Shown here: positions 1 to 55,438 of the stretch, in pieces
Layout of the letters: each line of letters opens with the position of its first letter
How positions within the stretch are numbered: the first letter of the stretch is position 1
IMG/VR virus record: IMGVR_UViG_3300025658_000218
Coordinates: 1-55,438 of that record
DNA length: 55,438 nt
Strand: one strand, 5' to 3'
From: a virus
Taxonomy: Duplodnaviria; Caudoviricetes
Position numbers and translations under genes: made by a program
Notes under the pieces: generated by a model
What the model was told of the DNA's origin: nothing
What the model saw: the letters and a program-made list of their open reading frames with translations, nothing else
Database searches by the model: none

Positions 1-372
1 CATTTTACCGAGTGTGAAGAACTATATAAAGGATATATTCAGTACAAAGATTTTGATAGTATCTATCCTATATACAGAGAAGACTGGACAAGAGGCACAG
101 TATTTGGGTATTACGACAACGATGAACTAGCAGCATGGAGTTGCTATTATGTTTATCCAAGTAAAAAGATTGTACATGCTGATCAATTTGCGTGGAACTA
201 TAAAAATCCTAAACTTAAATTAGGTTATAAAAGTTTACGTAGTGAATGTGCATACTTTAGAGAGCAAGGATTTAATTATCTTATATTAGGTGATATGTAT
301 AGTTACAAACAAGAAATGCAAGGATTTGAAATAATTACATACGAATCCAAAGGCGCATTTGAGCAATGTTAG
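1..372 (+). CDS. 5'-truncated GNAT-fold protein resembling the C-terminal domain of arginyl/leucyl-tRNA-protein transferases (ATE1/Bpt-like)
   Basis: Frame 1 is open from base 1 to TAG at 370-372 and is absent from the ORF track. It translates as ...FAWNYKNPKLKLGYKSLRSECAYFREQGFNYLILGDMYSYKQEMQGFE..., matching the ATE_C pattern Y.P....LG..S...E.......G..YLYLG......YK. Confidence 0.5.
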   Translation, partial: HFTECEELYKGYIQYKDFDSIYPIYREDWTRGTVFGYYDNDELAAWSCYYVYPSKKIVHADQFAWNYKNPKLKLGYKSLRSECAYFREQGFNYLILGDMYSYKQEMQGFEIITYESKGAFEQC

Positions 373-404
373 CGTCCTAACTTATACTATCAGTTAAATA
401 CAGT

Positions 405-608
405 ATGGAACGCAAAGAAGCATATAGAATGTACTTCCTAGTTAAAGGACATATCGATATTACCGATGCAACAGCCTTTTCAAGCGCAGACGGATATTTT
501 GCAAGACTATGGCGTGCCGGTGCAGACGGCGCTCCTCTTTATGATTATGACGACCTGTTCGAAATAGCTTGGGCAGACAAAATTAAACGTGAACATAATA
601 GTATATGA
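405..608 (+). CDS. hypothetical protein
   Basis: 67 aa ORF in line with its neighbours, with TAAATA just upstream (395-400). Confidence 0.6.
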   Translation: MERKEAYRMYFLVKGHIDITDATAFSSADGYFARLWRAGADGAPLYDYDDLFEIAWADKIKREHNSI

Positions 609-614
609 TAAATA
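608..614 (+). promoter_or_regulatory. putative T4-like late promoter core (ATAAATA)
   Basis: ATAAATA lies just before ORF 639. The same motif recurs before ORFs at 395, 13121, 19513 and 24369. Confidence 0.4.
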
Positions 615-638
615 CCTCATAGCTAAAAGGGGGATCCA

Positions 639-857
639 ATGGTTGCTAAACAATTTCAAAATTTATCCGAAGACGATCTAAAGTACATTGAACAATTACT
701 AGGTAACGAACTACGTAAAGAAATGGACAATAATAAAACTTGGGATTCAAAACATCACTATAGTCGCCCATTTGACAAATCTAATCGCATTCTTGCTTGC
801 TTAAATGCTGTAAAAGCTCAAAGAGATCTTACTAAAAAACTTTCTGTGAAGTGGTAA
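639..857 (+). CDS. hypothetical protein
   Basis: 72 aa ORF with a GGGGGA RBS. Confidence 0.65.
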   Translation: MVAKQFQNLSEDDLKYIEQLLGNELRKEMDNNKTWDSKHHYSRPFDKSNRILACLNAVKAQRDLTKKLSVKW

Positions 858-864
858 TTAACAC

Positions 865-893
865 TTGACAAACTAAGCTATTACCTGTATATT
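865..893 (+). promoter_or_regulatory. sigma70-type promoter
   Basis: TTGACA(865-870)-17 bp-TATATT(888-893), intergenic, before the AAGGAG RBS of ORF 915. Confidence 0.7.
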
Positions 894-914
894 AAGTTAT
901 ACAAGGAGTTTCTT

Positions 915-1175
915 ATGAGTGATCGTACCTACGGGCAAGAAGAAAAAGCAAAACTAGAACGTCTAGTCAAAGAAGGCGTAACTGTTTTACAAGAGATTGA
1001 AGATCTAAACGCAGGACTTAAAGATACTGTAAAGGCAGTAGCAGAAGAACTGAACGTAAAGCCTTCACTAATTAATAAAGCAATTAAAGTTGCAATGAAA
1101 CGTGACTGGGACAAGCATCAAGACGAGTTTGAAGACTTGGAAACTATTGTTGCTACAGTCGGCGTTGACAAGTGA
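915..1175 (+). CDS. small dsDNA-binding protein, T4 DsbA/GapR-like
   Basis: 86 aa helical protein; EIEDLNAGLKDTVKAVAEELNVKPSLINKAIKVA fits the DsbA/DUF2312 pattern; lies upstream of the polymerase. Confidence 0.6.
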   Translation: MSDRTYGQEEKAKLERLVKEGVTVLQEIEDLNAGLKDTVKAVAEELNVKPSLINKAIKVAMKRDWDKHQDEFEDLETIVATVGVDK

Positions 1176-1453
1176 TAAAGGCTGTCATAGATTTTTGTAA
1201 AGAAAGTTACAGGCTTTCTCCTCTAGCATTTTATTGTGAAATGGTAGAAACAACAGTTTTGATTGCAGCAAGTGCTATACTTACATTTACAGTGCTTGAT
1301 CCTGCAACAGAACTTTTTATTCCATTATACTTGATTGGTAGTATACTTGGTGTAGTTAGTACAGTTATTAGAAAAGCAGCATTTGCAATTGTGCTATGTA
1401 GTTGGTTTGTTGTAATGAACTCAATTGCTATGGTGCAGTTATTCATACTGTAA
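1172..1453 (+). CDS. small membrane protein
   Basis: 93 aa with about three hydrophobic segments; GTGA overlap with the upstream gene. Confidence 0.65.
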   Translation: MIKAVIDFCKESYRLSPLAFYCEMVETTVLIAASAILTFTVLDPATELFIPLYLIGSILGVVSTVIRKAAFAIVLCSWFVVMNSIAMVQLFIL

Positions 1454-1522
1454 TATATAATATAGAGTCGTCCACTTACGGACAGGTAGAAGGTTAGTTG
1501 GCCACAAGCAACAGGAGATTGA

Positions 1523-4189
1523 ATGAGTTACGTAGACGCATTGTTTGACCGCGATCAAGATATGATCCGTGTAGTTGAACGCAAAGACGGTAAAAGAGAA
1601 TACCGCGAGTATCAAGCAAAATATACATTTTATTACAAAGACGAACGAGGCAAGTACAAGAGTGTGTACGGCGATAATCTAAGTCGTATTGTATGCAAGA
1701 ATACAAAGGACTTTCGTAAAGAAGTAGCAATTAACAAAGGAAAGGAGCTATTTGAGAGTGATATTAATCCAATATTTCAGTCATTATCTGAAAACTATCT
1801 CAATCAAGATGCGCCTAAACTTAATATTGCGTTCTTCGATATTGAGACTGACTTTGATCCAGAGCGTGGGTTTGCTGATCCTGCTGATCCTTTCATGCCA
1901 ATCACCTCTATAAGTGTATACTTACAGTGGTTAGAAACAATGGTGTGTTTAGCTGTTCCGCCAAAGACACTTACAATGGATCAAGCAAAAGCAGAACTTG
2001 AAGGTATTGAAAATGTAATGCTGTTTGAGCGTGAAGGTGACATGATTGACACATTCTTAACGCTAATTGAAGATGCTGATATTTTGTCAGGTTGGAACAG
2101 CGAAGGTTATGATATTCCGTACACTGTTAACAGAACTATGCGTGTACTAAGCAAAGACGACACACGTAGATTCTGCTTGTGGGGGCAACTGCCTAAGAAA
2201 CGTGACTATGAAAAGTATGGTAAAGCAGCAGTTACATTTGATCTAGTAGGTCGTGTACACTTAGACAGTTTAGAACTATACCGCAAATATACATACGAAG
2301 AACGCCATAGTTACAGACTAGATGCTATTGGTGAGATTGAAGTAGGTGAGAATAAAGTGCCATATGAAGGCACACTTGATCAGCTATACAACAATGACTT
2401 CCGTAAGTTTATTGAATATAACATTCAAGATACTGCATTGCTTGACAAGCTAGATAAGAAACTACGTTTTATTGATTTGTCTAACGAACTAGCACATGCA
2501 AACACAGTACTTCTACAGACTACAATGGGCGCTGTTGCTGTTACAGAGCAGGCTATTGTTAACGAAGCACATCATAGAGGATTGCAGGTTCCTAATCGTC
2601 CAAAGCGTGATGATCAAGTTAGCACACAGGCAGCTGGTGCATATGTTGCATTTCCAAAGAAGGGCTTGCACAAGTGGATTGGTTCGATGGATTTGAACTC
2701 GCTATATCCAAGTGTGATTCGTGCATTAAATATGGCTCCAGAAACTATTATTGGACAAATACGTCCAGAAATTTCAGATGCTCGCGTACACGAAGACACA
2801 ACACTAAAGAAAAAGTCATTTGCAGGTAGTTGGGAAGGACGATTTAGCACAGAAGAATACGAAGCTGTAATGGAACAACGTAAGGACATTGCACTAACTG
2901 TGGATTGGGAGTCAGGCGGTAGTGATATACTAAGTGGTGCTGAAATACACAAAGTAATCTTCGATAGTAATCAACCTTGGATGCTTAGTTCAAACGGTAC
3001 TATCTTTACAACAGAGTTTGAAGGCGTTATTCCAGGTATCTTAAAACGTTGGTATAGCGAACGTAAAGACTTGCAGAAGATGCTAAAGAAAGCAAAGGAC
3101 GCAGGCAACACAGCAGAAATTGAATACTGGGATAAAAGACAACTTGTTAAAAAAATTAATCTTAATAGCTTGTATGGCGCTATTCTCAACCCTGGGTGCC
3201 GTTTTTTCGATAAGCGTATTGGGCAGTCTACTACACTAACAGGTAGAACTATTGTTAAGCATATGTCAGCAGAAGTAAACAAGGTTATTACAGGTACGTA
3301 TGATCATGTTGGCGAAGCAATGATTTATGGTGATACTGACTCTTGTTACTTCAGCGGATATCCTACACTTAAAAGTGAAATTGATGCAGGTAACTTGCCG
3401 TGGGACAAAGACAATGTAATCACACTGTATGATCAAGTGTGCGAAGCAGCAAATGCAACGTTTCCAGACTTTATGATGCAAGCATTCCATTGCCCTAGGA
3501 GCCGCTCAGACGTTATTGCAGCAGCAAGAGAAATTGTTGCAGAGTCTGGCTTATATATTACTAAGAAGCGTTATGCAGCACTTGTATACGACATTGAAGG
3601 CTTTAGAAGCGACACAGATGGCAAGCCGGGCAAAGTAAAAGCAATGGGCTTGGACTTGCGTAGATCAGATACTCCGGTGTTTATGCAGGACTTTTTAAAA
3701 GAACTATTAGAGATGGTACTTACTGATGTTCCGCAAAGTAAAGTGTTAGAACGTATTACAGAGTTCCGCAAAGAGTTTTCAGATAGGCCTGGATGGGAGA
3801 AAGGTACACCCAAACGTGCAAATAAAATTGGACACTATAGACGCTTAGAAGAAAAGCAAGGTAAAGCAAATATGCCCGGGCATGTTCGAGCAAGTCTTAA
3901 CTGGAACACGCTTAAAAAGATGAACGGTGACAAGTATTCGCAGGAAATTGTTGACGGTATGAAAGTTATTGTCTGCAAACTAAAAACTAACTTAATGGGA
4001 TATACAAGCGTTGCGTATCCTACAGACGAACTGCGTATTCCGGATTGGTTTAAAGAATTGCCGTTTGATGATGCACTAATGGCTGAAACAATTATTGACA
4101 ACAAGTTAGATAACTTAATTGGTGTGCTTGATTATGATTTAGAATCAACTAAAAACGATACAACAATACAAAGTTTCTTTTCGTTCTGA
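1523..4189 (+). CDS. polB: family B DNA polymerase with 3'-5' exonuclease
   Basis: ExoI DIETD, ExoII WNSEGYDIPY, ExoIII YNIQD; polymerase motifs DLNSLYPS, KKINLNSLYG, YGDTDS, KKRYA; AGGAG RBS. Confidence 0.97.
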   Translation: MSYVDALFDRDQDMIRVVERKDGKREYREYQAKYTFYYKDERGKYKSVYGDNLSRIVCKNTKDFRKEVAINKGKELFESDINPIFQSLSENYLNQDAPKLNIAFFDIETDFDPERGFADPADPFMPITSISVYLQWLETMVCLAVPPKTLTMDQAKAELEGIENVMLFEREGDMIDTFLTLIEDADILSGWNSEGYDIPYTVNRTMRVLSKDDTRRFCLWGQLPKKRDYEKYGKAAVTFDLVGRVHLDSLELYRKYTYEERHSYRLDAIGEIEVGENKVPYEGTLDQLYNNDFRKFIEYNIQDTALLDKLDKKLRFIDLSNELAHANTVLLQTTMGAVAVTEQAIVNEAHHRGLQVPNRPKRDDQVSTQAAGAYVAFPKKGLHKWIGSMDLNSLYPSVIRALNMAPETIIGQIRPEISDARVHEDTTLKKKSFAGSWEGRFSTEEYEAVMEQRKDIALTVDWESGGSDILSGAEIHKVIFDSNQPWMLSSNGTIFTTEFEGVIPGILKRWYSERKDLQKMLKKAKDAGNTAEIEYWDKRQLVKKINLNSLYGAILNPGCRFFDKRIGQSTTLTGRTIVKHMSAEVNKVITGTYDHVGEAMIYGDTDSCYFSGYPTLKSEIDAGNLPWDKDNVITLYDQVCEAANATFPDFMMQAFHCPRSRSDVIAAAREIVAESGLYITKKRYAALVYDIEGFRSDTDGKPGKVKAMGLDLRRSDTPVFMQDFLKELLEMVLTDVPQSKVLERITEFRKEFSDRPGWEKGTPKRANKIGHYRRLEEKQGKANMPGHVRASLNWNTLKKMNGDKYSQEIVDGMKVIVCKLKTNLMGYTSVAYPTDELRIPDWFKELPFDDALMAETIIDNKLDNLIGVLDYDLESTKNDTTIQSFFSF

Positions 4190-4461
4190 TGCGGAAATAT
4201 TTTAAAAGAATATTCGTAGCATGGAGTATTTTTTGGAACACAGTATTTGGTGGTAGAAATAATCAAACTATAAGCGCAAGGATGTGGCAAAGGAAACGTG
4301 ATCGCAAATGGCATATTGTTCCTATTATAGATAGATTATTTTGGTGGGAAAAAGGTCACTGTCAAGACAGCTGGGTTAAATGGACAATTATTAATCACGC
4401 AATACGCAAATACGACGATCATATGGGATTCGGTAGAAAAAGGAATCATTGGTACGAATGA
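4189..4461 (+). CDS. hypothetical phage protein
   Basis: 90 aa, coupled to the polB stop; contains N...GG..NQTISAR and I..LF.WE..HC. Confidence 0.65.
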   Translation: MRKYFKRIFVAWSIFWNTVFGGRNNQTISARMWQRKRDRKWHIVPIIDRLFWWEKGHCQDSWVKWTIINHAIRKYDDHMGFGRKRNHWYE

Positions 4462-4886
4462 GAATAGGATTTACATGCAGCACTTTTGACTTACTACATG
4501 CAGGACATGTTACTATGTTGCGTGAAGCAAAAGATCAATGCGACTATCTTATAGTAGGATTGCAAACAGACCCTAGTGTAGATAGACCAGAAAAGAACGC
4601 TCCAGTACAAACTGTTGTTGAACGCTATACACAATTAAACGGAATAAAATATGTAGATGAAATAATTCCGTATAATAGTGAAAAAGATCTAGAAGATATC
4701 TTGACAATGTACACAATCCATGTTAGAATATTAGGAGAAGAGTATAAAGATAAAACTTTCACAGGTAGAGCTATTTGTGCAAAGAGAGGCATAGAACTAT
4801 ATTTTAACAAACGTGATCATAGATTTAGCAGCAGTGATCTAAGAGAACGTGTAACACAACGAGGAATAAATGCCCAACGAAACTGA
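4458..4886 (+). CDS. cytidylyltransferase, glycerol-3-phosphate CTase (TagD)/RfaE-II-like
   Basis: FDLLHAGH (HxGH) motif, LIVGLQTD, YVDEII, R...FSSS; start placed at the ATGA overlap at 4458. Confidence 0.88.
   Translation: MRIGFTCSTFDLLHAGHVTMLREAKDQCDYLIVGLQTDPSVDRPEKNAPVQTVVERYTQLNGIKYVDEIIPYNSEKDLEDILTMYTIHVRILGEEYKDKTFTGRAICAKRGIELYFNKRDHRFSSSDLRERVTQRGINAQRN
4701..4729 (+). promoter_or_regulatory. internal sigma70-type promoter with extended -10
   Basis: TTGACA(4701-4706)-17 bp-TAGAAT(4724-4729) with TG at 4721-4722, inside the cytidylyltransferase gene. Confidence 0.5.
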
Positions 4887-5007
4887 CGTAACACTGGATG
4901 ACTTAAAGAAAATTTTATCAGCTACTGGATTAGAATTTTACGTAAAGAAACAAAAAGACTGTATTGTAAAAGTACACTTTATGGTAAGAGATGAAGATGA
5001 CGATTAA
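4870..5007 (+). CDS. small hypothetical protein (45 aa, not in ORF track)
   Basis: GAGGA RBS; MPNETDVTLDDLKKILSATGLEFYVKKQKDCIVKVHFMVRDEDDD; fills the gap between its neighbours. Confidence 0.55.
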   Translation: MPNETDVTLDDLKKILSATGLEFYVKKQKDCIVKVHFMVRDEDDD

Positions 5008-5695
5008 GTACATATTTGATGTAGACGGTACCTTAACTCCTAGCAGAGGTTTAATGGACCTAGACTTCAAGGCATGGTTTAATACATTCTGTCTAGTAAA
5101 TGACGTATATCTAGTTACTGGTAGTGACCGAGATAAAACATTTGAGCAAATTGGACATACTATAGATCTTACTAAAGTTGTATTCAATTGTTCGGGTAAT
5201 GATGTTTGGGCTGCTGGTGTAAATGTTCGCAGAAGTGAATGGACGATGCCGGACACATTGCGTAGTATGCTCAACGGTTGGTTACAACAAAGTAGTTTTG
5301 TATTACGAACAGGTAATCATATCGAAGAACGGCCTGGATGTGCAAACTTTTCAGTTGTTGGCAGAAACGCTACACTAGGTGAGCGTAAACTATATATTAA
5401 ACACGACGAAGGTATGCGTGAACGTGAAACGATTGCACACCAAATTAATTCACACTATGAAGATATAACTGCAACTATAGGTGGTGAAACAGGCATAGAC
5501 ATTTATCCTACTGGCTGTGACAAAGGCCAAGTGCTGTACGAATTTAATGATCATGATACCTTATACTTCTTTGGTGATAAAGTGTTGCCTGGTGGCAATG
5601 ACTATCCACTTGCAAAATTACTAAAACATCCAAGTAAAGTGTTTGCTGTTTCTGATTGGCGCGATACATGGCGAATTTTAAAGGATTTAAAATGA
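4997..5695 (+). CDS. HAD-IIB phosphomannomutase-like protein (eukaryotic PMM type)
   Basis: FDVDGTLTPSR, VTGSD, HIEERPG..NFSVVGRNA, IGGETGIDIYPTGCDK, FFGDK..PGGNDYP, all characteristic of the PMM/Sec53 family. Confidence 0.82.
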   Translation: MTIKYIFDVDGTLTPSRGLMDLDFKAWFNTFCLVNDVYLVTGSDRDKTFEQIGHTIDLTKVVFNCSGNDVWAAGVNVRRSEWTMPDTLRSMLNGWLQQSSFVLRTGNHIEERPGCANFSVVGRNATLGERKLYIKHDEGMRERETIAHQINSHYEDITATIGGETGIDIYPTGCDKGQVLYEFNDHDTLYFFGDKVLPGGNDYPLAKLLKHPSKVFAVSDWRDTWRILKDLK

Positions 5696-6429
5696 AAGTA
5701 GGTATTGCAGGTTACGGTTTTGTCGGGCAAGCACACGAATATGTAATAAGTGACGATCTAGTCATATACGACCCGTTAAAAGGAATGAACGGAGATCTTA
5801 GTCGAGCTAGTTGCATTATTATATGTGTATCAACACCTCAACATAATGATGGATCCTGCGACATGTCTAACATAGTTGATGTGATTAACAATGTACCTAA
5901 TATACCTATACTTATTAAGAGCACAATTTCAATTGAAGGATGGCGCAATTTACTGTTGTCTTTTCCGGATAAGCAGTTAGCATTTTCACCCGAGTTCCTT
6001 ACTGCAAAAAATGCAAAAGAAGATTTATTTTATGCACGTAATTTATGGTTAGGCGGGGAGAGCATAAATTTCTGGTTAGAAAACTTTGCTAGATGGTGGC
6101 CTGCTGCTTCTACTATTATTGCACAGCCTGAGGAATTGATACTTACAAAATATTTCCGTAATGCGTACCTTGCTACAAAGGTAAGTTTCTTTAATCAAGT
6201 ATACGATTTGTGTGAATCGCTTGGAGTGGATTTTGATACAGTTAAACAGTCGATCGGTAATGACGAACGTATAGGACATAGTCATACAAATATTTCTAAA
6301 GAACGAGGATACGGCGGGCATTGTTTTCCTAAAGACATATCTGCCTTACTTGATACTGCTGAACGAAATAATGTAGATCTTAGTTTAATTACTACTTCAA
6401 AAAATTATAATAATAAGATTAGAACATGA
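5692..6429 (+). CDS. ugd: UDP-glucose/GDP-mannose 6-dehydrogenase family protein lacking the C-terminal domain
   Basis: GYGFVG Rossmann motif, IICVSTP, IKSTI, FSPEFL, KYFRNAYLATKVSFFN, catalytic GYGGHCFPKD. Confidence 0.85.
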   Translation: MKVGIAGYGFVGQAHEYVISDDLVIYDPLKGMNGDLSRASCIIICVSTPQHNDGSCDMSNIVDVINNVPNIPILIKSTISIEGWRNLLLSFPDKQLAFSPEFLTAKNAKEDLFYARNLWLGGESINFWLENFARWWPAASTIIAQPEELILTKYFRNAYLATKVSFFNQVYDLCESLGVDFDTVKQSIGNDERIGHSHTNISKERGYGGHCFPKDISALLDTAERNNVDLSLITTSKNYNNKIRT

Positions 6430-7178
6430 AAATACTACTAACTGGACATCAGGGGTTTATTGGATCTGTACTACAAGACAGACTGCTTTCTGCAGGACAT
6501 AATGTACACGGTATTGATCTTTTATCTGGTGATGACTTGTTAACATGCGAATTACCAAATCAAGACTTTGATTTAATTATACATTTAGCAGGACGATCGG
6601 GTGTACGTGAAAGTATAAACGATCCAAGTGCATACTGGATGAATAACGTTGAAGCAAGTCGTAGATTGTTTACTCGATATCCTGATACACGTATATTGTA
6701 TGCAAGTAGTTCGAGTGCTTACGAGCCCGATTTGAACCCTTATGCAGCGTCTAAGTTTGTACTAGAAGAACTTGCTGAACGGTACCCGCATACGCTGGGA
6801 TTAAGACTGCATACAGTCTGGTCTGATACTCCACGTAAAGGCATGTTTGTTGAAAAGCTAATGAACAATACACTTACATATGTAACACGGCATCATCGAG
6901 ACTTTGTACATATAGAAGACGTAATCGATGCTATTGAAATACTAATAGAAAAAGATTACATAAACGGGACTATTGACGTAGGTAACGGTTTTCCTATCAA
7001 AGTCCAAAACTTTGCACCCGACAGTCCCATCCGTCTAAATACCCCAGGTGAGCGTGATTATACTTGTGCAAATACAGAAATGCTGTCCAGTTTAGGATGG
7101 AAACCTAAATACGATATAACAAAACACTTGACATTTGTGTCAAATGATAATAAAATAGTTAATATTAATGGAGATTAA
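6426..7178 (+). CDS. NAD-dependent nucleotide-sugar epimerase/dehydratase (extended SDR)
   Basis: TGHQGFIG, HLAG, YASSSSAY, YAASK (YxxxK), RDFVHIED. Confidence 0.9.
   Translation: MKILLTGHQGFIGSVLQDRLLSAGHNVHGIDLLSGDDLLTCELPNQDFDLIIHLAGRSGVRESINDPSAYWMNNVEASRRLFTRYPDTRILYASSSSAYEPDLNPYAASKFVLEELAERYPHTLGLRLHTVWSDTPRKGMFVEKLMNNTLTYVTRHHRDFVHIEDVIDAIEILIEKDYINGTIDVGNGFPIKVQNFAPDSPIRLNTPGERDYTCANTEMLSSLGWKPKYDITKHLTFVSNDNKIVNINGD
7128..7156 (+). promoter_or_regulatory. sigma70-type promoter for the clamp-dpdA unit
   Basis: TTGACA(7128-7133)-17 bp-TAAAAT(7151-7156), 25 bp upstream of ORF 7182. Confidence 0.7.
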
Positions 7179-7181
7179 CAC

Positions 7182-7937
7182 ATGAAAGATATCTTATTAG
7201 ATATTATTACACATACACATTCGTTGGGTGTATTGCCTATGCTAAGGCTTGACATTGACGATAATAGTAATTTACAAATTTGTTCTAATAGCGACGACAA
7301 GGCAACTTGTATTATGTTAGCAAATATGCACCAGCCTGTACCTGAGTTTAGTGCAGGAAGTACTATTGGTATGAGTAATTTAGAAAAAGTAAATTTATTA
7401 CTTAAAAATCCTGAGTATGAAAAGGATGGAGTGATTACAGTTCTTAACGGTACTACACAAAACGGTGTAGACGTGAGTCGCACTATACATTTTAAAAATG
7501 CAAGTGGTGACTTTCAAAATGAATATAGACTAGTGTCACCGCAGATTATCGAAGCAAAGTATACAGTGCCAGTATTTAAAGGTGCAAATTGGGAGTGCGA
7601 ATTTACTCCGAGCTTGGCTGCAATTTCTCGTATGAAACTTATGACATCATTGCACAACGAAGAAAATTTAGTACAAATTGGCACTAAAGAAACAGGCGGA
7701 AAACATGACTTGTATCTTAGCTGGGGTGATGCTAATACACACGCAGGCGAGTATGTATTCCAAGAAGACGTAGGAAGTGAGATTAAGTTTAATTCTTATA
7801 TCTCAGAAATCTTATTAAAAGTATTATCACTAACAGGCGATATTACAATGTCAGTTACTGGTAACGGCTTATTAAAGTTTAGAATTGACACTGGCTTAGG
7901 CGAATATGAGTATTACTTTCCGGCTCAAGCAAAATGA
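7182..7937 (+). CDS. probable DNA sliding clamp (PCNA/gp45-like)
   Basis: 251 aa is clamp-sized. It has an alternating beta/alpha pattern, and its C-terminus LLKFRIDTGLGEYEYYFPA resembles the PCNA end. It sits in a replication context. The fold is not verified. Confidence 0.5.
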   Translation: MKDILLDIITHTHSLGVLPMLRLDIDDNSNLQICSNSDDKATCIMLANMHQPVPEFSAGSTIGMSNLEKVNLLLKNPEYEKDGVITVLNGTTQNGVDVSRTIHFKNASGDFQNEYRLVSPQIIEAKYTVPVFKGANWECEFTPSLAAISRMKLMTSLHNEENLVQIGTKETGGKHDLYLSWGDANTHAGEYVFQEDVGSEIKFNSYISEILLKVLSLTGDITMSVTGNGLLKFRIDTGLGEYEYYFPAQAK

Positions 7938-9388
7938 ATATAAATTTAACTGAAGCACAAAATGATTATGCTCGATTCCTTCCTGCACTAAGTGGTTTTT
8001 ATGCCACTTATGTAGGAAAGCAGCGTTATGACAATTATGTAGATCCTGCTAGGGTTCCGAGCAACTTAACGCATGGTGTTGAAAGTTTAAATTATCTTAA
8101 TGCCAAAGAAGGACAATTTTCATATAAATGGAGTTTGTACTCAGCTGGACATGCTGACTTGGACACAACAAAGCACGTACCTAAAGAAGACATGGTGCGT
8201 AACAGAGATAGAGAAAACACTTGGTTACTAGGTGACTCAGGTGGCTTCCAAATTGGTAAAGGTGTTTGGGAAGGCGATTGGAAAGATCCTAATTGCCCTA
8301 AAGCACAAAAGAAACGTGATGGCGTTCTAAAATGGATGGACGCTTACATGGACTACGGAATGATACTTGATATTCCGGCGTGGGTTGCACGTTCTCCTGA
8401 AGGTGCAAAAGCAACAGGTATTGATAACTATCAAGATGCTGTTAATGCTACACGTATTAATAACGACTATTGGATGAAACATAGAACAGGTTCTTGTAAA
8501 TTCTTAAATGTTTTACAGGGCGAAAACTTTGATGATGCTGATGATTGGTATCATCAAATGAAAGACTATTGTGATCCTAAGAAATATCCTAACGATCATT
8601 TTAACGGATGGTCAATGGGTGGACAAAACATGTGCGATGTTGAGCTTGTGCTTAAACGTTTAGTTGCGCTACGTTTTGATGGACTACTTGAAAAAGGTGT
8701 GCATGATGTTATGCACTTCCTTGGTACAAGTAAACTAGAATGGGCTGTATTATTAACAGACATTCAGCGAGCAGTTAGAAAGTATCATAACGAAAACTTT
8801 ACTGTAACTTTTGACTGCGCTTCACCGTTTCTTGCAACTGCTAACGGTCAAATATATTGTGAACTAGAAACGCAACATGAATCTAAATGGGTATACAGAA
8901 TGGTACCAAGCATAGATGACAAAGGACTGTCAACTGATGTCACGCCATTTAGTCAAGCATTTGTACGTGAAGGCAAACATTCTTCATTTTTAGATTCTCC
9001 TATTTCACAGGGTATGTTAGCAAAAGATATTTGCATTTATGGTCCGGGTGACTTAAACAAAATTGGTAAAGAAGGAAAGACATCTTGGGATAGTTTTTCT
9101 TATGCACTAATGATGGGTCACAATGTATGGATGCATATTAATGCTGTGCAAGAAGCAAATAGACAATATGACAGTGGCATGACTCCCAAAATGTTACAGC
9201 TTGGTCAATTTGATCATGTGCATTTTAAAGACATAGTCGAAGAAGTATTTCGAACAGATGACAGGGAAAAAGCAGAACAACTTGTCCTAGATTACAGAAA
9301 ATATTTACTTAAAGTAATCGGTACAAGAGGAGCTACTGGCAAAAAATCTTTCAATGCAACTACAAAGGCACAGGAATTTTTTGGGTGA
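7934..9388 (+). CDS. dpdA: tRNA-guanine transglycosylase-family protein, DpdA-like DNA 7-deazaguanine insertase
   Basis: TGT motifs GDSGGFQ, MILDIP, LNVLQG, MHFLGTS, TFDCASP, late H-N motif; clustered with folE, queE and a QueD-like gene in a phage. Confidence 0.85.
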   Translation: MNINLTEAQNDYARFLPALSGFYATYVGKQRYDNYVDPARVPSNLTHGVESLNYLNAKEGQFSYKWSLYSAGHADLDTTKHVPKEDMVRNRDRENTWLLGDSGGFQIGKGVWEGDWKDPNCPKAQKKRDGVLKWMDAYMDYGMILDIPAWVARSPEGAKATGIDNYQDAVNATRINNDYWMKHRTGSCKFLNVLQGENFDDADDWYHQMKDYCDPKKYPNDHFNGWSMGGQNMCDVELVLKRLVALRFDGLLEKGVHDVMHFLGTSKLEWAVLLTDIQRAVRKYHNENFTVTFDCASPFLATANGQIYCELETQHESKWVYRMVPSIDDKGLSTDVTPFSQAFVREGKHSSFLDSPISQGMLAKDICIYGPGDLNKIGKEGKTSWDSFSYALMMGHNVWMHINAVQEANRQYDSGMTPKMLQLGQFDHVHFKDIVEEVFRTDDREKAEQLVLDYRKYLLKVIGTRGATGKKSFNATTKAQEFFG

Positions 9389-9587
9389 GAGTAGAGAAGA
9401 AATGCAAGCAAGGTTAGAAAAGTTAAGAGAAAACCATAAATCACTTGACAAAAAGGTAACTAAGCTATATAATAGTTATACAGCCAGAGATGAACTTTAT
9501 AGAATGAAAACTATGAAACTTTGGCTGAAGGATGAAATTAATAGAATAGAAACAAAGCTAAAGGGTCAAGATGGAAAGGGATTATGA
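9381..9587 (+). CDS. DUF465/YdcH-like small coiled-coil protein
   Basis: RLEKLRENHKSLDKKV...MKTMKLWLKDEINRIE; probable TTG start after an AGGA RBS. Confidence 0.65.
   Translation: MGESREEMQARLEKLRENHKSLDKKVTKLYNSYTARDELYRMKTMKLWLKDEINRIETKLKGQDGKGL
9445..9473 (+). promoter_or_regulatory. consensus sigma70 promoter
   Basis: Perfect TTGACA(9445-9450)-17 bp-TATAAT(9468-9473) inside the small ORF, upstream of 9571. Confidence 0.75.
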
Positions 9588-10095
9588 ATCAGGCGTAAGC
9601 GATGACGCCGTATTTTTCATAGGTACTGAAGTTGAGCAAACACCAGCCTTTGGTCTGCGTACACTTTTTGTTAAGGGTGTGCAAAGAGAAGCAAAAATTA
9701 AAGAGATCTACAATAAACATAATTGTAGACATATCTTCTTCGGGGCTAATCATAGCTTCAATCCTACTCCGGGTGTTGCTGAAGAGTGGACGCCTTGGGA
9801 AAACCTTATAATTAATTTTTTAGAAGAAGGTTATTTTTGTACTTTAGATATTCCTATTACTTGTATTGAAACATTTCACGATGGTGGATTGTGCGAATAC
9901 AATAATTTTATTCCGCAGATTAGAGTTCCGATTGCACATGTCAAGCTATGGAACTATAATACAATGGTTAAAATAGACGACACTGGATTCAACGAAACAA
10001 ATCCAGGTGTATGGTGTCATAGTTTACACGACTTAATGGCACACGACAAATTCACTGATTGGTTAAAATATCGCAACGATCAGATAATTGAATGA
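9571..10095 (+). CDS. phage protein of unknown function in the deazaguanine locus
   Basis: 174 aa; FFIGTEVEQTPAFGLRTLFV, HIFFGANHSF, KIDD..F..TNPGVWCH; lies between dpdA and the QueD-like gene. Confidence 0.7.
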   Translation: MERDYESGVSDDAVFFIGTEVEQTPAFGLRTLFVKGVQREAKIKEIYNKHNCRHIFFGANHSFNPTPGVAEEWTPWENLIINFLEEGYFCTLDIPITCIETFHDGGLCEYNNFIPQIRVPIAHVKLWNYNTMVKIDDTGFNETNPGVWCHSLHDLMAHDKFTDWLKYRNDQIIE

Positions 10096-10541
10096 CCCAA
10101 CAAGAATCTTATTATAATTACATGAAACGGCGTAACAAAGAAGAGGACGCTAAGATGGAAAAGTTAGAGAATGCAAAACGCAGCATCTGGGTAACGTTTA
10201 CCAAAGAAGGTATTCACAAGTATCCAGCAGCGTTAGAAGACCCAGCACTAGCAACAGGTGATGAGTATGATGTAAGCTTCCTAGGCTATCCACATCGTCA
10301 TACGTTTCATTTTAAAGTGCAGATACAAGTAACGCACAATGACAGAGATATCGAGTTTATCCAATTCAAACGTTGGTTGGAAAACTTATATAAAGAAGAT
10401 CTACTTCAGTTAGACTATAAGTCATGCGAGATGATCGCAGACGATTTGTACTTACAGATTAACGAAAAGTATCCAGGCCGTTTTGTAGTCATCGATGTAG
10501 CCGAAGATGGCGAAAACGGCTGCCAAATAGTATATCCATAA
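10092..10541 (+). CDS. QueD-like T-fold metalloprotein (DpdL-type candidate CDG decarboxylase)
   Basis: EGIH, LGYPHRHTF (LxxxHRHxF in place of the QueD CxxxHGH), SCEMIA, and C-terminal V.EDGENG typical of the PTPS/QueD fold. Confidence 0.75.
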   Translation: MTQQESYYNYMKRRNKEEDAKMEKLENAKRSIWVTFTKEGIHKYPAALEDPALATGDEYDVSFLGYPHRHTFHFKVQIQVTHNDRDIEFIQFKRWLENLYKEDLLQLDYKSCEMIADDLYLQINEKYPGRFVVIDVAEDGENGCQIVYP

Positions 10542-10565
10542 GACATAATATAAGGGAAAAATAAA

Positions 10566-10754
10566 ATGTCTATTACAAATCCAGTTGTAAACAAAGTTTT
10601 CAACGATCTCGATCAATTTAGAGATTATTGCAGATTTGAAGGAAAGGTCTTTAATGAAAAAGATCTTTATAAGAAAGATGCTACAGTATGGCAGGCATAC
10701 CAAAAGTATTTAGGTTATTTACGTGCAAAGGCAAGAGCTAACAGCAGGAAGTAA
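10566..10754 (+). CDS. hypothetical protein
   Basis: 62 aa ORF with an AAGGGA RBS. Confidence 0.65.
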   Translation: MSITNPVVNKVFNDLDQFRDYCRFEGKVFNEKDLYKKDATVWQAYQKYLGYLRAKARANSRK

Positions 10755-10756
10755 TT

Positions 10757-11821
10757 ATGACAATCTATATTGTAGATATAGAAGCTGTTGACACTCGCTA
10801 TACAAAGCAGTGGAAGACACATTTACCAGAACAGCTACGGCTTGCAACTAATCAAACAGTTGAAGTCGTGTCTGGAGGAGAGACGCCTCAGGCTACTACG
10901 CCTGGGGCTTTTCTTAACTTTGGCGGCACTAATGTATACAAGTCTAAGCAACTTGAACTTATTGGTGAAATGTTTTGTGAAGGAATAATTAAAGACGGTG
11001 ACTACTTTTTATACACAGATGCTTGGAACCCAACTGTTATTCAGTTACGGTATATGGCAGAGCTATTGGGAGTACGTATTAGAGTCGGAGGGCTTTGGCA
11101 CGCCGGCTCCTACGACCCTGCAGATTTCCTTGGACGATTAATAGGCGATAAGCCTTGGGTCAGACATGCTGAAATGTCAATGTTTGAATGTTATGATGAT
11201 AACTTCTTTGCAAGTGACTTCCATATTGACATGTTTACAGATGTAATGATGGAAGACTATAATATCGATTATGATAAAATACATCGTGTCGGTTGGCCTA
11301 TGGAATACTTGTCAGATGAACTATGTATTTCAGAATACGACGAACAAGAAAAACGTAACTTAATACTCTTTCCGCATCGTGTTGCGCCTGAGAAGCAAGT
11401 TGAAATATTTAGAGACCTAGCAGAGTCTATGCCTGAATATGAATTTGTTATATGTCAAGAGCAAGGACTATCCAAGCACGAATATCACAAACTATTAGGT
11501 CAAGCAAAGGTTGTGTTTAGTGCTAACTTACAAGAGACATTAGGTATTAGTTGGTACGAAGGTGCGTTGTTGGACGCTATTCCGATGGTACCCGACAGAC
11601 TAAGTTACAGTGAAATGGCTAGAGATAAATTTAAATATCCTAGCGAATGGACAGAGAGCTTTGATGCATACATTGCAAACAAAGACAAAGTAATCGCAAA
11701 ATTAAGAGACTACATTGAAAATTACAACACTTATGAATTTGATATCTACGAACAAGCTGCGACACTTTCACATAACTATTTCTCTGGTAAAACATTATAT
11801 GGAGCAATTGCTAATGGATGA
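10757..11821 (+). CDS. GT-B glycosyltransferase (GT4-like, GTDC1/DUF3524-like C-terminal domain)
   Basis: LFPHRVAPEKQ, EYHKLLGQAKVVFSANLQETLGISWYEG (E-x7-E), PMVPDRLSYSEM. Confidence 0.82.
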   Translation: MTIYIVDIEAVDTRYTKQWKTHLPEQLRLATNQTVEVVSGGETPQATTPGAFLNFGGTNVYKSKQLELIGEMFCEGIIKDGDYFLYTDAWNPTVIQLRYMAELLGVRIRVGGLWHAGSYDPADFLGRLIGDKPWVRHAEMSMFECYDDNFFASDFHIDMFTDVMMEDYNIDYDKIHRVGWPMEYLSDELCISEYDEQEKRNLILFPHRVAPEKQVEIFRDLAESMPEYEFVICQEQGLSKHEYHKLLGQAKVVFSANLQETLGISWYEGALLDAIPMVPDRLSYSEMARDKFKYPSEWTESFDAYIANKDKVIAKLRDYIENYNTYEFDIYEQAATLSHNYFSGKTLYGAIANG

Positions 11822-12176
11822 TAAAAATAATGACTATGTGTTTGATATTACCGAAGAGTGGATATCAACAGATATACATACTACTGTTACAATAGATACA
11901 ACTGTTAACGAAGATTTATATAGTATGGATGGTATTGAGGTTACCACTGTAAATTTAGGTGCAGATACTATTACACTCGATAATGTAAATTGGGGTAATT
12001 TAAGTGTATCTATGGTAGACTTTGAAGATCGTATGCCTAGTTTAGAAAAAATTAGTAATATGTGCGAACACTATCCAGCACTCGAAAAAGCATTTGAAAA
12101 TCTTAAATCTATCTACAAAATGGTACATCAGGACTATGTAGGCAATCATGAAAAAGATGACGAGGTGCCGTTCTAA
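11814..12176 (+). CDS. acidic hypothetical protein
   Basis: Start moved to ATG 11814 after GGAG; MCEHYPALEKAFENLKSIYKMV; ends DDEVPF. Confidence 0.65.
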   Translation: MDDKNNDYVFDITEEWISTDIHTTVTIDTTVNEDLYSMDGIEVTTVNLGADTITLDNVNWGNLSVSMVDFEDRMPSLEKISNMCEHYPALEKAFENLKSIYKMVHQDYVGNHEKDDEVPF

Positions 12177-12400
12177 TGCAACATACGATTGAAGATCTAA
12201 TTAAACGTATAAATGTTATGCACGACTTAGCAATTCAGGTACATCGTTTACGTAACGAATTTTCAGAACAAGCTGAGAAACAATATGACATCGACACTTG
12301 CAATCACTTAATAGACCAAATACAATCTATGGCACTGGGTATTGCAAAAGACAACCAAGGTACCGACATCAAAACTGAAATGGAGTATAAAGATGTTTAA
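12176..12400 (+). CDS. hypothetical protein
   Basis: 74 aa, TAATG coupling. Confidence 0.6.
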   Translation: MQHTIEDLIKRINVMHDLAIQVHRLRNEFSEQAEKQYDIDTCNHLIDQIQSMALGIAKDNQGTDIKTEMEYKDV

Positions 12401-12557
12401 GACTAAAGAAGATGCAGCCAATTGGGCATTAGATCAATTTAATAAGTATGGCATTAGACATCCTGATTCATTTACCGAGGAAGAAATTGCTGATGCGTGT
12501 CCTGAGGTTCCTCGGGCTGTTATTAAACGTCATGTGCAAAAAAGAGATTCAAAATGA
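12393..12557 (+). CDS. hypothetical protein
   Basis: Start at ATG 12393 after GGAG; 54 aa. Confidence 0.55.
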   Translation: MFKTKEDAANWALDQFNKYGIRHPDSFTEEEIADACPEVPRAVIKRHVQKRDSK

Positions 12558-13102
12558 GAAAAAAGTATTATACATGGGATAGTGTTCATGCTGCTGCAAC
12601 TAAGATTGCACTAGACATGTACAAAGAGAATTGGCGTCCTGACTATATTGTAGGCATTACTAGAGGCGGAATGCCGCTGGCGGTTATTCTAAGTCATATG
12701 TTAGATATACCGTGTAATGCACTTAAAATAAGTTTACGAGATGGCGACAGTGAAAATGAAAGTAACTGTTGGATGGCCGAGGATGCTTATGGTTACATCA
12801 GCGAACCAGATCGAGACGGTGTATGGGAAAATTTAACCAGCAATAGCACTAGTAGAAAAAACATTCTTATTGTAGACGACATTAACGACACTGGTGCAAC
12901 ATTCCAGTGGTTACAAAAAGATTGGATGTCTAGTTGTATGCCGCAAGATCACGCATGGCATGATGTGTGGAACCACAATGTGCGGTTTGCAGTAATGACA
13001 GAAAACTTATCAAGTGATTTTCCGCAAGTAAGATACTATTGGGACGAAGTAAACAAAGCAGAAGAGGATGTTTGGTTAGTCTACCCATATGAGTACAGTT
13101 AG
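12554..13102 (+). CDS. type I purine phosphoribosyltransferase (Gpt/Hpt-like)
   Basis: PDYIVGITRGG, PRPP-binding ILIVDDINDTGATF, C-terminal WLVYPYE. Confidence 0.88.
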   Translation: MRKKYYTWDSVHAAATKIALDMYKENWRPDYIVGITRGGMPLAVILSHMLDIPCNALKISLRDGDSENESNCWMAEDAYGYISEPDRDGVWENLTSNSTSRKNILIVDDINDTGATFQWLQKDWMSSCMPQDHAWHDVWNHNVRFAVMTENLSSDFPQVRYYWDEVNKAEEDVWLVYPYEYS

Positions 13103-13146
13103 TTAAACTAGCAGTTAATGATAAATAACTATGATGGAGAAATGAT

Positions 13147-13449
13147 ATGATTGCTTTTATTATAGGTTATTTAATAATGGTAGTAAACGAAGGTTTTGTG
13201 ATATTACGTCACGTATGTCCTTGGTTTGCTAAACTACGTAGCGAATTACACGAAAAATTCGGTGCTCACAAAGTAAAGAAAATACACGGCTACACTGATT
13301 GGGCTTGGATTATACTAATCAGTTTAGGATTGTATTTAGATTTTGAAAGATGGCCCGAGTATGCCATACTAATGGCAGGCTTTTGGGGTTTAGTATTTTT
13401 TGGGGTATATGTTCCTAAGATTTACAGAGCACTAAGGACCTTCCTATGA
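13147..13449 (+). CDS. membrane protein
   Basis: 100 aa with three hydrophobic segments; ATAAATA at 13121 and a GGAG RBS. Confidence 0.65.
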   Translation: MIAFIIGYLIMVVNEGFVILRHVCPWFAKLRSELHEKFGAHKVKKIHGYTDWAWIILISLGLYLDFERWPEYAILMAGFWGLVFFGVYVPKIYRALRTFL

Positions 13450-13982
13450 GTACAAAACTAAAAGAACTTACTTGGGAGAATCACCAAAACGCAGAACGTA
13501 TGGTTGTTGCACGTAAACTACTTAAAGGTATGCCAGCACCGGAGTATCACAAGTTTATTTACAATCAATATGTACAGTACGAAGCACTAGAAGTAGCAGC
13601 AAGAGCTGCTGGTATGCTAGAAGGCATTGAAGGAATTTGCAGAGCACCTGGTATGCTCGCAGATATGGAAGAACTGGAAGAAGAGTTCGGCATCGAAAGA
13701 GACGAGTCTGTATTATGTCCAGTTGTTCAAGAGTATGTCGACTATGTTAACAACTTAGAAGGCGAAGGACTAATTGCACACATTTATGTAAGACACTTTG
13801 GTGAACTACATGGTGGGCAAATGATTAAGAAACGTGCTCCTGGATCAGGTAAAATGTACGACTTTGTTGAGCCAAGAGCATTAATTAAAGAAACTAGAAC
13901 AAGATTGCACGACGGAATGGCTGATGAAGCAAACAGAGCATTCGAATTTGCAATGCAACTTTTTAAAGAATTGGAAGAATAA
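13446..13982 (+). CDS. heme oxygenase (biliverdin-producing, HemO/Ho1-like)
   Basis: LKELTWENH (proximal His), Y..QYEALE, IAHIYVRHFGELHGGQMIK, EANRAFEFAMQLF. Confidence 0.9.
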   Translation: MSTKLKELTWENHQNAERMVVARKLLKGMPAPEYHKFIYNQYVQYEALEVAARAAGMLEGIEGICRAPGMLADMEELEEEFGIERDESVLCPVVQEYVDYVNNLEGEGLIAHIYVRHFGELHGGQMIKKRAPGSGKMYDFVEPRALIKETRTRLHDGMADEANRAFEFAMQLFKELEE

Positions 13983-14093
13983 ATGTGCGGATGTGGAAGA
14001 TCACCAACAGGTAAATGTATTGGCTGGCATAGGTTAAGCGAATCAGAGTACCAAAAGAAAAAAGCAGAATGGGAAGCAAAGAAAAAAGGTTGA
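13983..14093 (+). CDS. 36 aa CDGSH-like (3Cys-1His) iron-sulfur mini-protein (not in ORF track)
   Basis: ATG directly follows the heme oxygenase stop; MCGCGRSPTGKCIGWHRLSESEYQKKKAEWEAKKKG resembles the C-x-C-x2-S...C-x-G-x-H CDGSH motif. Confidence 0.65.
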   Translation: MCGCGRSPTGKCIGWHRLSESEYQKKKAEWEAKKKG

Positions 14094-14118
14094 CTTTAGT
14101 TTAAATTTGTGTTAATAT
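14090..14118 (+). promoter_or_regulatory. sigma70-type promoter
   Basis: TTGACT(14090-14095)-17 bp-TAATAT(14113-14118) with extended TG. Confidence 0.55.
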
Positions 14119-14149
14119 ACTGCTATCTATAACTATAAAAGGATTTATA

Positions 14150-14368
14150 ATGGCAAGCGTAGGACAATATACTAGAGAAAATATGATCCAAGCAATTAAG
14201 GATCATGCCAAAGGCCATATTGCTAAACATGCAATGAATGTAGAAGTTTATCTACGAAATTCAGCAGGTGTCGGAGAACACCCTGACGTACTCGAAGCAA
14301 TTGAACAAGAACTTAAAATTGTAGCAGAGTACAATGATCAAATAGAAATGTTAGAAAAATATTTTTAA
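14150..14368 (+). CDS. hypothetical phage protein
   Basis: 72 aa; GHIAKHAMNVEVYL.N.AGVGEHPD..EAIE.EL. Confidence 0.7.
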   Translation: MASVGQYTRENMIQAIKDHAKGHIAKHAMNVEVYLRNSAGVGEHPDVLEAIEQELKIVAEYNDQIEMLEKYF

Positions 14369-14369
14369 C

Positions 14370-14414
14370 TTGACAATTACCTAAATATATGGTATACTTT
14401 TATTAGTATACCAT
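14370..14414 (+). promoter_or_regulatory. sigma70 promoter of folE overlapped by a 10 bp inverted repeat
   Basis: TTGACA(14370-14375)-17 bp-TATACT(14393-14398) with TG; perfect inverted repeat ATGGTATACT(14389-14398)/AGTATACCAT(14405-14414). Confidence 0.7.
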
Positions 14415-14453
14415 TTTTCATGGCAATCCACTGCCTAAACATCGGAGACATAA

Positions 14454-15140
14454 ATGAGCAAAGCGGAACAATTAAAAGCCCGTCTAGAAGATCTAGGCAT
14501 TCGTCATTGGGCTGGCGATAATATCTCACAAGCATTACAGGACGGCGATAAAGAAGAACTTATCAATAATGCTACTACAGCATTTGAAGGTGTGCTAGAT
14601 GCACTATTGATTGATCGTCATAACGATCCTAACTCACAAGGCACAGCAAGACGTCTTGCTAAGATGTACTTTAATGAGATTATGGCAGGGCGTTATGATC
14701 CTGCACCTAGTGCAACATCATTTCCTAATGATTCAGATGATCGTTATGAAGGTATGTTGGTAGTGCGTTCGGAACTAAAGAGCATGTGTTCGCATCATCA
14801 CCAGCCAGTAGCAGGTGTTGCCTACATTGGCATCATTGCCGCAGACAAACTAATTGGGTTGAGCAAGTACACACGCATTGCACAGTGGTGTGCTAGACGC
14901 GGAACACTACAAGAAGAACTTGCAATGGTAATTGCACGTGAGATTCAACAAGCAACTGATACTGAACACTTAGGTGTCTATATTCAAGCAACACACGGCT
15001 GTTGTGAGAACAGAGGTATTATGGCACACAGTAGTTTAACACAGACTACAGTGTTACAAGGATCATTTAAAGACGATCCGGGCACAAAGAAAGAATTCTT
15101 TGACAACATTAAACTACAACAGGAGTTTGCTTCTAGATGA
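14454..15140 (+). CDS. folE: GTP cyclohydrolase I
   Basis: TARRLAKMY, SMCSHHHQP, IGLSKYTRI, RRGTLQEEL, ATHGCCENRG. Confidence 0.95.
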   Translation: MSKAEQLKARLEDLGIRHWAGDNISQALQDGDKEELINNATTAFEGVLDALLIDRHNDPNSQGTARRLAKMYFNEIMAGRYDPAPSATSFPNDSDDRYEGMLVVRSELKSMCSHHHQPVAGVAYIGIIAADKLIGLSKYTRIAQWCARRGTLQEELAMVIAREIQQATDTEHLGVYIQATHGCCENRGIMAHSSLTQTTVLQGSFKDDPGTKKEFFDNIKLQQEFASR

Positions 15141-15565
15141 GCTATCAAGTTGTGTTAGTTGTACACATATTATCTGTTATTAGTTGGATGGCAGCGCTGT
15201 TCTACTTACCAAGAGTTATGGTATATCATACAGAATACTATGAAGGAAACGATCGACTTAATTGTGTGTTTGAACTCATGGAATATAAGCTACAAAGATA
15301 TATAATGACACCGGCTATGATTGCTACATTACTATCTGGCTTAACATTAGTTGGCTTTGGGTATATTGATTGGAGTCTAACATGGCCGTATGTAAAACTT
15401 GCAAGTGTAATTACCATGTGTGGATTTCATGGATGGCTTATTACAACACGTAAAAAAATGTCTAACGGCAACTTTAGTTACACAGGAACACAACTGAGAG
15501 TAATGAACGAAGTACCAACAATATTGTTGACTGTTATTGTCATCAGTGTTATAATACAGTATTAG
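15137..15565 (+). CDS. hemJ: protoporphyrinogen IX oxidase HemJ
   Basis: HILSVISWMAALFYLPRVMVYH, ME.KL.RYIMTPAMIAT, W..VKL, R.MNEVPT. Confidence 0.88.
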   Translation: MSYQVVLVVHILSVISWMAALFYLPRVMVYHTEYYEGNDRLNCVFELMEYKLQRYIMTPAMIATLLSGLTLVGFGYIDWSLTWPYVKLASVITMCGFHGWLITTRKKMSNGNFSYTGTQLRVMNEVPTILLTVIVISVIIQY

Positions 15566-15573
15566 GAGTTAAT

Positions 15574-16467
15574 ATGAAACTACGATATTCAGAAGCATTT
15601 TATAGCGTACAAGGCGAAGGCAAGTTTGTAGGAGTACCTAGCGTGTTCTTGCGTACTTTTGGTTGTAACTTTCGTTGTATGAACTTTGGCACTAACGAAA
15701 CAAAAGATCGTTGGGAGCAACATAAAGAAGGTAACCGTTATAATGCAGAAGTAAAAGCATTAATTGACGCAGGTGTACACGAAACAACTGAAAAGTTTAC
15801 AGACTTACCTATTGTACACACAGGATGCGATACATATGCAAGTATCTATCCAGAGTTTAAACACTTTAACAAAGAAGCAACTATTGACGAAGTAGTTGAG
15901 CACCTATTGTCACTTACACCAGAAGGTAAGTGGACAATGGATAATGGCCAGGATGTACACCTTATTCTAACAGGTGGTGAGCCATTATTAGCGTGGCAGC
16001 GATTGTACATTGAGCTGTTCGAACATCCACGTATGCAGGATTTAAAAAATGTTACATTTGAAACAAACACTACACAAAACTTACACGACGATTTCTTCAA
16101 CTATCTCATGGATCAAGACAGATTTGAAGTTACTTGGAGTTGTTCCCCAAAACTTAGTGTTTCGGGAGAACCTTGGGAAACTGCTATATTGCCTGATGTT
16201 GCTCGTGAGTATAGCTGCGTTGACGGCAGTGACATTTATCTCAAGTTTGTTGTCGCTAGTAACGACGACTTTGATGAAGTTACTCGGGCTGTTCAAGCGT
16301 ATCGTGACAACGGCGTGGAATGCCCTGTATACCTTATGCCGCTCGGTGGTAGGTCGGAAGAATACAACCTCAACGTCAAAGATGTCGCAGAAGCATGTAT
16401 GGAAAGGGGCTGGCGTTTTACCCCAAGACTTCACATCTCGCTCTTCGGCAACGCCTGGGGAACGTAG
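15574..16467 (+). CDS. queE: 7-carboxy-7-deazaguanine synthase (radical SAM)
   Basis: SEAFYSVQGEG..VGVPSVFLRTFGCNFRC...GCDT, LTGGEPLL, FETN, CSPKL, LKFVV, YLMP, RLHI.LFGN. Confidence 0.93.
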   Translation: MKLRYSEAFYSVQGEGKFVGVPSVFLRTFGCNFRCMNFGTNETKDRWEQHKEGNRYNAEVKALIDAGVHETTEKFTDLPIVHTGCDTYASIYPEFKHFNKEATIDEVVEHLLSLTPEGKWTMDNGQDVHLILTGGEPLLAWQRLYIELFEHPRMQDLKNVTFETNTTQNLHDDFFNYLMDQDRFEVTWSCSPKLSVSGEPWETAILPDVAREYSCVDGSDIYLKFVVASNDDFDEVTRAVQAYRDNGVECPVYLMPLGGRSEEYNLNVKDVAEACMERGWRFTPRLHISLFGNAWGT

Positions 16468-16503
16468 GGCAGTAGATACAGATAAATTAAGGAAACTAGG
16501 ATT

Positions 16504-16812
16504 ATGAAACAATATTTTCAATTACAACATAAAACAAAACGGCAGGAATACTGGGCTGTATTACTACTATCAATACTAGGAACAATTGTAGGAATTGTAG
16601 CACTGGAAGAAAGCGGACTTGGTCCGTTGATTGCATTGGTTGTGCTAATTGCAACGCTATGGTGTTTAATTGCTACAACTATACGTAGACTAGATGATGC
16701 AGGTCTACATCGACTATGGATACTAGCAGTATTAGTTCCGTATATCGGTAGTATTGCTACACTTGCGTTTGGCATTATTCCGAGTGCAGAGACACAGGCT
16801 GACGTAGAATGA
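16504..16812 (+). CDS. DUF805-family membrane protein
   Basis: RQEYW, IRRLDDAG...W..LVPYIG. Confidence 0.75.
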   Translation: MKQYFQLQHKTKRQEYWAVLLLSILGTIVGIVALEESGLGPLIALVVLIATLWCLIATTIRRLDDAGLHRLWILAVLVPYIGSIATLAFGIIPSAETQADVE

Positions 16813-16991
16813 AGGATCCTAAAGTAACTGAGCTAGTTAAATCTTTATATAAACACATAGACGATATTAATAAGATTAATAAAAAATTGTATAAACAAGG
16901 CGTCACATATAGCATACAAGATAGTTTTGACCAAGAAGTCGAAGCTAAATTACTTGAAATTCGGCACTTGTATCAAAGGATAGATTACTAA
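16809..16991 (+). CDS. hypothetical protein
   Basis: 60 aa, coupled on both sides. Confidence 0.6.
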   Translation: MKDPKVTELVKSLYKHIDDINKINKKLYKQGVTYSIQDSFDQEVEAKLLEIRHLYQRIDY

Positions 16992-17374
16992 TGAAGAAGT
17001 GGCTAAAAAATATTACTGGTATCACTGCTAAGGAACAAGAACTAGAAGCCAAAGAGTTAGAAGTTATTAAAGTACGTGACCCAAAGGCATATGCTACACG
17101 AAAAAAAGAACCTTGGGTAAATGTACTTGATATGCAGGTAAACGAAGACAACATTCGTAATGGCTTCTTTGAACTTGACTGGAACAAATACTTTATTGAA
17201 GAATTAATTAAAAACGGCTACGGTGTTGACGAAGACCCAGAAGAAGAGATTGTTGATCGCTGGTTCAGAGATATTGTATATAACATGTTAGCAGACGAAG
17301 GCATGGATACAGATAGAGGTGCAGGTTATATTAATGTTGTGCCTATTGACAAAGGTAAAAGCGAAGTATCATGA
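16991..17374 (+). CDS. hypothetical phage protein
   Basis: 127 aa; EPWVNVL...NGFFELDWN.YFI..L...GY....EEIVDRWF. Confidence 0.7.
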   Translation: MKKWLKNITGITAKEQELEAKELEVIKVRDPKAYATRKKEPWVNVLDMQVNEDNIRNGFFELDWNKYFIEELIKNGYGVDEDPEEEIVDRWFRDIVYNMLADEGMDTDRGAGYINVVPIDKGKSEVS

Positions 17375-17754
17375 AAGTACGCATAGGTCCATATCGTAAG
17401 AACAGAGCCGAACATGTTGAAATAGAACCGTACGACACATGGAGTATGGATTGCACACTTGCTATGATTATTCATCCTATGCTTGTACAACTCAAAGCAA
17501 CGACACATGGATATCCTAGTGATCTTACTGAAGAACGTTGGAACGAAATACTAGATGAAATGATTTGGGCCTTTGAGCAAAAGTGCAAAGATGATTGGCA
17601 AGATAATTATTATGGGCCATACAAAGAAAATCTAGACATACCCCTCGGTGGACACTTTGAATGGGTTGATCACGACGGTATGAGAAAACACCAAGAACGT
17701 ATGACAGCTGGATTTAAATTGTTTGGAGAATACTATGAAAATTTATGGGATTAA
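17371..17754 (+). CDS. hypothetical phage protein
   Basis: 127 aa; DTWSMDCTLA.II.PML.QLK...HGYP, W..ILDEMIWAF, GF.LFG.YY..LWD. Confidence 0.7.
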   Translation: MKVRIGPYRKNRAEHVEIEPYDTWSMDCTLAMIIHPMLVQLKATTHGYPSDLTEERWNEILDEMIWAFEQKCKDDWQDNYYGPYKENLDIPLGGHFEWVDHDGMRKHQERMTAGFKLFGEYYENLWD

Positions 17755-17760
17755 TAACGG

Positions 17761-17795
17761 TTGACTAATCGTATATAATCGTATATAATCGTATA
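17761..17795 (+). promoter_or_regulatory. sigma70 promoter built from a 3 x 10 bp tandem repeat
   Basis: TTGACT(17761-17766)-17 bp-TATAAT(17784-17789); (TAATCGTATA)x3 at 17766-17795. Confidence 0.7.
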
Positions 17796-17818
17796 TATAA
17801 ACAACAATAGGCAAACTA

Positions 17819-18802
17819 ATGGCAACTTATATTCTAGTAGATACTGCTAACACGTTCTTCCGTGCAAGGCATGTAGTACGTGGCGACATAGATACTAAAG
17901 TAGGCATGGCTCTACACATTACGCTTAACAGTGTTAAGAAAGCGTGGCGTGACTTTGAAGGTTCGCATGTTGTATTTTGTTTAGAAGGACGTAGCTGGCG
18001 TAAAGACTTCTATGAGCCTTACAAGCGTAACAGACAAGTTACTCGAGACAAGATGACTGTTGCAGAGACAGAAGAAGATACAGTGTTTTGGGAAATCTTC
18101 GACGAATTTAAGAACTTTGTATCAGAGAAGACTAACTGCACTGTTATGCGGCATCCGCAACTAGAAGCAGATGACTTAATTGCTGGTTGGGTACAGTCAC
18201 ATCCTAATGATAAACATGTTATTATTAGTACTGACGGTGACTTTGCGCAACTTATTGCTCCTAATGTACAACAGTACAACGGTGTAAGCAATACAACTAT
18301 TACATACAAAGGCTACTTTGACGATAAAGGTCATGCAGTAGTTGATAAGAAGACAGGTGAAGCTAAGGCTGCTCCCGATCCTGAATTCATGTTGTTTGAA
18401 AAGTGTATGCGTGGCGACACTAGTGACAACGTGTTTAGTGCATATCCAGGTGTACGTAAGAAAGGCACTAAAAACAAAGTAGGCCTACAAGAAGCATTTG
18501 CTGACAAGAACGACAAAGGCTTTAACTGGAATAACATGATGTTACAGCGTTGGGTAGATCATGAAGGTGTAGAACATCGTGTACTAGATGACTATACACG
18601 CAATGTTACACTTTGTGACTTAACTGCACAACCCGCAGACATTAGAGCAATCATTAACGAAGAAATTAACAATGTAGAAAGTAAAAATATTACACAAGTA
18701 GGTATGAGACTCATGAAGTTTTGTGCAAAGTGGGATATGCAACGTGTAGCTGATCAAGCAGCATCATTTGCCGAACCTCTACAAGCAAGGTATATTAAAT
18801 AA
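17819..18802 (+). CDS. rnh: 5'-3' exonuclease / T4 RNase H-like flap endonuclease
   Basis: ILVDTAN, SWRKDFYEPYKRNR, EADDLIA, IISTDGDFAQL, GDTSDNVFSAYPGV. Confidence 0.9.
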   Translation: MATYILVDTANTFFRARHVVRGDIDTKVGMALHITLNSVKKAWRDFEGSHVVFCLEGRSWRKDFYEPYKRNRQVTRDKMTVAETEEDTVFWEIFDEFKNFVSEKTNCTVMRHPQLEADDLIAGWVQSHPNDKHVIISTDGDFAQLIAPNVQQYNGVSNTTITYKGYFDDKGHAVVDKKTGEAKAAPDPEFMLFEKCMRGDTSDNVFSAYPGVRKKGTKNKVGLQEAFADKNDKGFNWNNMMLQRWVDHEGVEHRVLDDYTRNVTLCDLTAQPADIRAIINEEINNVESKNITQVGMRLMKFCAKWDMQRVADQAASFAEPLQARYIK

Positions 18803-19260
18803 TGAAACTAAAAACACTACTAGAAGACAAATTTTGGATTGTTGAAGATCAAGGTGAAAATATTGGTACTTTAGCATTTGACGAAGAAAAGTTTGTGTTC
18901 TCAGGTAAAAAAGGTACACAGTTTTTTACTAATAAAAAACAAATTAAAACAGACTTAGGTATTGATCTTAGAAACTCTATTACTGTTTCTGATGGTACAG
19001 AAGAAGTGTTAGAAGTACACGGATATCCGTGTAGTGTGCGTCCTTATAATACAATGTTTAATGTTAAGCAAAGCTTACCGTTATTTACAAAGAGTGATAA
19101 ATCTAAAAGCCTGTATTGCGCAGGTTATTATGTAATTAAATTTGAAAAAGGCTGGGTAAAGTCTTTTTGTCCTAAATTAGTAACAATTGAACGTTACGAA
19201 TCTAAAGGACCTTTTAAAACAGAATCACAAATGAAAGAAGCACTTTGGAATGCAAAGTGA
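18802..19260 (+). CDS. hypothetical phage protein
   Basis: 152 aa, coupled to rnh. Confidence 0.7.
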   Translation: MKLKTLLEDKFWIVEDQGENIGTLAFDEEKFVFSGKKGTQFFTNKKQIKTDLGIDLRNSITVSDGTEEVLEVHGYPCSVRPYNTMFNVKQSLPLFTKSDKSKSLYCAGYYVIKFEKGWVKSFCPKLVTIERYESKGPFKTESQMKEALWNAK

Positions 19261-19495
19261 TCCTATAAACACCATACCTATTCAGCAGTTTATACAGCAA
19301 GTAAAGGCTGCTGACAATACTAATCAGCGTGAGGTAAGGATACCTATTGCACAAGCTAAAAATCTTGCCTTTACGCTGGGTATTATATCATCCAGATTAA
19401 CTGCGGACCTAGAAAAGCTTTTAGTAAATACTTCTACACAAACAGACGAAGTAATAGAGGTACGATTAGATGGTGGCACAGGCTTTAACAATTGA
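19250..19495 (+). CDS. hypothetical protein
   Basis: 81 aa. Confidence 0.65.
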   Translation: MQSDPINTIPIQQFIQQVKAADNTNQREVRIPIAQAKNLAFTLGIISSRLTADLEKLLVNTSTQTDEVIEVRLDGGTGFNN

Positions 19496-19544
19496 ATTAA
19501 GTGAAGAACTGCTAAATAGTATTGACGCCGAGAAGGATGATACT

Positions 19545-19835
19545 ATGAGTAGACCTAAGCCTACAATTATTTTGGAACACACTGACAATGTTACATACAA
19601 GTGTGAACAAATTCTTGAGGCTGAAGCTATTTGGGCTGTCTTTTATAGAGGCAAGCCATTCAATCTTAAAAGTTCGAACATACTTACTAATTACCCAGGT
19701 CCTAAATATAAGAAAACAAGCTTTTCTAACCCAGGACATGCACATAACCTAGCAAAAAGACTAAACGACATGTTTAAGTCGGATGATTTTGCTGTACATG
19801 TGTTAACTGAAGGTAATGTAGTAGTTGAAGAATGA
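19545..19835 (+). CDS. hypothetical phage protein
   Basis: Start moved to MSRPKP after AAGGA; YPGPKYKKTSFSNPGHA.NLA. Confidence 0.7.
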   Translation: MSRPKPTIILEHTDNVTYKCEQILEAEAIWAVFYRGKPFNLKSSNILTNYPGPKYKKTSFSNPGHAHNLAKRLNDMFKSDDFAVHVLTEGNVVVEE

Positions 19836-20212
19836 ACTGGAAAGAAACTTACACTAAAATTTTTCTAAAACAACTTGATAAATCAAGTGATGATACTACT
19901 GTGAAGCAGTACATGCCTCTATGGTGGCAAAATACTAGAGAAAAAGACAACGGTGGGCTTAGATTAACTGAAGCAGGATATGACATAGTTAAACAGATCG
20001 AATTGGCTACATACGATATACCTTATCCTCCTGAAATGCCACTAACTACACAAGTTATTATCTTTTTAGATCAGTTTATTGACTGTCCATACTATCTTAC
20101 CAATCGTAGTATTACAGTAACGAACGAAAAGAAAGCAGTCGAACTAACTCTTTTCTCTGGTGATATAAGAAAATATGGTTTAATTAAGGCAATGAACAGA
20201 GAAAAAGGTTGA
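19832..20212 (+). CDS. hypothetical phage protein
   Basis: 126 aa; WWQN.R....GLRLT..G. Confidence 0.7.
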   Translation: MNWKETYTKIFLKQLDKSSDDTTVKQYMPLWWQNTREKDNGGLRLTEAGYDIVKQIELATYDIPYPPEMPLTTQVIIFLDQFIDCPYYLTNRSITVTNEKKAVELTLFSGDIRKYGLIKAMNREKG

Positions 20213-20236
20213 CAAACTCTGTATAGATGTTATATT
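20209..20236 (+). promoter_or_regulatory. sigma70-type promoter
   Basis: TTGACA(20209-20214)-16 bp-TATATT(20231-20236) with extended TG. Confidence 0.6.
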
Positions 20237-20272
20237 ACTTGTATGCACTGAAACATATGAGAGGAATACAAC

Positions 20273-21358
20273 ATGTCAGAGATGTTAAGAACAGTAGGAC
20301 CTAACAAAGCTAAAAGCGCTATCCTACGTGCTATGAAGAAAAAACGTCCAATCTTCCTTTGGGGACCTCCAGGTATTGGTAAGTCGGACATCGTAGCTCA
20401 AGTTACAGATACTCTACCTAATTCACATTTAATTGATATCCGGTTAAGTCTTTGGGACCCAACTGATATCAAAGGTATCCCACATTTTAATCCTAAAACA
20501 GAAAAAATGACATGGGGTGCGCCAGAAGAGTTACCAGACGAAGAATTTGCTGCACAATATGATAATATTGTAGTATTCTTTGATGAGATGAACTCAGCAG
20601 CGCCTGCTGTACAGGCAGCAGCATATCAATTAATTCTAAATCGTCGTGTCGGACAATACAAATTACCAGATAACGTAATTATTATTGCAGCTGGTAACCG
20701 AGAAGCGGACAAAGGTGTTACATATCGTATGCCTGCTCCGTTGTCAAATCGCTTTGTTCACTTAGAACTTGCAGTAGTATTTGAAGATTGGTTTGGCTGG
20801 GCAGTTGATAATAATCAACACTCAGACGTTGTAGGTTATTTGCAATTTGCAAAGCAAGACCTTTATAACTTTGATCCACGTTCTCCTAGCAGAGCATTTG
20901 CAACACCACGTAGTTGGTCGTTTGTGTCTGAGCTACTAGAAGACGAAGACGAAGAATCTACTACAACTGATTTAGTATCAGGTTCAGTAGGAGAAGGATT
21001 GGCAGTAAAATTTATGGCTCACCGTAAAGTTGCTGCTAATATGCCTAACCCAACAGACATTCTGGAAGGTAAGGTAAAAGAGCTCAAGGCTACGGAAATC
21101 AGTGCAATGTATTCCTTAACCGTATCATTATGTTATGAGCTCAAAGAAGCAAGTGATGCAAACAATAAGAAGTTCGACAATATGGTCAATAATTTCTTAC
21201 GTTTCTCAATGGATAACTTTGACACCGAAATGGTTGTTATGGGTATCAAACTTGCTCTTACTCAATATAGCTTGCCGATTGATCCGGATGCTGTCGAATG
21301 TTTCGACGAATTCCACGATCGTTACGGAAAGTATATTAAAGCTGCTCAAGGTAGCTAA
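20273..21358 (+). CDS. MoxR-like AAA+ ATPase
   Basis: Walker A GPPGIGKS, Walker B VVFFDEMN, AAGNR, PLSNRF, ATPRSW. Confidence 0.9.
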   Translation: MSEMLRTVGPNKAKSAILRAMKKKRPIFLWGPPGIGKSDIVAQVTDTLPNSHLIDIRLSLWDPTDIKGIPHFNPKTEKMTWGAPEELPDEEFAAQYDNIVVFFDEMNSAAPAVQAAAYQLILNRRVGQYKLPDNVIIIAAGNREADKGVTYRMPAPLSNRFVHLELAVVFEDWFGWAVDNNQHSDVVGYLQFAKQDLYNFDPRSPSRAFATPRSWSFVSELLEDEDEESTTTDLVSGSVGEGLAVKFMAHRKVAANMPNPTDILEGKVKELKATEISAMYSLTVSLCYELKEASDANNKKFDNMVNNFLRFSMDNFDTEMVVMGIKLALTQYSLPIDPDAVECFDEFHDRYGKYIKAAQGS

Positions 21359-21364
21359 TAATAA

Positions 21365-21398
21365 GGGAAGTGGGCCATATTTTGGTCCACTTTCTCTT
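21365..21398 (+). terminator. stem-loop, putative intrinsic terminator or processing site
   Basis: 13 bp stem GGGAAGTGGGCCA/TGGTCCACTTTCT (with G-U pairs), 5 nt loop, just after the ATPase stop. Confidence 0.55.
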
Positions 21399-21424
21399 GA
21401 CATTTGCACAAGATGTGTTATATT
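21397..21424 (+). promoter_or_regulatory. sigma70-type promoter
   Basis: TTGACA(21397-21402)-16 bp-TATATT(21419-21424) with extended TG; same layout as the 20209 promoter. Confidence 0.6.
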
Positions 21425-21450
21425 AGTATTATAACAAACGGAGATGGTAC

Positions 21451-22782
21451 ATGCTAGACTTTACTGATATTGTTACAATTAAGATGTCTGCTAAAAAAAC
21501 GCAAACTAAACTTAAAAACTGGTCACCTGATCCAGACCTTACCGCAGATGAGCTAAAAGAAATGAACGCTATTGTAGTAGATCGTATTATTACTGCAAGA
21601 GTTGGTTTATTATTGCGTCATCCGTTCTTTGGTAATCTAGCTACACGTTTAAAAATCCAAGCATGTGATGACTGGTGTATGACTGCTGCAACAGATGGTC
21701 GTAACTTGTATTATAATACACAATTCTTTAATGCTATGGATAATAAAGAAATTGAATTTGTTATTGCACACGAAATCCTACACTGCGTATTTGATCACTT
21801 AACACGCCGTGAAGACCGTAATCCGATGCTGTACAATATCGCTGCGGATTATATTGTAAACAATATGCTAGTAGATCAGCGTATTGGTACTATTCCTAAA
21901 CTAGTTGACTGTTTCCAAGACTTTAAATACCGTGACTGGATGTCAGAAGAAGTATATGATGATTTGTTTAACGAAGCTAAAAAGAACGGTGAAGAGTTCT
22001 TAGATCAACTAGGAGAAATGCTAGACGAACACTATGACTGGAGCGAAGGCGACGATGGTGACGGCGACGACGAAGGCAAAGACGGTGGTAAGAGCGGCGG
22101 ACGTCCTAGCTATTCTAAAGAAGAATTAGATCAAATCCGTGATGAAATGAAAGAAGCAATGATTAATGCTGCGCAAACTGCTGGCGCTGGTAATGTTCCT
22201 GCAGGCGTTGCACGTATGATCAAAGAGCTTACAGAGCCTAAAATGAACTGGCGTGAACTAATCCGTCAGCAAATACAATCTACAATTAAAAATGACTTTA
22301 CATTTGCTCGTCCTAATCGTAAGAGTATGCATACTGGTGCTATTCTTCCAGGACAAGACTTTTTAGATACATGCGAACTGTGCATTAGTATTGATATGAG
22401 CGGTTCGATCGGAAACGAGCAAGCTGCTGACTTCTTAAGTGAAGTAAAAGGCATTATGGACGAATTTAAAGATTATAAAATTAAAATATGGTGCTTTGAT
22501 ACTAAAGTATATAATGAAGACGACTTTAGTGCCGATGACGGACGTGAAATTACTGAGTACGAAGTTGTAGGCGGTGGTGGCACTGATTTTATGGCTAACT
22601 GGCATTATATGAAAGAAGAAGATATTGTTCCTAAGAAATTCATTATGTTTACAGATGGATACGCTTGGGATAGCTGGGGAGATCCAGATTACTGTGATAC
22701 AATCTTTTTAGTTCATAGTAATCATGATAAGAATCTACAAGGACCGTTTGGTATGACAGTTCACTATGACGAGGCTGCATGA
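21451..22782 (+). CDS. DUF2201-like HExxH metallopeptidase-vWA domain protein
   Basis: TAATDG, AHEILH, NIAADY.VN, acidic Gly linker, MIDAS DMSGS, GGGTDF, FTDG. Confidence 0.85.
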   Translation: MLDFTDIVTIKMSAKKTQTKLKNWSPDPDLTADELKEMNAIVVDRIITARVGLLLRHPFFGNLATRLKIQACDDWCMTAATDGRNLYYNTQFFNAMDNKEIEFVIAHEILHCVFDHLTRREDRNPMLYNIAADYIVNNMLVDQRIGTIPKLVDCFQDFKYRDWMSEEVYDDLFNEAKKNGEEFLDQLGEMLDEHYDWSEGDDGDGDDEGKDGGKSGGRPSYSKEELDQIRDEMKEAMINAAQTAGAGNVPAGVARMIKELTEPKMNWRELIRQQIQSTIKNDFTFARPNRKSMHTGAILPGQDFLDTCELCISIDMSGSIGNEQAADFLSEVKGIMDEFKDYKIKIWCFDTKVYNEDDFSADDGREITEYEVVGGGGTDFMANWHYMKEEDIVPKKFIMFTDGYAWDSWGDPDYCDTIFLVHSNHDKNLQGPFGMTVHYDEAA

Positions 22783-23060
22783 AGAACCTAACACCGAACC
22801 CTTATAATGTTTTCGGAGAACGCAGGTTAACCTACCCCCCTGCGCACTTTGAATATGCTACAATACCTGGTATTAGATATAATCTAGGTGAAGCATTAAG
22901 TAAATGGGTAGAAATAAATCTTAAGAGTCGATACTACTTAGGAAAAGAACTAGTTATAAATCATAACAAGGAATTGCAACATGCTATGAAAATAGGATTT
23001 GAAGACTCAAAAGAGATGTCCTATTTTATGTTAGCTTGTCCACATTTGAAATATAACTAG
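22779..23060 (+). CDS. hypothetical protein
   Basis: 93 aa, ATGA coupling. Confidence 0.65.
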   Translation: MKNLTPNPYNVFGERRLTYPPAHFEYATIPGIRYNLGEALSKWVEINLKSRYYLGKELVINHNKELQHAMKIGFEDSKEMSYFMLACPHLKYN

Positions 23061-23100
23061 AAACAGTCAGATAATTATTATTAGCAAAAGGAGAATAGCA

Positions 23101-23451
23101 ATGACTGAGCAAGCTCAAGAAGAAACTACTTTCGAAGAAACAACAGTTGGAGAAGGAACCACTATGGAAGACCAAATGAATCAAGAAGCGGCAGAAGCAG
23201 TAGATACAGCAGCAACCGCAGCAGAAGCGCCAGCAGCAGCAGGCGGAGCACCAGCAGACTTAACAGTACAAGATCTGCAAGCACTAAAAGTAATCATCGA
23301 CGTTGCAAGTCAGCGTGGCGCATTCCGTCCAAACGAAATGCAAACAGTAGGTGCAACATATACAAAACTAGAGCAGTTTCTAGGCGCAATTGCAGCATCA
23401 CAGCAAGCACAACAAGCAGCTGAAGCAGCAGCACCAGCAGCAGAAGGGTAA
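23101..23451 (+). CDS. hypothetical protein with Ala/Glu-rich tails
   Basis: Strong AAGGAGA RBS; core LTVQDL..LK.IIDVASQRGAF...E...VG..Y.KL..FL. Confidence 0.75.
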   Translation: MTEQAQEETTFEETTVGEGTTMEDQMNQEAAEAVDTAATAAEAPAAAGGAPADLTVQDLQALKVIIDVASQRGAFRPNEMQTVGATYTKLEQFLGAIAASQQAQQAAEAAAPAAEG

Positions 23452-23458
23452 GTAACCA

Positions 23459-24055
23459 ATGATCAAACATGTCGGAAGACTCGTAAAAAGTAAACGGCGT
23501 GTGGTAGTTGCTTATAGAGTTGTACCAGGCGACGCGGATAGTTGCCTGGTCATTGCAACCGAAACTCTATCTGCTGACGAACATGACAGTCTTATGAAGG
23601 TCGTAGAGTCAGCAGTTGGACAAGAAGCAGATGATCTAGCACTTGTTTTAGATAGATCACCTTTGCCGGATGGACGCCTAATGCTAAGAGCTTTTCATGC
23701 AACTGGAAAGCTACAAAAAATGCCTACTAATGAAGTGGAATTAGTTCCAAATCAAAAGACTTCAATTAGGCTCGATGAGCTGAATAATCTTATCGCACAA
23801 CAAAAGGGTATAAGTGTTGAAGATCTTGCCTTAACAGATCCCAGCCAAAAGACACCCACAGACACATCAGAAGCAGTAGTTGCAGAAGCACCTATAGCAA
23901 ACACTAATACCCACGACGTTCTTTCAGATGAAGAACTAGCAGCATCTTATAGGTCACAGGCTGACGCTATGTTTAAAGAAGCTAAGAAGCTTCGTGAACA
24001 AGCTGAAGATCTTTTTCCTACTAAGAAAAAGAAAAAAGCGGAAGTTAGTGAGTAA
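23459..24055 (+). CDS. hypothetical phage protein
   Basis: 198 aa; MIKHVGR N-terminus, C-terminal coiled coil. Confidence 0.75.
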   Translation: MIKHVGRLVKSKRRVVVAYRVVPGDADSCLVIATETLSADEHDSLMKVVESAVGQEADDLALVLDRSPLPDGRLMLRAFHATGKLQKMPTNEVELVPNQKTSIRLDELNNLIAQQKGISVEDLALTDPSQKTPTDTSEAVVAEAPIANTNTHDVLSDEELAASYRSQADAMFKEAKKLREQAEDLFPTKKKKKAEVSE

Positions 24056-24365
24056 TAATAGTAAGTTACCTCCGGAGATTGTTAATCATTGGCCAGAGGT
24101 ATTTAATGATGTAGAAATTAAATCTGTACCCATCGAGTACATCAATAGTATTAATATCTTTTTTAATAACGGAAAGATATATACTATTGATGTAGCGAAG
24201 GAAAAGAAAAAATATACAGATTCAGAATCTTTAGAATCATCATTAGAAACATTTTTTTCAGATTACGATAACGTTATTAAAAGTATTGACTTCAGTATTG
24301 ACACGCCAAAAGTCAAACACGATGTACAAAAACGTACACGCACCTTCCTTAAAAAAGGCAGATAA
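24048..24365 (+). CDS. hypothetical phage protein
   Basis: GTG start at 24048; HWPEVF.DV....VP.EY..SI...F..GK. Confidence 0.65.
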   Translation: MSNNSKLPPEIVNHWPEVFNDVEIKSVPIEYINSINIFFNNGKIYTIDVAKEKKKYTDSESLESSLETFFSDYDNVIKSIDFSIDTPKVKHDVQKRTRTFLKKGR

Positions 24366-24368
24366 GGC

Positions 24369-24375
24369 ATAAATA
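24369..24375 (+). promoter_or_regulatory. putative T4-like late promoter core (ATAAATA)
   Basis: Intergenic, 30 bp upstream of the fibre-like gene. Confidence 0.45.
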
Positions 24376-24404
24376 CTGTAACACGAATTTTACGGAGATG
24401 ATGC

Positions 24405-25544
24405 ATGCCATTACAAATTAGACGCGGTACTGACGCTGAAAGACTAGGATCTTTTACACCTGTTGAAGGTGAATTAATTTATACAACCGATACTAAAAAA
24501 CTATATGTAGGCGATGGAGCAACAGTAGGTGGTGTTGCAATCGATACAGTCGGTAGCGGCGGTGGCGGTGCATCAGTATTAGGTGATCTATCAGATGTAG
24601 TTATTGGGGCGTTAAATGCTGGCGATGTACTAAAATGGAACGGAGCACATTGGACAGGTGATACTGTCGGAGGTGTAGCTTCTCTAGATGATCTATCAGA
24701 TGTAATCATTGAGAATGCTATACCTGGTAGTATTTTACAGTATGACGGAGTACATTGGACTGTTGGAGCTGACACAACCGGCATGTCTGTGCTATCTGAC
24801 GATGATGATCCATCATTAGGTGGAAATCTTGATTTAAATTCATCTAGTATTACCGGCAATGGTAATATTAATATTACTGGTGATATTGTTTGCACTAACG
24901 AGATGACTGCTAATGTTGTAAACGGAAATTTTCACGGATCATTATTTGGTGATGTTTTTGCAGACGATAGTACAACTATACTAGTTGATGCAACTCTACA
25001 ACAATTTAATGGTAATCTTGTTGGTCCATTAGCAACAAACACAATCACCAGTAATAGTACTTTGGATATAGACGTATCTGGTTCACTTAATCTAAATGTA
25101 AGTGCTGATGTTTTTATAAAAAGAGAAGGTAATTCAGTACTATATTGTGTGAATAATCAGCCAACACAAGATCTATCCGCACCTGGTGTTTTTCACGGCA
25201 TTATTGGTGTTAAAACTATAGACGTAAACGGTGAAAACACAAGCGTAATACTAGGGGCCGGTAGTGACGGTTTCAGTATTAGTAAGACAGATGCAGCTTA
25301 TGCATTGCCTAACAGTAATAAATTGTTTATAGGCACTGATGGAAAATTTGGCTTTGGAACAATTACACCTACTGAAAAATTTGATTTTGACGGTAACACA
25401 AAAGTTAGTGGATTTGTACAATTTGGTTCATTAACAACAACAGAACGTAATGCTCTTACCGCAGCTAACGGAATGGTTATTTACAATTCAACAGATAACA
25501 AATTCCAAGGCTACGAAAACGGTGCGTGGGTAAACTTAGTTTAA
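24405..25544 (+). CDS. virion fibre/tail-associated structural protein
   Basis: N-terminal LQIRRGT...P.EGELIYTTDTKKLYVGDG (Mtd/hyaluronidase N-like), two L.DLSDV.I....G..L...G.HWT repeats, P.LGGNLDLN, C-terminal TTTERNAL...NGMVIYNST..KFQGY. Confidence 0.75.
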   Translation: MPLQIRRGTDAERLGSFTPVEGELIYTTDTKKLYVGDGATVGGVAIDTVGSGGGGASVLGDLSDVVIGALNAGDVLKWNGAHWTGDTVGGVASLDDLSDVIIENAIPGSILQYDGVHWTVGADTTGMSVLSDDDDPSLGGNLDLNSSSITGNGNINITGDIVCTNEMTANVVNGNFHGSLFGDVFADDSTTILVDATLQQFNGNLVGPLATNTITSNSTLDIDVSGSLNLNVSADVFIKREGNSVLYCVNNQPTQDLSAPGVFHGIIGVKTIDVNGENTSVILGAGSDGFSISKTDAAYALPNSNKLFIGTDGKFGFGTITPTEKFDFDGNTKVSGFVQFGSLTTTERNALTAANGMVIYNSTDNKFQGYENGAWVNLV

Positions 25545-26141
25545 TCTATTTACACAATAAACAAGATGTATACGGCTATCGATACTAGCGTTCACAGCAG
25601 TATGCCATTTCCTAGTATCTACAAAATAAGCATTTTCAACTTCAAACCAATAACATGTTTTCTCTAATACCATAAATGTTTTTTCATTTACTTTAATAGG
25701 TATGTGAATTCTAGGTGATTCATCATAATGATAAGTCATGCTAAATTTAGGCGGTAAACTTAATATACGTCCTCTAACACCACCGTACTGTTCTTTTACA
25801 AGTTCATTTACTTCTTCAATTATAGTGTCTTTAAATAAATTACAAGTTTCTGCAAACTGTTCTTGTGTCAAACGCTGATCTTGAGGTTTTTTTGGTGGTG
25901 GTTTGCCTGAATTTTGATCCCAATTACTCCAGTCGTATAATAAACTATTAGTGCTTTCTTTGAGCTGAAATTCAGAATCTGTATTATCTATTCTGCATTG
26001 TGTTGCAATTTGATATGACCAGGACATTGGATCTTCCATGCGCTGTTTACTGACAGTTGTTACTTCATGTATTAGTTTATTATAATCTATATCTAATTCT
26101 ATTTTTTTAAACATTTTATTTTCAACAACTTTCTTAAACAT
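25536..26141 (-). CDS. Fe(II)/2OG oxygenase, Asp/Asn beta-hydroxylase-like
   Basis: HYD...RIHIPI, DT...HTAVNAS...RIHLV. Confidence 0.75.
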   Translation of the reverse strand: MFKKVVENKMFKKIELDIDYNKLIHEVTTVSKQRMEDPMSWSYQIATQCRIDNTDSEFQLKESTNSLLYDWSNWDQNSGKPPPKKPQDQRLTQEQFAETCNLFKDTIIEEVNELVKEQYGGVRGRILSLPPKFSMTYHYDESPRIHIPIKVNEKTFMVLEKTCYWFEVENAYFVDTRKWHTAVNASIDSRIHLVYCVNRLN

Positions 26142-26171
26142 ACTTAGTGCAATAAAACTGTGAGAACAGTT

Positions 26172-27809
26172 TTAATTTTCTTTTTTATAAATATTTAGCA
26201 TTGCATGTATATCAGTTGCTATCTGATATTTCATTAAAAACTTTTTTACGTTGTTATCGTCCATAAAATATGTTTCTAAATCATACCATGCACCGGTTTC
26301 TTCTTCACAAATTCCATATATTCCTTCTTTAAGTATTTGAACCGTAACACGTTTAGCTTCTATACTTAAACTCGGTATTATTAAATTTTCAATGATACTA
26401 AAAGGAAAAGTCTTATCTTTTATTTTAAATGCTCCATACATTCTTGCCACTAATTTAGTAAATATGATGTCTTCAAAATCCATAAAATTATTTTTTATAA
26501 CAAATGTAGAATTTGTCCAACCTGCATCACCGTTTTTTTCTGACGTATGTATATCTTCTATGCTGTTAAAAGTTTGTATAACACTAGTAAACTTTTTAAA
26601 TTCTATTTGATATTTTCTTTGATATTCTTCATCGTATGCAGGTGAGTTAGGTAAAACTTCCCATAAATGTGCAAATACTAGCTGTATGCTTACTTTTTCA
26701 AATTCATAAAATTGATTTATTAAGTTTTGTCTTTTTTGATTAGGTAATCCTAATATAATTTCGCCTATAATAACTGCTTTTGGAAATTCTTCCACAAAAT
26801 CTAAAATATAAGATTTATGTTCGATCCAGGGTATTTCGGGTCGTTCGATTGCATTTAGGACATCTTCGTCTAAATCTTGAAAACTTAATTTCAGCCATTG
26901 ATTCGGGTTTGACTTTTTTTCATTTTCTCTAAAGATAATTCTAGACATTTCAAAAGCTCTATCTTTTTGTAACTTAGCAAGATTTAGTATATAAAAATTT
27001 CCTCTTTCTGCTGCATATTGAGTAATTTCTATATCTTCTTTAAAAATACCCCAATTAGCATCAGATGGTGTAATACTCATATTTAGAGAAAAAAGAAAGT
27101 CTATTTCTGATTTCCAATCAGATTTAGATCTAGTGACCTTATGATGTAATCCACTGCTCCAATCACAGAAGCTACACTTGTAGGGACATCCTCTTGCTCT
27201 TTCCCAATGGATAACTACTTCAAGTTCCTTTTTATAGAAATATTCCACATCTTCTTTTATATCTTTTTTACAACTAAGAATAGCACTAGTATTTTGATAA
27301 TTTAGATCTTTAAATACTCTGAATGGATATTTTTTTTCTTTAGTTACTATATTTACAGCTTGGTCATCTTTTAATTGTCGATTTTCAACAATGCTATCTA
27401 TTATTTCTGAAAATGCTTCTTCTCCGTCGCCGTACACTACATAATCTATAAAAGAATGTTCAATAAAAAAATTTTCGTCTTTATGCGCCCATAAGTTTGG
27501 GCCTCCTGCAATTATTTTAATATGCGGAAATTTACGTTTAACTATTTTTGCAACCATCATAGTCTTATCATGATTCCATGAGAAAAAACTTAAACATAAA
27601 ACATTTATATTTTCCTGTGCAACTTGATCGACTATTTCATTAACACTAATCCAAGGATCTAAAATGCGCGGCAACCAATTGACTTTTTTAAAATGATTTC
27701 CTTTGAATTCATAATAAGATTTCAAATGATAAAAATTTGGGTTAATTCGCATCATTTTATCTGATCCGTTTACAATTATCCCTATATTTACAAATTTTAA
27801 ATTTATCAT
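26172..27809 (-). CDS. cobalamin-binding radical SAM protein
   Basis: N-terminal B12 domain (LSFFSWN, IIAGGP, DYVVYGDGEEAF), RGCPYKCSFCDW, DANWG, EIILGLPNQ. Confidence 0.88.
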   Translation of the reverse strand: MINLKFVNIGIIVNGSDKMMRINPNFYHLKSYYEFKGNHFKKVNWLPRILDPWISVNEIVDQVAQENINVLCLSFFSWNHDKTMMVAKIVKRKFPHIKIIAGGPNLWAHKDENFFIEHSFIDYVVYGDGEEAFSEIIDSIVENRQLKDDQAVNIVTKEKKYPFRVFKDLNYQNTSAILSCKKDIKEDVEYFYKKELEVVIHWERARGCPYKCSFCDWSSGLHHKVTRSKSDWKSEIDFLFSLNMSITPSDANWGIFKEDIEITQYAAERGNFYILNLAKLQKDRAFEMSRIIFRENEKKSNPNQWLKLSFQDLDEDVLNAIERPEIPWIEHKSYILDFVEEFPKAVIIGEIILGLPNQKRQNLINQFYEFEKVSIQLVFAHLWEVLPNSPAYDEEYQRKYQIEFKKFTSVIQTFNSIEDIHTSEKNGDAGWTNSTFVIKNNFMDFEDIIFTKLVARMYGAFKIKDKTFPFSIIENLIIPSLSIEAKRVTVQILKEGIYGICEEETGAWYDLETYFMDDNNVKKFLMKYQIATDIHAMLNIYKKEN

Positions 27810-27814
27810 TAAAT

Positions 27815-28489
27815 TTATCTCATTTCTGATTTTATAATATCATAACTATCTATATTTAATGCTAAGAAAAATTGATAAACTTCATTTCCGATACATTCTG
27901 CATCATGTAAAGTGCTTGTTTCAATTAAATATAATCTTCCAGGTTCGGCAGTATGTGCTACTTCTATCATTTCTCCATCACGCTGTACACGCAATGATAC
28001 ACTCGCTGGATCATTAGTTCCCCATAGTCGTAAATTTACAGTAGGCACTAATACATCATAATGCGGAAGAAAATTAGCAGCTTTTTTCCAATATAATATA
28101 CAACTGCGACACATATAATCTTTTATAATGTTTAACTCATTAAAGCAACTATGATCTAATATTTCAGTAGTCACAGTAAAATCATTTTCTAATAAAGGAT
28201 TTTCTGGATTAGCTTTATTATATTGATCTAACGGACCTATACTTATATCATCTATATCATCGTATTTTCCATGTAAATTTACAAGAGGTAATCCTAACCT
28301 TATATCATTTAACTCAGGCCTATTATTTCCCCATGACTTAAAGTAATCTTTATACTGATGCATACACAAATTAAATTGATCTATATCAATTGTAAGTTTT
28401 GTAGGTGTCAAAAAATTTCTATGTATCGACCAATAGTCATCTGCTTCTAGTTTTCGGTACGAGTAATACTTTTCCATTGCTTTAGACAT
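27815..28489 (-). CDS. putative Fe(II)/2OG oxygenase (cupin fold)
   Basis: FLPHYD, LRLWG, GRLYLIETSTLHDA. Confidence 0.55.
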   Translation of the reverse strand: MSKAMEKYYSYRKLEADDYWSIHRNFLTPTKLTIDIDQFNLCMHQYKDYFKSWGNNRPELNDIRLGLPLVNLHGKYDDIDDISIGPLDQYNKANPENPLLENDFTVTTEILDHSCFNELNIIKDYMCRSCILYWKKAANFLPHYDVLVPTVNLRLWGTNDPASVSLRVQRDGEMIEVAHTAEPGRLYLIETSTLHDAECIGNEVYQFFLALNIDSYDIIKSEMR

Positions 28490-28946
28490 TATACAACTCC
28501 TTTACAATATTCCAAAATTCGTGTTCTTTGTCTTGTATATCTTCCCAATTATAAGAAAAGGGAATTTGTAAATTTAATCTAGTACATTCATTGTTGTAAA
28601 CTGCATGATAAGACTGCGTGTTAACAATAACTGTAGTATTTACATTGCCATTTTGTGTTACTATAGGTGAATAGTTATCAGTAAGAGGATGTATAATTAA
28701 TACATTTCTTCCTAAGTTTTTGCCATCTGTATGCATTTCTTGTTCTGCGTGTGGTAGCATTTTCATAATCCATGCACGATCAAAATTGCGGAACGTTACA
28801 GGCAAAAAATTTAACGGACTTAGTTTTCCACTTTTAGTGCTCCTATGTTGAATAAAATCATCTGACTCACTTAAAGACAATAAGCTTTCACGTTCTTCTG
28901 TAGTTACAAAGTCAGCAATTTTAAGATAAGAGCTATTAAATGTCAT
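28482..28946 (-). CDS. putative Fe(II)/2OG oxygenase (cupin fold)
   Basis: Start moved to MTFNSS at 28946; MHTD, NTQSYHAVYN...RLNLQ. Confidence 0.55.
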   Translation of the reverse strand: MTFNSSYLKIADFVTTEERESLLSLSESDDFIQHRSTKSGKLSPLNFLPVTFRNFDRAWIMKMLPHAEQEMHTDGKNLGRNVLIIHPLTDNYSPIVTQNGNVNTTVIVNTQSYHAVYNNECTRLNLQIPFSYNWEDIQDKEHEFWNIVKELYNV

Positions 28947-29913
28947 GGTACCAAAATGCTCCTCGCCACAATTCACGAGATTGATCATTACCGTTTTCGT
29001 CTTTTGGGAATACACTTCTTTTATGCAACCCTTGTGTATTGTCAAACAAAACAATATCTCCGTGTTCCCATTTAACTTCTGCACTTGTTTTTAAGAAATG
29101 ATCTTTTAAGAAGTTAAACAAATCTTGCCATTCATCTTCTGGAATATCATGAAATCCTACAACATTTGAAAACGGAAAATAAAGACCTTTAATACCAGTT
29201 AGTCTATGTCTATGTACAAGACGCTTGTAAATCATATTCCAACGAGCGCCCAGCTCTGAATACTTTTCAACTTTTTCCATCATTTCACGTTCGATTGTAC
29301 TTCCTGCAGAACGTGTTCTATCTTGTATTTTCCACAATTCAGCAATTTCTTCCATAGGAACTTCTGTCCAAACACGTTCGTTATCAAGTATACGAGGCTT
29401 AATACTACGCTTTACAAAGTGTGGGTTTTTAAGTTTGTGAAAGCTACGTGTATCTGCTGTTAAGATAAGTTCTGTATTTTCAATTTTATCTTTTACATCT
29501 TGTGGTAAACTGTTGTATGCAGCAACACCATTTGTAAAGTGCGTGTTACACGGATCTTTTGTAGGCTCTTCACAGTACAATACAACACAATCTTCTGGAT
29601 CTAATGTTAGTGTTCCGTTTTGGTGCCAATTAAGTTCGCCTCTACTAAACACACCTGGCTTGTCACCGTCATCTCCACACATCAGTTTATTAGTAACATA
29701 CATTACTTCGTGATGATCCTTATCCTCAAACCAAACATCTCTTTTTGGATTTACACCGAAGCACTGCATCATTCTGGCATAGTCTGCTTTTGTTAGTTCT
29801 TGTCCTTTAATAAGAACATTAACACGATGAGCTGCTAGTACTGCAATTTGTTTAACTTGTGTATCTGATAAACGTTTGATATCATCTACTTGTATTTCTG
29901 TAATTGTTTCCAT
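28936..29913 (-). CDS. TauD/TfdA-family dioxygenase with a non-canonical HQN motif
   Basis: LNWHQNG, VVLYC, T.FTN..AAY..LP, H..TG..GLYF, WEHGDIVLFDN..GLHKR, RELWR. Confidence 0.8.
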   Translation of the reverse strand: METITEIQVDDIKRLSDTQVKQIAVLAAHRVNVLIKGQELTKADYARMMQCFGVNPKRDVWFEDKDHHEVMYVTNKLMCGDDGDKPGVFSRGELNWHQNGTLTLDPEDCVVLYCEEPTKDPCNTHFTNGVAAYNSLPQDVKDKIENTELILTADTRSFHKLKNPHFVKRSIKPRILDNERVWTEVPMEEIAELWKIQDRTRSAGSTIEREMMEKVEKYSELGARWNMIYKRLVHRHRLTGIKGLYFPFSNVVGFHDIPEDEWQDLFNFLKDHFLKTSAEVKWEHGDIVLFDNTQGLHKRSVFPKDENGNDQSRELWRGAFWYHDI

Positions 29914-29914
29914 A

Positions 29915-30475
29915 TTAGACTTCCTCTAAGTATAAGTTTTTGTGCCAAAATATCCAATGCTCGCAATCTGCTCCATTGCATACTTTGTATTTTTTGTCAG
30001 GATCAAACTGCCATCCTTTTACACCACACAATACTTCAAGTCCGCAAAACATACGTTTAAACACTTTTAGGGCTTTATCATGCTGTGAAATAAAAGCACC
30101 TGAATATCCCATATCGTATGCTACTGCAATTTGTTGTTCAATCATTTGAATAGTATGATCTCTCCAAATGTATTTTAATGGCATTTCGGAGTTTCTTAAT
30201 CCTTTTGTTTTTATCGGCGAGTAGTAAAATCTACTAATTACTCTAACACTATCTTTGTATATAGGTCTGTGCATAATACAACTATAACCAAAGGGCTCGC
30301 CATTTCTTTCGGCAATGCTTACTGCTTGTGTTGTATCTAATGCTATTTTATCTTTACTATAGTTTGCTGGCATTCTATTGTTCGGATCAGTTTGCGCTTT
30401 TTCTAGTAAAAAATCTATTTTTTCCAAGACTTCAGGTCTGTCTCTAAAGTCTTGCCATGTATTAACTGTTATCAT
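29915..30475 (-). CDS. putative GNAT/acyltransferase-fold protein
   Basis: GEPFGYSCI...VRVISRFY, MIEQQIAVA...GY..AFIS, resembling acyl-transferase folds. Confidence 0.45.
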   Translation of the reverse strand: MITVNTWQDFRDRPEVLEKIDFLLEKAQTDPNNRMPANYSKDKIALDTTQAVSIAERNGEPFGYSCIMHRPIYKDSVRVISRFYYSPIKTKGLRNSEMPLKYIWRDHTIQMIEQQIAVAYDMGYSGAFISQHDKALKVFKRMFCGLEVLCGVKGWQFDPDKKYKVCNGADCEHWIFWHKNLYLEEV

Positions 30476-30482
30476 TTTTCAC

Positions 30483-31112
30483 CTAGTGTTTATGGTGGTC
30501 TGCATGTTTCCAAGCAGGTCCGTGTGTGAATATTAACTCTGGTGCATTGCGTGGTTCACCGTTTAAATGTCCTAAAACGTTTGTAATGCCAGCAATATGA
30601 AATGTTGTTGCTACAAACAAACTAATACCAAAACAAACAAACACAGGATTTATAATAACAAGTACTGCAATACTAGTAAGTTGAAAATATAACCAATACT
30701 TGTGCATAAATCTTTGAAATCTACTTTTTGCGATATCTCTAAACAGTTTAGGACTTATCTTTTGTTTTTTCCAACGTAAAACATACACGTTAAACTTTCC
30801 TATGTGTGTAGGCGAATGTGGATCTTTTTCTGTATCAGCATATTGATGATGCTGTCTATGACTAGCAACAAAACTTAATACACTACCAAGACCTGTAAAC
30901 ATAACTATAAATGTTAAAATATAATTAAGTACACTGTCTTGGTATGTTGAATGAGCAAAGTGGTAATGCATAATTTTACCGCCAACTATACCTCCCCATA
31001 CAATTGCAGTAAACACCAAAACAAATGCCCACAGAGGATCAAATCCATATGCAAAGATGCCTAGTGCAATTAGTAAATGATGTAATAGTATTAAGAATTG
31101 ATTACTGCTCAT
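30483..31112 (-). CDS. membrane fatty-acid desaturase family protein
   Basis: His boxes HYHFAH, HRQHH.YADTEKDPHSP, HADHH; transmembrane segments. Confidence 0.8.
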   Translation of the reverse strand: MSSNQFLILLHHLLIALGIFAYGFDPLWAFVLVFTAIVWGGIVGGKIMHYHFAHSTYQDSVLNYILTFIVMFTGLGSVLSFVASHRQHHQYADTEKDPHSPTHIGKFNVYVLRWKKQKISPKLFRDIAKSRFQRFMHKYWLYFQLTSIAVLVIINPVFVCFGISLFVATTFHIAGITNVLGHLNGEPRNAPELIFTHGPAWKHADHHKH

Positions 31113-31837
31113 GCTAATACCTTTTTGTTTAATGCAAATCTTAAATGACGTCTATCTATGTCAGGTGGAGTAAAGTCTCGCTTGTGTGCAACTTTATAGT
31201 TATTGTAAACTACCAAATCGTTAGGCTCCCAGTCATGCTTAAACACATACTTATCTTGGTAACTTAACTGTTTAAGTTCCTGTTCATGTTCAGTAAGTGT
31301 ATATGCTTCACTATAAAAATAATATTTGCCGTATTGATCTTCTTGTACAAGTTTGTGATTAGCTCGTGCTTTGGCACGATATGCTCTTTCCCAAACTTTA
31401 TTTCTAAATGTATGCGGGTAGTCGGCTTGTTTAAAATATTTTGCAACTTCATTGACTGCTACAACAGCTTCGCAAGCATCTTTAAGTTCTTGTGAGCTGT
31501 CTTTGTATACTTGTTGCATATCACAGAAATAAGTTGCACTAGAACCTTCGTCTGCGGCAATACAGTACAATCCTACAAATGGATGTACGTTTTCATTATA
31601 CGCACGATCCTGGTGCCAAAGCATTTCTGTTGTACTCCAGACATGATCTTCCTCTTTGTTTTTTGTTCCGATCGGAATAACTTTGCTCTTATATAGGTCT
31701 TGCGGGAGAAGCTCACCGAAAAATTCAATATCATCTTGTTTAGCATTTTTAATTACTAGGACACCTACTGCACCGTTGTATAAATCTTCTACATCATTAG
31801 TATCAAAGCTATTTTTTTCAACTACAAAATTATACAT
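31109..31837 (-). CDS. TauD/TfdA-family dioxygenase
   Basis: WHQD, GLYC, T.FCDM, H.WEPNDLVVYNN..VAHKR, R.LR. Confidence 0.85.
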   Translation of the reverse strand: MYNFVVEKNSFDTNDVEDLYNGAVGVLVIKNAKQDDIEFFGELLPQDLYKSKVIPIGTKNKEEDHVWSTTEMLWHQDRAYNENVHPFVGLYCIAADEGSSATYFCDMQQVYKDSSQELKDACEAVVAVNEVAKYFKQADYPHTFRNKVWERAYRAKARANHKLVQEDQYGKYYFYSEAYTLTEHEQELKQLSYQDKYVFKHDWEPNDLVVYNNYKVAHKRDFTPPDIDRRHLRFALNKKVLA

Positions 31838-32486
31838 TCTTTACCTTTATCAGTTTAATAATCCATGCCCCCGGATCCCATTGCCACCATGTTTTTCCTA
31901 TACGCCAGTCTTTACTATTTTCATGATGATTAACATGCCACCCTTCTCCTCCTGTAAAAATATTAGCTATCCAACTATTTCTAACTACGCCGTTCTTATG
32001 ACACATTGCATTTATAAGTCCAAAACCAAGATATCCATATAAAACAGGAGTAATAAAAATAATAATAAACCATTCTATCGGTAATAGGATTAGACCTACT
32101 AAAAAACTGCCTAATCTAATTTTATTATGATGACGATAAAAAAACATAACTCGTTTATTTCTTAATAAATCTCTAACAAATTTGCGTGGTATATATGGCA
32201 CTTTAAATGTAGACAAAAAAACTTTCCAAAATCCTTTATATTTAGGACTATGAGGATCTTCTTCAGTATCACTAAAGGCATGATGCATCCTATGAACTCC
32301 GGCCCAACCTAATACATGACCAGATCCTGACAATGGACCTAATAATAGCACAATGTATTCATACCAAACTGGAGCAGTATATGACTGATGAGTAAAATAT
32401 CTATGATATCCTGCACTGATTGCTACTGAAGAAAGAATTTGCCACCAAATAAAGCTTATAGTAATATAAAAAATAATTTCATTCAT
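31830..32486 (-). CDS. delta-9-like acyl-lipid/acyl-CoA desaturase
   Basis: GYHRYFTH, WAGVHRMHHAFSDTEEDPHSP, INAMCH, GEGWHVNHH, WDPG; start moved to 32486. Confidence 0.9.
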   Translation of the reverse strand: MNEIIFYITISFIWWQILSSVAISAGYHRYFTHQSYTAPVWYEYIVLLLGPLSGSGHVLGWAGVHRMHHAFSDTEEDPHSPKYKGFWKVFLSTFKVPYIPRKFVRDLLRNKRVMFFYRHHNKIRLGSFLVGLILLPIEWFIIIFITPVLYGYLGFGLINAMCHKNGVVRNSWIANIFTGGEGWHVNHHENSKDWRIGKTWWQWDPGAWIIKLIKVKNV

Positions 32487-33091
32487 TTCTTTATCATCAG
32501 AGTAACAAATCCCCAATCTCCGTCTATAATTTCTATAGTTTTGAAACCTATGGTATTTAGTAACAAAATATAGTCTGTTAAAGAAAGAAGATACATAACC
32601 CCTATTAAGCTTCTTTCTTTATTTTCTATTTGCTGTTTTGAAAGCCCATTACTTATCTTAAAATTATGATAAAATTTCCTTATAACTAGATCTGTAGAAA
32701 CCTTTTCACTTAAAATTAATGTGCTAGAACTACTCATACTATTATAAAATTTAGTTAAAATATTACTTTTATCTTTAATAAAGTGTAGAACCCAGTTAGC
32801 TATGATAATGTCAAATTTAATATCTGGTAACTCATTGTAATAAGTGGCTATATTAGAATCTGATATGTCAATCATTTCTTGGATAGGTTCCACTCCATGC
32901 AAATTATTATACCCAAGATTAGATAAAATTTTTAATGTCTGTCCATTGGCACTTCCAAAGTCAACAATATCTGAATTATAGGGATATAAGCTACAAATAC
33001 TTAAAGTTTTTTGTATGACCTTTGAGTAGTTAGGAATATGGTCGTTGACATGTTTATCATACTCCTTAGCTATATCCTTAAACTTAAACAT
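32483..33091 (-). CDS. class I SAM-dependent methyltransferase, CmoA-like
   Basis: F..IAKEYD.HV..HIPNY, DFGSANG, NWVLHFI, LILSEK, K...G.S...I..K..SL.GVM; start at 33091. Confidence 0.75.
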   Translation of the reverse strand: MFKFKDIAKEYDKHVNDHIPNYSKVIQKTLSICSLYPYNSDIVDFGSANGQTLKILSNLGYNNLHGVEPIQEMIDISDSNIATYYNELPDIKFDIIIANWVLHFIKDKSNILTKFYNSMSSSSTLILSEKVSTDLVIRKFYHNFKISNGLSKQQIENKERSLIGVMYLLSLTDYILLLNTIGFKTIEIIDGDWGFVTLMIKK

Positions 33092-33096
33092 AGTTG

Positions 33097-33125
33097 AGTA
33101 TAACACAATTATGTAAACCTGTCAA
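33097..33125 (-). promoter_or_regulatory. sigma70 promoter, probable leaderless transcript
   Basis: Minus strand TTGACA-17 bp-TATACT, then 5 nt to the ATG at 33091. Confidence 0.65.
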
Positions 33126-33879
33126 CCTTTTCAAATACCAAACGCACACACCCGTCGAATGAAATTGAATCTAAAGGATCTAATTCGCAATCAAAGCATA
33201 AGATTTTATAGGGAAAATTATTTTGTAAATCTTGTAATAATAATTTTGATAATTTATCAGAATCATATTTTGATACATTATTATCTTTAAACCATTTATC
33301 AGAAGTATATTGTAAAAAACCTAACTTATTAATAGAAACAAATGCACGGCCGCCTGGTGAAATGATTTGTGCAAAATATGTTAAATGCTCTATATAATTT
33401 TCAAATGTTGTCGGAATACAAGGCAACGGATCGGAATTTTTTGATTCTTTTAAACCTAAAAAAGTATTTACTGACATAGCAGAAGAAAATTTTTCACGAT
33501 TATTTTCTACAAATCTATCGTTAAATTTATCTTTTACATCAGCATAGTCTCCCTCAAAATCAATACCAACAATATTAGGATAGTATCTTTTCCATATATT
33601 CCAGCCGCAACCGATATCGTGTATATAGTCTGGTGATTTATCTAATAAAAATTGCAAGTAATAAAGAGTAGTAATGCTGATCGAAGTTTTTCCCTCTACA
33701 GTATAAGACCGTTTTCCGTAAATTTCTCTAAAAGTTAACCCTGTCCTTTTCTTAAAATCTAGTGACGGTTGTATTCCTTTTTGACAAGTTATAATGTCAA
33801 AGTCTTTCTGTATTTGTTGGTATATTAAAGTTTTAGAAAAATTTAACAAAAACTGTTTATAGTCAATACCGTTTAACAT
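33109..33879 (-). CDS. putative SAM-dependent methyltransferase-like protein
   Basis: IHDIGCGWN, IVGID, IISPGGRAFVSIN. Confidence 0.55.
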   Translation of the reverse strand: MLNGIDYKQFLLNFSKTLIYQQIQKDFDIITCQKGIQPSLDFKKRTGLTFREIYGKRSYTVEGKTSISITTLYYLQFLLDKSPDYIHDIGCGWNIWKRYYPNIVGIDFEGDYADVKDKFNDRFVENNREKFSSAMSVNTFLGLKESKNSDPLPCIPTTFENYIEHLTYFAQIISPGGRAFVSINKLGFLQYTSDKWFKDNNVSKYDSDKLSKLLLQDLQNNFPYKILCFDCELDPLDSISFDGCVRLVFEKVDRFT

Positions 33880-34484
33880 AATTTACCAAATGCCCATTTA
33901 CGTTCTACACACCACCAACACTTTCCGCAATGATTAGCACCCACATCGTCGTCTGTCTCGCAACTACGAGTAATTGGATAAAGAGTTTCTAATAAATCTA
34001 ATTTTTTATAATAATTATAAATTTCTTTTTTATTAACATTAATCCAAGGCAAAATAAACTTACTATTATCAGGCATAATATCTTTTTTAACTTTAGGGTC
34101 ACGAAGTTGCAAATCACGATCTGACTGTTCGTTAGGAAAATTAATCAAATCTTCTGTAGGAGGATTAGCAGTTAAACCGTGAAAAACTTTATAAACAAGT
34201 TGTCGATCAAAATATAATTTCGGAATATCATAAAAGTCATTGTCAGATTGTAAAGAACGGTGAAATATATGATGTTCTATATTATTGTTATTTGTTAATT
34301 CTGCACAACGATGTACAACATCTAATGCAGCTTTAGCATTATAATAGTGCCGTTGGCTGTTTGCTATTGTAAAAATTTGTATAGTCGAATTATAAGATTG
34401 TAATAATAGATATAACAGTAATGCACTATCAGCGCCACCGCTTACTAATACTCCGATAGGTTTGTCTATTACTGGTATATTCAT
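33873..34484 (-). CDS. QueC-like PP-loop ATPase
   Basis: VSGGADS PP-loop; TRSCE...HCGKCWWC.ER..AF Zn-binding motif. Confidence 0.75.
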   Translation of the reverse strand: MNIPVIDKPIGVLVSGGADSALLLYLLLQSYNSTIQIFTIANSQRHYYNAKAALDVVHRCAELTNNNNIEHHIFHRSLQSDNDFYDIPKLYFDRQLVYKVFHGLTANPPTEDLINFPNEQSDRDLQLRDPKVKKDIMPDNSKFILPWINVNKKEIYNYYKKLDLLETLYPITRSCETDDDVGANHCGKCWWCVERKWAFGKLC

Positions 34485-35596
34485 TATATCTTCCTTTTAG
34501 GAATCTTAGAATCGGCACTGCTTACGCAACTTTTTGTGATACAAGTTTGTGGCTCTTTAAACAAGGTAAAACCTGTCTCGATGTTACCCAGTGGTGCATC
34601 GTGACATGAATAACTCCTTTTGACACTACCGTCAGGCTCCCGTATTATTATTCCGCTGTAACCGGCATTGCAGCGCCATCCTTCAAAATTGTTGAAATTA
34701 AAGGCATTAAAGCGTTCTGCTTGATCCATATAGTACTTTTTATCGCTAGAGTCTTTTAACTCTACTTGCATGTGCCATGGAACACTTTTGTCGTTTGACC
34801 CATGTGTCTCTGGCGGCAGTTCGAAACTTGGCCGTGGACGATCGTTCCATTGTCGCTTCGACTCAGTATATGCCATTTGCGGCATTCCGTTATACAATCG
34901 TTGTAACATTTCATCCGTGTAACCATCCACGACTCGTGAAGCCGTTGGGTCGCTTTGTGGCTTGAGTGTAACGTTGATGCCCTGTTCGTGGAAGAACAGT
35001 GCGTTGTTCCAGTCTTTTTCAAACCATTCCGGAACCATGACCATATTGATTGTAACTTGTACATCGTGTTCTTGACACAGTATTAACTTATCTGCAAAGT
35101 CCTGCATCTTCTCCGTTGTATTTAAGTGTTCTGTATGTAAACTAGCTGTAATGCTTGCTCTATGAAATGGTTTTACTTTTTCAACATAGTCCTCAAACCA
35201 TCGCATATTACGACTACAATTTGATGTCATATGAACGCTAGTATAATTAGTGTTACTAACATCATCAGCAAGATGTTTGAGAATGTCCAAGTAACCAGGG
35301 TGAAAAGTAGGCTCGCCGCCAGATAAACTAAAATGAAAGCTATTAAAACCGTTGCCACGTGCTTGCCTTTTTATTTCGTCGATTGTTTTGAAACATAGAT
35401 CAGTCGGTCTATGATCTTTTCTATCCGATCTTGCATAAGGCCAGCAGTAAGAACATTTGTAATTACAGAACCTACCAAGCAACCAGCTAACAGTAAATAG
35501 ATCACGATACAATAAAGTGCGTTGCCCAACTGAGATAATGTCCTCGAAAGGAATTTTTGAAAAGTCATAGTTGCTCCATTTTAGATCTTCAGTCAT
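34484..35596 (-). CDS. radical SAM protein with C-terminal SPASM/twitch-like Cys cluster
   Basis: CNYKCSYC, SGGEPT, TSN; C-terminal CNAG...DGSVKRSYSC...C...SC. Confidence 0.9.
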   Translation of the reverse strand: MTEDLKWSNYDFSKIPFEDIISVGQRTLLYRDLFTVSWLLGRFCNYKCSYCWPYARSDRKDHRPTDLCFKTIDEIKRQARGNGFNSFHFSLSGGEPTFHPGYLDILKHLADDVSNTNYTSVHMTSNCSRNMRWFEDYVEKVKPFHRASITASLHTEHLNTTEKMQDFADKLILCQEHDVQVTINMVMVPEWFEKDWNNALFFHEQGINVTLKPQSDPTASRVVDGYTDEMLQRLYNGMPQMAYTESKRQWNDRPRPSFELPPETHGSNDKSVPWHMQVELKDSSDKKYYMDQAERFNAFNFNNFEGWRCNAGYSGIIIREPDGSVKRSYSCHDAPLGNIETGFTLFKEPQTCITKSCVSSADSKIPKRKI

Positions 35597-36237
35597 CTCT
35601 TATTATACAACCCTTTGATTATTTTGTCAAGACGGATGGATACCCATTGTGCTTCTAAGTTAGCTCCTGCAGGTCCAAAATGATAGCCATCGTCTACCAC
35701 AAACTCATCAAAATCAATCACATCTTTTATTTGTGGTAAATCATATAGATGTTTGTGGCGGTGGCAAAATACAAAATCAGCTTTATGCTTAAAGTATTTT
35801 GCTAATGCTTGACATTGAACTGTAGCATAGTCGTCATTATAATTTTCAAACATAGTTCTGTACATACGCATTGTATTCCTTGCTTTCCAAGGACCTCGTA
35901 CATGTTCTTTATTATGTCCACCTGCATTAAATGTTAATATTTCTGGACTATGTGCTAAACATTTATAGTTATCTGTTTTATTCTCTAGTTTTATTTCAAA
36001 AGTTTCATCTATAAATGTATGTCTTATTTGACTTGTCATCTTTACAATATTAATATCATAATTTTTACGGTTTTTTTCAAACAGATATAAAATAGCTTGC
36101 ATACTTAATCCACCAGTTGAATAATTATCAACTTGGATATTTTTATTCATTCTTGCCAGATAATCTGGCCAACATTCGTAGTTTGTTTCAAATGTTCCTG
36201 CTGTCCAACTACATCCGTATGTTCCAATTTTAAGCAT
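35593..36237 (-). CDS. SGNH/GDSL-like hydrolase or acyltransferase
   Basis: GCSWTAG, WPDYLA, N...GG.S, D.YH.G..G. Confidence 0.6.
   Translation of the reverse strand: MLKIGTYGCSWTAGTFETNYECWPDYLARMNKNIQVDNYSTGGLSMQAILYLFEKNRKNYDINIVKMTSQIRHTFIDETFEIKLENKTDNYKCLAHSPEILTFNAGGHNKEHVRGPWKARNTMRMYRTMFENYNDDYATVQCQALAKYFKHKADFVFCHRHKHLYDLPQIKDVIDFDEFVVDDGYHFGPAGANLEAQWVSIRLDKIIKGLYNKR
35602..35630 (-). promoter_or_regulatory. consensus sigma70 promoter, probable leaderless transcript
   Basis: Minus strand TTGACA-17 bp-TATAAT, then 5 nt to the ATG at 35596. Confidence 0.72.
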
Positions 36238-37321
36238 TAGTTAACTTCTCTAGATGTTTATATAAATCAGGTATATACTTTTTAACATCTATTTTTTGCA
36301 TCTTATCAGTTTCATTAATAAATGTAACAAGACGGAGAGATTTTGAATAATCATTTTCTACATCTTGTAAATATTTTTCATTTGATTTATTTTTTATTTT
36401 TTTAATATATTCATTAGGCAATGCTTCTAAAGAAAGTTGTGACGGAGTATTAATTAAAGTAAAAGAGACTCTTATACCAAGTGAGTTGGCAAAGTCTTTT
36501 AACTTATCTATATCATGCACAGTAAAGACATTTATTGTTGATGCAATATATAAATCAATATTTTTATTTTTATCTGCAAAATCTTTCCATTTTTTTAGAT
36601 TTGTAGATATAATATTCCAATCAGATCCTACTCTAGAATACTCACATGATTTTTCAAACCCATCAATACTTAAACCTATTTTAAATTTTTTAAACTTTTT
36701 TATTTGGCTTAACCATTTTTTTGGAAATAAAGTGCAGTTACTATTAATAAGAATACTTACATTATGCATAACATTTTTATGTTCTAAAAAATCAAACAAA
36801 TCTTTTATTTCTTTCGTAATAAAAGGTTCGCCGCCTAGATATTTTATATGTGTTAAGTTTTTTATATCCAAATCACCTAACAAGTTTTCTAGGTCCAAAG
36901 TAACATTTCTTCTATATTTGCCAAAGTATTCTTGTAAGTATTCACTTTTACTACGTAAGTCCTCCCATTTACTACTAGATACAGGATGACACATTTTACA
37001 AACTAGATTACATTGTTTACTTAAACTAATTTCTAAATACTGTATTCCTTCCCCTTGATATATATTATTACTGTGTTGCCTGTAACTTGTTATATTTTTG
37101 TCTTCTTCTATTTTACAAGCTATACATCCTGCACTCCATCCAGTTTTCATGTCTTCAATAATGCTTTGATAATATGGGCTATTCTTATATTCATCAAAAG
37201 AGATTTCATCTACATAGTAATTTTTATCACTTACTTTTTTTTGTTTAAATCTACAACAAGGCACATACTCGCCGGGCAAAGTTATAGCCATATGATTTTT
37301 TAAAAGAGAACAATATGGCAT
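36230..37321 (-). CDS. radical SAM protein with N-terminal twitch-like domain
   Basis: C...G...PCC...CIAC..EE, CNLVCKMC, GGEPF, SIDG. Confidence 0.88.
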   Translation of the reverse strand: MPYCSLLKNHMAITLPGEYVPCCRFKQKKVSDKNYYVDEISFDEYKNSPYYQSIIEDMKTGWSAGCIACKIEEDKNITSYRQHSNNIYQGEGIQYLEISLSKQCNLVCKMCHPVSSSKWEDLRSKSEYLQEYFGKYRRNVTLDLENLLGDLDIKNLTHIKYLGGEPFITKEIKDLFDFLEHKNVMHNVSILINSNCTLFPKKWLSQIKKFKKFKIGLSIDGFEKSCEYSRVGSDWNIISTNLKKWKDFADKNKNIDLYIASTINVFTVHDIDKLKDFANSLGIRVSFTLINTPSQLSLEALPNEYIKKIKNKSNEKYLQDVENDYSKSLRLVTFINETDKMQKIDVKKYIPDLYKHLEKLTNA

Positions 37322-38472
37322 TAAGCAAACTCCGGTATTAATTCAGACAAGTTTTCATCTCTACTAGCGTCTAGTGCAGCAGTATACGACAAAAACTTAT
37401 CGTACTTAGCATTCCAGTCCTCAGCATACATATAATCAATAATACCTTGCACTTTATCTAAATGCAAGTAAGGTTGTAACTGCGCTGATGCTTGATCTTT
37501 CAGATGAGCAGGCAATACTCTGATGTTTAGTTCTTCTGGATGATTGAGAATGTTAAAGTATATTCTATGTCCGTACGGAGCAGCCCAGTCTATTAGCTCA
37601 GGCAATCTTAGTATATTATACATTTGAACTGTACAATGTATTTCAATACCTGCATTTGTTAATTGTCTAATAGCTTCAAAATTCTTTACAATTTTAGACC
37701 ATTTACTCGGATGTCGAATATATGTATCTAATGCGCCTGTTGCATCTATTGAACAATTAAGTTGTACTCTTTTAAAATGCCCCCAGCGTTCGAGTAACCA
37801 TTCTGGTAACAAAACTAAGTTAGTATTATACTTTAAACGTATATCTTTTGCAGTATTGTTATCAATAAAATAATCTAATAATTTTTGTTGTTCTTTAATA
37901 ACCGTCGGTTCGCCACCAGTTAAATATATTTCGTCAACAGTATGTGCAATACTGAATAAGTTTTCCCAAGTCTTTTTATCTTCAGGCCAATTCATTTTAC
38001 TAAGACGTTCATACTCTGCAGGGTCTAGTGCGTTATCTACAAGGTGCCATTCCTTTACCCACATGTTACTTGCATAAGGATTGCACATACGACATTTTAA
38101 ATTACACGAATTACCTAGTCGTAAATCAACATACCTTATATCAAAAGGTGCGTCCTCTGTGTACTCTTTATCTTCTTGCCACTTTGAATTCCAACTTTGC
38201 CTAGCACTTTTAATGCCAACATCTTCTTCTCTAAAACATCTAACACACATGTCAGGTCTTTCGTCACTGAGCATCTGTTTCCTAATAGTTGAATATACAT
38301 TACTATTCCATGCTTCTTCAAGATTGTCTCTATTAAGTTTATACGGTTTTCCGTCTTCTTTAGTAACAAAGTTCTTACCAGGTGTACTGTTACAGCATAC
38401 ACGTAGATTGCCACTTGCATTTGTTGCTAGGTGCATCCAAGGTAAGACACAAAATGTTTTAGACTCCGGCAT
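37321..38472 (-). CDS. radical SAM protein with N-terminal twitch-like domain
   Basis: FCVLPW...G..RVCC...CVRC..EE, CNLKCRMC, TGGEPT, YNTN, SIDA. Confidence 0.9.
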   Translation of the reverse strand: MPESKTFCVLPWMHLATNASGNLRVCCNSTPGKNFVTKEDGKPYKLNRDNLEEAWNSNVYSTIRKQMLSDERPDMCVRCFREEDVGIKSARQSWNSKWQEDKEYTEDAPFDIRYVDLRLGNSCNLKCRMCNPYASNMWVKEWHLVDNALDPAEYERLSKMNWPEDKKTWENLFSIAHTVDEIYLTGGEPTVIKEQQKLLDYFIDNNTAKDIRLKYNTNLVLLPEWLLERWGHFKRVQLNCSIDATGALDTYIRHPSKWSKIVKNFEAIRQLTNAGIEIHCTVQMYNILRLPELIDWAAPYGHRIYFNILNHPEELNIRVLPAHLKDQASAQLQPYLHLDKVQGIIDYMYAEDWNAKYDKFLSYTAALDASRDENLSELIPEFA

Positions 38473-39496
38473 AATATTTATTTCCTATATTATTTACTAG
38501 ATGTGGCAAAGTAGACTGTAAACTTTGAGATCTAAACTGGTCTATTTTAGCACTATACTCAATAAATTGTTTATACAATGTACTATCACAAGGTTTTTTG
38601 AAAAAATCAATAAGTCCTATAGGAATATTGTGTATATTTTGTAGTTCTTCTATGATAGGTTTTTTATTTTCGTCTGGCATAACATGACATTGAAGATACG
38701 CTGGATTTTGTAAAACAATCCAGTTTATATTGCCAAGCTTTAAACTATCAAACTCAAGCATATCATTGATAGTATAGTTTTGAACTACATAGTTAAATCT
38801 TACTTTACCTATTATTGATTTTATTTTATTAATATTTTCTATGCAAGCATCATAAGAGAATGTGTTGTCACCTCTAACATATTCATATGTGTTTTTTACA
38901 CCGTCAATACTAATAGCAAAGTCTATGTTAAGATTTGGTAATAAATTTACAAACCAATCTGGGAGTAGCGTACCATTAGTTATAAGCTTTATCTCTGCAT
39001 TATACTCGATACACTTTTGAAATATATATTCAGCATTAGGATTCATTAAAGGTTCGCCACCTTTTAGTTCAATGGTTAAATTTTTAGATTTGTCTACTCT
39101 ATCAAACGCTGCATTTATTTGTTTTTTTGATAATGAAAATCCTTTCGGAACAGGCATGCCTAACTTTCTTGCTTCTGTAAACCAACTTGTACTATTATCA
39201 GCACTACACATTCTGCATTTTAGATTACAGTAGTTTCCTAAAGCAATATCTAACAAATAGTTATTATCAGAATAAAGTTCATTGTATTGTTGTCTTTTAC
39301 TATGCATTCCGTTGTCTTCTTGACGTTTGCAGTTATAACAACCAGTTGGCCATTTATCTTTTCTTAGAATATCAAATGTAATATTGTGTAAGTTATCTAC
39401 ATGTCCAAAATTATGAGATACGTACTTGCAACAGGGCTTAATAACACCGTCTGTTTCAATAAAAATTGCATTATCGATCGCTGCACAGTCAACCAT
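38459..39496 (-). CDS. radical SAM protein with N-terminal twitch-like domain
   Basis: C...DG..KPCC...CYNC, CNLKCRMC, GGEPL, TNGT, SIDG. Confidence 0.88.
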   Translation of the reverse strand: MVDCAAIDNAIFIETDGVIKPCCKYVSHNFGHVDNLHNITFDILRKDKWPTGCYNCKRQEDNGMHSKRQQYNELYSDNNYLLDIALGNYCNLKCRMCSADNSTSWFTEARKLGMPVPKGFSLSKKQINAAFDRVDKSKNLTIELKGGEPLMNPNAEYIFQKCIEYNAEIKLITNGTLLPDWFVNLLPNLNIDFAISIDGVKNTYEYVRGDNTFSYDACIENINKIKSIIGKVRFNYVVQNYTINDMLEFDSLKLGNINWIVLQNPAYLQCHVMPDENKKPIIEELQNIHNIPIGLIDFFKKPCDSTLYKQFIEYSAKIDQFRSQSLQSTLPHLVNNIGNKYYAGV

Positions 39497-40670
39497 AATA
39501 TTTTGCTATTTCTGTCAAATCAAAATTTTGTTGTTTATATGTATCTTTTATTTTGCTCACTTCTATCATGCGTTTGCTCTTTTCGTTATCATGCTTGTTT
39601 CGGATTATAGCATTTTTACAGTCACGCAAAAAAGTTTTTTCCGTTTGGTTTTGAGGTGTAATATTTTCGATAATATCTTTTGCGTGTTGTTTTAATTTTT
39701 CAGGAGCATAGCTAACATCAAGGTAGTCTGGTGTATCTAATATGATAGCCGAAAGGTTAACATTGTATTTTCTTGCTAATTCTATCATATTTTTAGTTTC
39801 AAGTATATTATAAATTTGATATGTAAATGCAATAAATGAAGAGAATTTGTTATCATTATTACTTTTTAACAAATTTAGTTTATCAAGTATTACGTGCCAT
39901 TTAGCCGGATGTCTAATATATTCAAAGATATCCTCAGTTCCGTCTATACTAAAAATGATTGAAATATCGGAAAAATGAGAAAATAAGTCAATCCAAGATT
40001 GATTTAATAATGTTCCGTTTGTAATTAAAACAAGTTCAATATCTTTAGCTTTATTTTTTTCAATACAATAATCTAAAAGTTTCTTAACAGACGGAACCAT
40101 CAAAGGTTCGCCGCCTGTAAATTTTAAATGCCTTAATCCGTTATCAATCATTGATTTTATAGTATTCACAAACTGCGGATCGTTATACCATTTAGATTGT
40201 TTGTTATATTTTTCATAATCGTTAATGCCTAAATCAATACCGGTATCTTTTAAAATACGCTGAAATTCTGTTGCATATGAACTACTACTATAACTACTGC
40301 ACATTCTACAAGAAAGATTACAATAATTTCCTAACTTCAAATCAAGGTGTATAGGATAGTTAGGCACATAGTTTAAATTACTTGTAAATTTTTCCCACTC
40401 GCCTCCTCTAGATTGTAATGCTGCTGTCATTCCTTGCCGTAGGCTTTTAATGCCTGCGTCTTCCTTTTTCCAACAACTCACACAAGCGTCAGGACGTTCG
40501 CCTTTGATCATTTGATCTCTTACGTCTTGTACTTCTTTGCTTGTCCAATAGTCTTCAAAGCCATCAAGGAATTTAGTTTTACTAGTTACAGCATTACAAC
40601 AAAGCCTATTACGACCATTAGTGTTTATACAATGATGTTCCCAAGGTGCAGGGCACAAGGTATCAGACAT
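39489..40670 (-). CDS. radical SAM protein with N-terminal twitch-like domain
   Basis: CPAPW...G..RLCC...CVSC..KE, CNLSCRMC, TGGEPL, TNGT, SIDG. Confidence 0.9.
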   Translation of the reverse strand: MSDTLCPAPWEHHCINTNGRNRLCCNAVTSKTKFLDGFEDYWTSKEVQDVRDQMIKGERPDACVSCWKKEDAGIKSLRQGMTAALQSRGGEWEKFTSNLNYVPNYPIHLDLKLGNYCNLSCRMCSSYSSSSYATEFQRILKDTGIDLGINDYEKYNKQSKWYNDPQFVNTIKSMIDNGLRHLKFTGGEPLMVPSVKKLLDYCIEKNKAKDIELVLITNGTLLNQSWIDLFSHFSDISIIFSIDGTEDIFEYIRHPAKWHVILDKLNLLKSNNDNKFSSFIAFTYQIYNILETKNMIELARKYNVNLSAIILDTPDYLDVSYAPEKLKQHAKDIIENITPQNQTEKTFLRDCKNAIIRNKHDNEKSKRMIEVSKIKDTYKQQNFDLTEIAKYYG

Positions 40671-40693
40671 TTATCTGCTCTCCAACTGTTTCA

Positions 40694-41572
40694 TTATATT
40701 TCTCTCAAGAAAGTTAGCAATACTCCCATTTTAGTTACCCAATGACGATTATCTTTACGTCCTTTGTTTGTTGCATGTAGTTGTACAGCATCAAAAGCAA
40801 TAGGAGCACGTGGCTTCCATTCGCAAGTAAGTTCTGGTGACAACCCTGTTAATCTACGATGCGGAGTATAATACAAATACTCATCGTAGTGATCAGTATC
40901 ATACTTTATCAAGTTCTTAGATCTATCTTGTACACTACCGTCTAATAAATGAAAATTAATATTACTATAGTTATCGACTATAGGATAGGTAGTAGCAACA
41001 ATCTGCTCAGGCTTCTTACCGTGGTGATATACATGTGCATAATCTACATGGCGTTGAGAAAAAGCAACCATATGACTTTCGATATTGCTAGGTGCAGTAA
41101 ATAATGGAATAATTATATTACGCCATGGCACATATTTACGTCTTTCACTGTTATAGGGAGTTTTATCTAAAGTATTTCGCCAGTCTGTTTCTCGTGTGCT
41201 GTCATTATGCAATCCGTACTGACTAGGTGTAATAAAAAAGTTTCCACCGACTACCGGAGAATTTTCTGCGCCAGGAATCATTTGATTTATTCTATCTGCA
41301 AACTTTTCGTACACGCCTTGTATATTGCCACTAACAAACATTGTACCGTTCTCATTATGCCGCACTTTATCACATCGACTAAACGCATAGCCGTACATCC
41401 AAGAAATTTCTTCTTCAGTAAATGCTTCTTCAAACACTTCTGCTTTTTGAAAGTTTTCTGAAATATTTTGCTGAACCTTGGGATCTTTTAGATCACACAT
41501 GTGATGCTCATACTCTAATTTATATTTTTTATGATTTGCAATATCATCTGCTGTATTAATCTTTGCTTTCAT
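40694..41572 (-). CDS. putative Fe(II)/2OG oxygenase-like protein
   Basis: GLHND, NIIIPL, FDAVQLHAT...K. Confidence 0.45.
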   Translation of the reverse strand: MKAKINTADDIANHKKYKLEYEHHMCDLKDPKVQQNISENFQKAEVFEEAFTEEEISWMYGYAFSRCDKVRHNENGTMFVSGNIQGVYEKFADRINQMIPGAENSPVVGGNFFITPSQYGLHNDSTRETDWRNTLDKTPYNSERRKYVPWRNIIIPLFTAPSNIESHMVAFSQRHVDYAHVYHHGKKPEQIVATTYPIVDNYSNINFHLLDGSVQDRSKNLIKYDTDHYDEYLYYTPHRRLTGLSPELTCEWKPRAPIAFDAVQLHATNKGRKDNRHWVTKMGVLLTFLREI

Positions 41573-42971
41573 TAAATATACCTTTCATTTCAGGAAACGT
41601 TTCTTCAAAAGTAATTCCACGTTGCTTATCACACAACCCTAAGAACTCTTTCATTTCAGGTAAGCGTTGGCTCCAATCTTCACTTTCCATAAAACTAAGA
41701 ATACCATTTAGTCTTTTAATACCATATTCAGCACTGCGCCATTGATCATAATCAACTTTGCCTTTGTGCCAACTAGGTATACCTAACTCCCAGTTTTCTT
41801 CCCACCAAGGATACCATGCTTCGTATTTCTCTCTACACTTTGCTTTAAAGTCTGTAGGCAAGCTCTTTACATTTAAATGTGCTGGCCAGTATACAAAGTG
41901 TTGACTAATACCACCTGCGCCAAAGGGCCACATATTAACTTTCTTAAACTTTTGTTCTAGTTTCCATTGAATAAAGTCTGGTAAGTAATAAACGTTAAGT
42001 GCTTGCACTGCACATGCAATAGTAACTTCAACATTGTTACTAGTCTGAGTATCTAACAAATGAAATACTTCTTCTTGTCTACTCCACTTACTTGGATAAC
42101 GAATATAGTCATTCATTTCTTTAATACTGTCTATACTGTAATGGAAGCGTACTAGTTTGAATTCTTTCCATAGGTCAAACAAATCATCTCGCCATTCAAC
42201 TCCGTTTGAGTTGTATCGTAACTCAAGATCTTTTGCATAGCCCATCTTAATCGCATGTTCAAGTATTTCATAGTGTTCTTCGATAATAAGACTCTCACCG
42301 CCTGCAAAATAAATCTGTTGCATACTTGGCATTTGCTCATAAAACTGTTTCCAAAACGTAGGATTTTGTTTGTGCCAGTTATAGCTACTGCCGTTAGTGC
42401 TGCCCTTGTCTTGCCATTGCATAATTTCTTTAAGTGATTCGTTTTTTACTTCAGGAAAAATCTTTTTATAATCTTTAATCCAGCCACTACTATCGTGCGG
42501 ACTACACATAATACAAGCAAGCTGACACTTAGTACCAAAACGTAAATCAATATATGCTAAATTAGGAGGAACTTCTCCATCTGGCTGAGTGTCTGCAAGA
42601 ATTTTTTCTAAATCAACACGATCGCTCCAATATTTTGTTTCCCACATACGCTTACTGCGATGTCCTGCTGCTTCTTCTTTATAGCACTTAAGACAACTAG
42701 GTGGCTTTTCGCCCGCAAGCATCTGCTTGCGTACATTCTTCATGTACTTACTGTTCCACGCTGTTTCAAAGTCACTAACATTTAAGTTATTAGGTTTGCC
42801 GTCATCTGTTTTAAGAATACCGACTTGGCCGCCGTGTTCTTTATCGTTAGTTGCACCGACACTACTTGCATTTGCTGTACAGCATACTCTCATACTACCG
42901 TCTGGCCTAGTGCTTAGGTGTACCCAGGGCAATAAACAAAATGTATCTGAAGGATATTTTTTATCTGTCAT
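41556..42971 (-). CDS. radical SAM protein with N-terminal twitch-like domain
   Basis: FCLLPW...DG..RVCC...CLKC..EE, CQLACIMC, AGGES, YNSNG, SIDS. Confidence 0.9.
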   Translation of the reverse strand: MTDKKYPSDTFCLLPWVHLSTRPDGSMRVCCTANASSVGATNDKEHGGQVGILKTDDGKPNNLNVSDFETAWNSKYMKNVRKQMLAGEKPPSCLKCYKEEAAGHRSKRMWETKYWSDRVDLEKILADTQPDGEVPPNLAYIDLRFGTKCQLACIMCSPHDSSGWIKDYKKIFPEVKNESLKEIMQWQDKGSTNGSSYNWHKQNPTFWKQFYEQMPSMQQIYFAGGESLIIEEHYEILEHAIKMGYAKDLELRYNSNGVEWRDDLFDLWKEFKLVRFHYSIDSIKEMNDYIRYPSKWSRQEEVFHLLDTQTSNNVEVTIACAVQALNVYYLPDFIQWKLEQKFKKVNMWPFGAGGISQHFVYWPAHLNVKSLPTDFKAKCREKYEAWYPWWEENWELGIPSWHKGKVDYDQWRSAEYGIKRLNGILSFMESEDWSQRLPEMKEFLGLCDKQRGITFEETFPEMKGIFNESKD

Positions 42972-42978
42972 GCTGTAC

Positions 42979-43905
42979 TTATTGCTTGGTTAGTTTAAAG
43001 TTTGAATCTTTGGATTGCTCAGTTAGTAAAAATGCTATAAAATTATTCACTAACAACGTTTCGTTACCAAAGTCGTTATATACAGTTGCATACTGTGCTA
43101 TTGTTGTTGTAAAGTTGTTAGAATTTATTATTTCATCAATAATGCTTACATAACTAGTAGATTCTAAGTAATCATAAAAGTTACGGGCATCTTCCCAAGG
43201 CCAATCAGTGTTTCCATTTTTATCATAACCTGACCAAAAAGGTCGAGGAACAGATGGATATAAAGAAGGTACTAACTGGTTGCCATACTTTTGTATACTA
43301 GCAGCTATAGTATCTGTTCCTAGTATCTCAATAATATCATTATCAGTCTTAATATGTTTTATTATTTGAGCATTTAATTTAATAAAGTTAAGAGTATGTG
43401 TGTCAGTATTTAATGCACTAATAAATCCCCTTAGAGGCAATCCTAGATACCTTCTAGCAAAGTTTAAATGATTGCCGGGATGTGATGCTATAGTAAGATC
43501 TTTATGAACTCGCCAACACGGATAATTAAAGGCACCGTATTGATATATTTCTTTTATTAGTATACAAAATTGGCCGAATTCTTTAGCTTTAAATACCGGA
43601 TCGTGTCTAATTTTAAAAAAGTTAAAGTTAAATTCGGTAAGAACATTATCTATTTTTTGACAAGACTTTTTAAATTTAGAAAAGTTATCATTATATTTAA
43701 AGTTGCTTTGATACGTTAAGTATTTACGATGCTCTAGTTCTTGAAAATACCCCATCGGGATCATTGCCGGTATAATTGATTTATTAAAATCTACAAAGTA
43801 ATATTGATGAGTGTTTATGAATCTGTGCCAGTGTTTTATTCCGTATAACTTATTAGACTCGTTGTTATCGAGGCCAAGTACAGCACCTTGTTCCCAAATA
43901 TTCAT
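42979..43905 (-). CDS. hypothetical protein
   Basis: 308 aa, AT-rich, no motif recognised beyond HPG.H...A. Confidence 0.65.
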   Translation of the reverse strand: MNIWEQGAVLGLDNNESNKLYGIKHWHRFINTHQYYFVDFNKSIIPAMIPMGYFQELEHRKYLTYQSNFKYNDNFSKFKKSCQKIDNVLTEFNFNFFKIRHDPVFKAKEFGQFCILIKEIYQYGAFNYPCWRVHKDLTIASHPGNHLNFARRYLGLPLRGFISALNTDTHTLNFIKLNAQIIKHIKTDNDIIEILGTDTIAASIQKYGNQLVPSLYPSVPRPFWSGYDKNGNTDWPWEDARNFYDYLESTSYVSIIDEIINSNNFTTTIAQYATVYNDFGNETLLVNNFIAFLLTEQSKDSNFKLTKQ

Positions 43906-44633
43906 TACTTTATTCGACCTTTAAAAGTGTTAATACTTTGTTCTACATAATCTAGTTGCCACGGTGCATCTAACTCTTGAAAAACATTTTGTATGTAGGG
44001 AACTATCTTTTTTCCTAGCCATTCAAACGGTAAGTTGTTATCATGATTAAACAATACATTTCTCCGCATTACCCAGAAGTTACCGTTACAATAATATATA
44101 TTACCAGCACTGTTCTTATCGTTAACTTTTGTATCGCTGCGAATTAAGTCTTGAGGTATCCAGGTAGCTAGTAACCCGTCAACGATCTTATGTGCTCTAA
44201 ATGGATTATACATATTCATTTCACTTACGCTTACTACACTATCATTGTTGCCCAGCATCTCAATTGCTTCATCTAATGCAGAAGAATCAATTCCAGTAAC
44301 ATTTCCCAATAACAAAACTACAATATCTTGCTTACCTAGGTCTTTTTCAATTTCATTTACACCGTGTCGGATAGCTTCTAAATGACTACAGTTATCTAAG
44401 CACAGTTCGGGTGGTCTTTTAATAACATTAAAATTATAATGTTTACTAAAATCCATTATAGTAGTGTCATCTGTACTACAATATACATGCTGTATTATAT
44501 TACTACTAGTCGCTGCATTAATACTATGTGCAAACAACGGATGACCGTCTATTTCTAATAAATTTTTCTTAGGAATGCTTTTACTACCTGCTCTCGCAGT
44601 CTGTAAAGCAACTACTTTCATATCAGTGGGCAT
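43905..44633 (-). CDS. acylneuraminate/CMP-sugar cytidylyltransferase (NeuA/KdsB family)
   Basis: ARAGSKSIPKKNL..IDGHPL, STDD, RP.EL..D, NG.F, ELD...QL. Confidence 0.85.
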   Translation of the reverse strand: MPTDMKVVALQTARAGSKSIPKKNLLEIDGHPLFAHSINAATSSNIIQHVYCSTDDTTIMDFSKHYNFNVIKRPPELCLDNCSHLEAIRHGVNEIEKDLGKQDIVVLLLGNVTGIDSSALDEAIEMLGNNDSVVSVSEMNMYNPFRAHKIVDGLLATWIPQDLIRSDTKVNDKNSAGNIYYCNGNFWVMRRNVLFNHDNNLPFEWLGKKIVPYIQNVFQELDAPWQLDYVEQSINTFKGRIK

Positions 44634-44646
44634 TTACTACATACTC

Positions 44647-45714
44647 CTATTTAAATTGTTCTGCAAATGGATCAAATTCAGCACCGCACTTCATAGCACA
44701 CACTTTTAACTTGCCGTCGCCACAACTAGGCTTTGCCCAGCTGTCTTGTATACGTTCAAATATGCCTGTAGCAAACACTGCCTCTAGACCGTTCCGTGCT
44801 TGTAGGGCGCTTATATCAGGTATAAAGTCCCATATCTGTTCTACTTTAGGATCTTTGTGCCACCATTTGTACATACGTCCAGCAGTCCAACAACATGGTA
44901 ACGCCAACCCTTCTGCTGTAATAAACAAACTGTTTTCTTTCTTTACTTTGCAAACTACCGGTGCTGCATCATAATACGCATCCATACTGCCGTACTTGTT
45001 TTTAATTACATCTAATTTAGATAGTGCTTTGTTTTGATATTTTTGATCTGGTTTTTTAAGTTCTGCCGACTTGTTGCCCTTACGATCAACTGCTTGATGC
45101 GAGTCTTTCTTTTTTGAATCTTGTGTAACAAAACGACCTGTTTTTTTCTTCATAAACTTTTCACATCCCCAAGCAGTAGCAAGTGCTTCTGCTTCTTCAA
45201 CTTGATGTTGATTGTGTTCAAAGATTAAAAAGTCCCAACGAGCTCTGCCGCCTGCTGCTATAAACGCTTTCATATTACGCTCTACATTGCTCCATACAAC
45301 ACCTTGACGATATATATGGTTAGTGTCACTGAGACCGTCAACCGAAAAAATAACAGCGCCCATTCTACCAAGGCACGTAGCCAAGTCTCTCCACCATTCT
45401 TCATTTTTTGCTCCTGCATTAGTATTCATACTAAGCCACATTTTTTCATTATGTAATCTAAAGTATTTGAATATTTCCAATGTATCTTTAGCAACAATAG
45501 GATCTCCTAGGTTGCCACACATGTACATTGTGTCTAGTTGTGCAATAAATGAAGGCGTAAATATTTTTTTACAATCCTCTAGTGAGAGCTCATCTAAATT
45601 TATATGTGGGTTGATGCCTTTGCCGTTCATGTTTCGATCACACATAGGACAATTGGCTTGACAGTTTTGCGTTACTTCTAAATGGATTGCTTTAATATCT
45701 TTATAGTTGTACAT
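44647..45714 (-). CDS. radical SAM protein with C-terminal SPASM/twitch domain
   Basis: CQANCPMC, CGNLGDP, NTNAG, SVDG; C-terminal C...ITAEG..LPCC...C...CG; start moved to 45714. Confidence 0.9.
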   Translation of the reverse strand: MYNYKDIKAIHLEVTQNCQANCPMCDRNMNGKGINPHINLDELSLEDCKKIFTPSFIAQLDTMYMCGNLGDPIVAKDTLEIFKYFRLHNEKMWLSMNTNAGAKNEEWWRDLATCLGRMGAVIFSVDGLSDTNHIYRQGVVWSNVERNMKAFIAAGGRARWDFLIFEHNQHQVEEAEALATAWGCEKFMKKKTGRFVTQDSKKKDSHQAVDRKGNKSAELKKPDQKYQNKALSKLDVIKNKYGSMDAYYDAAPVVCKVKKENSLFITAEGLALPCCWTAGRMYKWWHKDPKVEQIWDFIPDISALQARNGLEAVFATGIFERIQDSWAKPSCGDGKLKVCAMKCGAEFDPFAEQFK

Positions 45715-46279
45715 ATTGCACATACTCGTCGACATTAGGTTTTATATGTGGTCGAATATTAGGCATTTGTTTTTTATAAACCGGACAATAATATGTTTCA
45801 CTACTAGATTTGTATCCAATACCTATAAGCTGTAATGGCCTATATCCTAAAACTTCCTTAGCAAGGTCTTCGTAATTTATACATCTGCATAATCCAGTAT
45901 CTAAACCTAACGCAGACGCTGTATAAGAAATTGTAGCAACAGCAATACCAATGTCTAAATACATGTCTGACTTGCTAGGTTTACTTTGATTTCTGCGCTG
46001 GTCTGAAAACGATATTAGCCAAGGTGCTAATACCTGAGGATTATATCTTCCTGTAGGTTTTGATTCGTGAGTATCTGCTTTACACGCTTTGTAAATTTGT
46101 AATCTTTTATCAAAGTTACTGTTATCTATAATATCAATATTATACCTAACCTCACTTTGTTTAGATGGACTACAATCATGTAAAATTTTTATTATTTCAT
46201 CTATTTTTTCTTTTGGTGGTATGGTATCTAACCACGAAGATATATTTCTTCTGTCGTATAAAGCGTCTTTAAAATCCAT
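45701..46279 (-). CDS. nitroreductase-family flavoprotein
   Basis: RRNI, SPSKQ, DIGIA......A..LGLDTGLC.C, IGIGY. Confidence 0.75.
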   Translation of the reverse strand: MDFKDALYDRRNISSWLDTIPPKEKIDEIIKILHDCSPSKQSEVRYNIDIIDNSNFDKRLQIYKACKADTHESKPTGRYNPQVLAPWLISFSDQRRNQSKPSKSDMYLDIGIAVATISYTASALGLDTGLCRCINYEDLAKEVLGYRPLQLIGIGYKSSSETYYCPVYKKQMPNIRPHIKPNVDEYVQYVQL

Positions 46280-46281
46280 TA

Positions 46282-46503
46282 CTACTCCGATACTAACTTA
46301 ACATTTTTACCCGGACCTACTTTACTCGGAAGTCCGCCGTATTCCTTTACATACCATTCAATAACTGCTTTGTACCAGTTATGACTATTATGGTGTGCTT
46401 GTTTATTAAACTGCCAAATATTGTTATTTGTAGCTTGTATTGTAGTTAGCGCACGAGCACTTTCTGTCTGTAGTTGTCTGACTGTAAGATTACTTATATC
46501 CAA
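46282..46503 (-). CDS. hypothetical protein
   Basis: 73 aa, overlaps the upstream gene end. Confidence 0.6.
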   Translation of the reverse strand: MDISNLTVRQLQTESARALTTIQATNNNIWQFNKQAHHNSHNWYKAVIEWYVKEYGGLPSKVGPGKNVKLVSE

Positions 46504-47464
46504 TTAACATAAACCTCCTATACTTGGGCAAATCAAATTCACCACTGTATAAAATATTATTCATAGGTGCTTTTACTACAAACTCTTCTATACTTCCAAC
46601 ACAATTAACGTGTTCTTCAATTTCATAATAATCATTGCTTTGTAATACAACTAATTTACCTTCTGGTATTAAATCATACCATTCTGCAAAGTTTTCAATG
46701 TGTTCACAACTTGTATTTATAATTGTATCTGGTTGATCAGTAAGTGCTTGAACACTACCGTCGTGCCTAGTAACATTATAAGTATGAACTACATAATTAA
46801 TGTTATGAATATCTTCTGTGCTTGCTTGAAATTGCCAATCTTCCATTAACCATGGTTTGTTAAAAACTTTTGCAATATCTATGCAACTAGGATCAATATC
46901 AAAAGATCTAACTTTATCTACGTTGATGTTACTTTCAAACAACATTGTAGCAAGAGTAGCATACCAGCCTGCACACAAAAACACAATGCCGAGATCTACA
47001 TTACATTTTTTAAGTTCTTGCACTAACCAAAGTTTGCTTTTTAATTGTCCTCTGCTAAAACAGTCATTCCAAATTTTTGTTTCGTTAACAAAGAAGTTTT
47101 TAAATGCTGCTGTAAATTGTGTGTTAACATACCTATCAAGTATAGGCCAAAGTTTCCATGTATTATCTTCTAATACAAGCTTTCTGAGATCTTCGTCATC
47201 GATTAATCTAAATATACTATGTAAATTTTGTTCTAAAACTGCTTTACGCAAATCTTCAATATCTTCTGTAACATTGCCTTCAATTAATCTAAATATACTA
47301 TGTAAATTTTGTTCTAAAACTGCTTTGCGCAACTCTTCGTCGCTATTAGTCAATCTAAACAAGCTACTTAAATCATAATCTATATAAGCACGGCGAAGAT
47401 CTGATAACTTTGAATTAGTCGGATATAATAATTCAAATCTATCTAATAGTTCAAATGTCTCCAT
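46490..47464 (-). CDS. putative SAM-dependent methyltransferase with N-terminal helical repeats
   Basis: SK.WL, CAGWYA, SFDIDP, IINTSCEH, LQSNDY, RFMLIG; start moved to 47464. Confidence 0.65.
   Translation of the reverse strand: METFELLDRFELLYPTNSKLSDLRRAYIDYDLSSLFRLTNSDEELRKAVLEQNLHSIFRLIEGNVTEDIEDLRKAVLEQNLHSIFRLIDDEDLRKLVLEDNTWKLWPILDRYVNTQFTAAFKNFFVNETKIWNDCFSRGQLKSKLWLVQELKKCNVDLGIVFLCAGWYATLATMLFESNINVDKVRSFDIDPSCIDIAKVFNKPWLMEDWQFQASTEDIHNINYVVHTYNVTRHDGSVQALTDQPDTIINTSCEHIENFAEWYDLIPEGKLVVLQSNDYYEIEEHVNCVGSIEEFVVKAPMNNILYSGEFDLPKYRRFMLIGYK
47202..47326. repeat. 44 bp exact direct repeat with 81 bp period (intragenic)
   Basis: ATTAATCTAAATATACTATGTAAATTTTGTTCTAAAACTGCTTT at 47202-47245 and 47283-47326; encodes KAVLEQNLHSIFRLI twice. 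Confidence 0.9.
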
Positions 47465-48131
47465 TGAACTTTTCCAGTAGCCAATCAAAATCATTTATTC
47501 TACGCAAATCTTCAGGGGAATCGGCATACTTTTCACCGTATTTTTTGCCGTGAATAGCCCCTTGAATTGCATATTCTCCGTAAGGACGGTCTTTTCCTAC
47601 TGTCTGCCAGATGTGTAAACGACTTTCTGTTTCTTCATTCTTTTGTCTATCAATTATCTTTGAACTTAGTTTACAACATTCTCTAAATGCACTTTTCCAT
47701 GTTTCGAATGGTCCAGTATTAAATGCAGTTACGTTTGATAACTGTGGCATTGCTTTAAATTTACCTGTAATACTTGTGGTCATATCAGGCTTACTAGTAT
47801 CCATATGTATAGTCATACGTCTTGGAAAAAGTTTAATTCCCCCATAGCCATATACTAAATCATTAACTGGGTTTTTACTACGCCATACATGCACATGATC
47901 TTGTTGGTGACTAGGTACTTCATAGTCAAAATTAAAGTCATCCATAATCACAGCATCGCCGTCTACAATCCAAAACATCTTTGTAAAACATTTCTTTGCA
48001 GCAGCAATATGTGCTTGATGTATTCCTTTAACACCGTGTATGCGCTTGGCATTAGGAAACCTACTTTTAAGTGCTTCCCAATTATCGTCTGCATTAGGTT
48101 CTTGGTAACTTATGAAAACAATATCATACAT
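47451..48131 (-). CDS. GT-A-like glycosyltransferase
   Basis: YDIVFISYQEPNAD, HGVKGIHQAH, VDGD (DxD), YGYGGIK, W.SAFRE..KL; paralog of 54444-55373. Confidence 0.65.
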   Translation of the reverse strand: MYDIVFISYQEPNADDNWEALKSRFPNAKRIHGVKGIHQAHIAAAKKCFTKMFWIVDGDAVIMDDFNFDYEVPSHQQDHVHVWRSKNPVNDLVYGYGGIKLFPRRMTIHMDTSKPDMTTSITGKFKAMPQLSNVTAFNTGPFETWKSAFRECCKLSSKIIDRQKNEETESRLHIWQTVGKDRPYGEYAIQGAIHGKKYGEKYADSPEDLRRINDFDWLLEKFNGDI

Positions 48132-48137
48132 TTGTTT

Positions 48138-48166
48138 ATTATACTACCTTTTATTGTTTTTGTCTA
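48138..48166 (-). promoter_or_regulatory. sigma70 promoter, probable leaderless transcript
   Basis: Minus strand TAGACA-17 bp-TATAAT, then 6 nt to the ATG at 48131; no SD. Confidence 0.62.
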
Positions 48167-48174
48167 GTATTTTA

Positions 48175-49707
48175 TTAATAATTATTTTCTAATTCTTCAA
48201 ACATTTTCATACCAAGGTACCAGAGAAATATACCAAACGGCGACTTGTGTAAAGGGCTCATATTCCAAAATATAATAGGTATTAATTGTTGGACTTTCTT
48301 ATAATCCCATCCTTTTGAGTATACAAATTCTTTTAACAGTTGTTGATAAGTATCAATCTCATCTATATTTGGAATTTTAATAGTAACTTCTGTTCCAGTT
48401 ATTTCAAAATCAAAATTATAGTTTTTTATACTTGCATAATTGACTATAAATCCTCCGGCCATTTTTGCTAAGTCATAATATATATCTCCGTAGTCAACTG
48501 TGTCAGCAAAATCATGCCGCCAGTCAATTAATATAAAGTCTCCAGAGTTGTTTATAATAATATTGTCGAATTGTAAATCGCCGTGTATAAACCCGGGTAT
48601 CGTATTAGTTGAAAGATATTGCCAGTCAATGTTATCTAAGTATTCTAGATGTGATTTTATCTGTATGCCATTTACATGGGTTATATTCTGTAATACAGGA
48701 TGCTTATCTAGGAACTTTTCTATCCTACGTATTGTCTTGTCTTTATAAAATAGCATAGCTGATTGCGACAAATCATTGTTTACAGTTGTCCAAACATTGT
48801 TGTCGAGCCAATTTAATAATTTGTTAAATACTACTGGATTATTAAACGAGTATAATGTTTGTCCCTGGACAAAATCATAAGCCATGAACTGCCCTTTAAC
48901 TAAACAATTTGAAGGGAATACTTTAGGATTTAATTCAGGCTTGCAATTTTTCTTTTTTGAAACAGTGCTATCGTGCCACCACTTTACTACACGATTATTA
49001 CAAATATAAGTAACTTCGTCTTTTTTACTAAAATCAAACTTTTGACTTTTTGCTACTGCTGTTTGATATAATGTAGGACTGCCAAAATCCAACCAACTGT
49101 TTAATGTTTTACACATGGTGCCAGGTTGTATTAGTTGTATAAATTCATTATCGTTTAGTTCGGTCAATTTAGCGAAAAAGTTTTCCCATTCACTAATATA
49201 CATTAGGCCTGTCCAAGCAGTCCAGTCGCTAGGTGCATCTTTTTTAAATGTAATTTCTTGTATTATATTACTATTTGTTTTAAACATTGTGTACAAATGA
49301 CTATCTTTTTGCGGAATATCTTTTACATAATAGCAATCATGTGTAGGAGTATTAGTAACCACAGGTTCGTTAAAAAAAGTATCACAAGTAACATACCAAA
49401 AAGAACTATTGATATAATCTTTGCATTGTAATAAAGAATAGCCTGTGCCAGCTTTATTACTTTCCCAGTCAACATCTACAAATGTAATATTTCTATCGCT
49501 ATATGCAACAGCACAAAAGTCTTTAATTTGATCTGCTAAGTATCCTACTGGCATAACAAAATGTGTGTCTATAGGAAATTGATCTATAATATGTGCAATA
49601 ACAGGCTTTTCTTTATACGGCAATAATCCTTTATTAAGATGCTTAGTATAATCGCCCATCCGAGTACCTAATCCAGCAGTTGGTAAAATTACTGTATGTT
49701 TATTCAT
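48175..49707 (-). CDS. nucleotidyltransferase fused to a choline/aminoglycoside-type kinase
   Basis: N-terminal ILPTAGLGTRM.....NKGLL; C-terminal HGDLQFDNII, LIDWR, GD.YYDLAK. Confidence 0.82.
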   Translation of the reverse strand: MNKHTVILPTAGLGTRMGDYTKHLNKGLLPYKEKPVIAHIIDQFPIDTHFVMPVGYLADQIKDFCAVAYSDRNITFVDVDWESNKAGTGYSLLQCKDYINSSFWYVTCDTFFNEPVVTNTPTHDCYYVKDIPQKDSHLYTMFKTNSNIIQEITFKKDAPSDWTAWTGLMYISEWENFFAKLTELNDNEFIQLIQPGTMCKTLNSWLDFGSPTLYQTAVAKSQKFDFSKKDEVTYICNNRVVKWWHDSTVSKKKNCKPELNPKVFPSNCLVKGQFMAYDFVQGQTLYSFNNPVVFNKLLNWLDNNVWTTVNNDLSQSAMLFYKDKTIRRIEKFLDKHPVLQNITHVNGIQIKSHLEYLDNIDWQYLSTNTIPGFIHGDLQFDNIIINNSGDFILIDWRHDFADTVDYGDIYYDLAKMAGGFIVNYASIKNYNFDFEITGTEVTIKIPNIDEIDTYQQLLKEFVYSKGWDYKKVQQLIPIIFWNMSPLHKSPFGIFLWYLGMKMFEELENNY

Positions 49708-50518
49708 TGTTCCTCTTATTCTGTTTAATTTTTTTTAATGCAATTTTTGCTGCTGCTCTATGTCCTTTGGCACTAGTATGCATACTGGGTATATCATCAG
49801 GGTACTTAATTGATAATACTCCCCAATCTATCTCCATATGATTATTATTATCAATTAATACAAATTTTTTAAACTCATCTATGGGCTCGGTACCAATAAG
49901 GTGTGGTATGTTTGCATTTTTTAAAGCAATATGACACATTGCTATTGCTCCTAAACTATGCATCTTGTTTATACGATGATCATGTATATGCTGAGCATAG
50001 TCATATAATATCTTTGTTCTACTCTTAGGCTCGTTATAAAATCTTTCATAATATCCAGTAGGAGTTTCATTTTTTGTGCCCACTACATTATCAAAATAAT
50101 CAATTACGCCAAATAAGTTTTCTGTAAAGATCTTTCCATTATAACGACTGCTATCATGCATTATATGTGTTTCGCCATCAGCCTGTGGCATATAACTTCC
50201 TGGATAATACGGAGGATATTGATGATAATTTATATCAAAGTTAGTTGGAAATTTATTATTTGTAACGGCATCGTGTGCAACCCATTCTACCCTATCATAA
50301 CTAGTATTAGTAACTAATATCATCTCAATATCATTAATATGCTCTATTGCATATAATACTTGTAAAAATATACTATAATTTGTACTGGACCCTTTGGCAA
50401 TATTTATAAGCTCTAATCCTAATTCATCGGCTACTATACTTCCGTACGGTTCGTTTTTAAGATCTCGACAACCAATTCCTTTTGCAAAACTGTCGCCACA
50501 TATTACAAGTTTTTTCAT
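49700..50518 (-). CDS. SGNH/GDSL-like protein
   Basis: CGDSFAKG, NIAKGSSTN, MHTS.KGH. Confidence 0.6.
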   Translation of the reverse strand: MKKLVICGDSFAKGIGCRDLKNEPYGSIVADELGLELINIAKGSSTNYSIFLQVLYAIEHINDIEMILVTNTSYDRVEWVAHDAVTNNKFPTNFDINYHQYPPYYPGSYMPQADGETHIMHDSSRYNGKIFTENLFGVIDYFDNVVGTKNETPTGYYERFYNEPKSRTKILYDYAQHIHDHRINKMHSLGAIAMCHIALKNANIPHLIGTEPIDEFKKFVLIDNNNHMEIDWGVLSIKYPDDIPSMHTSAKGHRAAAKIALKKIKQNKRNNE

Positions 50519-51375
50519 AATAAATTATTTTCCTTTATGTATCTTACTAATTCAGTTGCCCACGCTTCGTGCCCTGACGGGCTGGGATGCCAACCTACTA
50601 AAGGATCATCTACATTTGCTTCAATAAAACTTTTAAATGTACTATTAGGTTGGTCCTTTTTATAAAATCTCACCGGATCAACTGTATCCCATAACGTCCT
50701 AAAAACCATTTTTTTGGACTTTCTTTTACCGTTATCAGAATATGAGTAGCCACCTACGTTGTAATCAATACTCTTCAGCTCTTCTATTATGTCGAGATCT
50801 TGCCATCCATCAGGTCCTTGATGTGGCGTTTGATAAAACGCATTGTAAGATAACCATTTAATATTATGAGCATTACAAAAATTTTGAAATTGTGTTATTG
50901 CTGAGACGTGTCGTGGTATATACTCTTCCGGGTTCCACATGTGCTGAACATACATCTTCCAAAGTTTTTTCTGCTTCTTATCACCAAAGTTCTGAACCTG
51001 TGGCCATAATCTAAACTTGTTAGAAAAGTTTCCATTTTTCCACCAAAAACTATTTCTTTCAGGACTTGTCCAACCAATAATTACAAATATATCATCAGTT
51101 GATTTATTACAACTTAGATATTCTGTACTAATATATGACATTGTTCTTTCTATTATAGTTCTGTTGTCATCAGCAGGCCAACTTAGATTTACATAGTCGC
51201 AATCTAGTTGTTTTGCCATATAGTGAGGATAAATTTTAGGAATTCTGTAATAATCGTTTGCTTCCTTAAAATCGTATACTCCTGGATGGGTGCCTCGAGG
51301 GTGCTGTGCTGCTAAAACAGGGTCTGCAATTTCACATCCGAACGTCCAACTATCTCCGTCAAAGATTAATTTCAT
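50515..51375 (-). CDS. SGNH/GDSL-like protein
   Basis: DGDSWTFG, VNLS....N..I, IIGWTSPER, HPSPSGH..WA; start moved to 51375. Confidence 0.65.
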   Translation of the reverse strand: MKLIFDGDSWTFGCEIADPVLAAQHPRGTHPGVYDFKEANDYYRIPKIYPHYMAKQLDCDYVNLSWPADDNRTIIERTMSYISTEYLSCNKSTDDIFVIIGWTSPERNSFWWKNGNFSNKFRLWPQVQNFGDKKQKKLWKMYVQHMWNPEEYIPRHVSAITQFQNFCNAHNIKWLSYNAFYQTPHQGPDGWQDLDIIEELKSIDYNVGGYSYSDNGKRKSKKMVFRTLWDTVDPVRFYKKDQPNSTFKSFIEANVDDPLVGWHPSPSGHEAWATELVRYIKENNLL

Positions 51376-52181
51376 TATATGTACCACTCCTGCCAAAGTT
51401 TTTTTATTTTATCGTAGTCTTCGACAGAGTCTAGTCCCTTACCTTGCATAGTACTTCGGACTATTGCGTAATCAATTTTATAACTATCGGGATGAATATT
51501 GTGTGATATTGCATATCGATAAAGAAGCGTGCCTGGGCCTAAATGTAGTTCTGTATTAATATTAAGTTGTTTGACTGTTATTTCTGGGTTTTTGTTGTCT
51601 CTATGTTTTAAGGCATAATACTTATATAACCCTGACAGAACATCCATTGTTTTGCTGTTACCAAAAAACATAACATCGTCGAAACACTGCGTATTAAATT
51701 CAGCTGAAAATCTAGCTATTTCAGTCGCAGTATAGCATGAGCCATCATCAACATGATGATAGAACGGAAAACGTTTAGTAGGATTATATACAGTGTCAGG
51801 ACGGGCCTTTATTACAATATCATATACAAAATTGTTTTCCAATTCGTACTGTCTCTTTAGCATTATGCTATATTCAAAACTATAAAATAAAGGGTCCCAA
51901 GATGATTTCCACTCGTTACAATGATATTCTGACATATGATACGAAACTGGCTTATATGTGTCTACTAATTCGCTTATATCGTTATGCTTCTTGTCTATGT
52001 AGGTGTGTATATCTGTTTTTGGAAATCTCCATGTGTTAGTATCCCAAGTATGTATAAAATAATCTACTGATATGCCGGAATCTTTTGCCGGTGAAAAGTA
52101 AGTTAAAATATTTTTTGAAGCAAGTTTCCAATCTCGTATTTGTCCACTAAAACAAACTGCAACTCTTATTTTCTCTTTCAT
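51375..52181 (-). CDS. putative glycosyltransferase-like protein
   Basis: AVCFSGQIR, FIHTWD, FYS...S..LKR..E, YDIVIKARPD, DD..F.G.S..MD. Confidence 0.55.
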   Translation of the reverse strand: MKEKIRVAVCFSGQIRDWKLASKNILTYFSPAKDSGISVDYFIHTWDTNTWRFPKTDIHTYIDKKHNDISELVDTYKPVSYHMSEYHCNEWKSSWDPLFYSFEYSIMLKRQYELENNFVYDIVIKARPDTVYNPTKRFPFYHHVDDGSCYTATEIARFSAEFNTQCFDDVMFFGNSKTMDVLSGLYKYYALKHRDNKNPEITVKQLNINTELHLGPGTLLYRYAISHNIHPDSYKIDYAIVRSTMQGKGLDSVEDYDKIKKLWQEWYI

Positions 52182-53050
52182 GATATTTCATAACCTCCGA
52201 GCGGTCCGAAACCAAAATCTTGTTTTAATTTAACATATTCTGAGTCTCGAACTATTTTAGGATCATCAGATATTGTATCTATTGATATGTTAAACATTTT
52301 TGCATAAAAATATAATAGATGTTCTGGAGCTGCATCTGATGTCTGAGATATAGCTCTAGATCCTAATGTCGGCAACCACTGATAGAAATTTGACATCTTA
52401 TCAAATGTTGGACTATCAGCATACCAAAATATATCACCTAGTCTCCTTTTAAACCACATTACATCATCTATTCCAGTATGACAAGAATAAACTGTATTAA
52501 ATTTAGGGTTTAACAGATTTTCTATAGACAGAGCTGATAAACTTTTTTTGAAATAGAGATCATTTCTCATACGAACACACACATCGTAATTAAAATTATG
52601 TTTTATTTCATGCATTCTTTTTAAATGTGCAGAATACATGACTGAATAAAATTGTGGTGACATCCACGCATTACTGCATTCACCGTAAAGACACTTTGTG
52701 TCAAGTGCTTGCTGATCAAGTGTCTGCTGCGTTGAGTTCTTAGATGCTGTTATATTACTAATTTTGTAATCTACCGGATTAAGTTGTTTAATATAATTAC
52801 CTATTTCGGCGTTAGATAATACAGATGCGTTATCGATAATATTATTACCATATTTCTCAGTAGCAATACTTTGCTGCAAGGTATTGTGATCCCAAATATG
52901 ACAAAATACGTCAATTTCAGTTATACCATATGTTTTTTCTAGATTTTTAAATAACTTTTTCCAATTCATTATGCATCTGTTCCATGTACGAAGTTGTCCA
53001 CTAAAACAAAATGCAACTTTTATATTTTTTTTATTTAGTTTATCACTCAT
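52178..53050 (-). CDS. putative glycosyltransferase-like protein (paralog of 51375-52181)
   Basis: AFCFSGQLR, FCHIWD, QFYS...S..LKR..E, YDVCVRMRND, D.FWY..S..FD. Confidence 0.55.
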   Translation of the reverse strand: MSDKLNKKNIKVAFCFSGQLRTWNRCIMNWKKLFKNLEKTYGITEIDVFCHIWDHNTLQQSIATEKYGNNIIDNASVLSNAEIGNYIKQLNPVDYKISNITASKNSTQQTLDQQALDTKCLYGECSNAWMSPQFYSVMYSAHLKRMHEIKHNFNYDVCVRMRNDLYFKKSLSALSIENLLNPKFNTVYSCHTGIDDVMWFKRRLGDIFWYADSPTFDKMSNFYQWLPTLGSRAISQTSDAAPEHLLYFYAKMFNISIDTISDDPKIVRDSEYVKLKQDFGFGPLGGYEIS

Positions 53051-54450
53051 AGTTTAGACCACTTATAATATTCTTCTTCCATTTCAGGGAACGTTTTAAG
53101 AAAATTAGTTCCGCGCCTTCTGTCATGCTCATTAACAAACTTAATAAAGTTTAATCGATTTTCTATAACATGTGGTTTAGTTTCATGTGTTTCATCTATA
53201 TATGTAATGATCTCATATAGTCTTTTAAATTTATCTGCTTCCCACTGATAAAATCTATTATTTGCGGTACCATACCATGTTGGATTTTCAACATTTTCAT
53301 GTACATACGTTACTTGGTCGTATACATACTTTTTAAATTTTTCTGGCATAATGAAAATAGCTTGGTGTGGAGGATGTCTCAAAAATGGAACATCGAGAAT
53401 CATAGGATGAAGTCTTACATCGTGTCCGCCGTATTCTTGCTTTATATCAAGAATATCTTTGCTAAACTCTTTAAAACTAAACAAACTTAAAAAGTTATAG
53501 GTACTCATACATGTAAAAGAACAATTTGGTACTTCTCTTAACACCCGATGAATATTGTCTAACCATTGATTATAATTTAAACCATGACGTATATATTCAG
53601 CCTGAGCTCCATGTGCTTCGGCACTTGTAAATATTTTAAACTTCTTTACTTTACCTTCGTTACAGATAATTTTAATTTTTTCAATAAAATTATTAAATAC
53701 TGCATCTGGTATACACATATTACTGTTAATTGACACTTCTAGATTAGGCTTAGGATTTGCTATTAGATCATCTAAAACTTTAAAAGTATCTTTAGCAAGT
53801 AATGGCTCGCCGCCGGTAATTCTAAAGTGATGTAAGTCCTTTGAAACATCAGGCCACCATTTCCAAAATGCTTCGACATAAGGATTATGTTCTCTATTTG
53901 GAATAGGCATCGAATTTGTTTCACGCAAATAATCTAAATTATTAAATTTAGTTGAAGTTGGATATGGGCCATGTTGTTGTATTTCTTCCATCCACTTACT
54001 ACTAACCTGTGGAGAACAATATGAGCATTTAAAATTACAAACACTACTAAAGCTGACTTCAAGATAGCTCGGGTTAACATTATCGTCCCACGGCTTGGAT
54101 ACAATATCTTCTAGGTATGACTGAGACCAAGGCTCAGCTGATTTATATGTTCTGTCGCTTAAACTATCGCTACCGGAATCTTCCACACGCCAGCAATAAT
54201 CACATTCGTTGGGGCGGTCGCCTTCTAGCATCTTTTTACGCTGTTGTTTTTTAAAATTAGTATTATGTAATGCGCTAGGGTTATCTTTTAATTCTTCAAT
54301 AGGTATCTTGTGTGGCGCTGGATGGTGACAACTATGTGTATGTCCATTATGAAGATGTATTGTTACTTGCTTCCATTTTGCTATACAAAATGAACAACTT
54401 ACTTTATCTAATTTTTCTTTTTTAAAAGTATGTATATCTGTCATTAACAT
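53047..54450 (-). CDS. radical SAM protein with N-terminal twitch-like domain
   Basis: FCIAKW...G..HSCHH...CDYC..VE, CNFKCSYC, TGGEPL, NSN. Confidence 0.9.
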   Translation of the reverse strand: MLMTDIHTFKKEKLDKVSCSFCIAKWKQVTIHLHNGHTHSCHHPAPHKIPIEELKDNPSALHNTNFKKQQRKKMLEGDRPNECDYCWRVEDSGSDSLSDRTYKSAEPWSQSYLEDIVSKPWDDNVNPSYLEVSFSSVCNFKCSYCSPQVSSKWMEEIQQHGPYPTSTKFNNLDYLRETNSMPIPNREHNPYVEAFWKWWPDVSKDLHHFRITGGEPLLAKDTFKVLDDLIANPKPNLEVSINSNMCIPDAVFNNFIEKIKIICNEGKVKKFKIFTSAEAHGAQAEYIRHGLNYNQWLDNIHRVLREVPNCSFTCMSTYNFLSLFSFKEFSKDILDIKQEYGGHDVRLHPMILDVPFLRHPPHQAIFIMPEKFKKYVYDQVTYVHENVENPTWYGTANNRFYQWEADKFKRLYEIITYIDETHETKPHVIENRLNFIKFVNEHDRRRGTNFLKTFPEMEEEYYKWSKL

Positions 54451-55373
54451 TCCTGGTTAATAAATTGTTGATTAGCAGTACGAGCAGGATTCTGGTACAC
54501 TGTCTTAAAGAACTTACTTTGTTGTGCGTTTAACGGACTTTCTGCAATCGGTATTTCAAGTTCTTTAATAAGCTTAATACCATATTCTTCAATAGAGTCT
54601 TCTAGTCCGTCCATTGATACTTTAGGTTCAATTTCTTTCCAAAGATTATTAAGATATTCAAAGTCACGTACATTGATAAAATTCCAGTCTGTACACATAG
54701 TTTTGTACAGTCCTTCTCTAGCACCGTAAATAGCCCATTTTCCGTTTTCTACATCTGCACCTACCATTAACCAAATATATAATCGATGCAAATTTTTCCA
54801 GTGACTCTTAAGTAACTGTTCTTTTGTTACCCCAATGCCTTGATCTAATGTCATCTTTACACCTTCTCTAAATCCAGCACGCCATGCTTGATGCGGAGTA
54901 GCGTTATTCATTATTTCGCTGTAGGTTCCGTTCATTTGTATATATTTAATATCCCAACAAAAATCAACCTGTGCATGGGCGTTATTTGGATCTGCATTTT
55001 CATGTGTACGCATGTTAAGAACATAGTTTTTTGGCCAGCATTTAATTCCACCGTTGCCGTATGTTAATCCATTAATTGTATTTTTAGCAGTCCAACTAAT
55101 TACACTAGTGGACAAGTTAGCATGTTCTTCAAAATCTATTTCTTGATTAAGAAATCGTTCATCTATAATATTATCACCATCGATTGTAATAAACCGATCA
55201 GTTTCGCTTAGTTCTGCACATGCCTTGTGTGCCGCATCTGATCCTTCAACTCCATGTACACGTTTAGCCCATGGCACTTTATTACACAAATCTGCATAGT
55301 TTTTTTCAGCATTTGGTTCATCATATGACAAATATATAATATCATAATCTGTTACTCTAAACTTTTTGTTCAT
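54444..55373 (-). CDS. GT-A-like glycosyltransferase
   Basis: YDIIYLSYDEPNAE, HGVEGSDAAH, IDGD, YGNGGIK, AWRAGFREGVKM. Confidence 0.65.
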   Translation of the reverse strand: MNKKFRVTDYDIIYLSYDEPNAEKNYADLCNKVPWAKRVHGVEGSDAAHKACAELSETDRFITIDGDNIIDERFLNQEIDFEEHANLSTSVISWTAKNTINGLTYGNGGIKCWPKNYVLNMRTHENADPNNAHAQVDFCWDIKYIQMNGTYSEIMNNATPHQAWRAGFREGVKMTLDQGIGVTKEQLLKSHWKNLHRLYIWLMVGADVENGKWAIYGAREGLYKTMCTDWNFINVRDFEYLNNLWKEIEPKVSMDGLEDSIEEYGIKLIKELEIPIAESPLNAQQSKFFKTVYQNPARTANQQFINQEC

Positions 55374-55438
55374 TTAATTACCCTATAGACATAAGTGTCA
55401 AAGAACTTATTTGTATATATACTTACTTGCTTATCGGT
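55370..55438 (-). CDS. 3' end of an upstream gene cut by the window edge
   Basis: Open frame TDKQVSIYTNKFFDTYVYRVIK-stop overlapping the ATG at 55373 (ATGA). Confidence 0.45.
   Translation of the reverse strand, partial: TDKQVSIYTNKFFDTYVYRVIK

Follow-up and report, generated by a model that had tools for sequence, protein, structure and literature searches.

Pelagimyophages carry, beside their tail fibres, a hypervariable island with glycosyltransferases, LPS-related genes and radical SAM cassettes, which in the parts of the article drawn on here its authors interpret as modifying the host O-chain (PMC7029224). We have found an island that is of this already known kind, alike in its hypervariability, its place beside fibre-like genes and its radical SAM (rSAM) cassettes. 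It was detected in a stretch of 55,438 nucleotides (the window) that represents ~15% of a marine jumbo phage of ~380 kb, a lineage that is uncultured and widespread. The DNA polymerase of the window has 42–50% identity to jumbo-phage polymerases. Besides, the order replication arm, fibre-like genes, island is common to the window and to a relative of 381,886 bases (G001), 100% complete according to CheckV.

Layout of the island

The island is a contiguous array of minus-strand genes, mostly enzymes, with 33 ORFs (g01 to g33) of 186–545 amino acids spanning 25536–55373 and an additional ORF of 73 amino acids (sORF73), which makes 34 genes. A preliminary description of the window had recognised the single-strand block and counted about 31. 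The genes are tightly packed, neighbours overlapping or lying no more than 43 nt apart, and the sole sizeable gap is the one that sORF73 occupies. The sign of the GC skew flips at ~25.5 kb. The contig end truncates the island, and in the complete G001 more genes on the same strand precede the orthologue of g33. The other end is flanked by the following gene:

24405..25544, plus strand: fibre-like gene flanking the island (Mtd_N domain, E 1.3e-12)

Its C-terminal 66 amino acids have 41% identity to a cyanophage 'tail protein', and its G001 orthologue has 35% identity. This gene and g01 are convergent, with a 9-nt overlap at the 3' ends, i.e., the arrangement is tail-to-tail and not head-to-head as first described. 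As the preliminary description had it, no NRPS, PKS or transporter was found in any Pfam output for the window, and the only multi-segment hydrophobic proteins of the island are two desaturases.

A conserved backbone and its turnover

Two features missed in the preliminary description are the hypervariability of the island around a backbone that is conserved and the dominance of a single uncharacterised rSAM family. The backbone order, GT-A, rSAM, GT-A, methyltransferase-fold, 73-aa protein and three rSAMs, recurs in 80 related viral contigs. In the window it consists of:

54444..55373, minus: g33, GT-A-like paralogue of g26 (35% identity) with an extended C-terminus; anchor, first gene of the island as seen in the window
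53047..54450, minus: g32, N-terminal-twitch rSAM between two GT-A genes (NF033640, 351 bits); semi-conserved
47451..48131, minus: g26, GT-A fold glycosyltransferase-like protein (predicted model and Foldseek; viral library); anchor
46490..47494, minus: g25, variable helical N-terminus and conserved class I methyltransferase-fold C-terminal domain (Atlas neighbours); anchor
46282..46503, minus: sORF73, conserved 73-aa three-helix protein, overlapping the g25 stop by 14 nt
44647..45735, minus: g23, rSAM (PF04055, E 1.2e-7); conserved anchor
41556..42971, minus: g20, N-terminal-twitch rSAM (NF033640, 422 bits); best-conserved anchor
34484..35596, minus: g13, rSAM without N-terminal twitch (PF04055, E 1.8e-14); conserved anchor

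The g20 protein was found in all 80 loci with 82–95% identity (59–61% in Bdellovibrionales). At a threshold of at least 60% identity the orthologue group of g23 covers 73 of the 80 loci (44–48% identity in Bdellovibrionales) and that of g13 covers 38 (81% in G001, 62–66% in Bdellovibrionales contigs). For g32 the identity was 40% in G001 and 42% in Ralstonia phage RsoM2USA, where the gene order is alike; the values for g33 in the same phages were 71 and 48%. A g26 gene was present in 66/80 loci (median identity 66%), with an invariant D57-x-D59, and its predicted model (pLDDT 93) matched GT-A transferases in Foldseek (E 5e-5, TM 0.43), a distant match to a fold that also includes nucleotidyltransferases. 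The preliminary description had counted four glycosyltransferase-like proteins; g26 and g33 hold as such, and the pair g30 and g31 gave sub-threshold DUF7796 matches and no hhalign link to g26. Present in 70/80 loci, g25 has an 81-nt tandem duplication (repeat D4) in its N-terminus and 41–45% identity to Bdellovibrionales proteins over residues 144–334; its Atlas neighbours, which are a lead only, are named class I SAM methyltransferase. In many loci g33, g26 and g25 are joined in one reading frame, which points to a functional tie among the three. Overlooked when the window was described as having no obvious precursor peptide, sORF73 was found in 65 of the 80 loci, always directly after g25, with 63–94% identity and a TTG start in 55 of the 65; its AlphaFold2 model has a pLDDT of 92. 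It was not detected in 74 cellular loci, its only matches in that comparison being in four phage-like contigs (L103, L104, L147 and L156). None of the backbone enzymes has a characterised relative.

Between these anchors genes are swapped wholesale, to the point that loci with a 95%-identical g20 carry very different neighbours. Among the 1357 ORFs of at least 100 amino acids in the 80 loci, 586 were rSAMs (median 8 per 21 kb locus). Clustering of these at 60% identity gave 149 groups, of which 67 were singletons. The CX3CX2C motif was kept in 581/594 members of the rSAM families. G004 gave 18 matches and G001 gave 13. Bdellovibrionota chromosomes carry the same backbone, a sharing that had also been missed, with 12–19 rSAM paralogues per genome. 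The nine rSAM proteins first reported for the window were all recovered, eight of them above the PF04055 cut-off and g02 through its B12-binding domain and a B12-rSAM family match. All nine have CX3CX2C, and six belong to the uncharacterised N-terminal-twitch family NF033640 (cut-off 170 bits).

Cassette genes and a probable sugar chemistry

The remaining genes of the island are these:

25536..26141, minus: g01, Fe/2OG oxygenase of the Asp/Arg beta-hydroxylase family (PF05118, E 3.7e-6); last gene of the array
26172..27809, minus: g02, B12-binding rSAM of a class that includes C-methyltransferases (PF02310, E 4.7e-11); variable cassette
27815-28489 and 28482-29084, minus: g03 and g04, no family (no Pfam or PHROG match); variable cassettes
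28936..29913, minus: g05, TauD/TfdA-family Fe/2OG dioxygenase (PF02668, E 4.2e-28)
29915..30475, minus: g06, no family (no Pfam or PHROG match)
30483..31112, minus: g07, membrane FA_desaturase-family protein, paralogue of g09 (PF00487, E 4.1e-8; five hydrophobic segments)
31109..31837, minus: g08, TauD-family Fe/2OG dioxygenase (PF02668, E 4.8e-22)
31830..32516, minus: g09, membrane FA_desaturase-family protein (PF00487, E 5.8e-9; three hydrophobic segments)
32483..33106, minus: g10, class I SAM methyltransferase (Methyltransf_23, E 2.1e-8; Methyltransf_11, E 6.4e-7)
33109..33879, minus: g11, no family match in profile searches; methyltransferase-like glycine motif by eye only
33873..34484, minus: g12, PP-loop ATPase, QueC/asparagine-synthase-like (PF06508, E 5.3e-11; PF01171); semi-conserved
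35593..36237, minus: g14, SGNH/GDSL-like (97% in hhalign, 181 columns, to a cluster represented by a Lipase_GDSL-matching protein)
36230..40670, minus: g15, g16, g17 and g18, four tandem N-terminal-twitch rSAM paralogues (NF033640, 213, 397, 175 and 309 bits); variable cassettes
40694..41572, minus: g19, probable Fe/2OG-type oxygenase (HxD...H motif); semi-conserved neighbour of g20
42979..43905, minus: g21, no family match; travels with g22 (found together in 3/80 loci)
43905..44633, minus: g22, CMP-nonulosonic (sialic-type) acid synthetase-like cytidylyltransferase (PF02348, CTP_transf_3, E 1.1e-16); variable cassette
45701..46279, minus: g24, nitroreductase-family protein (PF00881, E 2.7e-5); variable cassette
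48175..49707, minus: g27, fusion of a nucleotidyltransferase (PF12804, NTP_transf_3, E 6.5e-4) and an APH-type kinase (PF01636, E 1e-6); variable cassette
49700..51396, minus: g28 and g29, SGNH-like (g29 DUF6071, E 1.5e-7; hhalign to GDSL cluster); variable cassettes
51375..53050, minus: g30 and g31, paralogue pair with 27% identity to each other

The four tandem rSAMs share 24–34% pairwise identity, and orthologues of g15, g16, g17 and g18 (at least 60% identity) were found in 0, 7, 0 and 1 of the 80 loci, respectively. The cluster motif of g02, CPYKCSFC, is located at residue 208, and its match to NF033712 (E 4.4e-25) lies under the cut-off of that family. The solved relatives nearest to NF033640 by sequence include the peptide-modifying SkfB and 5wgg, and also viperin, MoaA and a cytosylglucuronate decarboxylase, which have nucleotide or nucleoside-sugar substrates.

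Several of the first assignments had to be reduced. Up to six Fe/2OG oxygenases had been proposed and three or four stand: g01 (relatives at 31–37% identity in 11/80 loci), g05 (taurine dioxygenases and ScoE are among its solved relatives) and g08 by Pfam, and g19 by its H122-x-D124...H266, kept across a 26-member cluster, and a weak hhalign match (39%) to the TauD-type g05, with no Pfam match. The other two, g03 and g04, gave no hhalign link to the island oxygenases and had no relative in the 80 loci. Three methyltransferase-like proteins become one or two, g10 and perhaps g25, since g11 was negative in hhalign to both. All three SGNH candidates have some backing, g29 from DUF6071 and the set from hhalign to the GDSL-matching cluster (g14 97%, g29 92%, g28 76%). 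The two desaturase-family proteins (32% identical to each other), the nitroreductase and the QueC-like PP-loop protein were corroborated. The latter, g12, scores far under the QueC equivalog cut-off, shows a weak amidotransferase likeness, has 44% identity in G001 and, in a cluster of 6 members drawn from 6 loci, forms a fusion with an rSAM.

The CMP-sugar synthetase and the nucleotidyltransferase-kinase had also been identified correctly. The five best solved relatives of g22 are all CMP-N-acetylneuraminate synthetases (NeuA-like), and weak solved relatives of g27 include UDP-glucose pyrophosphorylases and LicC. These sugar genes are rare (g22 in 3/80 loci, g27 in 0/80) and tell more about the present variant than about the backbone. 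The Pfam outputs for the window included neither a nonulosonic acid synthase nor an aminotransferase or sugar dehydratase. UDP-glucose/GDP-mannose dehydrogenase and carbamoyltransferase cassettes occur in relatives and, together with the CMP-sugar synthetase, the kinase-nucleotidyltransferase and the SGNH proteins, favour a cytoplasmic tailoring process that acts on an activated sugar or on a glycan.

The explanation that we tentatively prefer, at somewhat less than even chances, is a hypervariable, rSAM-dominated tailoring island, located at a constant position next to the fibre-like genes, that varies a strain-specific glycoconjugate, with a virion surface or fibre protein as the favoured acceptor. 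In the cytoplasm of the infected cell, GT-A enzymes would assemble nucleotide-activated sugars, among them in this phage a CMP-nonulosonic-type acid. Subsequent chemistry at unactivated C-H positions of these sugars would fall to the rSAMs, which might, e.g., epimerise, deoxygenate, C-methylate or oxidise them. The backbone (g33, g26, g25, the 73-aa helical protein and the rSAMs g32, g23, g20 and g13) would make the basic product, and cassettes traded among close relatives, chiefly further rSAM paralogues but also Fe/2OG oxygenases, SGNH proteins, methyltransferases and sugar-activating enzymes, would alter it to give the strain-specific glycoconjugate. The lack of export genes makes it most likely that the acceptor is synthesised within the cell. 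The chemistry is likelier to be right than the target; the backbone in Bdellovibrionota chromosomes indicates that a virion is not needed as acceptor.

Other acceptors and other chemistries

The product of the same sugar chemistry might instead be placed on the envelope of the host (its LPS O-chain, capsule or lipid A), altering the cell surface during infection and blocking other phages. We consider this unlikely, if the best placed of the alternatives. Two membrane desaturase-family proteins hint at a lipid or membrane-bound substrate, and the Asp/Arg hydroxylase family, to which g01 belongs, includes lipid A and ornithine-lipid hydroxylases; however, these are variable or weakly conserved parts of the island. 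In pelagimyophages, the 'host recognition cluster', which is rich in glycosyltransferases, has been proposed to have this role (PMC7029224). Against it, Pfam and hydrophobic segments revealed no flippase, polymerase, ABC exporter, initiating phosphoglycosyltransferase or membrane-anchored glycosyltransferase in the window, so that the phage would depend wholly on host export.

Rather less probable still is that the rSAM array modifies amino-acid side chains in a protein or peptide of the phage in the manner of RiPP maturases, with sORF73 or a fibre protein as substrate and glycosylation, hydroxylation and methylation as extras. SPASM/twitch rSAMs are best known as peptide maturases, SkfB and 5wgg are top solved relatives of the NF033640 profile, and many sub-threshold NCBIfam matches are peptide maturases too. 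The mix of B12-rSAM, Fe/2OG hydroxylases and methyltransferases is reminiscent of proteusin clusters, a conserved small protein sits in the backbone, and the Foldseek matches of g26 extend to peptide S-glycosyltransferases and polypeptide GalNAc-transferases. Yet sORF73 is conserved over its full length with no variable core, is predicted to be a compact three-helix bundle and was not detected in the cellular loci, including those of Bdellovibrionales, where the other backbone genes are present. The Pfam outputs contained no leader protease, RRE-type domain, YcaO or lanthipeptide enzyme, and a glycan better explains the sugar-nucleotide cassettes.

The preliminary description had proposed an assembly line that builds and heavily modifies a glycan or lipid on a macromolecule, such as virion proteins, the host surface or the modified DNA base. 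The glycan agrees with the NeuA-like, kinase-nucleotidyltransferase, GT-A and SGNH proteins and with the sugar cassettes of relatives, and what hints at a lipid is the two variable desaturases. Hypermodification of a nucleotide or of the phage DNA, as a 7-deazaguanine-type base or a nucleotide analogue against host defences, is improbable. Two genes of the replication arm are relevant to it:

14454-15140: GTP cyclohydrolase I, replication arm
15574-16467: QueE-like radical SAM protein, replication arm

Besides, G001 carries a QueD/PTPS gene, the island has QueC-like PP-loop proteins, and the viperin and MoaA matched by NF033640 act on nucleotides. However, the TGT/DpdA family was found in none of five related records, complete G001 included, although a divergent DpdA could evade the profile. 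No QueC-length frame matched QueC; the only match above the Pfam cut-off covered 72/210 profile positions and lay in a G004 frame of 309 aa, and the others were short, partial and in island PP-loop genes. We know of no role in base modification for GT-A, SGNH, NeuA-like or carbamoyltransferase genes.

The idea, raised as a caveat at the outset, of cellular DNA misjoined to a phage arm or of a decaying remnant might be suggested by the lower G+C of the island (28–37% vs 35–41% in the arm) and by its closest cellular relatives sitting in bacterial chromosomes, but it is already contradicted by the junction in G001, by arm genes adjoining the island in four more contigs (L006, L070, L072 and L078), by a DNA contig from an independent run identical to 35084–41827 with zero differences, by 17 runs from at least 11 studies that hold at least half of the sampled words, and by the intact, packed reading frames and preserved catalytic motifs. 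Contigs from RNA libraries span most of 34400–54399, those of two studies touching 22–29 of 30 bins, which is not proof of transcription.

In the glycan-tailoring explanation, the product may serve in host recognition or evasion. In this phage lineage, the swapping of cassettes among close relatives probably varies a sugar-based decoration.

The phage and its single-strand island

The window, an entire IMG/VR viral record of 55,438 bases, was rated by CheckV as about 15% complete, which implies a genome size of about 370 kb. The family B DNA polymerase of the window (1523-4189) was 42–50% identical to its counterparts in the jumbo phages Phosso, Atu_ph07 and Vibrio phage 2.275.O and in Rak2-like coliphages. 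A related record, G001 (381,886 bases, rated 100% complete), is collinear with the window along the replication arm, the MoxR/VWA gene pair, the fibre-like gene and the island. Besides, the stretch 36300-46279 was nearly intact in 17 marine runs among the matches listed, from at least 11 studies dated 2011–2024, and a DNA contig from one run (X1) corresponds to 35084-41827 with zero differences. The possibility that the window is a chimera was dropped given this collinearity and the occurrence in marine runs, and the window comes from an uncultured marine jumbo phage that is real and widespread, of a lineage of about 380 kb. Run X1 also contains joints, e.g., from 48190 to 51552, that may be cassette-deletion variants; we do not rely on them because the shorter side holds just 21 letters. 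A blastn search with 36230-43905 against the phage collection gave zero matches.

Features of the window on both sides of the island boundary
12554-16812, plus strand: phosphoribosyltransferase, heme oxygenase, GTP cyclohydrolase I, UPF0093 membrane protein, QueE-like radical SAM protein and DUF805 protein, in the replication arm
20273-22782, plus strand: MoxR-like AAA ATPase, then DUF2201 metallopeptidase/VWA protein, both about 70–74% identical in G001
23186-23455, plus strand: 9-nt periodic GCA-rich repeat giving a low-complexity protein rich in Ala, Glu and Gln, immediately ahead of the fibre-like gene
24405-25544, plus strand: fibre-like gene with an Mtd_N domain
25536-55373, minus strand: the island, cut by the contig end

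The island consists of 33 minus-strand ORFs of 186–545 aa (g01 to g33, numbered from the fibre-like gene), with overlaps or spacers of no more than 43 nt between neighbours; the one larger gap, of 210 nt, is occupied by a 73-aa ORF (46282-46503, sORF73). GC skew flips at the boundary, where the island converges with the fibre-like gene; the preliminary description had placed them head-to-head. The nine radical SAM (rSAM) proteins claimed there are all present, with CX3CX2C in 9/9, the PF04055 cut-off reached by eight and g02 recognized through B12-rSAM families; the QueE-like protein of the replication arm is a tenth in the window. Pfam, NCBIfam and motif checks also recovered the two desaturase-family membrane proteins, and the cytidylyltransferase, the nucleotidyltransferase-kinase, the nitroreductase-family protein and the QueC-like PP-loop protein were found as described, one of each. 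Other classes shrank. Up to six Fe/2OG oxygenases had been proposed, of which three stood by family checks and g19 by a conserved HxD...H, while g03 and g04 had no hhalign support. One of three methyltransferase-like proteins was supported by family checks, g11 had no hhalign support and g25 is a lead only. The three SGNH proteins were linked by hhalign to a GDSL-matching cluster (g14, 97%; g29, 92%; g28, 76%), and among four glycosyltransferase-like proteins g26 and g33 have the GT-A fold, while g30 and g31 showed no hhalign kinship to g26. Roughly one in three island proteins could be assigned to no family; for ten without a Pfam family there was no match in PHROGs, and for ten such proteins a relaxed Pfam search (E ≤ 5) found nothing above chance level.

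Contigs from RNA libraries (three runs, two samples, two studies) touched 23, 22 and 29 of the 30 bins of 34400-54399 at low depth. RNA libraries can contain DNA; these data are compatible with expression of the island, and the uncovered parts are no evidence of silence. Neither the promoter scan (113 vs. 93.5 ± 10.8) nor the terminator scan (65 vs. 64.4 ± 7.0) rose above shuffled sequences. The best two sigma-70-like matches, at 35602-35630 and 48138-48166 on the minus strand (12/12 and 11/12), are located directly upstream of g13 and g26. The T4 late-promoter motif TATAAATA had 3 matches vs. 11 expected, and no template/variable repeat pair of a diversity-generating retroelement for the Mtd-like gene was found within the window.

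Fixed backbone and exchanged cassettes

An IMG/VR scan with g20 retrieved 173 relatives, of which the best 80 loci were kept. These were compared by tblastn with all island proteins, by clustering our own ORF calls and by regrouping at fixed identity levels. A set of anchor genes recurs in them, with cassettes of exchanged genes in between. Upstream, g33 and g32 also recur among the loci.

Backbone genes in the best 80 of 173 related loci (gene; loci; identity)
g20; 80/80; 82–95% identity
g23; 73/80; group at ≥60% identity
g13; 38/80, limited by locus length; group at ≥60% identity
g26; 66/80; median identity 66%
g25; 70/80; median identity 54%
sORF73; 65/80; 63–94% identity

Nearly everything between the anchors changes, and even loci whose g20 is 95% identical to that of the window carry unrelated neighbours. 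Among the 80 loci, orthologues of the variable rSAMs of the window at 60% identity were absent for g15, g17 and g32, one for g18 and seven for g16. The enzyme class itself is constant: rSAM genes accounted for 586 of 1357 ORFs of at least 100 aa (43%), with a median of 8 per 21 kb locus and a range of 5–12, numbers that are approximate since ORFs and clusters are simple in-house calls. At 60% identity they fell into 149 groups, including 67 singletons, and the cluster motif was kept in 581/594. In whole records there were 18 matches in G004, another related record, and 13 in G001. The lowest G+C of the window is found in variable cassettes, at 26001-38000, with 28–30% in three 2 kb bins vs. 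35–41% in the replication arm, which fits genes circulating in a shared pool.

Six proteins of the window belong to one family, NF033640 (NCBIfam, "twitch domain-containing radical SAM protein"), which is a sequence model for which no substrate has been described. With a cut-off of 170 bits, the scores were 213 (g15), 397 (g16), 175 (g17), 309 (g18), 422 (g20) and 351 (g32); g13 (43 bits) and g23 (36 bits) fall below it and are not members. A Cys-rich twitch/SPASM-like domain precedes the rSAM core: Pfam SPASM matched residues 4-97 in five proteins, before the Radical_SAM match, and C12, C30, C93 and C96 are invariant upstream of C149/C153/C156. Arrays of up to nine above-cut-off paralogues per phage record are a feature of this lineage.

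Among isolated phages, tblastn with g20 gave weak matches in three records only, the Vibrio phages K566 and K567 and the Ralstonia jumbo phage RsoM2USA; Pelagibacter phages were not among them. RsoM2USA, a cultured soil phage of 344 kb, carries the block g33-g32-g26-g25 in the same order (locus L082, 5600-9400, genes 350-347), with identities of 48, 42, 43 and 30%, respectively. All four genes are annotated as hypothetical, and correspond to a GT-A protein, an N-terminal-twitch rSAM, a second GT-A protein and a methyltransferase-fold protein.

We also searched cellular genomes, scanning the GTDB species representatives with a three-sequence alignment and keeping 78 loci, of which 58 were titled Bdellovibrionota by a hand count of titles. 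Four others (L103, L104, L147 and L156) have the phage gene order with sORF73 and a g20 of 57–95% identity, and are taken to be phage contigs binned into MAGs; their titles (Crocinitomicaceae, Gammaproteobacteria, Rickettsiales and Neisseriaceae) could hint at hosts or be binning noise. In Bdellovibrionales, contigs of up to 804 kb contain g26, g25, g20, g23 and g13 together at 40–66% identity, and beside this module there are further rSAM paralogues, B12-rSAMs and a carbamoyltransferase.

NF033640 in cellular genomes
Three Bdellovibrionales genomes: 19, 12 and 16 matches
Phylum of genome G006: 45/201 genomes over the cut-off
Class of genome G010 (Poseidonocella): 1/201 genomes, G010 itself
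Control genomes: 0/14

One Bdellovibrionales genome of 1.9 Mb (G008) has two arrays of N-terminal-twitch rSAM genes, at C1:792852-803016 and 1068646-1092743, with about seven and eight genes; its rSAM share is very high for so small a genome.

Predicted chemistry and candidate targets

The backbone contains two paralogous proteins, g26 and g33. The g26 model (pLDDT 93) has a GT-A fold, with 37 PDB matches at E ≤ 0.001 that are nearly all GT-A transferases, although the best solved relatives are distant (E 5e-5, TM 0.43). D57-x-D59 is invariant in 37 sequences, so that fold and DxD motif agree in presenting g26 as glycosyltransferase-like, with a predicted activity. Its close matches in the viral library are long uncharacterised proteins of uncultured phages. 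Neighbours of the C-terminal domain of g25 are named class I SAM methyltransferase, which we treat as a lead only; in its variable N-terminal part, a helical segment is doubled by an 81-nt tandem duplication (47199-47338, minus strand, 95% identical). Many loci have g33, g26 and g25 fused, with a middle segment before g25, into a single ORF of 700–1200 aa, and these fusions tie the three genes to one process. The small protein sORF73 overlaps the stop of g25 and starts mostly with TTG. It is a three-helix bundle in which 28 invariant positions are spread across the 73; no Foldseek match was found at E ≤ 0.001 (best E 2) and the best VIA-align Z, 4.1, is of a size often reached by small helical bundles.

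The cassettes point to sugars. g22 matches PF02348 (E 1.1e-16) and each of the five solved proteins nearest to it is a CMP-N-acetylneuraminate synthetase (NeuA), as expected of the CMP-nonulosonate synthetase of the nonulosonic acid pathway. A NeuB/PseI-type synthase and upstream sugar-modifying enzymes were absent among the 33 island proteins (Pfam), and may be encoded elsewhere in the genome or supplied by the host. In g27, a nucleotidyltransferase of the sugar-1-phosphate or phosphocholine type is fused to an APH-type kinase. To these, the window cassettes add the three SGNH-like proteins, and those of relatives a UDP-glucose/GDP-mannose dehydrogenase, a NodU-type carbamoyltransferase, an AMP-binding enzyme, B12-rSAMs and an rSAM-PP-loop fusion; all of them are usual tools for the synthesis and decoration of activated sugars. 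Pfam revealed no flippase, polymerase, initiating transferase or ABC exporter in the 33 island proteins or in 20 cluster representatives from relatives, an absence that is valid just for the part of the island seen, since the contig end cuts it. Apart from the two desaturases there is no multi-segment membrane protein, and g26, g33, g30 and g31 lack any hydrophobic segment. The membrane-anchored GT2, flippase and membrane glucosyltransferase of GtrABC-type O-antigen seroconversion were likewise not found in the island. Given sugar-activating tools and neither exporter nor membrane transferase, we read the island as devoted to cytoplasmic tailoring of a sugar or glycoconjugate, with the rSAMs giving most of the diversity, and we infer substrate, reactions and acceptor from this gene content. 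The preliminary description had proposed an assembly line that builds and heavily modifies a glycan or lipid on a macromolecule. It was largely right in what it observed, and its interpretation was right in spirit, if incomplete.

One candidate target for this tailoring is the virion or another intracellular acceptor. No export machinery was seen, the island has fibre-like genes as neighbours in the window and in G001 alike, and g26 is distantly similar in fold to virion and protein glycosyltransferases. Also bearing on a virion acceptor, G001 encodes a pair of large neighbouring proteins upstream of g33 and the island (233506-236714; 13506-16714 of locus L094). They have an N-terminal domain of about 135 aa in common with proteins of Atu_ph07 and Phosso and differ in their C-terminal parts, a pattern typical of fibre or baseplate-attached proteins.

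The host envelope is another candidate: this is how PMC7029224 interprets a similar pelagimyophage island, and the desaturases and the g01 family point there. Modification of a protein side chain, as in RiPPs, is what the twitch/SPASM enzyme class is best known for, and sORF73 would be the candidate substrate. However, sORF73, the one conserved small ORF seen, is a helical bundle conserved over its full length, with no variable core that would mark a leader/core precursor, and it was undetected in the Bdellovibrionota loci. Pfam matched no RRE/PqqD-like element or leader peptidase in the island or in the representatives of relatives, about a third of the island proteins being without family. 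The last candidate, DNA or nucleotides, draws on FolE, the QueE-like protein and QueD (the latter in 2/5 relatives, G001 included), but TGT/DpdA (PF01702) was found in 0/5 related records vs. 14/14 control genomes, although a divergent DpdA might escape, and QueC matches were partial, none in a frame of QueC length, with one just above the Pfam cut-off (G004, 72/210 positions) and g12 at 38 bits vs. a cut-off of 150. The replication arm genes could yield 7-carboxy-7-deazaguanine, without an obvious route into DNA.

Known systems and significance

The closest precedent is the hypervariable host recognition cluster (HRC) of pelagimyophages, which PMC7029224 describes as containing fibres, glycosyltransferases and LPS-related genes, with two close genomes differing only by radical SAM cassettes. 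Like the HRC of pelagimyophages and cyanomyophages (PMC7029224), which lies beside tail fibre genes of marine myophages, the island is large and hypervariable, and it adjoins a fibre-like gene. Gene content differs between close relatives here too, as seen in the loci with 95%-identical g20 and in the 149 rSAM groups. In pelagimyophages the HRC occupies the tail fibre region of a T4-like structural module, with VrlC and gp14 on either side; one side of our island abuts the fibre-like Mtd_N gene, and in G001 five more large genes lie in between. Unlike the HRC, the island belongs to a jumbo lineage of about 380 kb, with a polymerase nearest to Atu_ph07, Phosso and Rak2-like phages, is dominated by rSAMs (43% of ORFs) and has a defined backbone also present in Bdellovibrionota. 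A T4-like environmental marine viral genome with 12 radical SAM genes, placed in a context of Fe-S metabolism (PMC5332604), is alike in their unusual number; the portion of that paper available gives the gene count without island, backbone or function.

Clusters of the mycobacteriophage Che8 type and chlorovirus PBCV-1 A64R resemble our case in having viral glycosyltransferases and methyltransferases near structural genes, and these enzymes glycosylate virions. The g26 model matched the Che8 glycosyltransferase (E 7e-4, viral library) and A64R (E 1.6e-3, PDB), both distantly (TM about 0.3–0.4). We know of no radical SAM enzymes in these systems, nor of cassette turnover on the scale seen here. 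Flagellin glycosylation islands of the Campylobacter type are also hypervariable, contain a CMP-nonulosonate synthetase, a PP-loop amidotransferase-like protein and paralogous families, and decorate a conserved surface protein. Radical SAM enzymes are not known from such islands, and their nonulosonate synthase and maf-type genes were not seen by Pfam in the island proteins. Phage clusters for 7-deazaguanine DNA modification are similar in that this phage, too, has FolE, QueE-like, QueD and QueC-like proteins, but TGT/DpdA was not found in the five related records and the QueC-like genes are here variable island paralogues.

With the HRC of PMC7029224 and the rSAM-rich genome of PMC5332604, the general phenomenon is already in print. 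In the open-access literature and bioRxiv we found no description of the dominance of one uncharacterised rSAM family in such an island, of a defined backbone with fusions and a 73-aa protein, of a cassette pool on this scale or of the module shared with Bdellovibrionota.

A broader proposal, which we consider improbable as it stands, is that the island is the chemical counterpart of tail-fibre mosaicism, a surface-chemistry diversification system common to phages and predatory Bdellovibrionota. A fixed core of two GT-A enzymes, a methyltransferase-fold protein, three to four rSAMs and, in phages, the 73-aa protein would make a scaffold. Swaps of rSAM cassettes, with more than 100 distinct types circulating, would re-program this core, so that each phage strain would display a different radical-tailored glycoconjugate. 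Predatory Bdellovibrionota would use the same machinery expanded to 12–19 paralogues per genome, and its presence in both would make the system common to two kinds of predators of Gram negative cells. If this were true, the system would also be a rich source of new radical SAM chemistry on carbohydrates.

If the tailoring reading is right, one abundant ocean phage lineage holds well over a hundred distinct intact rSAMs of a family with no known substrate, in an arrangement that separates conserved from variable steps, which would make it a tractable entry to the enzymology of NF033640. We rate the value for enzyme discovery as high. Were it ordinary glycan tailoring, the backbone and the 73-aa protein would still be concrete constructs to express and assay. 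The island bears as well on the role of the large non-fibre part of the "host recognition" islands of marine phages. The Bdellovibrionota backbone offers a second, possibly culturable, experimental system, and its sharing with phages hints at a link of this chemistry to attack on other bacteria and not to phage biology alone.
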